Shown here in pieces: positions 1 to 64,000 of a stretch of DNA of 64,000 nucleotides (the first letter of the stretch is position 1; every line of letters begins with the position of its first letter). The translations under genes and the position numbers were made by a program. Below the pieces are notes generated by a model that ran no database searches, had not been told where the DNA came from, and worked only from the letters and a program-made list of their open reading frames with translations. Where the stretch lies: the NCBI GenBank assembly GCA_049999805.1, contig JBNGIO010006370.1:311212-375211 (forward strand). Direction: 5' to 3'. The stretch is from Folioceros fuciformis (taxonomy: Eukaryota).

Positions 1-940
1 CTCCAGAGCAGTGAAATCCACACTTGCACATGCTTGCAGGAGGCAGACATATGTCACAGAATTGGGTGCAGCTATGCCTTCATGTCGCATTTCACTGTAA
101 AAATGAAAGGCTTCCTGACCCATGCCCTGCTGGGAATAGCCTAATATCAAAGAGGTCCAGGTCACCACATTCTTCTCATGAAGCCTGTCAAACACGCTCC
201 TCGCTTGCTCCAGGCTCCCGCACTTTGCATACATGTCCACCAAACAACTGCAAACAAACACATCTGGGTCACCACCAGCGGCCAGCAAGTCAGCATGGAC
301 CAACTGCCCAGATCGCAGGTCTGCTGCTCTCGCGCAAGCCTGTAGCGCTGCAACAAACACATGCCCGTCTGGATTCATCCTCGACCTGCGCATCCTGTGA
401 TACAGCTCTATGGCCTGCACAACCTGCCCATGTCTAACATGGGCAGAAATGATGGACGACCACATGAAGGCATCTGGAGTGGCAACCGAGGTGAACACCG
501 CCATCGCTTCCTGCAAGGTGGCGTGAGAAGCATACATCCGCAAAATGTGATTGCACAAGAACGTGTCCAAATGATACCCACTTTTCACCATCAGAGCATG
601 CACACGGCGGCCCAGAACGACATCCTTCCTGAACGAACACTTTTTGAGGACGGTGAAGAGGAGGAGGGATTTGGAAACAGGACGGCCAGCCTGACCTGCA
701 GCAAACCTTCCAGAGTGTCCAAGGCATCATGGAGCTGTCCCTGCTGACACAGATTGCGCACTGTTGCATCGCTCACTTCGAACTCGTGTCCCGGGCCTCA
801 GAGTCTCCGTGCCATCCGGCCAGCTAGTCGACGACGAGTAATTCGCCACACGTTGCCAGTGTCCGTATCCCACAAACGACTATGGCAACCCACGCTCTTG
901 TGGGATCCGAGTACAAAGAAATGCCCTCCACAGGAGCCCT
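1..940 (-). pseudogene. Frameshifted PLS-type PPR gene related to the GRP/PDF family; runs off the left edge
   Basis: Minus-strand frame from ~685 to 1 reads LFTVLKKCSFRKDVVLGRRVHALMVKSGYHLDTFLCNHILRMYA...DAFMWSSIISAH...CLVDMYAKCGSLEQARSVFDRLHEKNVVTWTSLI, colinear with the paralogs. The upstream 'TVRNLCQQGQLHDAL' is in another frame (frameshift near 690), and there is an in-frame stop in the degenerate N-terminal module near 880. Confidence 0.75.
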
Positions 941-1469
941 CTTACAAGCTCTACACCACGCATGACACCAGCCAGTCATGTGTGCCCTCTCGAGGGCTTC
1001 ACTCGTTGGATGTGCCCTCCACAATCGGTAACCTGAATCCTCTGCTAAAGAGGACAAGCACTTGCAGTCTCCAGGGGCCAGCAAAATACTAGCAACTGCC
1101 CAAAATCATGCACGCCATTCGTCATGAGGAATCGAAACTTGGATGCAGGTTTCCTGTGGACATGTGAAGAAACACACACGGCAGATGGCAAAACTGCCAC
1201 CTGAGTAGCACAAAGATGACAATATCACAGTTTCAAGAGAAGCCGAGGGAGAATGGTGCGACATGCTCCTGGAGCCACACCCAAGGGACGCGACTGTCCC
1301 AGCAGGAGTCAGGGTGATATACACGTACTTGCAAAAGTGCGTAAATCTGGAGCTCTGGCACAAGAAAGGCTCACATCAACTGTGACACATCCACGATCAC
1401 GACTACCAGGGTTTGCACCTGTAGTGAAATAATCTCTAGGAAGGAAGGGAAAGGAAAGGGCAGAGGAAG

Positions 1470-3338
1470 ATGGTGGATGCCGAAAACCTTGCACCATCAG
1501 CATCAGTATCAGCACCTGCACCTGCACAGACTCCTCCTGACCCGACTCCCGCTCCTCCTATCGATTCCTCGCCTCAGCCTTCAAGAAGCTCAACGCTGCA
1601 CCGGGTGGTGTCCTTCTCCCAAGCCCCGAAACCATCCGACGGAAGCCAGGATGAGGTAGTGCGACTGAGACGAGAACTTGCTTCCTTGAAGCAGGAGACT
1701 TCAAAAGCGCAAGAGCATGTGGCCGGGTTGCAGCAGAAAATAGACGACAGGATCAAGCAGGCGGCGAGCTTAGAACAAAAGATTCGAGATGGCCAAAAGG
1801 AAGTCGACAAGGTGATCCATCAGGTAAAAGAGAAGGACAAGGAGATCGAGAAACTGAAGCTGAAGTTGCGCAAACTCGAAGAGAAAGAGGCCACAGCAGT
1901 CAAGACCAAGGAGGGGTGGGAAACGCGTTCCTTCTTCTCCTCGGACCCGAATCGTCAAAAATGCATGGAATGCGGGAGGCCGAGGGTGTATACGGAGGGA
2001 ACCCACCACAATCTAAGCTCCAAGGACCAGGACTACAGATGGATGTCACACGAAATGGACGTCGTGGGCAGAATCGGGGAACTGTACAGCCAAATCCAGC
2101 ACCATCTAACCCACAATGAGGAGCTGGCGGAGGTACCAGACCTGGCCACGACAGCAGACAGCAACAAACCCCACTCCGACAGAGGAAGTTCCATTCAGTG
2201 CGCCCTCATCTACACAGACTGCATGCAGACACTGGACGTCCGCCATCCTCCCGCAGCCCTCGCCATCCACGAAATCCCAACCCTGATGCACCAGCAGATT
2301 GACCGCTTCCTGATCCCCCGACGCCTGCCAGAGTTCCACCCATCCACCTACAACTGGTTCACCATCCCCAGCCTCCCGCTCGACAGAGCCGCCAGCACGT
2401 TCCAGAATTTCGCCAACGTGGCCCTTGTCCTGAACCCTAAACGCCATAGCCAGCCCCTCTCAAGCTCCATCTCCCAGCTCCGGTGCAGGCTCAAGCACAT
2501 GAGCCACGCAACCCAGGAGCTGGTTCGCCTTCTCCTTCTACACGAAAACTCCATGGCCGCCTTGTGGCGCGAGCGCTGCGACTGGTACCGGGGTCTGCAC
2601 CCTGCAGGGCAGAGCCTGCTCGCCGGCATGCTGTCCAGGCTGCAGGCCGCGGCAGCGGCCGGGGCAGAGGAGGCGGCCAGGCTGAGGGCTCTAGTGCGGG
2701 CATCCGAGGAGCGGGGGAAGCAGCAGGCTTCCTCCCTGCAACACTCGAAGACAGCCCTGGAATGCAAGGAACAGGATCTGGCCTCCGCCCAGAACGCTCT
2801 CCACACCTGGCGCGGCCAGGAGGACATGCTTCACAGCCGGGGGGAGGGCTGCGACCGGGAGGCGGAAGACCTCCGCCGCAGACTCGCGCTGGTGACACAG
2901 CCCATGTGCCACATCTGGGTGGCAACATTCTTAGAATCCGTTCGCCGGCGCATAGTTCAGGATCTTTGTGTTGGGTTCGCGGATGTGATCCCGTTGGAGG
3001 ACGCATCCGACTCCATGGACGACTGGAATGCAGTTCTTGCCAGAATTAGCGACACCCCGGATGCCTGCGCGCTGCTGGATTCCAAGGGCCTGCACCGGGA
3101 TGGATTGGAGATCACCCGGTTGGGTGCCCGGTACAGTGATGGACACCGGACATTACACGATCTCGGGAACGCGGCTGCCACTAGTGCTGGGAAGGAGGAG
3201 GTTGCGGAAGCCATCGCCAGTTTGGAAGTACCCCATTCCTACCGTTCTCTTCTCAAACAGCTCTACGCATACATGTTTTCTCACGAACCTCTCGAGTGGC
3301 ACATTACCATATCCCTTTCGCTATTGAAATCGGGCTAA
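1470..3338 (+). CDS. Uncharacterised 622-aa coiled-coil protein with Pro/Ser-rich N-terminus
   Basis: Single long ATG-initiated ORF with two heptad-rich charged segments (aa ~60-145 and ~395-475) and a CxxC (CMECG). No family recognised. Confidence 0.65.
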   Translation: MVDAENLAPSASVSAPAPAQTPPDPTPAPPIDSSPQPSRSSTLHRVVSFSQAPKPSDGSQDEVVRLRRELASLKQETSKAQEHVAGLQQKIDDRIKQAASLEQKIRDGQKEVDKVIHQVKEKDKEIEKLKLKLRKLEEKEATAVKTKEGWETRSFFSSDPNRQKCMECGRPRVYTEGTHHNLSSKDQDYRWMSHEMDVVGRIGELYSQIQHHLTHNEELAEVPDLATTADSNKPHSDRGSSIQCALIYTDCMQTLDVRHPPAALAIHEIPTLMHQQIDRFLIPRRLPEFHPSTYNWFTIPSLPLDRAASTFQNFANVALVLNPKRHSQPLSSSISQLRCRLKHMSHATQELVRLLLLHENSMAALWRERCDWYRGLHPAGQSLLAGMLSRLQAAAAAGAEEAARLRALVRASEERGKQQASSLQHSKTALECKEQDLASAQNALHTWRGQEDMLHSRGEGCDREAEDLRRRLALVTQPMCHIWVATFLESVRRRIVQDLCVGFADVIPLEDASDSMDDWNAVLARISDTPDACALLDSKGLHRDGLEITRLGARYSDGHRTLHDLGNAAATSAGKEEVAEAIASLEVPHSYRSLLKQLYAYMFSHEPLEWHITISLSLLKSG

Positions 3339-3531
3339 CAGCGCCGGCATGAGGTTCTCTGTCCAGTCCTCTCCTCGGAGTACACAGGATATCGGGCGAT
3401 CCTTATTTCTATGGATTTTCAAAAACGTATCGGAGTTCCCCTGTGAAGGTTGCTCATACACACAGCAGCTCGGCATTCGGCCATGGTCTGTTGCGAGCCC
3501 TCATCATTCGACCGACGGTGTCCCCTGATTG

Positions 3532-6111
3532 ATGGCCTCAGTATGGCTATCAGAACCCATCCGGACACAACAAATGGGTGTATGTACGGGAATGCTACGA
3601 GCAGGTCCCCTTCCCCTCACCTCAGGGATTGAACCCCTGGCAAACAGAGCCTCCGGCTGCAGCATTGTGAAGAGCTCAGCAGTTCCATGTCAGGGTGGGG
3701 ACAGCTTTTCCAGCGATGGTCGCTGCCAGAGGCTGGAGCAAGAGCAGAAGCATTTGTGGCCCCAATTCTTTCTGGAGCCTACCATGTGGTGGGACAACAG
3801 ACGAGCAAAGAAGAGCTCCCGTGCACCTCACTTCCGGCGTAAGGGGTCAGGCGAGGTCCCTTGGTTAAACATGTTAAAGCCAGGTTGGGTTGACGAGCAG
3901 GTCGTGACCTTGGATAAGCAGATGGGTCATGGTCCCCTTCGTTCCAATTCGAGCAGCAGGCGTGACGGATGGGAAACGGGCGTCGTAACGGCTGGGACCG
4001 TGAGCATGTTATGTCAGCAGGGGAAGCTTTCTGAGGCTGTCGGAGCCCTGGAATGTCTGACGCAGACGGACTTTGCCATTCCCCAGTCTCTCTTGTACAC
4101 TGTGCTAAAGCTGTGTACAGCCAAGAAGGACTTGGTTGTGGGGCGACGAGTTCATGATCTCAGTATTAGACTTGGGTTCGAGTCGGATGTATACTTGGGG
4201 AACCACATCTTGCGTATGTATGCATGTTGCGGTAGGCTGGAGGAGGCCATGGATGTGCTCACCAGGGTGGGTACACCAGATGCCTTCATGTGGTTTTCCA
4301 TAATTTCTGCGTACGCTAAACATGGGAAGGCTAAGGAGGCCATACAACTGTATCTTGAGATGTGTAGGTCAGGAGTGAAGGCGGATGCTCACGTCTTTGT
4401 AGCTGCCCTTCAAGCTTGTGCACTTGCCGCTGACTTGAAATCTGGCAGGCAAGTGCACTGTGATCTGTTGCACAGCGGCATTCCTGCTAACTTGTTTGTT
4501 GGCAACTGCCTGGTGGATATGTATGCAAAATGTGGTGAAGTGACAGATGCACGCCAGGTCTTTGACAGCATGGCCTCAAAGGATGTGGTGACATGGAATG
4601 CCCTGATAGCTGGGTATACCAAGCAAGGGTTTGGCCAGGAGGCTCTTGTTGTGTATGGACAGATGGAGCGGGAGGGCGTGCTTTTGGCTAACGATGTTAC
4701 CTTTTCTTGCCTTCTCAAGGCCTGCGCGAGCACTGGTGGCTTACAGCAGGGAAGGCAGCTGCACTCGCAGATTGTGGAGAGAGGGCTGCTGAATAACGTA
4801 CTGCTCGGCACCTGCCTGGTGGACATGTATGCAAAATGTGGCGAACTGGAATGTGCACGCCAGGTTTTTGAAAGCTTGGCCACAAAGGATGTGGTGACAT
4901 GGACCGCCCTGATTGCCGGGTATGCACAGCAAGGACTGGGCCAAGAGGCGCTTGTTGTGTACGGACAAATGCAGGAGGCGGGCCTCATTTTGGCTGATCG
5001 TGTTACGTTTGCTTGCCTTCTGAAGGCCTGTGGAAGCACTGGAGCCCTACAGAAGGGCAGGCAGCTGCACTCGCAGATCATCGAAAGGGGCCTGCTGGAT
5101 GATGTAGTGGTGGGGAACTGCCTGGTGGACATGTATGCAAAATGTGGTGGACTGGAAGAGGCACGCCATGTTTTTGACAGCTTGGCCACGAAAGATGTGG
5201 TGACATGGACCGCTCTCATATCTGGGTATGGTTGTAGTGATGAAGGTCACAAGGCACTGGCTTGTTTTGAGGAGATGTTGGTTGCCGGTATTCAGCCCAA
5301 TGATGCTACCTTTACTTGCCTGTTAGTAGCGTGCAGTCACGAGGGACTGGTTCAAGAGGGCCGCCAGCACTTCGATTCCATGGGTCAACAGCATGGCATC
5401 AATCCTACTATTGAGCATTACACCTGCATGATTGATCTTCTTGGGCGGGCAGGGCATTTGGAGGAGGCGGAGAAGATGCTCTTATCATGTGAGGGCCAAA
5501 GCAATGTTGTGGGCTTGACATGCTTGTTGAATGCCTGCAAAAATCACGGGGATTTGGAAAGGGCGATGTGGTGTTTTGAAAGCATCGTGTCGCTGCACCC
5601 CCAGGAGGGCCCTGCGTATGTTCTCATGGCCAATGCCTATGCGGATGCAGGCCGGTGGACCGATGTATATAGAATTGAGGCACGGAGAAGGGTTGCAGGA
5701 GCTAACAAGAAGCCGGCAGTGGCGACGATTGAGGTGAATAAGGAGGTACATAGATTTCTGGTAGGAGAAAAGAGAGCGGATATTGCGCTTAAGGCAGAGA
5801 GCACTAATGCACGGCTTAAGCAGGAAGGAGGCCACGTACCTCACACAAAGTTGGTGTTGAAGTCAGTGTGTGAGGAAGAAAAGGAAGATGCACTCTGTGG
5901 GCATGCTGAGAAGCTAGCTCTGGCATTCGGTCTCTTGAACACTCCGAGTGGGACTCCTCTGGTGGTAACTAAGAATCTACGCATGTGCAGTGACTGCCAT
6001 AGCTCCACGCAGATCATGTCAAGGCTTGAACATAGACACATCGTTGTGAGGGATGGGTACCGTGTGCATCGATTTGCAGCTGGTTCTTGCAGCTGTAAGG
6101 GTCGACCCTGA
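3532..6111 (+). CDS. PLS-PPR protein with N-terminal PDF(OSB)-like motif, E1/E2 and DYW:KP domain ending GRP (candidate U-to-C editing factor), copy 1
   Basis: P-L-S triplets; KKPAVATIEV modified PG box; HAEKLA; RMCSDCH; terminal CSCKGRP. The first ATG is 3532 (the ORF track starts at TTG 3529). Confidence 0.93.
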   Translation: MASVWLSEPIRTQQMGVCTGMLRAGPLPLTSGIEPLANRASGCSIVKSSAVPCQGGDSFSSDGRCQRLEQEQKHLWPQFFLEPTMWWDNRRAKKSSRAPHFRRKGSGEVPWLNMLKPGWVDEQVVTLDKQMGHGPLRSNSSSRRDGWETGVVTAGTVSMLCQQGKLSEAVGALECLTQTDFAIPQSLLYTVLKLCTAKKDLVVGRRVHDLSIRLGFESDVYLGNHILRMYACCGRLEEAMDVLTRVGTPDAFMWFSIISAYAKHGKAKEAIQLYLEMCRSGVKADAHVFVAALQACALAADLKSGRQVHCDLLHSGIPANLFVGNCLVDMYAKCGEVTDARQVFDSMASKDVVTWNALIAGYTKQGFGQEALVVYGQMEREGVLLANDVTFSCLLKACASTGGLQQGRQLHSQIVERGLLNNVLLGTCLVDMYAKCGELECARQVFESLATKDVVTWTALIAGYAQQGLGQEALVVYGQMQEAGLILADRVTFACLLKACGSTGALQKGRQLHSQIIERGLLDDVVVGNCLVDMYAKCGGLEEARHVFDSLATKDVVTWTALISGYGCSDEGHKALACFEEMLVAGIQPNDATFTCLLVACSHEGLVQEGRQHFDSMGQQHGINPTIEHYTCMIDLLGRAGHLEEAEKMLLSCEGQSNVVGLTCLLNACKNHGDLERAMWCFESIVSLHPQEGPAYVLMANAYADAGRWTDVYRIEARRRVAGANKKPAVATIEVNKEVHRFLVGEKRADIALKAESTNARLKQEGGHVPHTKLVLKSVCEEEKEDALCGHAEKLALAFGLLNTPSGTPLVVTKNLRMCSDCHSSTQIMSRLEHRHIVVRDGYRVHRFAAGSCSCKGRP

Positions 6112-7198
6112 CGCTCACGTGCTCACCTGCAAACAGCTTTCTGCAAGAGTGTCTCTTGTTGAGGATCCAGCTGTCGATGAGGTTGTCTCCAGGCTGTGTC
6201 ACTCTCAGCCATACTGCTGACAACTTCTGGCCCTGCTCCTGCTTCTGGACTGAAATGCATCACTGGCCGTATAATGTTGCTGCCTGATCCTCAACATCTC
6301 CTTTCACGTAGAACGTCGGCTTTGCAAACAGTTCATCCCCTGCAGAATTGCTCCTAAGCTAGGTCCTAGGTCTTCTCTGGAGGACAGGCCACAAACATGC
6401 ATGAATCACATTTTGGTTGTAAAAGCTGGAGACTCTGAGCTTATTCAAGTGCTTCACGATGCATTCACGCCTGCCGTGGACTGACACAGGGTGAACTGCC
6501 AAAGCTTGGTAGCAGGTCTTACAGACCCTGCGCCTCGTGCGTGCCGAGCACCTCCAAGCAGCAACTGTACACCATACGTTCAATTTTGTCACATGATTTT
6601 TGGTGCTTAATGAACGATAAAATGAAGGGCTTCCGATAAACGGGGTTATGTACCGAATGGCTGGCCATTAGAAGGCGGGCGTGTGCGCACGCAAGGAAGG
6701 AGCGTGTCCCCGTAACGTCGTTACGCGCAGGGGGTGGTTGAGAAGGCGATCCTGTGGACAATCGGATCGGATCGTGAATGCGAGCGAATGAGGGTGAGCA
6801 ATTCCACATTTGCGTGCTCCAATGCCATGAGGTTGAGCAAATTCCATTGCGCTTGAACAGCGGAGCGGAGGAGCGAGCTGGGACTGTGAGACAGCTTGTG
6901 CTGGTGAAGGCACTGTGCTGACGTGCGCAAGGTGTGGATCTAACCGAACCCGGGCCATGCAGTGCAGCAGTGGGGCAAGCAGAGTGACAGGCGGCGGCTG
7001 CGGAGCACCAGGGTGCGGCATCCGGCATTGGGAGAGCACATGCGGGTGTCTGCCACATACCCTACCAGCGTGCCGGCTGGTTGCTGAGGCGCGGTCTCTG
7101 AGGCAGAGGTAGCTACATCTGGTCTGTGGCAAAGGTATCTAGATCTGGTCCAGATCTGAGCTTTGCAGTACTGCGTGGGGTGCCAGGCTCATGCGATC

Positions 7199-9571
7199 AT
7201 GTGGCGGCTCAAGCAATTTCTGCACCCGGACCACGGGGGTTCGCTGGAGGGGAAGGTAGTGGATGTAGGGCAACTGAAGCTGCAGGTGCGGAACGCCATC
7301 GGGAAGGGCGGGCTGTCCTGTGTGTACCTGGTGAAGGATGTGGTGAGCGGGAAGAGCTATGCGCTGAAGCACATCATTTGCGCAGATTCGGAGATGGTGG
7401 ATCTGGTGAGGAAGGAAGTGCGGGTGATGGAGCAGCTGCGCTGGCATCCGAACATTGTGACGCTGCACGCGCAAGCTGTTTATGATACGGGGAGGACTAA
7501 GGAGTGCTTCCTGGTCATGGATCACTGCGAGCGGAACCTGGTGGATGTGCTTGATGGCCGGGGGGCGGGATACTTCGAGGAGAAGCAGCTGTTGCTCATG
7601 TTCCGGGATGTGTGTAACGCTGTGTGCGCTATGCATTGCCAGGTGCCGCCTGTTGCGCACAGGGATTTGAAGGCGGAGAACATGCTGCAGGGGGGGGATG
7701 GCGTGTGGAAGCTGTGTGATTTTGGGAGCACTTCGACTAAACATAAGCGGTTCGAAAAGCCCGATGAGATGGGGGTGGAGGAGGATGTGATCCGGAAGCA
7801 TACCACTCCTGCGTATCGGGCACCTGAGATGTGGGATCTGTATCAGAGGGAGGTTATCAGTGAGAAGGTTGATATTTGGGCTCTTGGATGTCTGTTATTC
7901 CGGATGGCTTACTTTACTTCTGCATTCACTGGTGACTCTAAGCTGCAGATTCTTAACGGGAACTATAGAATCCCCGAGTTGCCGCACTACAGCGATGCAG
8001 TCACGGGGCTTATTAAAGACATGCTTGCGCTTAGTCCAGGTGCCAGGCCAGATATAGGTCAGGTGTGGCGACGGGTGAACGAGAGTCTTCCTCCTGAACT
8101 TCAGAAAGCTCATCCCGACGAGCTACCAAACAGATATAGTTTGCCGCTAGAGAGTGGAAGTCAAGCACCCTCTCTCAGTGGACCTCCGAATGCAGGTCCC
8201 ATGCCTTCCAGGAGGCCTCCACCGCCTCCGGTGGACTTGAGACAGTCCGTGGGGTCGACAGGGGGGGGGCCCGTGGCGCACCCCTTACCAGCTGGTGGTA
8301 GCTTTTGGTCTTCCCAGTATGCTCAAACTGTCGGAGGGGTTGTTTCAGGACCATCCGGCGATGGAAGTCCGCTAAAAGTGCAGGTCAGTCCGCAGCCTGT
8401 GGCTAACTCTCAACAACGTATGCTTGCTAGTCCACAAGCTGGGGGCAACTCTCATGGTGTTCAAGGTAGTCCGTTAACGGGTTCTAGCTCCAGTGGAAAG
8501 CCTGCTTCTACTCCACCTAAGAGCGCCCCTTCTCCTCCAAGCGAGAGCTATTCTGTCTCACAGGATGCTTCGCTAGCAGGAAATCTGGCTGGGAGATTAA
8601 AGCTATCCGGTGACGGTGGAAATGGTGGGAGTCTGCAATCTTCTCCCGAGATGAGGCAATCTGTCACAAACCGTGACTCTAAGTCTGGTGAACACAGATA
8701 CACCAGCACTCAAGATCCGCCTCCCCTTACTCACGAGGTGAAGTCAGCCAGGGGAGCCACTTCTCGACGAACCATGTTTCGACAGTCTGCAACTGCTGCT
8801 CCACAGGCAGCAGCCAGCTCGGAGCAGTTTGGGGTCAAAAATCAGTATGATACACTGCAGGTTGAGAGTCCAAGAACTGTGGGTTCTATTTGGGAGCTTC
8901 AGGAAGGACTGACCAGTCCAGTTTTTAGGGAAAGTAGGCCGAGTGTACTGTCGGGGAGTTCAGAAGCTGCAAACATGCAAAGTCATTCGGTTGGGTTGGA
9001 GTCGATGGTGGGAAGGCCAAGAGAAGGTCCTCGATTCCAGACCTATTCCAGCTCCGGAGGCGACAATGGAGTTGTTAAAGGAGATGTCCGCAGCAGTTCG
9101 GGTCGATTTAGCAGTCAGCGGATCTCATTGCTTGAGAGACGACATGAAGCAGCAGCTGCCAGCCTGAGGGAGGAGCCTGCGTTTCCAATTCCATTTTCTA
9201 GCTCTGCAGGAGAGAATCGCATTTCCAAACGCGATGTTTTTAGCTCCTCCGACCGCTTTGGTCATCGAATTCCCGTGACGGACAGAAGACAAGACGGCAC
9301 CATGGGGCGGAGAATGACTGGCAATCCCGGAGGACCCAGCTGGGCTACTCAACAAGGCAGCATGGAGTCTCCTGCCACCTTCAGCCCAAGGTCTTCTGCA
9401 CCTTTCAGCCCAAGGTCGTCTGCACCTTTCAGCCCAAGATCCTTGTCTACTTTCAGTTCGACGAATCCTGATTCATCTTCCAGTTTCCCGAACATAGATC
9501 CTCTAAACAAGCGGACTGAAAACCTTCAGGTGCGCCCCAAGACTCAGCCTGCTGGATGGGCAGGTTTCTAA
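7199..9571 (+). CDS. Numb-associated kinase (NAK/AAK1-like) Ser/Thr kinase, intronless
   Basis: MWRLKQF...LEGKVVDVG N-terminus, YALKH, HRDLKAEN, KLCDFGSTS, HTTPAYRAPEMWDL, EKVDIWALGC, a long Ser/Pro-rich tail and terminal GWAGF (WxxF). Confidence 0.9.
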   Translation: MWRLKQFLHPDHGGSLEGKVVDVGQLKLQVRNAIGKGGLSCVYLVKDVVSGKSYALKHIICADSEMVDLVRKEVRVMEQLRWHPNIVTLHAQAVYDTGRTKECFLVMDHCERNLVDVLDGRGAGYFEEKQLLLMFRDVCNAVCAMHCQVPPVAHRDLKAENMLQGGDGVWKLCDFGSTSTKHKRFEKPDEMGVEEDVIRKHTTPAYRAPEMWDLYQREVISEKVDIWALGCLLFRMAYFTSAFTGDSKLQILNGNYRIPELPHYSDAVTGLIKDMLALSPGARPDIGQVWRRVNESLPPELQKAHPDELPNRYSLPLESGSQAPSLSGPPNAGPMPSRRPPPPPVDLRQSVGSTGGGPVAHPLPAGGSFWSSQYAQTVGGVVSGPSGDGSPLKVQVSPQPVANSQQRMLASPQAGGNSHGVQGSPLTGSSSSGKPASTPPKSAPSPPSESYSVSQDASLAGNLAGRLKLSGDGGNGGSLQSSPEMRQSVTNRDSKSGEHRYTSTQDPPPLTHEVKSARGATSRRTMFRQSATAAPQAAASSEQFGVKNQYDTLQVESPRTVGSIWELQEGLTSPVFRESRPSVLSGSSEAANMQSHSVGLESMVGRPREGPRFQTYSSSGGDNGVVKGDVRSSSGRFSSQRISLLERRHEAAAASLREEPAFPIPFSSSAGENRISKRDVFSSSDRFGHRIPVTDRRQDGTMGRRMTGNPGGPSWATQQGSMESPATFSPRSSAPFSPRSSAPFSPRSLSTFSSTNPDSSSSFPNIDPLNKRTENLQVRPKTQPAGWAGF
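9370..9445 (+). repeat. 24-bp coding tandem repeat (SAPFSPRS), about 3 copies
   Basis: Unit ttcagcccaaggtcttctgcacct repeated in the kinase tail. Confidence 0.85.
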
Positions 9572-10033
9572 GTCATTTCCAGCTTTCTTTTTTTCCCTGG
9601 GAACAGAGCGCAGTCACATCTGCTTGGTTGATAGACAACTGGGGGTTGTCAGAGCCTGGAATCGGTGGTAGCGCTCGTGATCTTTGAAAACTGGAAGGTG
9701 GTGTGGACAGGCGAAGGAAAAGTAGCTATAGCTTTATTCTACAATTCGATTCCTCAGATCCTCCGTCTCCCAGCAAGTCATCTGGTACACAGTCAGAGCG
9801 TCCGCTCTCCCAACTGTGAAAGAGCGGAGTAATTTTGTGTATTTTCCTCTCTTTCCTACATAAAGCACACATTGTGCTTCGATCAATCCATCTTGAGCAA
9901 GCCTGGAGGTAGTCACTTGGCCAATTAAGCATAAATACAGTTCATGACGTCCTGCAGTTTGTAAAGCGGCGACTGGTGAGTCGACGAGTCGTAACAGGAG
10001 GTCTCAGATAAGGCAAAGACGAACTTGGAAGGG

Positions 10034-10633
10034 ATGGCGGCAGCGGCTATGGCAGTGGCGCCGGTCCTGAGTTCTTCTATGCGCGGCACGGCGTTGCCGC
10101 GCAGCTCGTCTCCTTCACTATCGTGCGCTGCAACCTTCCCGCGCCTCAGCATCCGGTGCGCCCGTGTGGGAGGGATCGAGATTCCCAATGCCAAGCGCAT
10201 TGAGGTGTCCCTGCAGTACATTCATGGCGTGGCCCAGACTACAGCGCGCCAGATCCTGCTCGACACCGGCCTGGAGAACAAGCATACTCGGGAGCTCAGC
10301 GAGGAGGAGCTCACTCGGCTCCGTGAGGAAGTGTCTAAGTATATGATCGAGGGAGACCTGGTAGTCACTCTCACTATTTCTTGTCTCTGTTGCGAGCTTT
10401 CAGCGCGGACTGGGTAGGGTTTCCTCACTCCAGCAAGTTTGTGTTCTTGTTGCGTGTAATTACAGAGGAGATTCAACGCCATGGCTATCAAAAGGTTGAA
10501 GGACATTCAGTGCTACAGGGGCAAGCGCCATATCATGAACCTTCCCTGCAGAGGTCAGCATACGAAATGCAATGCTCGCACCAGGAAAGGGAAGAAGGTT
10601 GCCGTTCAAGGGAAGTCCAAGTCCAAGAAGTAG
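10034..10633 (+). CDS. RPS13: Plastid 30S ribosomal protein S13, nucleus-encoded, 2 exons (10034-10360, 10466-10633)
   Basis: Transit peptide, then [23 protein letters not shown]...[29 protein letters not shown]...[21 protein letters not shown] intron in phase 0. Confidence 0.95.
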
Positions 10634-10828
10634 ATTGATAGTTCAATAGATGATTTAGGATTAGATTATTGGTGCCATCACAGGACAGGGTTGCATGCCG
10701 TTCTAGTTGGAGTAAATGTTCTGCTTCTCCCTCAAGGGTACGCGTATCCAGTGAAGAAGCCCCTGTGGAGTAATCCATCCAGTTTGTTGTCTCCTTGTTG
10801 CTTGTGGTTGTGAATTTGGTTGCGTGGC

Positions 10829-11261
10829 TCACAGGGTAGGCAGCCTCTCAAATCCAGCGGCAACAGGCTCCGTCCATGTGGACATCTCAATGGCGCTCAC
10901 CCTGGCTGCCGCAGACCCCGTCTTGCATTTCTCTAGCATGGTGTCCACCGAGTCTTTGTGCCCCGAGAACACTGCTTCCACTGACCCGTCTTTCCGATTC
11001 CGAACCCAGCCGTTTAATCCTAGCTTCAGCGCATTTTGCAGCGTCCATTTCCTGTAGTATACACCCTGCACCTTACCCTTGATCCTGGCGCTCACCTGCG
11101 ATTTGCACTCGAAACTCTTACAAGGCCTTCTGCCGAAGAGAGCGCTTGCAGAAATTAGTCGAAGGTATGACAGTCTTCATTACCGTCTTGGGCGTGCTGC
11201 CCGTGTCCTTTGCTCTTGTCGATGGAGCCTCTTGCTGCGTGGTGTCGGGCACCCGAGACAT
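10829..11261 (-). CDS. Acylphosphatase, 2 exons (11261-11184, 11095-10829)
   Basis: ...PKT|VSARIKGKVQGVYYRKW...LGLNGWVRNRKDGSVEAVFSG acylphosphatase signature. GT-AG intron in phase 0. Confidence 0.92.
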
Positions 11262-11383
11262 CGTTCTGGGTCTTTCCGCGAAGCTTCGGACTGACTCTCT
11301 AACAATTTTTTGTGTGGCAGTTAGATATGTAAATCGTCGCTACGTTCGTTTTGTCTCACACGATACTACCTACGTATGTAGTT

Positions 11384-14300
11384 CTACTCATGCTGTGCTG
11401 AGGCCATTGTGTAGATTTTGCGGCCCCCAGAGCCTTCGAGATAAGCTATTACACGCTCGGCCGCCTTGTAGCCTGAAACCAGAGCCTTACCAGCTGCTAA
11501 CCCACCCCGCATGTTACCTGCGGCAGGGAACGAGAAACTCTGGTAACCAAGTTCTGTAGGCTGCCTGTTCATAACTGATGAACACAAGACCGATTGATTA
11601 CCTGCAAAATGGACTCCGGGCAGATCAGCCTCCACCTTCTCCAATGCCTTCACCACCGAGTCGTAGCCAATGCTGTACTCCGGAAATGCTTTCTCCCAGT
11701 AGAAGTGCCTGAAAGATGAAAACTGGGAATGACTCTCCTGAAACAGTGCAGTCCACCTCTTTAGGGTCACAGCTTCTCACCTCACTGACACGGGTTGAGC
11801 AGCAACTCCCAAGAGCCGTGAGAGATCTTTCACCACCACCTCCTGCAACTCCTCGCTGCCAGCCCATTACATTGTTGTAAGATCTGGAGGAGGATGACCC
11901 TGACGAACTAGTATTCTTCTTTGTCCATCACAGAGTGTGCATTGTGACATATCTTGCAATCAATCAATCATGTGGCTGGCACCTAGGGAGTACTTACACT
12001 GGACGTGCTGGTAATGTCCTGTTGCGGCTGCCGCCGATGAAGGTTGTCAATACTACCTGATCTGGAGGTGCACGGTCTGGAAACATGGACGATGAAAACA
12101 GTGTGCCTGCAAAACAGCAACGAGCATGAAGCTCCTATGAACCAAATCCACAGGCCAAGTCTACAGCCGAAGTTGGAGTTGGTCGTCGAATGCACTTGCC
12201 TAAGGTTTGGAAGTTGTTTGCTTGCTCCTTCGATGGCACCAGCACACCAAACCCATCTAGAGGACGTGTGACATCTTCTTTCCGGAAAGCAGTGACCAGA
12301 ACGGACACAGGCTGATACAACACCTGCAGGAAAATACAAGAAACAAGGTCAGGACGCTGGCATGAACATGCACGTACGGGAGGTCCATATCTTGGCACCG
12401 AGAATCAGCACCTCCGGAATGAAGTCTGTTTGATACGGCTTGCCACCAACGCTGATCTGGATGTCCTTGAAATTATGCAGTGGTGTCTGTGATGGACCAC
12501 ACACAGCCACAGAAATGAGAGCCTCCAAGGTGTAAGGAGACAACACAGGTGATCAGGTGTGGAAGAAGAATGGAACATATGCACCATCTTAAGCTCGACT
12601 CACTGTCAAGATCACAGCGTCAAACTGTTGATCCTGTTGCTTTGGGTCCTTGGCGAATGAGAGCTTCCAGCTGTCACGGGCTGGGTTTCCCTGCTGGTCA
12701 CCAGCTATGGCAACAAGCGGTGCATCCAGCTGAAGAGAATTTCGTCCGATCTTGTCAACAAGAGCATTTGCCAGAGTCTGCCACGAACAGAACACAAAAG
12801 TCGTCGGACGAAAGGGAGGCAGAGTGGAGAATGTGCTGTTGAAGAAGACTGAGCCTGAGAGTGAGAATGAGTGAGCACCTGTAGACCTCCTACAAAGGAA
12901 AAGGAGCCCCGTCCAAGTCTCTTGGCCGAGCTTGATATGATCACACTTTCATCCCAGCATTGCTCAGGCACAGTCTCCTTGCCAGCAGCTCTTCGCTTCT
13001 GCAAAGCTGATTTCACAGCTCCCACAATGATGGAACCAAACCTAGTCACGCACAATACAAGGACAAGTGAGGCCCTCAAACTCGTCCGAGTCGTGCGTCA
13101 GAGTTCCACAGCTCGTGCTCTTACTTTTCCTCCAACATCACAATGTCTGGGAAAGTGTGGCGCATCTGCACACAGTTTCTAGTACAGCTTCGTGTATGCT
13201 TTCAGAATCTTCAAGCATCTCTGACAATGTCTCTGGACAAGTGCATCCATCAGATGAAAACGAAGGACTGAACTTACAGATATTCTGTCTGGATCTGCTG
13301 CAGAGGTGCCGGCAACAAAAGGATTCACCAGATAGTCCACCACCTGACCACGCACTTGTTAACCACCTTGTGCAGAAGACCCATGGAATCAGTGCTGCTT
13401 CAACATTTCTCACCTCACTACCAAAATGCCGTGCCATAAACTGTCCAACGCTGCATCACATTCGACAGTGCCTTTTGAGAGAGCAGTGCACCTTCCTATA
13501 GCACATGAAAAACGACTACCTTCGCCATAATATAGGTCATGCAGCAGCCGACCTCTCATCACCCAGCTCTTGGGGCTCGTCTTGCACATTCTTTTGCCGC
13601 TTCCAGAAGAAGGGCTCAAGAACAATGTTCAACTGCTCTCGAAGGAAAATCACAAACACGAACATAATAAGACTGTGCAGCACATGACAGAGATGCTCAA
13701 CCGATGTCACATGAAGGTGGATAAAATTTACAGCAAACAAACCTTGGCCTTTGTCGAAAGGAGTTTTGAGGCCACCAGAGAAAGAGGACTTGAAGGAAGC
13801 TGCAATAAAAAAATGACAGGATCGTCTTGAAGAGAGACGCATCCCATGTTCTACGACAACAGATGGAAGAAATGGACAGGACAATACCATGTGAGGCTTG
13901 CCATCTCGGACGATGTAACGTTTGTGCTGTGACACAGGCTGCATACCACAGGTAGAAGGTAAGCTTGTGGACAAAATGTACGAGACCCAACTCATGGTCC
14001 GGTGAGAAGCTCACAAACTGTTGTTTCAGTCGCAACTGCAATTCATCGATCAATCTGCCAATGAGAGGATCTGTCTCAGCCTGCAAGGCGCCATGTCGGG
14101 AAGTAAAAACCTTACACTCCGACAGAGCCAGAAAACGGAAAAGTCCGACAAGATATCAGCACCATAGTGTTGGGGCCATTCTCCCAGATGATCCCATCCT
14201 GGGAAACACTGTTGACCTTCCCTCCAACCACCTCACTAGCTTCGAACACTCTGACGGCAACCCCCTTAGCTCGCAAGCGGTAGGCTGCAGCGAGGCCACT

Positions 14301-14575
14301 ACAGAGAGGATAGCAAGCCGATTATGCTCAGTACACAACACAAACTTGCAAACCCAAGACTAGCACCAGCTTCATGAGGAGCCACACCTGAATCCAGCCC
14401 CAACAACCGCAACAGAGCCAAGGACGGGACCTGCAGCGAACTATGAATTTACGTGAGGACCTGATGCATGCACCAAGTCGGAGTTGAGGCAAAGTCCCAC
14501 AGGGCACACGCACGCAGCTCACTTGCCTTGGGTTGGAGTCAGAAGTCTACTGCTCTCAGAGGAAGGATTCGCCAT
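11384..14575 (-). CDS. PPO2: Protoporphyrinogen oxidase 2 (HemY-type), multi-exon
   Basis: Exons read [17 protein letters not shown]...[79 protein letters not shown]. Confidence 0.93.
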
Positions 14576-14747
14576 AGCCCCGCGCCTGTGTCTTCCAGAT
14601 ATGGGGATTCACTCTAACTCGTCGCTCATTTCAGAGTAAGCTGCAACTTGTTGCTCTGCGATAGCTTCACTATGCGGGCTGGGTGTGGACATCTCGACTC
14701 CAGCCCCGGATGGTCCGCTTTCCTCAGACTGCCAGCAAACCCACTTC

Positions 14748-17746
14748 ATGGGGCCTGGACCTGGAGCAATCGATGCAGCACCGACCTTTGCTGGCCAGTC
14801 GGCCTTCTTGGACACTCACAAGCTGGGGAGCAGGAACTTTGCCGGTGAGTGGTGCCCCTCCTATGTCCTGAAGGCAGGAGCTGAGATAGGATTGAATGTT
14901 GTGGTTGTTGTTACTGGCACACGCTCGTGATGCTACTGCATTCTTGTTCCACCTTTCAAGCTTTCAGACAATGACAAGCAGCTGCATTGAAGTGACAATG
15001 TTGCCAACGAGTGCTGCACAGCTTTCCATGTGCAGTTGTTGGACGGACAGGGGAGCAGGAAGTGTTGAACAGGGAGCAGCAAACATGGACGACGATGGGA
15101 GTTGGAAAGCATGGCCCTCGTCCCAGCTTTACACACGGTCGTGGAACAGGAAATCCTGGTGTGCACATAGAAAGGCTGTGCAAAGAGGGACGGGTGGAGA
15201 AGGCTGTGGATTTCCTGGAACTGCTGGACCAGCAGGGAAGCAGGCTCTCTGTGGAAATATATGGACATGTGTTGAAGGCATGCATGAAGAGGAAGGCCAC
15301 GGTGGAGGCCCAGAGAGTGCAGGCTCATATGGCCAAGACTGGATTCGAGTCTGACACGTTCCTGGGAAATCTGATGCTTCAGACGATGGTGAAGTGTGGG
15401 AGCCTTGCGGATGCCCTCCGCATATTTCACAGCCTGCCGCACAGAACAGCGTTTGCGTGGACAGCCATTATCTCTGCACTGAGCAAAGGCGGGCATGGCA
15501 GAGAGGCTCTCAGATTCTATCAACAAATGTGTGAGGAGGATGTCCCTCCCAATATCCACACTTTTCTCGGCCTACTCAAAGCTTGCAGCGGCTTAGCAGA
15601 CCTGGAAAAGGGGAAGGAGATCCATTCTGATCTCCGGAGGCATGGCTTTGGATCCGATCTTTTTCTAAGCACAGCTCTGGTTGACATGTATGCCAACTGC
15701 GGAAGCACCCAGGATGCATGGCTGGTGTTTGATGCTATGCCTGTCCGTGATGTGGTGTCGTGGAATGCTATGATCGCTGGTTATGTGGAGCTGGACGAAG
15801 GAGAGAAGGCGTTGCAGGTGTATGCTGCAATGCGGAAGCAGGGCCTTACTCCGAACGATCGAACGTTTGTCAGCATTCTGAAAGCATGCACCAGCCTTGC
15901 CAGTAGAGAAGATGGGCAACATGATATGGCAGAGTTGCTGCAGACAGGGAAGGCAATCCACGCCGAAGCAGTTCGTCGGGGCTATGGATCCGACATGTAT
16001 GTTGGCAGCAGTCTTGTCAGCATGTATGCCAAGTGTGGGAGCATTGCTGATGCAGAGCTTGTTTTCCACGCAGCTCACAATCTACCTAATAATGTGGCAA
16101 TGTGGAATGCAATTCTTGCAGGTTATGCGGACTTGTCACAAGGACAAAAGGCTCTTCAAGTATACAAGAGAATGCAGCAGGAGGGTGTCATTCCGAACGA
16201 TCGAACGTTTGTGAGTGTGCTTAAAGCTTGTGGCAGCATTGTTGGTGCTCGGGAGGAACACTTGAATGTGGAATGTGTGAATTCTGAGCGTATGAATTCA
16301 GATATGATGGAACTGGTGAGGAATGTGCATGTCCTGGTAGTCAGAAGAGGTTATTCATCTGATCCGTTTGTTGCCAACGCTCTGATTCATACTTACGCCA
16401 AGTGTGGGAGCATTGCGGATGCCAGGCATATCTTTGACGAGCTGGTTGTGCGAGATGTTGTTTCCTGGAACGCCATGCTGTCGGCTTATGCGGAGAGCGA
16501 GCAAGGAGAGATGGCCTTAGAGCTGTACGGTGCAATGCAAGGGGCAGGTGTGAGTGCAGATGCCCGGACCTTGGGGTGTGTGCTAAAATCCTTTGGCAGC
16601 CTTGCATCCAGAACAGCTAGCAGCGAAGAGCTGCTGGAGAAAGGAAGGGCCATACATGCCGAAGCAGCTCGGAAAGGATACGCGTCTCAGCCGCTCGTCG
16701 GAAGCAGCCTTGTGTGCATGTACGCCAGGTGCGGGAGCATGCGCGAAGCCAGAAGTGTCTTCGACGGGCTCAGCGAGCGCGATGTCGTGTCCTGGTGCGC
16801 GATCATGGCAGGCTACGCGAGGCAGGGAGAGGCCGAGGTTGCGCTGGAGCTTTACGTCAAGATGCAAGCGGAAGGGGTGAAGCCGGACGAGGGAGCTTTT
16901 TTATGCATCTTGGAAGCCTGCAGCAAGATCGGAGCTCTCAGCTTGTGCAGCGAGATCCATTCCGACCTCCTGGCCAGCGGGCATAGTCGGAGCCTTGCTG
17001 TGGCCACCGCCCTCACTCACGCGTATTGCAGCTGCGGGAGCATGGAGGAGGCTCGCCGCGTGTTCGACTCCATGTCGCGTCCCGACCGCTGCGCTTGGAC
17101 TGCGCTCATCTCCGGCTACGCTCGGCTGGGGGAGAGCGACACGGCAATGGGATGCTTCCAGAACATGTTTGATACGGGCGTTGCTCCGGACGGAGTCACC
17201 TTCGTTGCGCTCCTCTCTTCTTGTAGCCACGCTGGCCTGGTGCAGCGAGGAGTAGAGCTGTTCCGGTCCATGGCACGAGACCACGGTGTTGCGCCTGTGA
17301 TGCAGCACTACGCTTGCATGACGGATCTGCTCAGCCGCGCCGGCCTCTTCTCCCAGGCGGAGGCCTTCCTGTCAGAGATGCCGGAGCTCCCTGATTTCGC
17401 CGTATGGTCCTCCCTGCTTGCTTCTTGCCGAAAACACGGCAACCTGGATCTAGCGCGTCGCGCCTTCAACGCCGCAGTGCAGCTGGATCCCAAGCAGCCT
17501 TCAGTCTACATGCTCATGTCGAACATGTACGCTCATGCCGGCTTGTGGGAGTGCGCTCAGGAGATTCAAGAGCTGCGGCGGAAAGCAGGCGCGTGGAAGA
17601 GCCCTGGCCGGAGCTGGATCGAGTATCAGCACGAGATGACCTTCTTCGTCGCTTCAGACAAGCGACATCCTCGCAGCGCACAAATCTACGAGCTGCTGAA
17701 CCATCTCAACTCTCAACTCGCGGCATCGTCATATACGGTAGTGTAG
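14748..17746 (+). CDS. PLS-E+ PPR protein (truncated DYW with PG box; conventional C-to-U editing-type factor); probable short first exon ending 14844, main exon 15036-17746
   Basis: 911-codon ORF with PLS triplets, E1/E2, then KSPGRSWIE...DKRHP...GY-like end, and no HxE/CxxC. A phase-1 donor (G|gtgagt at 14844) matches the phase-1 acceptor (tgcag|15036). The start codon is uncertain. Confidence 0.88.
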
Positions 17747-18083
17747 TTCGTTCTTGGGTAACGAGTGGTTCATATTATGCACCGGCAGTGTCCTGTTTAC
17801 GCGGTTATTGTGAGACCCCCGTCGTCTTGAGGCGGAATCGAGCCTACTTTCCTACTCGAGGCCCTCTTTCCTATTCGTCCGATGGTGAGATCTGCAGGGT
17901 AGCCCTAGAGGATCAGTACTTCCATTGATTTTCTACCTCCTGCTCAAGACGCGTTTGTTGAGAAAAGCTCACTAGCGTAGAGGCTTTGAAAGTGTGAGGC
18001 TAGAGAAGAGTTTGGAAGTTTGGCACGGAGCGGGCCTTGCAAAACGGACGGACGGCGGGGAGACGGCTGCAGAGGCCGCAGCC

Positions 18084-18314
18084 ATGAAGATGGCCAGGGA
18101 TAGCTGCCTGGCTAGGGTGACGACGGGTGTAGCGGTGGGAGGTGCTGTAGGCGGGGCCATCGGGGCAGTGTATGGCACCTACGAGGCCTTCCGCTACCGC
18201 GTGCCGGGCTTGCTCAAGGTGCGCTACATCGGGCAGACCACGCTCTCGAGCGCGGCCGTGTTCGGCCTCTTCCTGGGGGCCGGCTCTTTGATTCATTGCG
18301 GCAGGTCCTACTGA
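18084..18314 (+). CDS. ROMO1/MGR2 family mitochondrial inner-membrane (TIM23-associated) protein
   Basis: MARDSCLARVTTGVAVGGAVGGAIGAVYGTYEAFRYRVPGLLKVRYIGQTTLSSAAVFGLFLGAGSLIHCG. Confidence 0.9.
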   Translation: MKMARDSCLARVTTGVAVGGAVGGAIGAVYGTYEAFRYRVPGLLKVRYIGQTTLSSAAVFGLFLGAGSLIHCGRSY

Positions 18315-18843
18315 CGATGGCGGCGGAGTGCGGAGAGGGGATGGGAGGGGGAGAGCGAGAGGCAGAGGGGATTGTGGCCAGGATGCAGAGGCAGGAAGAA
18401 GAAGGCGATGCTTAGGCTGCCTGATTCGTGGTTTGATGGAGAGCGATGGGGACGTCAATCCATCGCCGATGTTCTCTTTTGAGCAAGACTTGGCGTTGGG
18501 GATCCGGGGCGGCCGGCTTCGAACAGTATGTTGCTGTTAGAGTAGGTCGAAACTTGTTAGCAATCAGCCAGTCAGCCGACTAGCAGGGTTTGCTGATTCT
18601 CGCTTGCAATCTGCTGCACTGTCGGCGTGTCACTGGCCACTCATGTGCAACATAGCTGTGCTCAGCAGAAAGGGCGAGCTGCAGCTGTTATGGGCATTCT
18701 CTCTGTCTGTATGCGCTTTACTTATGTTCATTATTCTGATGTGGAAAACTTACATGCAACCAAGAGAGCTTGCTCGATGCTGCTCTCGCTAATGTGTAAC
18801 TACTTGTGGTCCGAGCTAACCTGTGTTTCAGAGTTCAAGGGGG

Positions 18844-19947
18844 CTAGCTCTTCGATTGAGGGTGCGGGTATGTTTCTAAAAGGGCGAACAGTGGATCATC
18901 TATGCTGAAGCCGAGCATCCGCATCATGTCATTGACTTTGACAGCTGGTTTACCAACTTCCCTGGCTTTCAACCATTGGAATACGATGAAGAGCTTGTTC
19001 ATGGCGAAGAGCTCCAGAGCTTCAGGATTGAACACCAGGCCCATCCTCTTGCTCATCTGCACAAACAGCCGGGATGAAGTCCCATGCCCTTATTGCAACC
19101 ACACTTCAGAGACGAAGTCGCGCAACAGACGAGATCTTCACCTGGTGAGGAACGAGCATGGCTGCGTATCGGGCGAGCTCACCCCCGCGCCAGTCCAACA
19201 CTACTGGTAACCAAGGATATGCAGCATCCAGACGCACAAACCAGAGTCTTATATCCGGCATCTCTGAGAGCTCCCTTGGATCAAACTGGTTGTCTCTCTC
19301 GTACTGCAGAATGAAACCAACAGTCCTCTGAAGCAGCTCCTTGGGATCTTGTGCTGGAGCTGTGGTGTTGTCCCCTGCAATAGCAATCAGCAACGATCAC
19401 TGTCAAAAAAATCGCTGAAGGGAGACAGCGTTTTCGCGAATGTGGCGAGCGCTCAGAGGCTGACCTATTTGATGAATGTATTCTCGCAAGACTGCATGAG
19501 CAGCCGACAGGTCCAGATTCCGAATCGCTTCCTTGGTCACTACGATGTCGATGCGACCCTCAGAGGGTGGCGGCGGTGCAGGAATGTTTGGGCTAACTGC
19601 ACATGCCACAGCGATGAGGATGTGAAAGACACGATGGTTGCCAGTGAGACATGGACAACAACAACAAGGTATACAGACAGACCTTCCTCATCTTCCAAGG
19701 GGAAATCTACAGTCCCCATGGGATCGAACACGGCAACAGCAAACCTCCCCCTCCTCCTCCTGCCTAGTGAATGAACCCTGGCTGCACTGGAACACGACGC
19801 CAACGATCCACAGGTGCATCTGGAGACGGCGTTGGAGGAGGAAGATGGAAGTGTGAGCATTGCCAACTCGCCTGCCGTAGTTGCAGCATCGGATAATAAG
19901 ACCGGAGACGGGGACCACCAGGTGCACAACGCCATGGACCTGGCCAT
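18844..19947 (-). CDS. CRR6: CHLORORESPIRATORY REDUCTION 6 (NDH assembly factor), multi-exon
   Basis: Transit peptide, then DPKELLQRTVGF...DPRELSEMPDIRLWFVRLDAAYPWLPVVLDWRGGELARYAAMLVPHQ|MSKRMGLVFNPEALELF. Confidence 0.92.
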
Positions 19948-20054
19948 TTCCGGTCCCCCGTCTTCTTTCTCGTTAGTCTAGGTTACAGCCAAACTTGTGG
20001 CGTAGACTTCATCTTTCCCGCCACACAAACAGCCCATTCCATCGCTTTGCCGAA

Positions 20055-21406
20055 ATGGACATGACTTTGGCTGGTTGGGAGCAACAGCATCCGCAAGCGG
20101 CTCGCTTGTTGGATGCTCTCCAGAGCAGCTTGCACTTGGCCTTGCACACTTATCTTTCATCGTGTACACTCAAGGTATGGTCTCAGCCCTCTGTCAGTGT
20201 TTTTCCCCTTCTTGCTACCCCGACTAGGCAGTGACCGACGGCATGGCGTGGGGCGAGCAGGAATTTGACCACATTTTCGCGCATTTCAGCAAAGCACAGA
20301 GAAGGCGGCTGTGGAACTTGTACACGCAGGTAATGAACGCGTTTGCCCTTGCGCTTGCGCTTGCTCTTGCTCTTGCTCTTGCTCTTGCGCTTCTGCTCCT
20401 TTCTTTCCCGGACGTTGAGGTTCCCATGTGGTTTGTTATCCAACATTCTTATGGCCTGGGTAGGTAGTTGCAGCAATCGACGACAACTGTCGGGTGAGCA
20501 CTTCTGGAAACACAGAATCCCCTTTCAAACAATGGTACAATCCCCTCCCAAACAAGGGTACACATTGTGGAATGCAGACTGAACATTGCTTATCTGCTTT
20601 GCTTGCTGCAGAAACAGCTGTGGAACACTATCCGAGAACGTCAAGTATTTTTCTCAAGCTCCTACCATGCAAAACCATTTTTGCCCTGCCCGGCGAATGT
20701 CGTGCCAGACAATGCATTTCTTGAGAGGCAAATGACCTTGGCCGGGTAATGCAACTGGGTGCATCAGGTAGCGGAATTTCTTGTGTATCGAGGAGAGGTG
20801 GAACGTATTGGCGGTGGGCACGATGTAACTGTGTGAGATGAACTCAAAACCTTCACTGATGAGCTCCCGTTCACATTTAAAACACAAGCTGTGTGTGAAT
20901 TCATCACAAATCATCTCCCTTGTAGGTCAGATGGGCACGATAAGCTCCAAGCTGCACAGCAGGAGCGGCTTGAAGACTTGACTAACAAGGTGAAACTCGT
21001 CAAGGAAAGGGCCCTTAAAGTAAGTCATCACCTAGCTATCTTTCTTGGTCATCATCCTCCTAACCTGTGCCACGGCTCAGCGAAAAAGTGTGTTCACAGC
21101 TGCAGGCTGAGAATGATTTAGCCACAGCGCTGCTGGAAATTCGTCGAGAAGAAATCCGGAAGCTTAACGAAGATGTACTTCATAAATTTGAAGCCCAGAT
21201 TGAAATCGGGGTAAGCAGACCAGGTCACCCCTCTCCCATCTGTATCCTCCAACAGCCACTTAACCTTGTCCTGCTTTGTGCCATTGTCCCAGGCGGACGA
21301 GGTGGGTGCACTGAACAAGGCGTATGAATCCATAGCAAATTACTTGACCGTGTCAAAAGCATCCCCTCCTGTAATGGAGTCATATGCCTTGAAATCAAGT
21401 CCTTAA
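20055..21406 (+). CDS. NNF1: Kinetochore MIS12-complex subunit NNF1/PMF1-like, multi-exon
   Basis: Spliced reading LQSSLHLALHTYLSSCTLK|EFDHIFAHFSKAQRRRLWNLYTQ|VVAAIDDNCR|KQLWNTIRERQ, followed by coiled-coil exons. It resembles the plant NNF1 N-terminus as I recall it. Middle exon boundaries are uncertain. Confidence 0.65.
20347..20397 (+). repeat. (CTTGCT/CTTGCG)n hexanucleotide microsatellite in an intron
   Basis: cttgcgcttgcgcttgctcttgctcttgctcttgctcttgcgctt. Confidence 0.9.
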
Positions 21407-22096
21407 CCGATCGTGGCTTAACCTATTTATCGCCGTTCACTGCCTACTAATGTTCGCAAAGGACCTTCCTAATGGGTCCAACATTCATCTTCAATGCTAG
21501 TGTTCGGCAGCATTTTAACTTTACTTCAATAGCTTAGCCGTGTCCTTGTATTTACGCTTTCATGCATTTGTTTCTGGGAAGGACCACATCTGTCCTGAGG
21601 GCTCGATGAATGCTTCCTATTTTAGTGAAATTTGTATTTTGCATTTACAGGGATTCACAAAAGTTGCCGCTGACGGCCGCAAGTTGCGAAATGAGCGTCA
21701 GCGCTGATGTCCGAGGTCCACATAGCTAGGGGTCGAACCGCAGACCTCAAATGGACTGTACTTGGAAAAACCAAACAAAGGTGGCGTACAGAAGGCTCCG
21801 CACAAATAAATGCCAATAGATCGCAATCCGCCGTACAAACACACTGTGCAACAAGGGTTTCGACGTCTGTATACCCCTAAGATCCCCTCAAGCAATGTGA
21901 AGCCAAAGGCCTTCAACAAACTGATGGGAGAATCTACGAAGACAACGTGGGCAGGCAGATTAGCTTGCGGAAACAAGAAACTGGTGGAGGCCCGGCCTCA
22001 TCTTAAGAGTATCGTCCAGCTGGGGGGAGCAGATAGAGAGCTACTACACCTAGCTACAGAGAAAGGGTGTTTCAGGCAGGCGTAAGCTGCAACGCA

Positions 22097-22795
22097 TCAC
22101 TTCGCCATCATCATCTTCACAAACTCCTCGTAATTGATTTGTCCGTCTCCGTCGACATCCGCCTCACGGATCATCTCATCCACTTCATCGTCGGTAAGCT
22201 TCTCACCTAAATTAGTCATCACATGCCTGAGCTCAACTGCAGATATGAAGCCATTTTGATCTTTATCAAAGACACGGAATGCTTCCTTCAACTCCTCCTC
22301 TGAATCGGTATCCTTCAGTTTCCTGGCCATAAGATTCAGAAACTCCGCAAAGTCGATCGTGCCGTTCCCATCGGCATCGACATCATTTATCATGTCCTGC
22401 AACTCAGCTTCGGTCGGATTCTGGCCAAGGGACCTCATCACCGTACCGAGCTCTTTTGTCGTGATGCTTCCTGCGGACAAAACCCACGCAAACCGCAAAG
22501 TAAACACAAGATGATGTTCGAAACACGACGTGACAAAAGGTCGCTCACGCTACAGATCTCCGTCACACAGGTTGGAGTTTCCATGTGCGCTGAAGATCCG
22601 GAAGCCGAACTGAACACCCGGACCCCCCTTGAAACAAGAATCACCAGCGACAGAAAAGAACGACAGCAGACGCACGACAGAAAAGAAGAGCAGAAGGCAA
22701 GAAGTCAAGCAAGTACCATCTCCATCCTTGTCGAAAAGGCTGAAGGCCTCCTTGAACTCTGCGATCTGCTCTTCCGTGAGCTGCTCTACGGACAT
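22097..22795 (-). CDS. CAM: Calmodulin, 2 exons (22795-22717, 22470-22097)
   Basis: [50 protein letters not shown]...[11 protein letters not shown]; four EF hands; phase-1 intron at the usual plant position. Confidence 0.98.
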
Positions 22796-24539
22796 CTTCC
22801 CTTCCTGCGTGTTATACAGAGCAAAATAAGCACAATAGTCGCTACCCCCTGGTGCTGGCGTGCAACAATTCCGGCCCTTGTTCCTGTCGCCGGAGTTGCG
22901 ATCTTCCGCGCTCCGACAGCCTGCGGACGAATTGCGACGCCACGATACGATGACAAAGCCGCAGAGCGACCGGTGAAGGCGGAGGCAAGGGCTAGCACTA
23001 GCTGTACAAGACCAAGGCGGAAGGCAGCGCGCGCAAACGACGCGCGTCCGGTAGTCAGGACTCGGAAACCCTAAACGCGTAACGCACCAGACTCCGCGTG
23101 TACGGCCCTGTCACCACGCCGCCTCTTGATGATGCGCAGCCATGCGGAGAGAGATAGTTCCTGCTCTGCTGTCCAGTGTCTGGCTGAGAGTCTTCCAAAT
23201 ATCTCGATATTTTTTTAATGTTCTGTAAGATTTTTAACACGCGTAAGTACGGAGTACGCATGGGTATAAGAACCGTGGCTTCTCCTTTTCTCCCGCCGAG
23301 TTGCCACCACACCATCGTTGCTGTTACCTCCCTTGGTGTCGTTGCTTCCCGTACTGAGAGTCTTGGGTCTTGCCAAGCCGAGCATAGCTGGCGATGGTGG
23401 AAGCATGGTGCGTGGGTGCGACTTATCTCTACACAGGTAAAACGAAGAATATGTATAGCCTAGCGCTGTAAACGAGGAGTGGATCGTGCAGTTCTTTGTG
23501 TTCGATAACCCGGTGGTCTACAGGGGAAGCGGTTGGCGTCATTAAGACTAGCAGCCGATCACCGTCTACGGCCTACGGTTTGCAGCATGTCCTTATACGA
23601 TCTTGCTTGAGTCACGGTGACTGGGTTGTAGGCCCACCTGGAGGATGCTAGAAATCAGATGAAAATCGAAGGTGCCACAACATGGAAGCCAGCTAGATAC
23701 CAGTAGAGCCACCGCCAGATGGCCACTCAGCACATTCGGCCTGGCATTGAGCCTTCGCGAGGATCTGCTAGGGCGAGTCGCAAACCTGGAACTGACAGCA
23801 TCACAAGCTGAGAGAACGTTGCTATGTCGGTTCACAACATCACACGTCAGATACCCTATCCGCCAGAAAACAGTGGGAGGACTGTAGCGACGATGTCCTA
23901 CCCTGTGAAGCAGAGGCTACCCTACCAAAACAAGCTGAGGCGAAGCCAATGAATGAATTGCTCAGACGTGGATGGAGACTGATGGAGTATCTTCAAAGTG
24001 CTAGCAGTGACAGCATTTGTAACGCGCTCTGCTCTTACACCACATTGCAGACATAGTTGCCATAATACGTGATTGCCGAGCATGGCATGTAATGGAGCTA
24101 AAGGTGAGCATTTCCGAGTCCAATAGTTCAGGTTCTCGACCTCGCACCTGGTCGTTTGTCCTGACTTTTCACTCTTTCTCTCAAGCAGTTGTGCTAGCTT
24201 GGAATAGACGTGGTATCTTTCGAAGTGTTCCTGCCTTACACGAGGAAACTGGAACATAACCAGCTGCCTCTATCCAGGTGCGCCGTGCTTCCTTCCTCAC
24301 ACCTTCTTCCTGTATTTTCTCTTCACGGCGGCTCCATCTTCCATCTCCCAACCGCGGTATAAGTTTGTGACTTGAGAACATAGGTCACGCGAGGTTCCAG
24401 ATTCTTGACAAAGTTGGCTGCATATCTCCGAACTTTTTGCGCCTCCAGCCTTCAACTTGCGAGAAGAGCCAAACCCGCACCTTAGGACAATCGTCCCTTG
24501 CTCTTTATGACCTTTGACTATTCAAAGTTAATCAATCAG

Positions 24540-26010
24540 GAGAGTGTGCAAAGGTGTATCTAGTCATAGTAATAATTATAGTAATGGGATAGTAATAATC
24601 ATAGTAACGGGGTTCTCAAATAAAGAGCCGCATATGGATCGTAATGGGGTTCTCGAATAAAGAGCGGTATATGGAGGAGGTGGTGTGTGAGTCGTCAGTA
24701 GATGGTGAGCTACTTGCAGTCTAATGCTGAGTAGAGAGAGATAGTTGTGGAAGGCTTAAAGAGCAAGCTTGTCGAGTAGTCAAGAGCAATAGCCAGTGGG
24801 GGCATAGATCACCATCTTCTATTGTAAGTAGAGCATTGTGGAGTGAATAGACGAGACCCAAGGCCGTTGCTTTATTTTACATTGCATGAGGAACATACAA
24901 GAATTGAGGTCATTGCTTCTTTTTATGTTGCATAAGGAAGAGGGCGTTACTTAGTTGGTATAAGAGCAAGCTCTATTCCTCCAAGATGGCTAAGCGAAGG
25001 ATGATACACATACGGGAGGTTTCTCCTAATCCCCCACCTCAAGAACTTGAAGAGAATCAAGGTGAGGAGATGTTGCTTAGCAACTTAGCAGGAGCATGTA
25101 GAGAAAAATATGAAGAGTAGAAGACAAAGATGATGGTCACCTTATAACAAGTTATTCCCAAAATATTGCTTGGAGTTTTGCAATATCTGACAATATCTAG
25201 GAAATAAGAAAGGAAAAATCCAAAGCCTACAGCTCTACGAAATGAGGATGCAGAAGATAATCAAGGTCCTTCTCATATCTTTGAATCAATCTCGAGGGCA
25301 AACATGAAGTTGGTCATACTAGATAAGTATGAGGGGGTTAGTGATTTACAACCTATTCATTCTTGGATTTATTTTATTGAAAGCTATCTTGCATCATATA
25401 TGGCCTTGAGCCTAAGCACTACTTAAGTATTGTTGGCAACTTCTTAAAAGGCTAAGCTTTGGTGTGGTGGCAAAGCTATTGTGCTAATGTAACCTAGGTT
25501 AATTGAGCACATACCATCACAAATTGCGCATCTTTTAAAAAAGCCTTGAAGAAGTACTTTTCACCTAAGAATGCTTTGTGCTTACAATTACTTGATAATA
25601 TAAAGCATACAAGTATTGTACAGGAATATATAAGTGCCTTCAATGAAGCTGTTATGCATTCTGCTTCAATGAGTGAAGTTGACAAATTGCATCGCTACAT
25701 TTGGTTTGAAGGACTAGGTTGCAAGCAACCTTGAAGAAGTACTTTTCACCTATGAATGCTTTGCGCTGACAATTGATTGATAATATAAAGCATACAAGTA
25801 TTGTACAGGAATATATATAAGTACCTTCAATGAAGCTCTTATGCATTGTGCTTCAATGAGTGAAGTTGACAAACTGCATCGCTACATCGCTTCATGGTTG
25901 GTTTGAAGGAGTAGGTTGCAAGTAAAATTGAGTATAGTCCAATGACCTAGGCAAAGACCATAACAGCAGCTGATGCTATCTCACATACCTTTCACTCAAC
26001 CATATCCAAC
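24540..26010 (+). mobile_element. Degenerate Ty3/gypsy-type LTR retrotransposon 5' relic (LTR end, PBS, gag)
   Basis: LTR-end-like gggcgttac near 24950 is followed by tggtataagagc at 24956-24967 (one mismatch from the iMet-tRNA PBS TGGTATCAGAGC). Stop-riddled gag-like peptides follow: DKYEG...IHSW, KALVWW, FKKALKKYF, SIVQEYISAFN, DKLHRYI. The left boundary is approximate. Confidence 0.7.
25544..25925 (+). repeat. ~185-bp tandem duplication within the gag relic
   Basis: ccttgaagaagtacttttcacct...gcatcgctacat occurs at ~25544 and again at ~25729. Confidence 0.9.
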
Positions 26011-27234
26011 TCCTCATGAAGATTTCGAAGCAATATGTGTGGTTTCAAAGCAATATCCGTGATTTCGAAGGAATATCATTTATCATTCAGGTCGCCCTAT
26101 CTAACAATGGTATCGAATCATATATCTCAATAATTATGTGCGAAGTGTCAACAATGGCCAATCTGCTAGACCATTCATTCAAGGTGACCTTAGTTATAGG
26201 AAGCCGGGCATAGGTACAGCAACATAATGCAGTGCAAGAGAAGAGCCTCATTGCATTTTTCATTGAAGAGAGTAACATCCTTGTTCTTGCTAATTCATCT
26301 AGTCGACGACGAAGGCGAGGAAAGTTGATCACACTTTTAGCTTGCTTAGGCGATTCCGCAGCCGCTTCATAGTGGGGCTACAAGACTTTGTAGATAGAAA
26401 GTTGAAGGACCTCATTCGCAAACTTTGAGGAGATTCTTTTCTTGGGTAGGCTAGAAAGCCACATAAAAAATGGCTGTGAACTTATTTTCAAACGTGAGCT
26501 TATTAGACTTGCAACTAAGGTTGGCATCAGACAAGTTATCTAGAATGCGCAGATTTTTTCTGATACAAATGCTTCAACCTAACATAATAGTAGGTTAGAC
26601 AAATTTATTTTATTGCAAATGATGGGTGCGGCCAATTGCGATTGGACAATGTTTGGCAAGAGCAGTTCGACAACTTTACAACAAGCAAATCTTGGCTTGT
26701 GTGTGCACATGCCACATGGTAGTTGCGCCATCCTTTTTTTAAAACCTTGTAATGTCATGGCTTTGTTAAAGGCCTTTCGATTCATAACCAACCCTTGTTT
26801 CTTCCCTTTCAGCACTCTTGCTGCAACCACCATCATATTCTAGTGTTAAAGGCATGTTTCGGATTCAGATCCTTAATAATGTCACCACTTACCTACACAT
26901 CAATTTCCTTCTAAAGGAGGAAGAATATTTTGCTACCGCATATACATTAGTTTTCACCTTAAAAACGGATTCCATACCATAGAGAACATGGTAATAGCCC
27001 CTTGTCTCTTCACCCATGAGAAGATAGGAAAATAAGGGATTATTTTTCCCCGTCTTTTCATTTTAGTGAAGTCTCTATTTGTACTGAGGACTTGAGGGAA
27101 AATACTAACTGATAATATTTTCACAATACTATTATAAAGCATTTTAAAAGTATACAATATGTCTTGAGGGATGTGTCATGGTAGATGCACCCCTTCATTG
27201 TTACATAGTACAATAGATCAAGCGCACAAAGAGC

Positions 27235-27550
27235 TAGGAGCTAAAGTAAGTGGAGTTAAGCTCCCATCTTAGTGAACAAAGATCTTGGGGCTTAGAAAGA
27301 GAAATCTCTAGCTAATAACTCAAGTGGAGCTAAGATCCCACGTGAGCAAAAGTCCAATGGCGAAGAAAGGGAGTTCTCTAGCTAAGAGCTCAAGTGGAGC
27401 TAAGATCTCATATTAGCAAAGATTCGGAGGGAGGCAAAAAAAGGGAGCTCTCTAGTTACCAACGCGAGTGAAGTTAAGCTCCATCTTAGCGAATGAAGAT
27501 CTTGAGGTAAAAAAATAGAGTTCTCTAGCTAAGATCGTAGCTTAGCTGTA
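27235..27550. repeat. Degenerate ~70-75-bp minisatellite, 4-5 copies
   Basis: Core ctctagctaa..gctcaagtggagctaagatc recurs at ~27306, 27376, 27449 and 27523. Confidence 0.8.
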
Positions 27551-27819
27551 CTTGAGCCTAGTGTTTGGGGGTATTATTATTGTCACACATTACTTTTAAG
27601 AGAGATCCAAGGTTCATAATCTTCCATGATATCCTTTAAATATTATTTACAACCCTTTAATTCAATTTGGGTTTAGGTTTAGGTCTAGGAGCTATTTACA
27701 ATCCTTTCCTTCAATTTAGGGTTTAGGTCTAGTGCTAGGTGTTATTTAAAAAAATTTACTTCAATTTCAGTTCAGGTCTAGGTGTTTCATTGCGACATAC
27801 TCTTGCAAACCGAAGGGAA

Positions 27820-28200
27820 GAGAAGGAAACTTCATGGAAGGAAAGCATGTTATAGTTGGATCTCAAGGAGTTTGCTTCTATCACTATTATGTAGGGAAGG
27901 GAACTTCAAGGAAGAATGGCGTATTATAGTTTGATCTTAAGGAGTTAGCTTTTATCACTATTGTGTAGGGAAAGGAAAGGAACTTCCAGGAAGGACAACG
28001 TGTTATAGTTTGATTTCACGAAGTTAAATTCTATCACTATTGTGTAAGGAAGGCGAGGGAACTTCAAGGAAGGAAGGCATGTCATAGTTCAATATGTCAA
28101 GGAGTTAGCTTCTATCACTATTGTGTAGGGAAGGAAAGGGATCTTAAAGGAAGGAAGGTGTGTTATAGTTTGATATCAAGGAATTCGTTTTTATCATTAT
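27820..28200. repeat. ~75-80-bp minisatellite, 5 copies
   Basis: Unit ggaacttcaaggaagg...tgttatagtttgatctcaaggagttagcttctatcactattgtgtaggg starts at ~27825, 27900, 27979, 28058 and 28139. Confidence 0.88.
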
Positions 28201-28329
28201 TGTACATTTTTTGAAGATGATGATACACAAGTATAATGACAGGAAAAGACAATGAGTGAACACCAAGGCTTAAGGCTATTCGCAAATGACACAATATGCT
28301 CACCTTTGAATCCAGGTTGGGTGGGTAGC

Positions 28330-29700
28330 ACGTTGGATACCCCCAAGTGCATAACTCACATGTAAATGATAGCAAGCGAAAACTAGTCTTATGGCTAAAT
28401 CTAGGCATTAAGTTTTGTGAACCCAATGATATGGTTCTACTTTATAGGAACTTTTTGCTCCATGATATATGGTGACTTCCATCGATGCACCTTCTGGAAA
28501 GAAAGGAATAATAATAGATGTGCACACAGATAGCATGGTGTGCTTGCAATTACTTGATGGTACCAAAATGAACGATATGAATATTAGCAGCCATCAAAGA
28601 ATCATACATTTTTTTAACATGTTCACATCGTTATCAAGAGCACATGGATAGGAAAAGTGCAATATTTAAATGACAGTGTCATAATTATGTTTGATTAAGG
28701 AGCTATAATAAACTTGTAGTACCTTGTCAGAGGCTTGAGCTTGTGATACACGACGATACAGAAGAATATCATTATAAATATTTGGACTACCCTATTCCTT
28801 TACTACCTAAGCCAAGGAGTGCAAGCTCAACATTCTAGAATTTTCTTGAATGGAATATGGTTAAAGGGTAAGCGAAAGCCGAGGAGATTAAGAGGTACAA
28901 TTATGAATGTGGAAGATTATGAATGTGGAAGATGACTTACTAGTGATTAATTAGTTATACAATGAGAATGAAAATGCCCAAGCTCTTATACCTGAGCAAA
29001 AACCAGAGAATGTCTTGTTGTGCATGGAATGAACTTTTATTGGATACTAGGTGACTATTGTTACGTCATGCTTGAAAAAGATGGTATTTCTTTTAGATTT
29101 ATTGTAAATATTACAAATGTTACAAATAGGAAGATAAGAGTGAACGTAATGTGGCAGAAGGGAACCATTAGTTTAGGAGTTAATTCATGTGATGTTGTCT
29201 TGGATGAAGAAGACGATGGACTTAGCGATTTGGAAGAGCTTCAATAGTTTTGGCCTATGGCCTACTAAATGTGTTTCAAGATTATGCCACAATGAAATTG
29301 GAGTGATACAATATTTGAATCCAAAAGAACGCATTGCTATAATGATGTGATTCAAATCACAACCTTTCCATTCAAGACAAACAGAGATGGAGAAACAGAG
29401 ATGGAGGAGAATGTGGATGTATCTCAACTAGTTCTACACCTAAAGTATGACCACCATTTGGGAGACATTGTTATTCCAAATTGTGGTCGAATTGGCAATA
29501 AAAAGAATGGGAAAAAGTTTGGTGTTGGTATTGTAAGTGGCATGTTCTTCAATGGACATATAAGAATTTGTTGGTCAGACGGCTCATTCACCATTGTAAA
29601 GCAGCATGAAGTAACATGAGATACGATGTATGATAGCGACTATGAGTCTGAGAGTGAATGTGACGACGACATTGACAATGATGATGACCAAATGGGCTTT
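28330..29700 (+). pseudogene. Decayed, intronless N-terminal region of a UBC23/PHO2 (UBE2O-type) ubiquitin-conjugating enzyme
   Basis: Colinear fragments RNFLLHD.MVTSIDAPSGKKGIIIDV, WLKG..KPRRLRGTI, PEQKPENV..WILGDYC, IRVNVMWQKGT, IGVIQYLNPKERIA, ENVDVSQL..H.KYDHHLGDIV, GHIRICWSDGS, then an acidic tail. Many stops and frameshifts; no UBC domain seen. Confidence 0.7.
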
Positions 29701-31229
29701 AGCTAACTATCAATTAAAAAGAACATGAAACATTATTATTATTATTATTGATATTATTATGAATACATATAAATTATGAGTACTACCTCACATTGTTTGA
29801 CCCTATTTAGCTAGCTATCAATTAAAAATATAAAATAAATATGAAATATTATTATTATTGATATTAATATCAATAAATATATATTTTTGAGTACTGCCTA
29901 GCATTATTTTACTCTGGAGAATATGTGTACTCCTTATCATACCATGGTTTGTTTGTAGAATGAGAGATGGTTGGTTTGTGACCCCACCATAGAATTAGAG
30001 ATGGACGAGGGGGTAAGGGAAGAGGCATTTCATTTAAAAGAGATAAGAAATCCCATCTACTCATAACAATAAGAGGAAATAATCTACATAGGACCAAAAG
30101 CAAAGAGGACGAATAACCCCCACGAATACCTATCCCATGAGCCTCTAGGATAGTGAAGGGCCCATCTGCAACGAGACCCGATGATGCAGTTAGTTTAACC
30201 TACACTAGTAGCTGACCTGTAAGGTGCATTCGTCAAAGCCCTTAGTAAAGGGATGGAAACAAGTTGTAAGATAAAAAGCCACCACTAAAGAAATGGGGAA
30301 GAAACCCATTCCTCTTACTATGATAGTCCTTTGGGAAATCCTTGATAAGTCTCAAAAAGTCCTTGCCCATAGCCCATGCGCCTTAAGAGCAACCAGGATA
30401 AAAGCGGGACTATCCTACATAGGAGCATAGGATAAAAGCGTGACCATCCTACATAGGAGCATATTGATGAATCTTGCTTATCATGTCCCTTAGCGGCCCA
30501 ACCTAGAGGGTTGAAAGTGCACATTTTCTCCATGGTGGCCTTCTTTCGATAGTGCGTATCCATTGATTTGCAAAGAGCATCCGAGCATCCGCCAATATGG
30601 TTTTTAAAACAGTAACAAGTGTTGGTTAAGCACTTCTTCAGCATTGCTGGTAACTAGGCCTTTTGTTATTTTACAATGATGTTTTTAGAATGATGTCGGA
30701 TGGGGACAGTACTCGTTTTGGCCTTTGGCCTTGCTCGGGTTGTTCCTCTTATCTTTGGAGTAGATGGGATTTTTCATCTCTTTTTCAATAATAAAAAAAT
30801 AACTATTTCTTACGTAACGAACATAATCTTTAGCCACTTGAGATAACTAAGTCCTTGCCTGTGCACAATTATTGTGGTGACTAGATTGTGGTAAATTAGA
30901 AGTAAACCATCTATGTGATGCTCAAATGCAACTAATCTTTGTGATGTCCAAAAGCAACCATTTCGACAAGTAAACCATCTTTGGCACCATACGAGGTACT
31001 AAGCTTGTGAGTCCAAGCCACCATGCTTGTGGCTATGAAGTGTAGACAATCATCATAGGCCTTGTTCAAGGAAATTGTTGTGCTAAAATTTAAAAAGGTG
31101 TGTGCTTGTGCCCGATGGAAACAAGCTCATACACAAAAACCCGAAAGATAAGGTTTTTGTGGACTGATCAATTTACAACCGCATTTACCATAATTTATAA
31201 TGATGCAATAATGTGACTGGAAGAGACTT

Positions 31230-31365
31230 CTCTTTAGGAACAAGATGCGGAAGAAGAAGGGCATGTTCCCTTTAGGAACAAGATTCGGAAGAAGAAGAAG
31301 GGCATATTCCCTTTAGGGACAAGATCAAGAAGAAGAAGGGCATCTTCCCTTTAGGGACAAGATGT
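31230..31365. repeat. ~37-40-bp tandem repeat, about 3.5 copies
   Basis: ctttaggaacaagat.cggaagaagaagggcat.ttcc repeated. Confidence 0.85.
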
Positions 31366-31719
31366 TGAATCTCATAGTTCTTAAAACCTAATTTCTATTT
31401 GGCCTAAGCCATTTGGACACAAACACACAAGTACCTATACAAATTAGATTTATATATAATAATTCATAGTGTAATATAATTATGTAGTATGGATTTATCA
31501 TGGAACGTTTTAGATGTTTCAGAAGCCAGTCCCCTTCCCGAAGAAAACGTCTAATGGTGGCAGGCGAGTGCATGCGTCATTGTCAGAAGGGGCCGTTTGC
31601 TCCGCAAGGCTACCAGGTCCAGCGAGGTATATCTTCCTGGCTGGTATCGTCTCAGCAAATTGTAACCACGGCTGGCCGCAGCAGGTTATTCAGTGCTACC
31701 GTCAGATTCGTAGCTGATT

Positions 31720-32920
31720 GAATGGAAGACTTAATTGATAATAAGTTTGTGTCCGCACTCAAGGTATTTGTTGATAGCACAGCCTTGTCAACTGGCGGGC
31801 TAATTCATGCCCACGTAATTGAACGTTGTGTGTGAGTCAGATGCTCTGTTTTGCAACACACTGGTTGACATGTATGGATGCATTCTCATGGGCTATGCTA
31901 GCATGGCAGCAAAGGAGCAGGGCCAGCTGATTCACGCTAAAATGATGTATAGTAAAGCGGTCTGGAGTTGGTCGAGTTTGGTGGAAGCAGCCTCATTGAC
32001 ATGTATGCCAAATATGTACCTGGAAGCCGCACTTCAAGTATTTGACGGCTCGCAACCACGCGGGGCCTGCTCACCTGAGCGGAACTGATTGTTGGCTGTG
32101 CTCTTCACGATGGTGGTTTGGAGGAGCTGGAGCTTTTGAGGTAAATGCAACAGGAGGGCATAGAGACAGACAATGTTATGCTCCTCCAGAGCGTAGCCAG
32201 GAGAGGTAGCGTTCGAGCTTGGCAAACTCACTCATGCTCACTTCAGAGACGTTGGTTTTGGGTCAAATGTATGTGTGGGCACCCTAAACCTGGCGGATTT
32301 CCATGTGAAATGTGGGAGGTTAAATGAAGCTTGGTGGCATGGAGTTCCTTGATTGCTGGATTTGCGAATTAGGGCAAGGGGTCAAGCAGCCCTGGGGCTC
32401 TACCAGAAGATGGGATAAAAGGGACGTCAGCTGAAGGAGGAGACCCATGTCATGCCTTTTGTGCTTAGTGGACTATAATAGACTACTTCTTCTCTTACTG
32501 GACGCATGTTCCATCATATCTACTCTCCGTGCGCCACGAGGGTAGGCTAACCCTGAGCCCTACTCAGGGTCGGGTGGAGCACCACAGAAGCCTCTGGGAT
32601 GGCTTTTGGCCGGAGGTCTTCGTGGCCAACACCATGTGCTGATGTATGCTATATTTGAGAGCCTTCAAGGTGCGCAACAGCTGTGTGATCACGTGCTCGT
32701 AAGAGATCCTGTGTCCTGGAATGGAGCACTAAGACAGCCGTCTTCTGAGCTTAGCTTGGAGGTAGAAACGCAGGAAATGCTGCAGCCGACGTGCTTATGG
32801 GATATGTGTATGCTGTAGCTGGAAGGTGGCAAGATAGAGTGGCCATCCGAAAGCAGATGGAGGGCCTTTGTGAGGAAGGAGCCTTGTCGCACCTGGATGG
32901 CGTTGGATAGCAAGATGCAA
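31720..32920 (+). pseudogene. Highly degenerate PLS PPR relic
   Basis: Broken fragments ESDALFCNTLVDMYG, GQLIHA, VGSSLIDMYAK, MQQEGIETDNV and RDPVSWN, with frameshifts and stops. Confidence 0.7.
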
Positions 32921-33409
32921 GTATTCGGGGTGAACAGAAGGTAGTATCCTGTTAGACGGGGTGTACTACAAGCTCAAGATGCCTACCGAGATCATCACAC
33001 ACAACTTCACGCACGGACTTAGCTTCAGAGCTTGGTGCCATGCCTGAAGATATGGATGCTAATCCATTACCGTAGCAAAACTAGAATGTGCCATCTCGTA
33101 ATTCCTAAACAGTTCCTTAATCTGATTGAACTAGCAAGCTTGCGACTTCACGGTGTTCCTTCTCAAGGCCCGATGATGCAACGGGGGCTGCTGTAAAATA
33201 AACGGGTGATATTCCCTTTCTCTCAACCTGATCTGACTACTCGTGTGACGAAGGACCTGCGGCTACAACACGTGTATGCCTTCACACGTCGACTACACAA
33301 GAACGTCTGGACTGACACATGTAAGCTGGGTCCTGATGATGATATCCTTTTATTGAAAACAGATCTGGTGACGACTTCTTACACTGTGGTGCCTCCAACA
33401 AACAGCTCC

Positions 33410-33510
33410 GGATGCAAACCAAGGCGGTCCGAGGATCCTGGACAAGCCAGGTCAGAGGATGCAAACCAAGGCGGTCTGAGGATCCTGGACAAGCCAGGTC
33501 AGAGGATGCA
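33410..33510. repeat. 47-bp tandem duplication
   Basis: ggatgcaaaccaaggcggtc(c/t)gaggatcctggacaagccaggtcaga, two copies. Confidence 0.92.
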
Positions 33511-34019
33511 TACCTGCTGGCAACGGAATCTGGACTTGTGATTGCGCCCCCAAGGAAATATGATCAACACAATGACGCTGAAAATGAAGCAAGAGACATG
33601 GTGTGTCCTTGGGACGCTTAGAACTCTCGTTCTTACACAGAGGCCAGCTGATCATGGCCATTTCCTAAGATTAGCCTGGTAGGCATGCCCTAACCACACA
33701 TACTCAGCGGTTCAGAGTCCACGCCCATGTCCCACTCACTGTTCATCGAAGAGCCTGGAAATTACAACATACGTTTTTGAGCGTCACTATTCACAGACAT
33801 GTTTTTATACGCAAAGCATAATATACGGCGTGATGAGCACAGCACGGTGTCCAGCTATCTAAGCGTCATCTGTGATTTTGATTAAAACTACCTCAAATAC
33901 ATTGTTCTCTAAGGTGCATGACACAAAAGATCCTAGCAAATCATTTTGGATGGTCGCAAACTTGGAGATCACACTAACTTAAGGTCCTTCAAGAATTTCA
34001 ACACTTATTATACCTTTCT

Positions 34020-34262
34020 CCGCTGAGAGCTGGATACTGGAAAGCTTGTGGATTCCTCCGCCGGCAGCTGGCAGCTGGATACTGGAAAGCGTCTGGATGC
34101 CTCCGCCAAGAGCCAGTGGATACTGCAAAGTAAAGTTTGTGGATACCTCCGCTGATAGCTGGATACCGGAAAGCTTCTAGATGCCTCAGCTGAGAGCTGG
34201 AAACTGGAAAGCTTGTGGGCGCCTCCACTGAGAACTAGGTACTGGAAATCTCGCGGATGCCA
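34020..34262. repeat. ~40-bp degenerate minisatellite, about 6 copies
   Basis: gctgagagctggatactggaaagcttgtggat(t/g)cctcc repeated. Confidence 0.85.
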
Positions 34263-34365
34263 GTGCTCGGAGCTTAGCCACACCATGATAGACGTTGGTA
34301 AGTATCAAGTCCCATCCAAGTGGACTAAAGTGGAGCATTTTCCCTTCTTCTGACGGAGATGGAGG

Positions 34366-34465
34366 NNNNNNNNNNNNNNNNNNNNNNNNNNNNNNNNNNN
34401 NNNNNNNNNNNNNNNNNNNNNNNNNNNNNNNNNNNNNNNNNNNNNNNNNNNNNNNNNNNNNNNNN
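34366..34465. other. Assembly gap (100 N); further gaps at 46683-46782, 47936-48335 and 53885-53984
   Basis: N runs. Confidence 1.
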
Positions 34466-34469
34466 GGGG

Positions 34470-35290
34470 GAGTTGGAGATTGAGGGGATGGTGGAAGAGA
34501 GCCCCCGGGGGCGCATGGATGTGGAACGCGGGCTCCAGAGAAAAATGGAAACCTGCCGCCCGTTAGAATCTTTACACCATACTGTCGCCTTACTCATCAA
34601 CAAGGCTTCTTCCCCGAATTTGCACCAACCAAAGAACTTGGTCTCTCCGAGCGCGGGATAGGTCCGCAGCACTTGATGAACGTATCGAATGAGTCCAACT
34701 TGGTCGCAGACGACGTGCAGCTTGACCATGGACTACTGAGCCTCTCGTTCTCGTCCGGTTCACGCAATCCGCTATGAAGCAGCGCACCCAGAGCTCTCAC
34801 ATCGTCATTCCCAACCTTCACCTTGTTGAGCGTGCTGTTTGTGGCAAAGGCGCGTCCGATCATTGCCGCCCCTTGCACGTCCAACCCGCTGTGGAGTATG
34901 CACGATTTGTGGAGGGAGGGGCAGACTTCGTTCTGGAGCAACCGCACCAGGACTGCACCCCGCCCACCACGTGGGCCAAAACGCCCGATCGCATCCAAGT
35001 GGAGCGCAAATTCAGTCTGCAGATTGTGCGGCTTCGACGCAGGAGGCTGCCTAGAGCTGCACTTGCAGCCTCACTGCTCAAGTCCATTAACTCCAAACTC
35101 AGGTCTTGTGGAGAGGCAGAGACGCTGGATGCGGATGCCAGCGCTCCAAACACGGCCTCCCACTCGTCCACTCCACCATCCTCTCCTGTCGTCATGCCCT
35201 GCCCATCCAGCGACATATCGTTGAGGAGAGCATCGAGAAGAAGCGGGCTCGAACCCAACGTTGATAGAGCTTGTCATGCCTCCACGCAGT
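34470..35290 (-). pseudogene. Disrupted RNI-like LRR (TORNADO1/NLRC3-like) coding fragment
   Basis: Overlapping minus-strand ORFs with LSLELMDLSSEAASAALGSLLRRSRTICRLNL and LDVQGAAMIGRAFATNSTLNKVKV lie in different frames and abut an N gap. Confidence 0.5.
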
Positions 35291-38139
35291 GACGATTACG
35301 TTCTCCCGTCGACTGTCTCTCACCAAACCCCACAGCCAGCCACCAGTGCCGGATGGCTTCATGGCACATAAAGCGCTTGGGAAGTTTCGAAACACCTCTA
35401 CGGCACGTCCTCGACGACTTTAGATCAAAGGCACGTGCTTACTGTATTGTATTCCCATTGCGGGCCATGGCCCCTGCAAATTGAAGGACGGACCCACCCG
35501 GGCCAGGGTCATCCTACCCAGCTTCAGCGCGTGCGTGACAAGGTACAAGCACTGAAATGGCAGGCTCATGAGACAGAGAGCAACAAGACAAACAATTCCT
35601 GTAAGACAAGACGTCCGGCTCGACGAAGAGCCTTCAAAGCATGTTGGGAACAGTGGCACGAAGGAGGAGCGCCAGCTGATTCATGATGAAGCTGTGGATA
35701 GCGGTGCGAAGCTCCATGGATTTGTGAACTTGTCGGAAGCAGACATGTTTACAGCCATACCAAGTGTTGAGCTCGGAAGCCGCGCGTCCAGCACTCCACA
35801 GCTCCCAGGTTCCTCATCCACCCTTGTCCTACCTAGGCAAACTGATCTCGTGCCCCAGAAGCCTGTCTTCCCTTCCATGCTGGATCCAGGAACCGGTGCT
35901 GCCCACGTGCTTATGGGACATTTGGGTGCTGTAGTCGGAACGTAGTCAACCTTAAGATGCTTCACAAGAGCATCACACATAGCTTGGTCCAAGAGCTTGA
36001 GGACGTTACTAGATTAAGGCATGGATGCTCATCCTAGAGAATCCGGCATAGAGGAGCTTACCCTTCAAATGCAGCACAAACCAAGCCCAGCCAAGCCACG
36101 CCACGCCACGCCACGCCAGCGTGGATTCCACACAGACTGTCGTCTGTGAACCAACGTGACGTCAACGGGCTCCACATCCATTCATATCCTTCTGCGGAGG
36201 ATCCTGCAGGAGAGCCTGGTCAATGATAGTCAGTTCAGGGATCTCCAAACCTGGCACGTGCAACTCGGCGACTGCTCTCTCCAACCACTGCCGTAACGAT
36301 TTACTGGCCAACTATCGCCTTCACGATTTGCTCTAGTCCAACATATCGTTCCACCACATCGCAGAGGGAGGTATGTACATATGCAGTTCATGTCGGAATC
36401 GTTTTGTGACAGCGCAGACTAATTCCTCTCTTACCACTTTGGCAAGTCTTGACACAAGTCTTATTATTTGGGGTGCCATACATGCAAGAGGAATGAAGAC
36501 ATGTTTGGCCAGATTGGGAGTATATTTATGGATCTTGGCTGATGCGCATCCCCTCCGCTACCCAACTTGGAGGGTTGAGGATGACGTCCCTCGCAGGATT
36601 ACCACCACCACATTAGCATTCGCAGAGGAGCAAATCTGCATCCATGTAGTCCGATTCGTCGTATTTTAGAGCACAATGGTATATTTGGACTTTCGAACAT
36701 TCCAAACGACGCAAGTATAATTAAGCATAATTATCAATGCCAAAAATTTGCAAGGGGTGAATATGCATAAGGGTGGCAAATGTACTTTATTCTCCTATTG
36801 AGGTCGTTGATGATGTCAAATGGGTTTTTTTTCATCTTCATGGAAAGAAGCGTGGTTCCATGAAGGGTGGTAAGCAAGGTCTAACAACATCTAAAATAGT
36901 TTGTGTTTGTCCACAAAACTAGGGTTTTACCCTAAATCCAAACTTTAAATATTCAGGTATGGTTTTTACAGGTTTTTGTTGGTGGATAAAATTAGACAAT
37001 GCACACCCCTCAAGACGCAATCCCACCATAAATAATATGTTGAGACATGAATGTATTAGATTTTTGTCCAAACATGATTTTGCATGTCCCTTTGTATTCT
37101 TAAATCTCAGAAACCCTTGCTTTTTGCGTGAGTTAAATTGATTTCAACCGTGGGATTCTGGCATATAAAACCTATAGGCAATTGGGGGGTGCACGTATTG
37201 GGATACCAAATTCCTCTCAAACATCCTCTACTTCTTTCTGGCAGCTCTCAACCCTGCTTCACAAATGTCCGAGTTGGTACACCCCTTGATGACCAGTCGC
37301 CTCAAAACTTTACGAGCAATATATTCGTGAAACAAACTCTGGCACCCAAAGACTCTGAAATCCTTGTAGAGAGGTACCTAAGGCATTGTCTATGTTCACG
37401 GGCTAAGCTAGTTTCAAGAGAGATCTAACCTCTAGGTAACTGCTTCATATGGACTTGAACAATGGGCTGTAGAATTTAAGCATGGTCTATCTTTGGGGTA
37501 AATTTGTGCTAGATGATATTGGGAGTATTCTCTGCGGCAGGCAGTGGTTGCCCCTCACAACCAGCCACCACAACACACCTACTTTCCCTACTCAGAGCTT
37601 AAGTGACATATGCATCCTTAGAAGAGCTTCGCAATTGAAGTACTACTAAATGTTTGCTATGAACTCGAATGTGGTTGCCCATAATCTGTTGCAAGGGATG
37701 TCATTTCTAACAGGTGGAAGAGTACATGATGCCTTGCTCCATGTCTAATATAAGCCGATATATACTTCTATAGTTGCACCCTATTTACCAAGCATCGGGA
37801 TGTCAAGCTCAGAAACATAACACATACTATTAGCTGTTCTTGGAGATGGGAGATAGAGGCAATTGTTTTCGACAACTAGGTTTGCAAGCAACTAGAAATG
37901 GTCGGCAACATTTGCTCATACCGCTCAGCTAATCGGTTGTGATCTTGGCCAACCACTCGCCAAGAAGAGAGCCTGAAACACAAACTAAAGAACAAAAAAC
38001 CCCATTGTCATATAAACCCTATCATGGCAAATGGAAATCTGTCATTTGATTTCATTTTCCTCTTAAATGAAACCCCTAAACCCCTAAACCCATGTAGTCT
38101 GATTAGATGTCTTCACAAGTCCACTATCATAAATCACTC

Positions 38140-38420
38140 AAATAGAGGAGTCTTCACCTACTTGAGAACTTGCCCAACCTTGTTCCTCTACTCTTCACCT
38201 TACACGTTTACTCCTCTAGGAGTCTTCACCTGCATGAGAACTTGCCCAACCTTGTTCCGCTACTCTTCACCTCGCTCATATACTCATATAGGAGTCTTCA
38301 CTTGCTTGAGAACTTGCCCAACCTTGTTTCTCCACTCTTCACCTTGCGCATTTACTTCTATAGAAGTCTTTACCTACATGAGAACTTGCCGAACTTGGTT
38401 GCTTTGTTCTTCACCTCATC
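38140..38420. repeat. 72-bp tandem repeat, about 4 copies
   Basis: ggagtcttcacct.c.tgagaacttgcccaaccttgtt... starts at 38147, 38219, 38291 and ~38363. Confidence 0.9.
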
Positions 38421-38789
38421 CTTTTGGGACTCAATTAGACCACTTGAGCTTGCATGCCCTCAAAATGTATTGTTACAGTCGAGAAAAGCAAGAAGTAAGC
38501 AACTTGCTCAACCATGCAAAGAGGCAGTTGTTTGCCAAATGACTCCACTGTGCTTTTTTTACTCTAAAACATAGCTGAAACACCGGATAGCAACACCCTT
38601 TTGAGAATATTTCCTACTTTCACGCTTTAGGGTGTTAACCCGTTTGCAAGGGACTTGTCTTTTTTCGGATTGCTTTTTAATGAAAACTATTGTAGAAGAT
38701 GAGCAAAAGTTGAAGTGAGCAAAAGTAGAAGACAAACCTCATTCTGCCCATAGAAACCACTTTGTTGACACAAGGGCTCCTGCTCATGA

Positions 38790-39240
38790 AAAAAGCGCTT
38801 TCTATCCAAAAGCTATTCACAAGACTCTGTTGGGGGATTCGGAAACGACTTTCTATCCCAAAGCTTTTCTTTCAAGATACCCCTTTCTACCTAAAAGCTA
38901 TAGACAAACCCCTTTCAGTTAAATCTTGTTTAAGACACCTTTCTTTCAAATCTCTTTCAACCTAGAAGTTAAACATAAACCCCTTTCTACTTGAAAGTTG
39001 AAGATGTTTAAATTCTTTTCTACCCGGAAGCTAGAGACAATTCCTCTTTCTACCCAGAAGCTGGAGATAGACCTTTTTCTATCCAAAAGCTACCTAGAGA
39101 CAAACCCCTTTCTACCTAGAACTTGAAAATAAACCCTTTCCTACCCAAAAGCCAAAAGCAAAACCCTCCTTGGGTAAGTTAGAGACAAGCCCTCTCTTCC
39201 CACAAGGGGGAAACACGGAAACAAATCCCTTTCTAAGGGG
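38790..39240. repeat. Degenerate short-period repeat array (acaaacccctttctacc.agaagct core)
   Basis: About 10 recurrences of ccc(t)ttctac/ttctatc followed by aaaagct or gaagct. Confidence 0.7.
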
Positions 39241-39284
39241 GAAGCTGTTCGAGAAACGGCCACGCCCGGAGAGGAATACCAAAC

Positions 39285-40210
39285 CTATTCCTCCTCGAAT
39301 TCTTTCTCAATAGCCTCCAGGCGCATATTTAGATCGTTCAGCATGGCGTCCATGCCTCGGAGGAAATCTTTCATATCATACAACACGTCCCTCATGTTTC
39401 GCTGCGTCGCCATGCTGCCTCTACGATCCTTCGTTCGGGCGTTGCCGGGTTTGGCTAGGACCCGTTTTGTGCGTTGTGTCCCCTCCTCTAACGCCGCGTC
39501 CAACGCAACGTGGGACCGCTTCCTCCCTCGCAAATTCCTTGTCCTCGGAGGAGGGGACGACTGCTCACCGGGTTGTCCCTGGCCGTTTGCTTTTGGCATG
39601 GTCGCCGCGGTCCCTGCAACTCGTTGTTGTTCCATGTGCCGCTGAATGCTAGACTCCACCGCCATCAACTCTAGTGACAACGCTTCACGCTCCTCATGGC
39701 TGCAGCCTTGCCTTTCAATCCTCCTCCGTATTTGTTGTCGTCTCTCCACATCGAGATGGCGCCAACGCTGGATGATGCCCTTCTTTCCGTACACCGCCTT
39801 CCGCAACCTCACAGGCCCGCTCCAATCCCACTTTCCCGCCGCAACCAGGGCCAAAACCGTCTCCGTGGCCTCCCCATCTTTCAAATTAACACCCTTCATG
39901 CCCCTCGTAAGGTGCTGCAGCCCCCGGGGAGAAAGGTATCGGAGCAAGTGAGACAAGAGAGAAGGTAGGGAAAAAAATGCCCGCGGAAGGTGTGTGTGAA
40001 GAGTATAGCATACACTAAAGCACAGTCTCCATGTCCCGAATATTCATGTACCGGCCCGAACGAGAGGGGAGGCAAGCATGCGCGATTTCTAATTTGGGAC
40101 ATATACGTGTTCACCTCAGCCATTTCGTCGTCCACCGCCATCCCGGCTGCATCTTTGTTGAGAGAGGATGGTTGAGCTGAAACGAAGCACAGGAACCCAG
40201 GTGCCGCCAT
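39285..40210 (-). CDS. Hypothetical protein in two ORFs (40210-39896 and 39956-39285) joinable by a -1 shift at a T7 run
   Basis: GC-rich coding-like ORFs with a C-terminal coiled coil (DVLYDMKDFLRGMDAMLNDLNMRLEAIEKE). No family recognised. Confidence 0.4.
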
Positions 40211-40949
40211 CTCCTCGAGGTTTGATCACAAGAGTACGGATCCTCAAGGCTGCCATGCCTCGGCAAATGTTGCAACCATCTCTCAGCATGGGACGACAAC
40301 CCTGATCTCCGTCCTCCGCATCTTCACCTCTGGTCACCAGCTTTCGCTTTAGGATAAATACTGAACCTTTCCCTTCAAGTCTGAGCAGAATCAATACAAG
40401 CATTGTTCACTTCCAGTCCACCTAGTTCATGGGGATACCAGGCAGTCCGTTCTCTGTGCTCTAATTACTGTGAAGCCTCCTTCCCGATGGGGTGCTGTGT
40501 GCTGCCCACCGGGTAAGAGGTGTGACTGCAACGACAGTTCCAACATCGTGCTTTGGCTGTTTGCAAACACAGAGCCTGTACAGTGATGAGGATCCTTGCC
40601 ATACAGCTAGGAACGCTCGGAACTATGCCTGGCCATCCCAATCTTGGATCCAGCTGATACAAATGCGATGAACCGATGAAACCGCCCCGACTAACGACCC
40701 TCAATCGAAATTCCGAACCAGCGGAGGATGCTACATAACCCCTCCACTTCCTCCCTACCACTATGTACACCCTCCAGCTCAACTGCTATTCTACCAGCCT
40801 AGAAACTAGGACGCGAAGTGAGTAGAAACGCGACTGTGCCGAATCCTAGGAGGAGGTCTGGCTAAAATGCTGGGCCTCGTCCACCCTTGTCAACGACAAA
40901 AGGGCGGCAAACTATTGGAACCAAAACCCCACTGCACCTATATTACCAT

Positions 40950-43840
40950 CTACAGAACAAGACACGTACACCTTTGGAGACTGAAGCTATTCAATGACTT
41001 CTCGATCTCTTCCATGGACAATATTATATCCAAAAACGTAGGCCGCTGCTTAGGATCTTGATGCCAACACTCTTGCAAAAGCCTGCGAAACGAAACAAGG
41101 GAAGAATTAAACAATACAAAACAAAGCAGACAGTTGTGGGTACGTATTCAAAGGTTTGAAGCAGGAAAAGCAATCACGTTTCCCACACGTTAAGACTGTT
41201 CTTGAGAAAGCAGCACCCTAAGGCGAGAGGAGGAAGTGCTCACTCTTTCATCTTTTCTGGATAACTATTAACCGTGAAAGCTGGTCTCACGTTGTCAAGC
41301 GCCCTGGCCCTCGCTAATTGATGGGATAACTGAGGAGAATAAGATGAAGTCCCCTCGAACATCTACCAGAACAAGCACACATTAACATTTTCAGCGAATA
41401 CACAAGGGTAAGCACTGAAACTCACAATCGGACTTAAAGCAATACCTCGTGCACTATGATTGCAAATGAAAACACATCGACGCTTTTGTCATAATCCTCA
41501 TGCTTGAAGACTTCCGGAGCCATATATCGATCTGCCAGTCCGCAAAAGCCATCAGTGCTACTTGGTTCCACACAAGTCCAGATGTGGTGTCACTTTTCTG
41601 AACCCATTAACCAGCGCACTGATGATCACGTGAGCCAACCATCTCTTAAGTCAAGAAAGCACTTGATATCACACGCAGACTCGGGGGAACTTGAGCCACA
41701 CATATCAGCCTTATATTCCACCACGGCGTCACCATATGGACCAATTACAACGGAAAACAAGTTCAAATGCTAACAACCTACTGACGAGATCACAGACCCT
41801 GTAGACCAGCAATCAAACAGAATGTCTACACACAGCTCAGACGTCCACGTTGAGAACTTCACACCAGGAGAAGTGGCACACAATCAAGAAGATTTTACAC
41901 ACAAAAGAAATTGAACAGACAAGAAACGCACATGATCCAGTCTCTCCAGTCATTCTATACACTTCATGAACATTTGATTTAGCCTCCACCAGTTTCCCCA
42001 ACCCAAAATCTGCAACCTTCAGATGACCTGCTTCGTCCTGTAGCAAATTTCTGGTTCGACGGGCAAAAGAGAATCAAACTCACTGACATGGTTCACAAAG
42101 ATTGTCAATGTTAACACTGTCACTGGCAACAAGAACTGCATGAATTGGATTGCCAAAGCCTACATCATGACAGTTATCAGCGTTTAGGAGCATACCTGGG
42201 CTTCAAATCACGATGCAACACTGGTTTCGGCTTATGTTCATGAAGGTAATTCATGCCCCTGCAAAACCAAACATAAAACAAGTCAATGAAAGTTTGCACA
42301 ACTTGTGCAGTGCCTGTGAAGCAATGAACCCACAACGTCCTTCCCTTTGAAATTAACCTGAGAAGCACATGAGTCTACCGGGCAATATCAAGGGCAAAAC
42401 GGATGGCTTGGGCTGCGCTCAACCGACCCTCCTTTTGCAGAATCCTATGGAGATCACCCTGCCAATTCAGAGTGAGTAAGATTATGGCAAACACGAGCGC
42501 TAAATGACAGACCTGTACAACCAAGAAAGAACAAAACAAGGAGAGGAACGTCACACAACCCTGGGCAAGTACTCGGTCACTATGACAAGCGGATCACTCT
42601 TAGTCACAGCACCCAAAAACTGAACAATATTGGGGTGTCGAAGTTTTTGAAGCAGACCCAGCTCCTCAATAAATTCTTTCCTGTACTACATGAACAAGGG
42701 TAGGATGAACCAGCAGATAAGCAGCAACGTGTCAGATCAAACGCATAAGGGATACCCAGCAATGGACGACTTCCGAGAATCATAATCTTTTTTGAGCCTT
42801 CAATCTAAAACGCATATCACGAGCTTGTGGGCACAAGAAATGGGAAAATCACCGGACTTTCGGATCTGAATTCAACGAGCTCAAAATAGTTTTCGCCGCC
42901 ACTCTAGTACCTCGCCAGTTGACCAAATGTATTTCTCCAAAAGCACCCTATTGAAATTCACATCGCCGTCTTGTGTAAGAAGGTAAGGCAACTTCAGCTT
43001 ACCAAAACTGAAATTTACGGTGTGAAGCTTTTGTATCTCGATCTTGATACTAATGTCTTATCGACCATCTGAAAGGCGACTACGATGACCTTGAGGACAA
43101 GATGTCAGTACAGTGTTGATGTCCATTTCACCTTGCCAATGCAGCGACTGTTTGAGAAATCAAGTTCAGAATACTCAATTTCCCACTCAGGACCCGTAGC
43201 ACCTGAAGGTTCGTATACCGTGGAATTTACCTGTCAGACAATAAATGCGTTTTAATTACTCTTTCCGCACATCATGCGAAGCCACTCATGAGTTGCTGCC
43301 AGTTTCAGACATAGGGCATTTGAAAACTGTAAAAAAATGTTGAAAAAATCAGGACGGAGAGAGGGCGAAAGAACAAACAGATCCTCCATGCTCTTCCAAC
43401 AACTTGCAAACTTCTGTGAAGCCGTAACGCTGTGCATCATCTAGAGGCTGCAACATGAAGATTTTCTTCTAGTTACTTGAATCACATATTATAATATATT
43501 CCAGTTCAGGTTCAATCGATTCAGTCACAGCGAGAAGGTAGCTCCTTGGAAGGGCAAACCGACAGAGCATCACATCACAACCGCAACTCACCGTCCGGTC
43601 CCACCGATCAACTGGATTGACAAACGCATTATGTTGCAGTAATAATTCAACCACAGGTACATTCCCCACACAGGCAGCCAGATGCAACGCTGTTCTGAGG
43701 TCATAGTCTGTTGCGTCAACACTGGCTCCCTCTGCTAAAACGCCCTTCAAACCCTCCCTATCCCCCTGACTGGCACAGTACAGGAGCTTGACAGTCGAAT
43801 CCAAAGCGCCAGCCGGCGTCTCGGGCGAGGTTTGACCCAT
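40950..43840 (-). CDS. Ankyrin-repeat Raf-like kinase (ILK/VIK family), multi-exon
   Basis: ANK repeats (DYDLRTALHLAAC...VNPVDRWDRT), WEIEYSEL, GK|GAFGEI, WRGTRVAAK, LRHPNIVQFLGAVT, HRDLKP, KVADFGL, TGETGS|YRYMAPE; ends QRCTCLVL*. Confidence 0.93.
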
Positions 43841-45596
43841 TCTGACTCGTCGAGTTACACTTCATCCACACTCTGCTGGCAACACAACGTCACATAACCA
43901 CCGAAGTCACGTCCACAGGAGCTACATAGAGCGCCATACGCCCATGGCATCAAGCTGCGCAGGCCATAGGACGCTGCCCGAGTGTCCTTAGGACGCTGAA
44001 TTAACCAAACCCCAGCTGAAAGACTGCTACCAAGAAACAGGGGAGCCCTTTCATTCCACGTCCTCACTTGGCTGGGCCAGGTTTCACACGTACCGGATTT
44101 GCTGGTGAGATCGTTGAGAGGAATGAAAAAGCAGTGCGTCGCGGCGATGGGAGTAGCCTTTCCAAGGATCCTGAAGACAGGAGGAGGATTACCTGTTCTT
44201 CAATTACATCTCACCAGCAATCTGTAAACATGCACAAGGCCTTCAGGCGGAAATTTTGTAGCCAGAAAAGCCGCGAGCGGAGCAGAAACCTACGAGCTCA
44301 CAGCAGCTTCCGATGAATCAGGGCACAAGAGGCTTCGAAACGCGCGACATGGATGCCACCTGCAACAGGCGTGAGCTCCCCAAGGACGACATGAGGAGGA
44401 GCTTGTGTGTTAGTGTGTGAGTTGAGTGTTCAAGTGTTCAGCATTTACGGGTTTCCGTCAGGTTTTTCTTGCAGAGTGAATTACGTAACAAAAACTTATT
44501 TGTGGTAATCGCAAACATCTTCACTTTCATCCTGTTGTGTGGACAGCGGTATATTTTTGTCGTGCGTGTTGCCCCCGGGGGCATCAGACTTCCGTCGTCG
44601 CCTAGTGCAGGCCAGCCAACCCTCCCACGCTCTCAGAAATCCGTCCACCAGACAAGCTTAGCTGCACCATAGCTGGCAGCCGGGCCCGTAACCTCAGTTC
44701 GATTTACTTACTAGTCTCATCTAGTCTTCAGACTTTTCTCCTTGTTCGAGCAAGTGGCGGCTCAAGCCTCTATGCAAAAAAAAATATGCCATGACACCTT
44801 TCTTCTCAGGCGACAAGGATACGCCAGCCACAGGGAACGTGGCTCACTGAGGTCTGGAACATGGCTTCTCCTCTACATGGAAGAACAGAGCATTCGGGCC
44901 TGTTGGAAGCGGCTAAGATAGAGCTGGTGGACGGCTACAGATAGCCTGCTTCATAATTTTGGGGACCCCAACATTATGAAGCGTCACCCTGGAGCATTGT
45001 ACGCTGCCACCTCTCCGTCTTCCAGCCTTGTGCACCCTACCCTACCCTCGACGAATTCCACTCAGATCCACCATGTGCCTGCTTCCCTGTTTTGGAGACG
45101 GTTGTTCTTGAAAAAGCCAACTGGCCACCTGGCTCGTACCACAACTCTTTCAAGCAGGCTGAAGGGGCATGCGCTGGAAGGTGTCCCTTGCTGGTCATGA
45201 AAGAGGCCTCCACGGCTCCAGCTGTAACCGTCTTCCACAACCATGGCTACCAGCAAAGCTGCGCTTCATGCATGGACACAAAAGCTTGTCACAAGGTCAA
45301 TCAGTTTAATCAACAGGTCGTCACTTCCACGAGAATGAAATCAGTACTCTCGTGCCTACGCTCATAAGCAGCAGCAGTGTCTCACCACAAACCGACACAT
45401 TGCGGATCGGTAAAGGCGGCCCAAAGACGGTACAAAAAAGTTTATGCAGCCGGGGATGCAACCCAATTTTTACACCAGCTGCAAGCACTTCCAGCCAGAG
45501 CCTTTCGAGTACGAAGCTGGTAACCACAACTTTCTCGTAACTCAACTAACAAAATTCCCCAGACGCGGGAAGGGGCACAATCTCCCCGAAATAAGC

Positions 45597-46457
45597 CTAC
45601 ACCTTGAAGCCTCTGCTGTTACGGCGTCCACGAGCCTTCTCAAACTTCCTGCCTTTAGACCTGACGTAGGGCTTCGTGTGGCTGTGAGGCACGCCAGGGG
45701 CCCTTCCAAAGTGCTTCACTGCTTCGCGAGCATTCTTAGGTCCCCTCAACAGAAGCTGGGCCAATAGGATTATTCACGGAGTTAGATTGCATACCAGCCA
45801 GCTCAGAAGATTCACTAGGGTACCAACAACAAGATCCACGAGGTTACCACGGGGGGCTTACAGTATTGGAGCCTGTTGGAGCCCTCAACGCGAGCTGATC
45901 GAAAGTCAGCACCTCGCCACCAGCCTTCAGGATACGTGCTCGGGCTGTTTCAGTGACGCGCAAGGCAGCCACCCGCAGAGCAGGCACATCATACAATCTG
46001 ATGTCGTCCGTTACAGTCCCGACTACCACGGCGATCTTGTCCTCCTGAAATCCAAACAAGCTCAAATCACTGCTCCCAAACACAGAGACATCCGGATATC
46101 CACAGCCCGAACTACTTGCAGGTGCTGAAAAGTGCCCTAACCTTGCCCTTGATGTACCTCACAAGCCGAGAAAGGGAAATCGGAGGCCTGTTCGTTCGAC
46201 TCATAAACAACCGCTTCAGCACAACTTTGTTGAAGGGACTTTCAGTCCGCCTCACCAAAAACCTGTACAGCTGCGGCAGCAGATCACCCGGGAATTGGAC
46301 TCCGTCATCACCATCAAGGTCAGCAACAGAGAGGACGCCTGAAACCCTAGAACCCGATGCTCACCTTCACGAGAAGCTTGAGATAGGGATTGTCACTCTT
46401 CGGAGCTGTGCGCTTTGTCTTCTTGTTGCGCCCACCGGCAACCAGATCGATACCCAT
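45597..46457 (-). CDS. RPL18: 60S ribosomal protein L18 (eL18), 4 exons
   Basis: [40 protein letters not shown]...|[14 protein letters not shown]...|[17 protein letters not shown]...RGFKV*. Confidence 0.97.
46342..46350 (+). promoter_or_regulatory. Telo-box-like element (AAACCCTA) in RPL18 intron 1
   Basis: aaaccctag in the first intron. Telo boxes are known near plant ribosomal-protein gene starts, but a motif this short can occur by chance. Confidence 0.35.
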
Positions 46458-47076
46458 GGCGACGAGCGGAAACCGGCGGACGCAGTGGCGCTTGTTCCAC
46501 CAGGAGAGGAAGCCGGAAGGTCCCGACCAAGGGCGTTCTAGAGCGTCGTATATTATTTACATACTCACCTAGGTTTGTGACCATTTTGAGATGATGCTCA
46601 CGATAATGGTTAGTAACACGAAAATAAGTAGCTGATCTAATAACAAGGAGTAAAGAAGGTTTTAGGAGCCTAGTTGATTAGTNNNNNNNNNNNNNNNNNN
46701 NNNNNNNNNNNNNNNNNNNNNNNNNNNNNNNNNNNNNNNNNNNNNNNNNNNNNNNNNNNNNNNNNNNNNNNNNNNNNNNNNNTCTTCTATGAGCTTTCCT
46801 TTTTCTTTTTCTTTTTTTTTCCTCTTTTTTTTTTCTTTTTTCTTCTGAGAAGATTGGGGCAGAAGGATGCGCTGTGGCAAAGGTTCCCAAGTATTGAGCT
46901 TCCCCAAGGGACATAGCATCTAAATCAAGGGTATTTCAAGAACTAGTATTTTCTTAAGATTAATATTATTTTGTGAATATCTTATAGCAACCCCCTCTAT
47001 TCAAAGCATCTAACTCATGGACCAATGCTCCATAGAAAGCATAACAAAAGACTTTGTCTCTATTTTGTTTCATAAA

Positions 47077-47200
47077 ATAAGGGTTTAGGAATTTTAGGGT
47101 TTAGGGCTTAGGTTGAAGGGTTAGGGTTTAAGGTTTAGGGTTTAAGGGTTAGAGCTTAGGGTTGAAGGGTTAGGGTTTAGGGTTGAAGAAGTAGGGCTTA
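47077..47200 (+). repeat. Degenerate telomere-like (TTTAGGG) tract
   Basis: tttagggtttagggcttaggttgaagggttagggtttaagg... Confidence 0.85.
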
Positions 47201-48335
47201 GTGTTTGATAAAAATAAAGATGAAATTTTGATGGCTGTTTTTTATTTGGTAAATGATTAATTTATTTTTAATTCCTTAATTCCAGAATATTTGTGAAGGC
47301 AATGAAAAGGAAAGAATAGAATGACTATTTTCCAAAATGAGATCACAATGCAATTTGAATATCATGGTCTCGTACATTACATTCATAAGGGTATAGAATT
47401 AGAATTGGAATAGGATTTAGGGTTTATGGTTTAATCGGAATAGTTAAATCAGAAGAGATTGGGTTTAGGTTTAGTTTAAGTGGTTAAATATGAAGAATGT
47501 ACGGAATATATTGGAGTAAGCTAACATTAGTAGAAATAAGGCAGGCCCGTGGGCTCCATGCACCTCACTGCTATAGAAAGTTATACATATGTGGCTGTGA
47601 TTCGAGAAGTATGTACCATACTAGGGCAAGCTAAATAAGTAATTTAAATAGCCATATATGTAAGGTTAAGATACTAACTCAAGTAAGTATGTACTATATC
47701 GAGACAAAACACGTTAAGGGATTATATTTGCTGAAACCAATAGGTTATATGGAACAAGCTAAATTTGTAGAAACAAGGTGTGCTTTTGGAACCATATTAT
47801 TTAATAGAGTGGAGAAGGATTAAGATCGGTGGCTTTTGTCTTCAACTGACAAACAAAAAGCAGCCTTAAATCATTCGAGGAACTAAAAAATGGGTAAATA
47901 TTTATTTTATCCATGGTAAGTTAGTTTGGTCATGTNNNNNNNNNNNNNNNNNNNNNNNNNNNNNNNNNNNNNNNNNNNNNNNNNNNNNNNNNNNNNNNNN
48001 NNNNNNNNNNNNNNNNNNNNNNNNNNNNNNNNNNNNNNNNNNNNNNNNNNNNNNNNNNNNNNNNNNNNNNNNNNNNNNNNNNNNNNNNNNNNNNNNNNNN
48101 NNNNNNNNNNNNNNNNNNNNNNNNNNNNNNNNNNNNNNNNNNNNNNNNNNNNNNNNNNNNNNNNNNNNNNNNNNNNNNNNNNNNNNNNNNNNNNNNNNNN
48201 NNNNNNNNNNNNNNNNNNNNNNNNNNNNNNNNNNNNNNNNNNNNNNNNNNNNNNNNNNNNNNNNNNNNNNNNNNNNNNNNNNNNNNNNNNNNNNNNNNNN
48301 NNNNNNNNNNNNNNNNNNNNNNNNNNNNNNNNNNN

Positions 48336-49075
48336 GATCTTATTTATGGGTCTGACATCGAAGACTTTGACGATTAAGAAGCATCGAATATTGAATAAAT
48401 CTTGTTCATTAGTGTGTGATGACAACATCTAGGTTAAGATGAAGTCGAGCAAAGAGGAGGGGTTTGAAAGCCAAGAAGGGAGCCTGGCTGTTTCCGATGG
48501 TGTAAGTACCAAAAGACTAAAATAAAGATATTTTTCTAAAGGCCTTAATATGGGTTTGTTTTAACGCCTTTTAGTATACCTGCGATTCAAGCTTGTTACA
48601 CTTTTATTTCCGAGTGTATTTGCTTTAGGGTTTAGGGTTTAGGGTTATGGCTTAGGTTTGAAGGGTTACAGTTTAGGGTTGAAGGGTTAGGGCTTAGTGT
48701 TTGATAAAATTTAAGATCAAGTTTTGATTGTTGTGTTTTATTTGGCATGTATTGGAAAGATCTTACTTATGGGTCTGACATCAATGACTTTGACGATTTA
48801 GAAGCATCAATTGTTGAATAAATCTTGTTCATAGGTGTGTGATGACAACCTCAAGGTTAAGATAAAGTCGAGCAAAGAGGAGGGTTTTTTTTTTTGTTTA
48901 GAAAAAAAAAGATGAAAAATCAGATCTACCTTAAATAAGAGGAGGGAAAGACCCATAGAAGGTTGAAAGCCAAAAAGAGAGCTTAGCTCTCTCCGATCGT
49001 GCAAATACCAAAAGAATAAAATAAAGACATAGATTCAAGCTTGTTACACTTTTATTTTTTCCGAATGTATTGGCT
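48336..49075 (+). repeat. Direct repeat (~48336-48620 vs ~48758-49075) around a second TTTAGGG-like tract (48623-48700)
   Basis: gatcttat/cttatgggtctgacatc...gataaagtcgagcaaagagga...gattcaagcttgttacacttttat occurs twice. The middle tract shares its gggcttagtgtttgataaaa flank with the tract near 47190. Confidence 0.8.
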
Positions 49076-49570
49076 TTTCTATATGATATATAATTTCACT
49101 CTCTCTAGTTTATATATAAATATATGTATTATAATAATATTCTAGCTTTTTTGTATCATAATAATTTTAGTGTGCTTACTACATTTAAATAAAATAAAAA
49201 CTAGTTTATTTTTAGAGGAGTACATAGTTGTGCTTGAGAATAAATTTTAAGAAAAACTGGTAAATTCCACACCTAATGATGTGGACAGGCCTAATTACAC
49301 CACGACACATCGATGATCTGAAGATTGATGGAACCGTCCACAGTTGCGGCTCAAAAATCTGTCCAAAAATCAGGAGTTAATGATGTCTAAAATCCAGGCT
49401 GCCATTCCTACGACCAGATGTTTGGACATGGATGTTCGGTGTTGTGGATCTCGTTTTGGGTGTCTGTCTTCCTGAGGATGGTGTGGTCATGCACAGCAGG
49501 TGCGTAAGCATGTTGCCACGGTCTGGACTGTTTGTTGGGCGCTTTCTCTGCTGAGAACGGGCCCTGTAGG

Positions 49571-52500
49571 ATGACCAGACTATGGGAATCGGATCCATTG
49601 TGGACCCAGCAGATTGGTGTGTGTACAGGGATTCTAAGAGCAGGGCCTGCTCACCTCAGCTTTAGGAGTCAGCTGCTGGGGGGCAGTCAATTGTTGAGGT
49701 GCAGCTGCGTAAGCAATCCAGAAGTTCGACCTCCGGGAGAATGTGTGGGTGGGGAACGGTTCTCCAGCGATGGTCATCGCCAAGAGCAGGAGCTCTTGTG
49801 GCAAATGTTTTTTCTGGACCCTACCATGTGGTGGGACAACCGGCGGGATAGAAAGAGCCCCCGTTGGCCTGACTTTCGGCGGAAGGGGTCAGGCGAGGTC
49901 CTGTGGTTAAACAACATGTTCAAGCCTGCTTGGGTGGATGAGCAGCTAGTTTCTTTAGATGTTCAGATGGCTCATGGGGCCTCTCCTTCCAAGTGGAGTT
50001 CTTCGAAGAAGCCTGAGCATGGCAGGCTTGCAGGATCGGAAATGGGCGGCACAACGGCTGTGACTGTGAGCATGTTATGCCAGCAGGGTAGACTGAGGGA
50101 GGCCGTGGAAGCCCTGGATTGTCTGGCGCACACTGGCTGTCCCATTTCTGTGTCGGTGTTTTATGCTGTCCTGAAGCTGTGCACAGCGAAGAAGGATTTG
50201 GTGATGGGGCGGCGAGTTCATGACCTAACTGTGAAACTTGGGTACGAGTCAAATACATACCTGGGGAACCATATCTTGCGCATGTATGCTTGCGGGGGTA
50301 GGCTGCAGGAGGCCATGGATGTGTTCACCACGGTACGCAATCCAGATGTTTTCATGTGGTTTTCCATAATCTCCGCACATGCTAAACATGGGAAGCATCA
50401 CGAGGCCGTACAGCTATACCATGAGATGTGTAGGTCAGGAGTGAAGCCAGATGGTCACGTCTTTGTAGCTGCCCTGCAAGCTTGTGCATTAGCCACCGAC
50501 CTTGAGTCTGGCAGAAAAGTGCACTCTCATGTGTTGCACAGTAGTATTCCTCCTGACTTATTTGTTGGTGCCTGCCTGGTGGACATGTATGCAAAATGTA
50601 GCGAAATGGAACATGCGCGCAGGGTATTTGACAGCTTGGCCACCAAAAATGTGGTGGCATGGAACGCCCTAATTTCTGGCTATGCAAATCATGGGCCTGC
50701 TCAAGAGGCGCTCGTTCTGTTTGAACAAATGGAGCAGGAAGGCCTCCTTGAGCCTGACCACATCACGTTTGCTTCCCTTCTCAAGGCCTGTGCAAGCATT
50801 TGTGCCTTATCGCAGGGCAGGCAACTGCATTCCCAGATTGTGGAAAGAGGACAGCTAGACAACATAGTGCTGGGCACCTGCCTGGTGGATATGTACGCAA
50901 AATGTGGCGAACTGGAAGATGCACGCCTGGTTTTTGACAGATTGGCCAGGAAGGACGTGGTGGCGTGGAATGCCCTGATTGGCGGGTATGCACAGCAAGG
51001 TCTTGGGCACGAGGCACTTGTTTTGTATGGACAGATGGAGCAGGAGGGCCTGACTGTGCCTGACCATGTTACTTTTGCTTGTCTTCTGAAGGCCTGTGCA
51101 ACTGCGGGTGCCCTGCAGAAGGGCAGGCAACTGTTTTCGCAGATCGTTGAAAGAGGACTTCTAGATAACATACTGGTCGTCAATTGCCTGGTGCACATGT
51201 ATGCCAAATGTGGCGAACTGGAATGTGCACGCCAGATTTTTGACAGCTTGCCCACAAAGGACGTGGTGACATGGAATGCTTTGATTTCGGGGTACGCACA
51301 ACAAGGGCTCGGCCAGGAGGCGCTTGTTCTGTATGAAGTGATGGAGCAGGACGGCCTCACGTTGGCTGACGAAGTTACTTTTGCTTGCCTTCTGAGTGCC
51401 TGTGCAAGCACTGGTGCCGTGCAAAAGGGCAGGCAGCTGCACTCGCAAATCGTGGAAAGAGGACTGCTTGACAACGTAGTGTTGGGCAACTGCCTGGTGG
51501 ACATGTATGCAAAATGTGGCGAACTGAAAGATGCACACCAGGTTTTTGACGGCTTGATCAGGAAGGATGTGGTTACATGGAATGCCCTGATCGCTGGTTA
51601 TGCCCAGCAAGGGCTTGGCCAAGAGGCGCTTTTCTTGTATGATCGAATGGAGCACGAGGGCCTGGTTGTGGCTGACCAAGGTACTTTCTCTTGCCTTCTC
51701 AAGGCCTGTTCGAGTGTTGGTGCCTTACAAAAGGGCCGGCAGCTGCATTCACACATCGTGGAACGAGGACTGGTAGACAACATACTGGTTTCCAACTGCC
51801 TGGTGGACATGTACGCAAAATGCGGTGAGCTGAAGGAAGCTCGCCAGGTTTTTGATAGCTTGCCCACAAAGGATGTGGTGACATGGAACGCCTTGATAGG
51901 TGGTTGTGGTACTTGTGACGAAGGTCACCAAGCACTGGCCTGTTTTGGGGCGATGTTAGCTACTGGTACCCAGCCTGATGAAGCTACCTTTACTTGCCTT
52001 TTAGCAGCATGCAGCCACGAGGGACTTGTGCATGAGGGCCGCAAGCTCTTCCATTCCATGGTTGAACAGCATGGAGTCAAACCTACAGTCGAGCATTACA
52101 ATTGCATGATCGATCTTCTCGGGCGTGCAGGCCAGTTACACGAGGCAGAGAACGTGCTCTTGTCCTGTGAGAGCTGCCAAAGCAATGCCGTGGGGCTGAT
52201 GTCTTTGCTGAATTCCTGCAAGAGTCACGGCGATCTAGACAAGGCAGCCCGGTGTTTCGAAAGTCTCGTCAGACTGGAGCCCCAGTGTGCATCTGCATAT
52301 GTGCTTATGGCCAATGCCTACGCCGATGCAGGTAGGTGGACCGATGTAGACAGGATTGAAACACAGCGGGTGGGAGCAGGAGCTGACAAGAAACCTGCAG
52401 TGGCAACCATTGAGGTGAAGACGCAGGTCCACACATTTGTGGTGGGAGAGAGAAGAGGTGACCTTGCCCTCAAGATAGAGAGCACGAATGCCCGTCTGAA

Positions 52501-52792
52501 GGGGGAAGGAGGCCATGTACCCCAGACGAAGTTGGTGTTGAAGCCACTGCGCGAGAAGGAAAAAGAGGATGCGCTTTGTGGTCATGCTGAGAAGCTGGCT
52601 CTGGCGTTTGGTCTCTTGAACACTCCCGATGGCATACCTTTGGTGGTAACCAAGAATCTGCGCATGTGCAGTGACTGCCACAATTCCACGGAGATCATGT
52701 CGAGGGTTGAGAAGAGGGACATCGTTGTAAGAGATAGCTACCGTGTGCATCGATTTGTGGCTGGTTCTTGCACTTGCAACGGCCGACCTTGA
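49571..52792 (+). CDS. PDF-motif/PLS-PPR/DYW:KP-GRP protein, copy 2 (longest array)
   Basis: MTRLWESDPLWTQQIGVCTG leader; WWDNRRDRKSPRWPDFRRKGSGEVLWL; 306-bp periodic PLS triplets; KKPAVATIEV; HAEKLA; CSDCH; CTCNGRP. Confidence 0.94.
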   Translation: MTRLWESDPLWTQQIGVCTGILRAGPAHLSFRSQLLGGSQLLRCSCVSNPEVRPPGECVGGERFSSDGHRQEQELLWQMFFLDPTMWWDNRRDRKSPRWPDFRRKGSGEVLWLNNMFKPAWVDEQLVSLDVQMAHGASPSKWSSSKKPEHGRLAGSEMGGTTAVTVSMLCQQGRLREAVEALDCLAHTGCPISVSVFYAVLKLCTAKKDLVMGRRVHDLTVKLGYESNTYLGNHILRMYACGGRLQEAMDVFTTVRNPDVFMWFSIISAHAKHGKHHEAVQLYHEMCRSGVKPDGHVFVAALQACALATDLESGRKVHSHVLHSSIPPDLFVGACLVDMYAKCSEMEHARRVFDSLATKNVVAWNALISGYANHGPAQEALVLFEQMEQEGLLEPDHITFASLLKACASICALSQGRQLHSQIVERGQLDNIVLGTCLVDMYAKCGELEDARLVFDRLARKDVVAWNALIGGYAQQGLGHEALVLYGQMEQEGLTVPDHVTFACLLKACATAGALQKGRQLFSQIVERGLLDNILVVNCLVHMYAKCGELECARQIFDSLPTKDVVTWNALISGYAQQGLGQEALVLYEVMEQDGLTLADEVTFACLLSACASTGAVQKGRQLHSQIVERGLLDNVVLGNCLVDMYAKCGELKDAHQVFDGLIRKDVVTWNALIAGYAQQGLGQEALFLYDRMEHEGLVVADQGTFSCLLKACSSVGALQKGRQLHSHIVERGLVDNILVSNCLVDMYAKCGELKEARQVFDSLPTKDVVTWNALIGGCGTCDEGHQALACFGAMLATGTQPDEATFTCLLAACSHEGLVHEGRKLFHSMVEQHGVKPTVEHYNCMIDLLGRAGQLHEAENVLLSCESCQSNAVGLMSLLNSCKSHGDLDKAARCFESLVRLEPQCASAYVLMANAYADAGRWTDVDRIETQRVGAGADKKPAVATIEVKTQVHTFVVGERRGDLALKIESTNARLKGEGGHVPQTKLVLKPLREKEKEDALCGHAEKLALAFGLLNTPDGIPLVVTKNLRMCSDCHNSTEIMSRVEKRDIVVRDSYRVHRFVAGSCTCNGRP

Positions 52793-53984
52793 TCAATGCA
52801 TGAATGCAGCAGGCAGGCCACCCAATGCTGGCAAGAGTTCGCGCCTGCCATTGCAGACTGATGTCGTTATAATTCCACCATTAATAAAGTGGTCGTTCAA
52901 GCTCTGATTGTCAGAATTGGGAATGGGGGAGATGGGACCATGACTTCAACAATACAGTCCACCTTCCCTAAATGTTACCTGTTTGGAGTAGGGCACCTGT
53001 TTGGAGTAGGGCACGGGGTAACATCTAGAGAGTAACAATTAGAGAATTCAAGTATTTATCAAAAATACAATATTTCAATTTTATTTAAAATAGGGTTATT
53101 TAAAAATATATTATATATTATTAAATATATAATATAAACATATAAACATAATACATTAAAAAAAAGAACTTCAAATTGGCCTCAAAAAATGGGTTATTTT
53201 TACTTGTTTAAAGAGGACCTAACTTGCTGTAAAACTTCTTTCTCAATTTGATGCAAATTCTTAATTGTAGATGTCATATCATTTGATTGTTGCTCCATAA
53301 ATATACTATCGTTCCCAAGTACATCTTCATTTGAGCATAACCCAAAATAGGCCTTTTTTATAATATTCTTTAGAAGAATTTTCAACATGGACAACTTCAT
53401 TTTGAAGTAGAGGTTGAACAGAAGCCTATATATCATCTGCATTCGCAGTAGAAAAAATAGCACATGCATTTATCACCGCATAATCAACAAATTCTTGTAA
53501 GACATAGTGGGGTCAATCTTATTGTTTCAAGTTCTAAATCTCTCAGTTGACAAAGAAGCATTTCTATTTCTACGTAATTTCTATTAAACAAATCTTCACT
53601 GTATTGCTTGGTGGACATGCTATTGCTCATCATCATTGTCAGCATTCTGTATCTAAAACTAAGTTGATTGTCAGCATTCTATATTTAAAACTAAGACGTG
53701 TTACCACTTTGTCTCTTAAGACTCTCAAGTCTTTCCAGTGTATATTCGACATGCTACCACTTGCTCTCTCTACCCATAACCTGGAATGTTTCCAACAATT
53801 TCGAATGATTTTCTCTTTTACATGATTTTCTCTTTCGAATGATTTTTTCTTTAACATCAATACGCCAAGCTCTTCATGGCATTGNNNNNNNNNNNNNNNN
53901 NNNNNNNNNNNNNNNNNNNNNNNNNNNNNNNNNNNNNNNNNNNNNNNNNNNNNNNNNNNNNNNNNNNNNNNNNNNNNNNNNNNN

Positions 53985-54116
53985 ATTTAGATATCTAAAA
54001 TAATATTATTTTAAATATTATATATAATTTTCACAGTATAAAATTGAACTATTTAGATATCTAAAATAATATTATTTTAAATATTATATATAATTTTCAT
54101 AGTATAAAATTGAATT
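53985..54116. repeat. 66-bp AT-rich tandem duplication next to an N gap
   Basis: atttagatatctaaaataatattattttaaatattatatataattttca.agtataaaattgaa, two copies. May be an assembly artefact. Confidence 0.75.
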
Positions 54117-54256
54117 ATAATAGTTGGGAATGATTATTTTCATAAAATAAGTAATATATAATATTTATAGAAAAATAATATTTAACCTTACTTCCCAACT
54201 AATGAGTACTCTGTATTCCCCCAACTACGAGTACTCTGTAATATTTACAAGGTAGA

Positions 54257-54442
54257 GAGGGTCGACTATAGCATCTGTCTTCACACATTTAGGGAGGTCA
54301 CATTTAAAGAGGGTCGCCTGAAGCATCCGCCTTCACACATTTAGGGAGGTTCCATTTAAAGAGGGTCGCCTGAAGCATCCGCCTTCACACATTTAGGGAG
54401 GTCACATTTAAAGAGGGTCGCCTGTAGCATCCGCCCTCACAC
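54257..54442. repeat. 52-bp tandem repeat, about 3.5 copies
   Basis: gagggtcgcctgaagcatccgccttcacacatttagggaggtcacatttaaa starts at 54257, 54309, 54361 and 54413. Confidence 0.92.
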
Positions 54443-54768
54443 CTGAACTGCACATCTCACGGTGCAGTCGAATGGCGACACGAGGGTTTCCAATGCTTGG
54501 CATTCATGAGATTGCCCTAACGACGGTCATCGTTGGAGGATCGTTCCTCACCCTCAGATTTCCTCATTAGCGGCAGGGAGCTACAGATGACTTTCCATTA
54601 CACAGACAGAGCTGCTATTGAAATGAGTGTTTGCTTGTGTGCCTGCATTTGTGTGATGTGTGGAGCCGTGCTCGAGCTTGGAGCTATGCGCTTGTTCTAT
54701 GCGATGGGAGACAGTGTAATGTGATCTGTACCTATGTTGTTCTTTGACCTCCGAAATATGGAGTCTTT

Positions 54769-57384
54769 TCACGGTCGACCATTACAGCTGCAACAACCAT
54801 CTGCAAACCGATGCACACGGTACCCATCCCTTACAACAATGTCTCTGTGCTCAACCCTTGACATGATCTCCGTGGAACTATGGCAGTCGCTGCACATGCG
54901 CAGATTCTTCGTCACCACTAGAGGTATCCCACTCGGAGTGTTCAAGAGACCAAACGCCAATGCTAGCTTCTCAGCGTGCCCACAAAGTGCATCTTCCTTT
55001 TCCTTCTCACCCAGTGGCTTTAACACCAACTTTGTATGAGGTACATGGCCCCCTTCCTCTTTCAGACGGGCATTCGTGCTCTCTACCTTCAGGGCAAGAT
55101 CATCTCTTCGTTCTCCCACCACGAATGTATGCACCTGCTTCTTCACCTCGATGGTTGCCATAGCAGGTTTCTTGTTAGCCCCTGCTACCACCCTTTGTGA
55201 TTCAATCCTGTCTACATCGGTCCACCTACCTGCGTCTGCATAGGCATTGGCCATGAGCACATATCCAGATGCACACTGAGGCTCCAGTCTAACGAGACTT
55301 TCAAAACAACGGGCCGCCCTGTCCAAATCCCCGTGATTCTTGCAGGCATTCAGCAAAGACGTCAACCCCACAGTATTGCTTTGGCTCTCACACGACAAGA
55401 GCATGTTCTCTGCCTCATCCAACTGGCCGGCACGCCCAAGAAGATCGATCATGCAGTTGTAATGCTCGACAGTGGGTTTGATGCCATGCTGTTCAGCCAT
55501 GGAATCAAAGTGTTTGCTACCCTCCCGGACGAGTCCCCCATGACTGCATGCTGCTAGAAGGCAGGTGAAAGTAGCCTCATCAGGCTGAATACCAGCAGCT
55601 AACATCTCCTCAAAACAAGCCAGTGCCTTGTGTCCGTCGTCACAAGTACCACACCCAGCTATCAGGGCATTCCAGGTCACCACATCCTTTGTGGACAGGC
55701 TGTCAAAAACTCGGCGTGCCTGCTTCAGCTCGCCACATTTTGCATACATGTCCACAAGGCCATTGCAAACCAATACATTATCTAGCAGCCCCCGTTCCAC
55801 AATTTGTAAATGCAGCTGCCGTCCCTGCTGCAAGGCACCGACGCTTGCACAGGCCTTGAGAAGGCACGCGAAAGTAACATGGTTGGGCAAAACTAGGCCA
55901 TCTTTCTCCATCTGTCCATACAGAGAAAGCGCCTCTTGACCGAGTCCTTGCTCTGTACACCCAGCTATCAGGGCATTCCATGTCACCACGTCCTTTGTAG
56001 CCAAGCTGTCAAAAACCTGGCGTGCATCTTTCATTTCCCCACATTTTGCGTACATGTCCACCAGACAATTGCCCAACACTACGTCACCCATCATTCCTCT
56101 TTCCACAATCTGTGAATGCAAGTGCCTGCCCTTCTGTAGGGCGCTGGTGCTTGCACAAGCCTTCAGAAGGCAGGCGAAAGTAACTTGGTCAGCCACAAGC
56201 AGGCCCTGTTCCTGCATTTGTTCATACAGACCAAGAGCCTGATGACCGCGACCATGATTCGCATAACCAGCAATCAGGGCCGTCCATGTCACCACATCCT
56301 TCGTGACCAAGCTGTCAAAAACCTGGCGTGCATCTCTCAGGTCTCCGCATTTCGCATACATGTCCACCAAGCAGTTTCCAACAATCAAGTTTGGAGGAAT
56401 CCTACTATGCAAAACATCACTGTGCACTTTCCTGCCAGCTTCCAGATCCGCGGCAAATGCACAAGCTTGAAGGGCAGCTACAAAGACGTGCGCATCCGCC
56501 TTCACCCCTGACCCACACATCTCACTGTACAGTTGTATGGCCTCGGTCGGCTTCCCATGTTGTGCATACGCGGAGATCATGGAACCCCACATGAAAGCAT
56601 CTGGTTTGCCAACCCTGGTGAACACATCCATAGCCTCCTGTACCCTACCTCCACATGCGTACATGCGCAAGAGATGGTTGCCCAAGTATGCATTCGACTC
56701 ATGCCCAAGTTGGACAGTGAGATCATGAACTCGTCGTCCCAAAACTAAATCCTTCTTCGCTGTACACAGTTTGAGCACGGCATAAAACAGAGTCGGGGAA
56801 ATGGGGCAGTCTGTCTGCGCTAGACATTCCAGGGCTCCAACAGCCTCAGCAAGCTTCCCCTGCTTACAGAACGTACTCACTGTCACAACGGTCACAATGC
56901 CTGATCCTGCAGATCTGCCAGGATCACGATTATCCGTAGGGCTCAAGTTGGAAGGAGAGGCACCATGACCCATCTGCACATCCAAAGAAACAAGCTGCTC
57001 ATCCACCCAAGCTGGCTTGAACATGCTGTTTAACCAGAGGACCTCACCGCCGGATCCCTTGCGCCGGAAGTCAGGAGAACGAGAGCTCTTCTTATCTCGC
57101 CTGTTGTCCCACCACATTGCAGGGTTCAGAAAAAGTTGTTGCCACAAGAGCTCTTGCTCCTGCTCCTGCTCCTGGCGACGATAATCGTTGGTAAATCCGT
57201 CCCCAGCTACGCTTTCTCTTGGAAGTGGAACTGCTGGGCTCCTTCCACTGGTGCACATTGAAGCTTGGTTACTTGCCAGACGTAGGCACCCAATCATGAG
57301 GTGAGGCGGAGCTCCTCGAAGAATCCCTGAACACACACCAATCTGTTGGGTGCGCACCGGGTCCGGTTGCCATATTGTGCCCAT
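54769..57384 (-). CDS. PDF-motif/PLS-PPR/DYW:KP-GRP protein, copy 3
   Basis: MGTIWQPDPVRTQQIGVCSG; LWQQLFLNPAMWWDNRRDKKSSRSPDFRRKG; PLS array; KKPAMATIEV; HAEKLA; CSCNGRP. Confidence 0.94.
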   Translation of the reverse strand: MGTIWQPDPVRTQQIGVCSGILRGAPPHLMIGCLRLASNQASMCTSGRSPAVPLPRESVAGDGFTNDYRRQEQEQEQELLWQQLFLNPAMWWDNRRDKKSSRSPDFRRKGSGGEVLWLNSMFKPAWVDEQLVSLDVQMGHGASPSNLSPTDNRDPGRSAGSGIVTVVTVSTFCKQGKLAEAVGALECLAQTDCPISPTLFYAVLKLCTAKKDLVLGRRVHDLTVQLGHESNAYLGNHLLRMYACGGRVQEAMDVFTRVGKPDAFMWGSMISAYAQHGKPTEAIQLYSEMCGSGVKADAHVFVAALQACAFAADLEAGRKVHSDVLHSRIPPNLIVGNCLVDMYAKCGDLRDARQVFDSLVTKDVVTWTALIAGYANHGRGHQALGLYEQMQEQGLLVADQVTFACLLKACASTSALQKGRHLHSQIVERGMMGDVVLGNCLVDMYAKCGEMKDARQVFDSLATKDVVTWNALIAGCTEQGLGQEALSLYGQMEKDGLVLPNHVTFACLLKACASVGALQQGRQLHLQIVERGLLDNVLVCNGLVDMYAKCGELKQARRVFDSLSTKDVVTWNALIAGCGTCDDGHKALACFEEMLAAGIQPDEATFTCLLAACSHGGLVREGSKHFDSMAEQHGIKPTVEHYNCMIDLLGRAGQLDEAENMLLSCESQSNTVGLTSLLNACKNHGDLDRAARCFESLVRLEPQCASGYVLMANAYADAGRWTDVDRIESQRVVAGANKKPAMATIEVKKQVHTFVVGERRDDLALKVESTNARLKEEGGHVPHTKLVLKPLGEKEKEDALCGHAEKLALAFGLLNTPSGIPLVVTKNLRMCSDCHSSTEIMSRVEHRDIVVRDGYRVHRFADGCCSCNGRP

Positions 57385-57890
57385 CGTTCAGGCACCGCTG
57401 TGAGAAAAAGCGAGGTGCACGAAAAATAATGGCAGGATGCCTGGGTACTTCACACGAGCACACCACCCTGACGGTCCACACTGCAGACGGTGTTTCATCA
57501 GAAGGCCGCAAGACATCGGCGTGACAACTCCAGAGTTGCACGGGGGAGAATTTTTTGCGGCCGTGTGCTGTCCATCGTGTATGGAATACCTTTCTCGTCA
57601 ACTTTTTGTGGCGTGAGAACTTGTGTCATCTTGATACATGCACCGATAAGGCCTTCTGCGGGAGGGTCACCTGAGCATCGGGTAGGTGGAGAAGCAACTC
57701 GGGAAGTTATTGCTAGCATCGTAGCAACCGCATGGCATTGGGCGGTGTGGGAGAGACTTGCGGAACGGTTGAGAACAAGAACGGAACTTGTGCCGAACGA
57801 GTGCTTGAAGTGCGTATGCCTCAGTCTGGATGATAATAAGTAGCATGGCGTGGATACTTGCTTCGGAGTGGGGAAAGCGTTGCCTGTAAC

Positions 57891-60590
57891 ATGATCATTG
57901 TATGGGAACTGGATCGGTTGTGGACCCAACAAACGGGTGGGTGTACAGGAATTCTACGAGGATCTCCTGCTCACCTCGTCACCACAGGGAATCAAGCTCT
58001 GGGAATCAATGTTGCCAGGTGCAGCAGTGCGCGGAAATCAGGACTCTCACTTCCTGGAAAATTCGTGGGTGGGGAAGGATTTCCCAATGATGGTCGTCGG
58101 CAGGAGCAGGAGCAAGAGCAGGAGCTTCTGTGGCAGGAATTTTTTGTGGACAGTAGGCTTGATAACAGGAGCTCCCGGTCGCCTGACTTCCGACGTAAGG
58201 GGTCAGGCGATGGGGTCCTGAGGTTGGACAACATGCTCAAGCCAGCTAGGGTGGACGAGCAGCTCATTTGTTGGGACAGGCAGCTGGGTCGTGGTGCCTC
58301 TTCTTCTTCCCAGTCCAGCTCTCCGAAGAAGCCTGGTCCTGGGTGGCGCAGAGGACCGGCAGTTGGCGTTGTGACGGCTGAAACTGTGAGCACGTTGTGT
58401 GAGCACGGGAAGCTTACTGAGGCTGTAGAAGCCCTGCAAGCTCTGGCGCTCACAGACTGCCCTCTTCCTCCGTCTCTGATTTATGCTGTGCTCAAACTGT
58501 GTACAGTTGAGAAGGATTTGGTTGTGGGGCAACGAGTGCATGAGCTCACCGTGAAACTTGGATACGAGTCGAATGCTTTCTTGGGGAATCATCTCGTGCG
58601 GATGTATGCAGCTGGCGGTCGGCTACAAAAGGCCATGGATGTGTTCACCAGGGTAGGGAAGCCAGATGCCTTCATGTGGTCTTCCATAATCTCCGCGTAC
58701 GCTAAACATGGGAAACCCCATGAGGCCATTGAATTGTACCATGAAATGCGCAGGTTGGGCGTGAAGGCGGATGCTCACGTGTTTGCCGCTGCCCTTCAAG
58801 CTTGCGCACTTGCTGCCGACTTGGAATCTGGCATGAAACTACACAGGGATGTGTTGCACAGTGGCATTCCTCTGGACTTGTTTCTTGGCACCTGCGTGGT
58901 GGACATGTATGCAAAATGCGACAAACTGGAAGATGCACGCAGGGTGTTTGACAGCTTGGGCACAAAGAATGTGGTGACATGGACGGCCCTCATAACTGGG
59001 TACGCGAAATCTGGAGACGTGGAAGTTGCACGCCAGATTTTTGACGGCTTGGCCACAAAAAGTGTGGTGACATGGAATGCTCTGATTGCTGGGTACACAC
59101 AGCAAGGTCACGGCCAAGAGGCGCTTGTCTTGTACGGAGAAATGGAGAGGGAGGGCCAGATTGTTGCGGACTATGTTACTTTTGCTTGTCTGCTGCAGGC
59201 CTGCGGAAGCACTGGTGCCTTACAGCAGGGCAGACAGCTCCACTCACAGATTGTGGAAAGAGGGCTGCTACATACGAAACTACTTGGAAACTGCCTGGTG
59301 GACATGTATGCCAAATGTGGCGAACTGGAAGATGCTCGCAGGGTGTTTGATAGCTTGGTCACAAAGGATGTAGTAACATGGACGGCCCTGATTGGTGGGT
59401 ATACCCAGCAAGGACTTGCTCACGAGGCCCTTCTTCTGTACGAACAGATGGAGCAGGAGGGCCTGGTTGTGGCTGACCATGTTACTTTGGCCTTCCTTCT
59501 GAAAGCCTGTGCAAGCGCCGGTGCCTTACAGAAGGGCAGACAGTTGCACTTCCAGATCGGGAAGAAGGGACTGCTAGATGACATACTGGTTGGCACGTGC
59601 TTGGTTGACATGTATGCAAAATGTGGCGAACTCAAAGATGCAAGAGCGGTGTTTGACAGCTTGGTCACGAAGGATGTTGTGACATGGACATCCCTGATAT
59701 CTGGGTACGGTTCTTGTGATGAAGGTCACAAGGCATTAGCCTGTTTTGAGGAGATGTTGGTTGCCGGTATTCAGCCTGATGATGCTACCTTTACCTGCCT
59801 TCTAGTGGCATGCAGTCATGAGGGACTGGTCCATGAGGGTCGCAAGCACTTCGAATCTATGGCTGCACAGCATGGCATCAACCCTACTCTTGAGCATCAC
59901 AACTGCATGGTGGATCTTCTCGGGCGTGCAGGCCATTTAGATGAGGCAGAGGACATGCTTTTGTCATGTGAGAGCCAGAGTAACGCTGTTGGGTGGACGT
60001 CTTTGCTGTCTGCCTCAACAAGTCACAGCGACGTAGATAGGGCGGCACGGTGTTTCGAAAGGCTTGTGGCGTTGGACCCTCAGCAGGCGCCAGCGTATGT
60101 GCTCATGGCCAATGCCTATGCAGACGCAGGTAGGTGGACAGATGTAGAGAGGATTGAAGCACTGAGAATGGGGGCAGGAGCTAGCAAGAAACCTGCAGTA
60201 GCAGGCATCGAGGTGAAGGAGCAGGTACATACATTTGTGGTAGGAGAGAGGACAGATGCCATCGCGCTGAAGGTAGTGAGCACGAGTGCGCGGCTGAAGG
60301 AGGAAGGGGGACACGTACCACAGACAAGGCTGGTGTTGAAGCCACTGTCTGAGAACGAAAAGGAAGATGTGCTCTGTGGGCATGCAGAGAAGCTAGCCCT
60401 GGCGTTTGGTCTCTTGAACACTCCCAATGGCGCCCCTCTGGTAGTAACAAAGAATCTACGCATGTGCAGTGATTGCCACAGTTCCACGGAGATAATGTCC
60501 AGGCTTGAAAAGAGAGACATTGTTGTGAGGGATGGATACCGAGTGCATCGATTCACGTCTGGTTGTTGCAGTTGTCAAGGCCGACCGTGA
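57891..60590 (+). CDS. PLS-PPR/DYW:KP-GRP protein with partly degenerate PDF motif, copy 4
   Basis: MIIVWELDRLWTQQTGGCTG; LWQEFFVDSRLDNRSSRSPDFRRKG; one extra 31-aa SS repeat; KKPAVAGIEV; HAEKLA; CSCQGRP. The first ATG is 57891. Confidence 0.93.
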   Translation: MIIVWELDRLWTQQTGGCTGILRGSPAHLVTTGNQALGINVARCSSARKSGLSLPGKFVGGEGFPNDGRRQEQEQEQELLWQEFFVDSRLDNRSSRSPDFRRKGSGDGVLRLDNMLKPARVDEQLICWDRQLGRGASSSSQSSSPKKPGPGWRRGPAVGVVTAETVSTLCEHGKLTEAVEALQALALTDCPLPPSLIYAVLKLCTVEKDLVVGQRVHELTVKLGYESNAFLGNHLVRMYAAGGRLQKAMDVFTRVGKPDAFMWSSIISAYAKHGKPHEAIELYHEMRRLGVKADAHVFAAALQACALAADLESGMKLHRDVLHSGIPLDLFLGTCVVDMYAKCDKLEDARRVFDSLGTKNVVTWTALITGYAKSGDVEVARQIFDGLATKSVVTWNALIAGYTQQGHGQEALVLYGEMEREGQIVADYVTFACLLQACGSTGALQQGRQLHSQIVERGLLHTKLLGNCLVDMYAKCGELEDARRVFDSLVTKDVVTWTALIGGYTQQGLAHEALLLYEQMEQEGLVVADHVTLAFLLKACASAGALQKGRQLHFQIGKKGLLDDILVGTCLVDMYAKCGELKDARAVFDSLVTKDVVTWTSLISGYGSCDEGHKALACFEEMLVAGIQPDDATFTCLLVACSHEGLVHEGRKHFESMAAQHGINPTLEHHNCMVDLLGRAGHLDEAEDMLLSCESQSNAVGWTSLLSASTSHSDVDRAARCFERLVALDPQQAPAYVLMANAYADAGRWTDVERIEALRMGAGASKKPAVAGIEVKEQVHTFVVGERTDAIALKVVSTSARLKEEGGHVPQTRLVLKPLSENEKEDVLCGHAEKLALAFGLLNTPNGAPLVVTKNLRMCSDCHSSTEIMSRLEKRDIVVRDGYRVHRFTSGCCSCQGRP

Positions 60591-60769
60591 GAGTAGGGAA
60601 GAACTACCCAGTGCTCAATTGCTTAGGCGACGGACAAGTGCTTTCTCCTCAGGGTGACCTGAAGCAGAGAGAGTGCAGACAGTTTTACACTGATTGCCCA
60701 TGGAGACAGGATTCGAACTCGTGTGTGCTGGGCTGGGCCCATCACTGGGGCTTGGATGGCCGGGGCCCT

Positions 60770-60915
60770 CTGCCATGCTTTTCAGGCATGGTATCAAAGA
60801 GCTTGCGATCCTAATTCATGAGACTCCCTCCTGGCTGCTATCTGTCAACAAGGAAATGAAGGTATCATCACCCGGTTGAACGCAACCAACCAACATCTCC
60901 TCAAAACAACCACGG
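60770..60915 (-). pseudogene. Inverted fragment of the P2-L2 region of a GRP-family PPR
   Basis: Minus strand reads CFEEMLVGCVQPGDDTFISLLTDSSQEG...(shift)RKLFDTMPEKHG, compared with CFEEMLVAGIQPDDATFTCLLVACSHEG in the intact genes. Confidence 0.7.
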
Positions 60916-62364
60916 ACATTGTGACGTGGTGAACAGATTCCGGAGTCCTCACATCCAGCTCCGAAAATGCCTCGTCTGCATCTGGAACGGACTGCACAGC
61001 CAAGTGCGACTGAGGACCAAGCCTAACGTCAAGAAGGACAAAACACCAGTCCCGCCATTCCGTCCCGTCCCGTTGGAGCGCACGTGTATCACTTCCTTGA
61101 TGTACCTGATAGCTTTTCAGCTTTGCCGTCGCGTCGCGAAGCAGGCTATGGGCAACCTCAGCCAAGGCCAAAGCTGTTTCCCTGAGACGTGACGCAGCAG
61201 TCGGATGCTGTAGACGCAGAGGCAGAGGGAGAAGCTGCCCGAGATGGAGCCATCTTACCGGCCGATGCTGGTGTTAGCCCCCGTCACCATGGCCACAGGC
61301 TTCTGCGACCTCGTCATGGTGACAGGCAGCCAGTAGCTGAAGCAAGCAAATTCTCGCTGAACCTGCTGGTCTAGTCTAGGCTAGGCTAACGCCGAAGGTT
61401 TGTCGAGAATCAGGAAGCTGCCATTCTCAATCACGATTCACGAGCATTTGCATGTCCCTCGACTCTGTATCATCCAGCACGCAACCAGAGCAACAGGTTG
61501 GCTTATAGCAATCGCTTCTGCGGACCAGCCGCGACGAGGATTTGATGGACGAGCGCTGCCGGACGCTTGAGGGACTGGCCGCAGCCTTGGTCCAGAATTA
61601 GTGTGAGGCTCGGGGAGCGGAGCCAGGCACTAGGAGCTTCTTGGGACATCGTTCCCTCAGGCGGACATTGTTTCATAGGGCCACAGGCTGAACGATGGCC
61701 GCAGTACGACAACCGGACCCATCGTGGATCCAACACGTTGATGGATGCACAGGAATTCGACAAGGAGATCCCGCTCACCTCCCTTCAGGAAGTCCATTCC
61801 TTGCCGCCGACCAAACCTCTCCTTGCAGCACTGTATGCAGCCCAGGTAAGCTCAGAAAATGTGCACAGGATTGTTGGGATTGGCAAGCTCAGAAAATGTG
61901 TACCGGATTGTTGGCAATCAAGACCTGGGAAGAGCGGGGGGCTCATCTGCTAGTGTCGTCAACGGACCCATCATTTCTTATTAAACAGAGAGGTAAACCA
62001 TGATAGGAAGACTAAGACTAATTTGCTAAGCCTAATGACTACCAATAGCACCTTAAAATGAGGAAAAAACAGCCTACTTACAAAAAAAAACAATGTGTTT
62101 CCATTTCGATAAAGTCTTCAGGTTTCCATGGCATCTACCGCTCATGGTGGTAGGGGTGACGTTGGGACGTCTGCATTCCTTGGCGGGATCCCTTTCGAGT
62201 CATGGCCTTAGTTCAGCCACAGCACGAGACTTTAATTCAGACTTTAATCCCATGGAGAAGTTTAATGTGACATAACTAAATGAATTTAAAGAGATGGAGG
62301 ATGCTGGGCGGGTCACACTGCCATGGACCGTTGTTAGTCAACCTTCCGACAGCGCTCCCGGACG

Positions 62365-64000
62365 ATGGGCACAGTGTGGCAATCAGCACCGTTGTGGACC
62401 CAACAGATTGGTGCGTGTACTGGGCTGCTACCAGCAGCTCCCGCTCACATCACTTCGGGGAGTGAACTGCTGGCAGAAAAAGCCTCCAGGTGGAGCACTG
62501 GAAGGAGCCAAGCTCTTCCAGTTTCGAAAAAATGTGTGAGCGGGAACGGATTTTCCAGCGATGGGTTGCGCCGACAGCAGGAGCACTTGTGGCATCAGTT
62601 TTTTCTAGACCCTGCCATGTGGGTGGACAACAGACGACACAAGCAGAGCTCCCGTTCGCCTGATTTCCGACGTAAGAGGTCGGGCGAGGTGCTGTGGCTG
62701 AACAACATGTTTAAGCCTGCTTGGGTTGATGAGCAGCTGGTTTCCTTGGACATGCAGGTGGTAGGTGGGGCAGCCGCTCTGTCGAAGTTGAGCTTGGATG
62801 GGTCTGGCACGAATGTTGGATCGGAAATGGGCGTCGTAACGCCTGGAGTTGTGAGCATGTTGTGTCGGCAGGGGAAGCTGGATGAGGCTGTTGGAGCCCT
62901 GGATTCCCTGGCGCAGTCGAGCTCTGCTGTTTCTGAGTCTCTGTTGTACAGTGTGCTGAAGCTGTGTATGGTGAAGAAGGACTTGGTTGTAGGGCGACGA
63001 GTTCATGATCTCGCTGCAGAACTTGGGTACGAGTCGAGTCCGTTTTTGGGGAACCATATCTTGCGCATGTATGCTTGTGGCGGGAGTCTGCAGGAGGCGA
63101 TGGAGGTGTTCACCAGGGTGGGGAAACCGAATGTGTTTATGTGGTTCTCCATAATATCTGCTCATGCGAAGCACGGGAGACCGAAGGAGGCCATACAACT
63201 GTACCATGCGATGCGTAGGTCAGGTGTGAAGGCGAATGCTCACGTCTTTGTGGCTACCCTTCAGGCTTGTGCATTTGCTGCCGATTTGGAGTCTGGCAGA
63301 GAAGTGCACTGTGATGTGTTGCACAGTGGCGTTCCTCCTGACTTGTTTGTTGGCAACTGCCTGGTGGACATGTATGCGAAGTGTGGCGAATTGAAAGATG
63401 CACGCCAGGTGTTTGATAGCATGGTCGTTAAGGATGTGGTGACATGGAATTCCCTGATATCTGGGTATGCGAAATGTGGTGAACTGAACAAGGCACGCCG
63501 TGTCTTCGACAGCATGAGGGCAAAGGATGTGGTGACATGGAATTCCCTGATAGGTGGATACGCCCAGCAGGGTCTCGGACATGAGGCACTTGTCCTGTAT
63601 GGACAAATGGAGCAGGAGGGGCTGGTTTTGGCTGACAATGTTACTTTTGCTTGCCTTCTGAAGGCCTGTGCAAGCACTGGTGCCTTACAGAAGGGCAGGC
63701 AGCTGCACTCGCAGATTGTTGAAAGAGGGCCGCTGAATGACATAGTGCTGGGCAACTGCCTGGTGGATCTGTATGCCAAATGTGGTGAACTGGATGCTGC
63801 ACGCCAGGTTTTTGTCAGCCTCTCGTGTAAGGATGTGGTGACATGGACATCGCTGATCTCTGGGTATGCAAAGGGAGGACTGGGCCAAGAGGCACTTGAT
63901 TTGTATGGACAAATGGAGGAAGCGGGCCTGATTTTAGCTGATGATGTTACTCTTGCTTGCCTTCTGAACGCCTGTGGAAGCACCGGTGCCTTACAAATGG
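62365..64000 (+). CDS. PDF-motif/PLS-PPR protein, copy 5 (3' end outside the window; GRP C-terminus inferred)
   Basis: Missing from the ORF track because it has no stop. MGTVWQSAPLWTQQIGACTG leader; LWHQFFLDPAMWVDNRRHKQSSRSPDFRRKRSGEVLWL; PLS and SS repeats open to the window end. Confidence 0.9.
   Translation, partial: MGTVWQSAPLWTQQIGACTGLLPAAPAHITSGSELLAEKASRWSTGRSQALPVSKKCVSGNGFSSDGLRRQQEHLWHQFFLDPAMWVDNRRHKQSSRSPDFRRKRSGEVLWLNNMFKPAWVDEQLVSLDMQVVGGAAALSKLSLDGSGTNVGSEMGVVTPGVVSMLCRQGKLDEAVGALDSLAQSSSAVSESLLYSVLKLCMVKKDLVVGRRVHDLAAELGYESSPFLGNHILRMYACGGSLQEAMEVFTRVGKPNVFMWFSIISAHAKHGRPKEAIQLYHAMRRSGVKANAHVFVATLQACAFAADLESGREVHCDVLHSGVPPDLFVGNCLVDMYAKCGELKDARQVFDSMVVKDVVTWNSLISGYAKCGELNKARRVFDSMRAKDVVTWNSLIGGYAQQGLGHEALVLYGQMEQEGLVLADNVTFACLLKACASTGALQKGRQLHSQIVERGPLNDIVLGNCLVDLYAKCGELDAARQVFVSLSCKDVVTWTSLISGYAKGGLGQEALDLYGQMEEAGLILADDVTLACLLNACGSTGALQM

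What the first reader, a model, noticed from the sequence alone, without database searches (positions are those of the whole stretch)
3754..62740. Candidate U-to-C editing PPRs carry an N-terminal OSB-type PDF ssDNA-binding module
Seen: all five paralogs have a ~50-aa module upstream of the first PPR repeat, consensus LWQxFFLxPxMWWDNRRxKKSxRxPDFRRKGSGEVLWLNxMxKPxWVDEQL. It lies at ~3754-3903, ~49796-49948, ~56993-57149 (minus), ~58128-58266 and ~62587-62739. Established: the PDF motif of plant organellar single-stranded DNA-binding (OSB) proteins has, as I recall, the consensus LWQxFFxNPxxWWDNRxxKxNPKxPDFKHKDTGEALWL and mediates ssDNA binding. Typical editing PPRs have only a transit peptide before the array. 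Inference: the architecture leader-PDF-PLS-E1/E2-DYW:KP joins a sequence-specific PPR reader and a base-modifying domain to a non-specific single-strand binder. That could tether editing to nucleoids or R-loops, melt RNA structure, or allow action on ssDNA. I do not know of a description of this fusion, but I cannot check the literature.
Basis: partly seen in the sequence, partly recalled or inferred. Interest (0 to 1): 0.88.

Follow-up and report, generated by a model that had tools for sequence, protein, structure and literature searches.

The report
OSB-type PDF domain on editing PPRs

Summary
The window holds five intronless PLS-E-DYW:KP (GRP-type, so probably hornwort) PPR genes. Each has one ~50-aa module between a variable leader and the first PPR repeat.

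A six-frame scan finds exactly these five copies. The copy in g4 is degenerate, and g1 reads PHF instead of PDF.

The module is a genuine OSB-type PDF motif:
- A profile of the five modules hits 602 proteins, including proteins named OSB1; a wider profile with 13 other PPR-linked modules hits named OSB1-4.
- A profile built from 265 non-PPR PDFs scores the window copies at 24-74 bits.
- Identity to a Populus OSB1 PDF is 54%.

It behaves as a working domain. dN/dS is 0.05-0.34, against 0.45-1.4 in the flanks. AlphaFold predicts a confident small alpha/beta domain between a disordered leader and a disordered linker.

The fusion is not specific to U-to-C factors. Lycophyte and fern PDF-PPR proteins end in canonical DYW:PG domains or E-type ends.

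No description was found in the searchable literature. Pfam has no PDF model, so Pfam-based domain surveys cannot see it.

Most likely role: an accessory binder of single-stranded nucleic acid. This is inferred, not tested.

The parts
3532..6111 (+). g1: PLS-E-DYW:KP (GRP) PPR gene, 859 aa, intronless ORF
3754..3903 (+). g1 PDF module (variant: PHF for PDF, PWL for LWL)
   Evidence: (51.5 bits to non-PPR PDF profile)
5710..6108 (+). g1 DYW:KP domain, 133 aa (KPAVA box, HAEKLA, Lys at position 88, CSDCH, tail GRP)
49571..52792 (+). g2: PLS-E-DYW:KP (GRP) PPR gene, 1073 aa
49796..49948 (+). g2 PDF module
   Evidence: (65.4 bits)
52391..52789 (+). g2 DYW:KP domain
54769..57384 (-). g3: PLS-E-DYW:KP (GRP) PPR gene, 871 aa
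56992..57147 (-). g3 PDF module (corrected coordinates)
   Evidence: 73.6 bits; 54% identity to a Populus OSB1 PDF
57175..57384 (-). g3 leader, residues 1-70: fast-evolving, predicted disordered, presumed organelle presequence (inferred)
   Evidence: dN/dS 0.45-1.19; pLDDT <50 for residues 1-64
56890..56991 (-). g3 linker, residues 132-165, between PDF and first PPR helix: fast-evolving; residues 141-161 predicted disordered
   Evidence: (dN/dS 0.59-1.41)
54772..55170 (-). g3 DYW:KP domain
57891..60590 (+). g4: PLS-E-DYW:KP (GRP) PPR gene, 899 aa, divergently arranged with g3
58128..58265 (+). g4 PDF module, degenerate (6-aa deletion of PxMWW, W-to-R changes)
   Evidence: (24.3 bits)
60189..60587 (+). 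g4 DYW:KP domain
62365..63999 (+). g5: PPR gene of the same family, cut by the window end after 545 aa
62587..62739 (+). g5 PDF module
   Evidence: (71.1 bits)

Best explanation
Each of the five genes encodes a PLS-class PPR editing factor of the DYW:KP/GRP kind. Its mature protein starts with one autonomous PDF domain, the ~50-aa motif that in OSB proteins binds single-stranded DNA.

The layout is: a variable, disordered leader (presumed presequence); a folded PDF domain (helix, small beta-sheet, helix); a disordered linker of roughly 20-35 aa; a PPR array; E motifs; and a DYW:KP domain.

The proposed role is a sequence-unspecific accessory binder of single-stranded nucleic acid on a flexible tether. 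PPR arrays bind RNA with their N-terminus towards the RNA 5' end (recalled, established). The PDF would therefore reach the RNA just 5' of the PPR footprint. There it could raise affinity or on-rate, or keep the site unstructured. This is a cis-acting helper in lineages that lack MORF proteins.

Shown: homology, domain autonomy (predicted), purifying selection, and recurrence of the architecture in ferns and lycophytes with any type of C-terminus. Inferred: that the domain binds nucleic acid here, and that the ligand is RNA.
For: Homology:
- A profile of the 5 modules finds 602 proteins at E<=1e-3 and 146 at E<=1e-10.
- Most hits are 200-500-aa proteins with 1-13 mostly C-terminal copies, including proteins named OSB1.
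- A second profile, of 4 window modules plus 13 PPR-linked modules, finds proteins named OSB1-4, some with Pfam SSB.
- The reciprocal profile of 265 non-PPR PDFs scores the window copies at 73.6, 71.1, 65.4, 51.5 and 24.3 bits.
- Identity to a Populus OSB1 PDF is 30/56.
- 13 core positions share the same consensus residue at >=80% in 101 PPR-linked and 393 other PDFs: W4, P11, W14, D16, R18, K21, P27, D28, F29, L39, W40, P47, W49.

Functional retention:
- dN/dS in the module is 0.05-0.34, against 0.45-1.19 in the leader, 0.59-1.41 in the linker and 0.17-0.32 in the PPR part. dS is about 0.4-1.5.

Autonomous fold on a tether:
- The module alone gives pLDDT 90.7.
- In the 330-aa N-terminal model, residues 1-64 and 141-161 are below pLDDT 50, the module is at 85-91, and the PPR helices are above 90.

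Generic helper rather than U-to-C chemistry:
- 63 PDF+PPR proteins carry 1-3 N-terminal PDFs and have DYW:PG, E-type or KP ends.
- Three are ORFs from a Pteridium transcriptome, so the fusion is transcribed as one ORF in a fern.

From papers:
- The PDF motif of AtOSB1 is sufficient for ssDNA binding (PMC6963530, passages read, citing Zaegel 2006).
- MORF genes occur only in seed plants (PMC13386178, passages read).
Against: - No binding data exist for any PPR-linked PDF.
- AtOSB1 and AtOSB2 bind ssDNA in preference to dsDNA or RNA (PMC4166229, passage read). This favours a DNA ligand over RNA.
- g4 keeps an intact PPR-DYW:KP body although its PDF is degenerate. g1 has lost the D of PDF. The module is therefore dispensable or diverging in some paralogs.
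- Cleavage of the module together with the presequence cannot be excluded from sequence alone.
- Expression of these five genes was not shown.
- The predicted fold has no solved counterpart, so structure gives no functional support.
Confidence: 0.5

Rival explanations
1. Nucleoid or ssDNA tether. The PDF keeps its OSB-like preference for single-stranded DNA. It anchors the editing factor to transcription bubbles, R-loops or replication intermediates of the organelle nucleoid, so that the PPR array meets nascent RNA (co-transcriptional editing).
For: OSB1 and OSB2 prefer ssDNA over RNA (PMC4166229). The PDF of OSB1 suffices for ssDNA binding (PMC6963530). The core residues are the same in PPR-linked and OSB PDFs. 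The linker is flexible.
Against: There is no localisation or binding data. The PPR-linked PDFs form their own sequence groups and could have shifted specificity. PDF copy number varies from 1 to 3 with no evident link to DNA functions.
Confidence: 0.27
2. Protein-protein module. The PDF mediates oligomerisation or recruits other PDF-bearing or editosome proteins rather than binding nucleic acid.
For: AtOSB2 is a tetramer (PMC6963530). Domain fusion often mirrors protein interaction, an argument made in PMC13386178.
Against: Nothing assigns OSB oligomerisation to the PDF. The conserved aromatic and basic core is more typical of nucleic-acid binding (inference).
Confidence: 0.1
3. Vestige or presequence passenger. 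The module is a relic of an old fusion, is removed with the transit peptide, or has no function in the mature factor.
For: g4 has a degenerate copy and g1 a mutated PDF triplet. The module lies close to the N-terminus.
Against: dN/dS is 0.05-0.34, against about 0.5-1.4 in the true leader and in the linker. The architecture is retained across hornwort, fern and lycophyte proteins.
Confidence: 0.06
4. DNA as substrate. The PDF lets the DYW:KP domain act on single-stranded DNA (organellar DNA editing).
For: Only the ssDNA preference of OSB PDFs.
Against: The same module sits on factors with no DYW domain at all (51 of 63 by the motif tests). PPR arrays read RNA (established knowledge, recalled).
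Confidence: 0.03

Closest known systems
[quoted passage not shown] 2006, known here only through reviews)
   Same: The ~50-aa PDF motif: same length, same conserved core, 46-54% identity to the Populus OSB1 PDFs, and strong profile scores in both directions.
   Different: OSBs have an SSB-like OB fold followed by 1 to several C-terminal PDFs. Here there is no OB fold. A single PDF sits N-terminal to a PPR array with a DYW:KP domain.
PPR-DYW:KP proteins of the hornwort GRP subgroup (Gerke 2020 and Gutmann 2020, not readable here; designer KP2/KP3 in PMC9478123)
   Same: PLS array, E motifs and a 133-aa DYW:KP domain with KP box, HAE, Lys88, CxDCH and GRP tail.
   Different: The designer U-to-C editors described in PMC9478123 start with the PLS array behind a tag. 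The passages read mention no N-terminal PDF.
PDF-PPR proteins of Diphasiastrum complanatum, Selaginella, Adiantum, Ceratopteris and Pteridium (database entries annotated only as hypothetical or PPR proteins)
   Same: 1-3 N-terminal PDFs, a short linker, then a PLS-type PPR array.
   Different: Their C-termini are DYW:PG (11 proteins) or lack a DYW domain. Up to three PDFs occur per protein. Their PDFs fall partly in other sequence groups.
Trans- or cis-acting helpers of PLS PPRs: MORF/RIP, ORRM (RRM), and RRM-PPR or MORF-PPR fusions (PMC13386178)
   Same: The idea of an accessory domain that assists a PLS PPR editing factor. Such fusions are taken as signs of functional partnership.
   Different: The fold and family are unrelated. 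MORF is restricted to seed plants. The PDF fusion was seen here only in hornwort-type, fern and lycophyte proteins, within truncated hit lists.

Membership tests
PDF motif (OSB-type) | About 50 aa with a conserved Pro-Asp-Phe signature (PMC6963530) | tested here: met
   Modules are 46-52 aa. PDF is present in 4 of 5 copies; g1 has PHF.
PDF motif (OSB-type) | Significant sequence similarity to the PDFs of named OSB proteins | tested here: met
   (OSB1 hits). (OSB1-4 hits, mixed window and PPR-linked profile). (24-74 bits from a non-PPR PDF profile). (54% identity, E 5e-16).
PDF motif (OSB-type) | Binds single-stranded DNA | not testable with these tools
   Needs EMSA or anisotropy with the recombinant module.
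OSB protein family | Central SSB-like OB-fold domain, with the PDF(s) C-terminal to it | tested here: not met
   The window proteins show only PPR/TPR-type repeat, E-motif and DYW Pfam families plus a few sub-cutoff chance rows; PF00436 (SSB) is absent. The PDF is N-terminal. These are not OSB proteins.
PLS-class PPR-DYW:KP, GRP subgroup | PLS PPR array, E motifs and a DYW-family deaminase domain | tested here: met
   Pfam PPR families, E_motif and DYW_deaminase (E 1e-32 to 2e-33) in g1-g4. g5 is cut before its C-terminus.
PLS-class PPR-DYW:KP, GRP subgroup | KP instead of PG box; HxE...CxxC site; conserved Lys88; C-terminal GRP instead of DYW (PMC9478123, PMC11845758) | tested here: met
   KPAVA/KPAMA, HAEKLA, CSDCH, Lys at position 88 of the 133-aa domain, and a GRP tail in g1-g4.
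PLS-class PPR-DYW:KP, GRP subgroup | U-to-C editing activity | not testable with these tools
   Needs a heterologous editing assay.

The most novel reading that the evidence does not exclude
The PDF domain is an ancient built-in helper of PLS editing factors. It was fused once, before hornworts and vascular plants diverged. It is kept in the MORF-less, heavily editing lineages (hornworts, lycophytes, ferns). It is needed there for efficient editing because it grips single-stranded nucleic acid beside the PPR footprint. If so, adding it to designer PPR-DYW:KP or PPR-DYW:PG editors would raise their efficiency.
Probability: 0.2. Interest if true: 0.85.

Novelty: new variant of a known kind. Interest (0 to 1): 0.67.

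Why it matters
PLS-class PPR editing factors are usually described as a presequence, a PPR array and E/DYW domains. An extra, conserved domain borrowed from ssDNA-binding proteins appears on dozens of such factors in three non-seed plant lineages. That would add a component to the editing machinery of exactly those plants that edit most heavily and lack MORF helpers.

The idea is directly testable. The module can be assayed for binding, and native or designer editors can be compared with and without it. In bacteria, two of the three active designer U-to-C editors (the GRP-type KP2 and KP3) reached only 22-26%; the fern-type KP6 reached about 50% (PMC9478123), so there is a practical angle.

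The finding also shows a blind spot. Pfam has no PDF model, so Pfam-based domain surveys cannot see this fusion.

Tried and rejected
Searches that gave nothing useful:
- A single-module word search found no candidates. A region search with the Adiantum protein gave only 3 hits. Whether mosses, liverworts or seed plants have PDF-PPR fusions therefore stays open.
- The hit lists were truncated: 150 of 602 and 120 of 457.
- No whole genome is held for this window, so copies per genome could not be counted.
- The PDB sequence search gave only chance-level hits (E 0.43-0.51, CP29).
- Foldseek (best E 9) and VIA-align wide (best Z 2.4) gave no fold match.
- The ESM Atlas best score was 0.76, to a phage cluster, below the usable level.

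Expression:
- No RNA holder was listed.
- Laid contigs were swamped by paralogous PPR sequence. Run X1 gave exact pieces, including 57834-58396 across the g4 start and module. X1 may be DNA, so this is no evidence on transcription.

Phylogeny:
- The AU test on the full 212-row tree was unfinished after 863 s. It was replaced by a subset test.

Access:
- Papers not held: Zaegel 2006, Gerke 2020, Gutmann 2020.

Readings considered and rejected:
- Chance similarity.
- Membership in the OSB family, because there is no OB fold.
- The module as untranslated or leader sequence.
- The module as a specific mark of U-to-C factors.
Full report
**What is in the window**

The window holds six long PPR ORFs. 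Five are paralogs:
- g1, 3532-6111, plus strand
- g2, 49571-52792, plus strand
- g3, 54769-57384, minus strand
- g4, 57891-60590, plus strand
- g5, 62365 onwards, plus strand, cut by the window end

Pfam finds PPR repeats, an E motif and a DYW deaminase domain in g1-g4. It assigns no family to the first ~165 residues.

The DYW domains are of the KP kind. They have a KPAVA/KPAMA box, HAEKLA, CSDCH, a Lys at position 88 of the 133-aa domain, and the tail GRP. PMC9478123 (passages read) assigns the GRP variant to hornworts. PMC11845758 (passages read) shows that Lys88 is essential for U-to-C activity. The window is therefore probably hornwort nuclear DNA. That is an inference; no genome is held for it.

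**The observation**

The module translates as described at four of the five coordinates. The minus-strand interval is out of frame, and the module there is at 56992-57147.

The five copies align with 81% mean column identity. The g4 copy lacks six residues (PxMWW) and has W-to-R changes. The g1 copy reads PHF for PDF.

A six-frame scan of the whole window used a profile built only from non-PPR PDFs. It finds these five places (E 2e-07 to 9e-23); the only other row is one negative-score hit. The E+ PPR gene at 15095-17746 has no module.

**Identity of the module**

A profile of the five copies was searched against 1.84 billion representative proteins. It gave 602 hits at E<=1e-3, 146 at E<=1e-10 and 16 at E<=1e-30. 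The best 150 were listed.

In a local re-scan, most listed hits are proteins of about 200-500 aa with 1-13 copies, mostly in the C-terminal half. 13 of the 150 also have a PPR array.

Names recovered for a sample include 'protein OSB1, mitochondrial' from Populus and Phtheirospermum.

A second search used a profile of four window modules plus 13 PPR-linked modules. It gave 457 hits, of which 120 were listed. They include many proteins named OSB1, OSB2, OSB3 or OSB4, some carrying Pfam SSB.

The reciprocal test used a profile of 265 near-full-length PDFs from non-PPR hits. It scores g3 at 73.6 bits, g5 at 71.1, g2 at 65.4, g1 at 51.5 and g4 at 24.3. One caveat applies: those 265 domains were themselves collected with the window profile.

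The g3 module is 54% (30/56) and 46% identical to the two PDFs of a Populus OSB1.

Thirteen positions have the same consensus residue at >=80% in both 101 PPR-linked and 393 other PDFs.

Pfam has no model for this motif. OSB1-like proteins return either nothing or only SSB.

**Is it a working part of the protein?**

All five ORFs start at an aligned Met and run through the module into the array.

Pairwise dN/dS among the five paralogs (10 pairs per region, Nei-Gojobori, my own script):

| Region | dN/dS |
|---|---|
| Leader | 0.45-1.19 |
| PDF module | 0.05-0.34 |
| Linker | 0.59-1.41 |
| First PPR repeats | 0.17-0.32 |

dS is about 0.4-1.5, so the copies are old enough for this contrast to mean something.

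AlphaFold2 on the module, with a 17-row alignment, gives mean pLDDT 90.7 and the layout helix, two or three short strands, helix.

AlphaFold2 on g3 residues 1-330, with a 12-row alignment, gives:
- pLDDT below 50 for residues 1-64 and 141-161
- pLDDT 85-91 for the module
- pLDDT above 90 for the PPR helices from residue 166

The picture is a folded domain on a flexible tether behind a disordered leader. No solved structure resembles the model: Foldseek's best E is 9, and VIA-align's best Z is 2.4.

**The fusion elsewhere**

PDF+PPR proteins occur in several species:
- Adiantum capillus-veneris, Ceratopteris richardii and a Selaginella species
- Adiantum nelumboides
- Diphasiastrum complanatum (also P0103, named)
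- Pteridium aquilinum, as three ORFs from a transcriptome, so a fern transcribes module and array as one ORF

Of the 120 proteins listed, 50 carry PPR Pfam families. 48 of these are from Diphasiastrum complanatum, one from Adiantum and one is unnamed.

- 11 proteins, all Diphasiastrum, end in a canonical DYW:PG domain. All 11 have CxDCH and the tail DYW; most also show PGxSW and HSExLA.
- 51 show no DYW domain by my motif tests. Several of these are fragments or possibly truncated gene models.
- One unnamed entry (P0099) is KP/GRP like the window genes.

The module is therefore a feature of PLS-type PPR proteins in these lineages, not of U-to-C factors as such.

No moss, liverwort or seed-plant PDF-PPR appeared. 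Both lists were truncated, so their absence is not shown.

**Relationships among PDFs**

These results are exploratory: 60 alignment columns and a quick IQ-TREE search.

In a tree of 212 domains, redundancy-filtered from 494, the five window copies and P0099 group together (SH-aLRT 92). They lie inside a starred set of 15 rows (SH-aLRT 95). That set holds 14 PPR-linked PDFs (window, P0099, three from P0007, Ceratopteris, Adiantum, Pteridium, P0121) and one 162-aa fragment.

The Diphasiastrum PDFs sit in unresolved groups together with OSB1-like PDFs.

The PPR label needs 7 changes on the tree, against a shuffled mean of 45. Well-supported branches force at least 2 changes.

A subset test used 29 PPR-linked and 32 randomly drawn other PDFs. 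It dropped g4, 20 of 30 Diphasiastrum rows and 130 of 162 others. Holding all PPR-linked PDFs together as one clade is not rejected (p-AU 0.74). A single origin is therefore compatible with the data, but not demonstrated.

**Mechanism**

What is known of the PDF comes from reviews. In AtOSB1 the motif suffices for ssDNA binding (PMC6963530, passages read). OSB1 and OSB2 prefer ssDNA to dsDNA or RNA (PMC4166229, passage read).

PPR arrays bind RNA with the N-terminus towards the 5' end (recalled, established). An N-terminal PDF on a linker of roughly 20-35 aa would therefore lie at the 5' edge of the footprint. In g3 that is roughly 15 or more motifs upstream of the edited base (my estimate).

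I commit to an accessory, sequence-unspecific single-strand binder that strengthens or speeds target engagement. Its most likely ligand is the RNA flank (0.5).

The main rival is an ssDNA or nucleoid tether that places the factor at nascent RNA (0.27). The reported DNA preference of OSBs favours this rival.

Protein-protein interaction, a vestigial role and DNA editing are less likely.

MORF helpers are restricted to seed plants (PMC13386178, passages read), whereas the fusion was seen only in non-seed lineages. This fits a cis-acting substitute, but it is only a correlation from truncated lists.

**Novelty**

In the searchable library:
- 'PDF motif' with 'pentatricopeptide' returns one review that does not link them.
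- 'PDF motif' with 'RNA editing' returns nothing.
- No paper among the 15 top-ranked of 246 combines OSB with PPR and these lineages.
- 'WWDNR' returns only one unrelated paper.

A 2026 kingdom-wide survey of editing-factor domain fusions mentions neither OSB nor PDF in its main text. A 2026 OSB family survey required an OB fold and does not mention PPR.

The primary papers by Zaegel (2006), Gerke (2020) and Gutmann (2020) were not readable, and neither was any supplement. Prior mention cannot be excluded.

I rate the finding as a new variant of a known kind: known editing factors carrying a known domain in an architecture that appears to be undescribed.

Noticed in passing
window 58128-58265 (g4) and 3754-3903 (g1): Natural variants of the module. 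g4 has lost six core residues and two tryptophans, while the rest of the protein, including the DYW:KP site, looks intact. g1 reads PHF and PWL. These could serve as natural controls for the function of the module.
   Followed up: partly
window 15095-17746 (+): A sixth PPR gene, of E+ type (E motif and E+ motif, no DYW domain), has no PDF module and starts almost directly with PPR repeats.
   Followed up: partly
window 54769-60590: g3 and g4 are divergently arranged, about 500 bp apart. With g2 and g5 they form a tandem cluster within 15 kb. g1 lies 46 kb away. The family has expanded locally.
   Followed up: no
window 1470-3338 (+) and 7199-9571 (+): Two long uninterrupted ORFs. One is a coiled-coil protein with weak Fez1/ATG16 similarity. 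The other is a protein kinase with a long Ser/Pro-rich tail.
   Followed up: partly
window 24001-32000; N runs at 34366-34465, 46683-46782, 47936-48335, 53885-53984: A low-GC stretch (0.38-0.40, against 0.51-0.56 elsewhere) and four assembly gaps between the gene-rich parts. The content was not examined.
   Followed up: no
protein P0062 (unnamed source), residues 191-385 and 458-765: Three PDF motifs N-terminal to a kinesin motor domain in a 1526-aa protein. This is either another PDF fusion or a merged gene model.
   Followed up: partly
proteins P0005 (Kingdonia uniflora), P0006, P0008, P0182: Very long PDF arrays: 12, 9 and 10-11 copies. There is also a multi-PDF ORF of about six copies from a marine eukaryote transcriptome set (MMETSP). 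The motif is used far beyond the 1-3 copies described for Arabidopsis OSBs.
   Followed up: no
Diphasiastrum complanatum proteins, e.g. P0176-P0180: Lycophyte PPR proteins with three tandem N-terminal PDFs. First, second and third copies each cluster with the same-position copies of other proteins. This suggests the multi-PDF head was duplicated as a unit together with the genes.
   Followed up: partly
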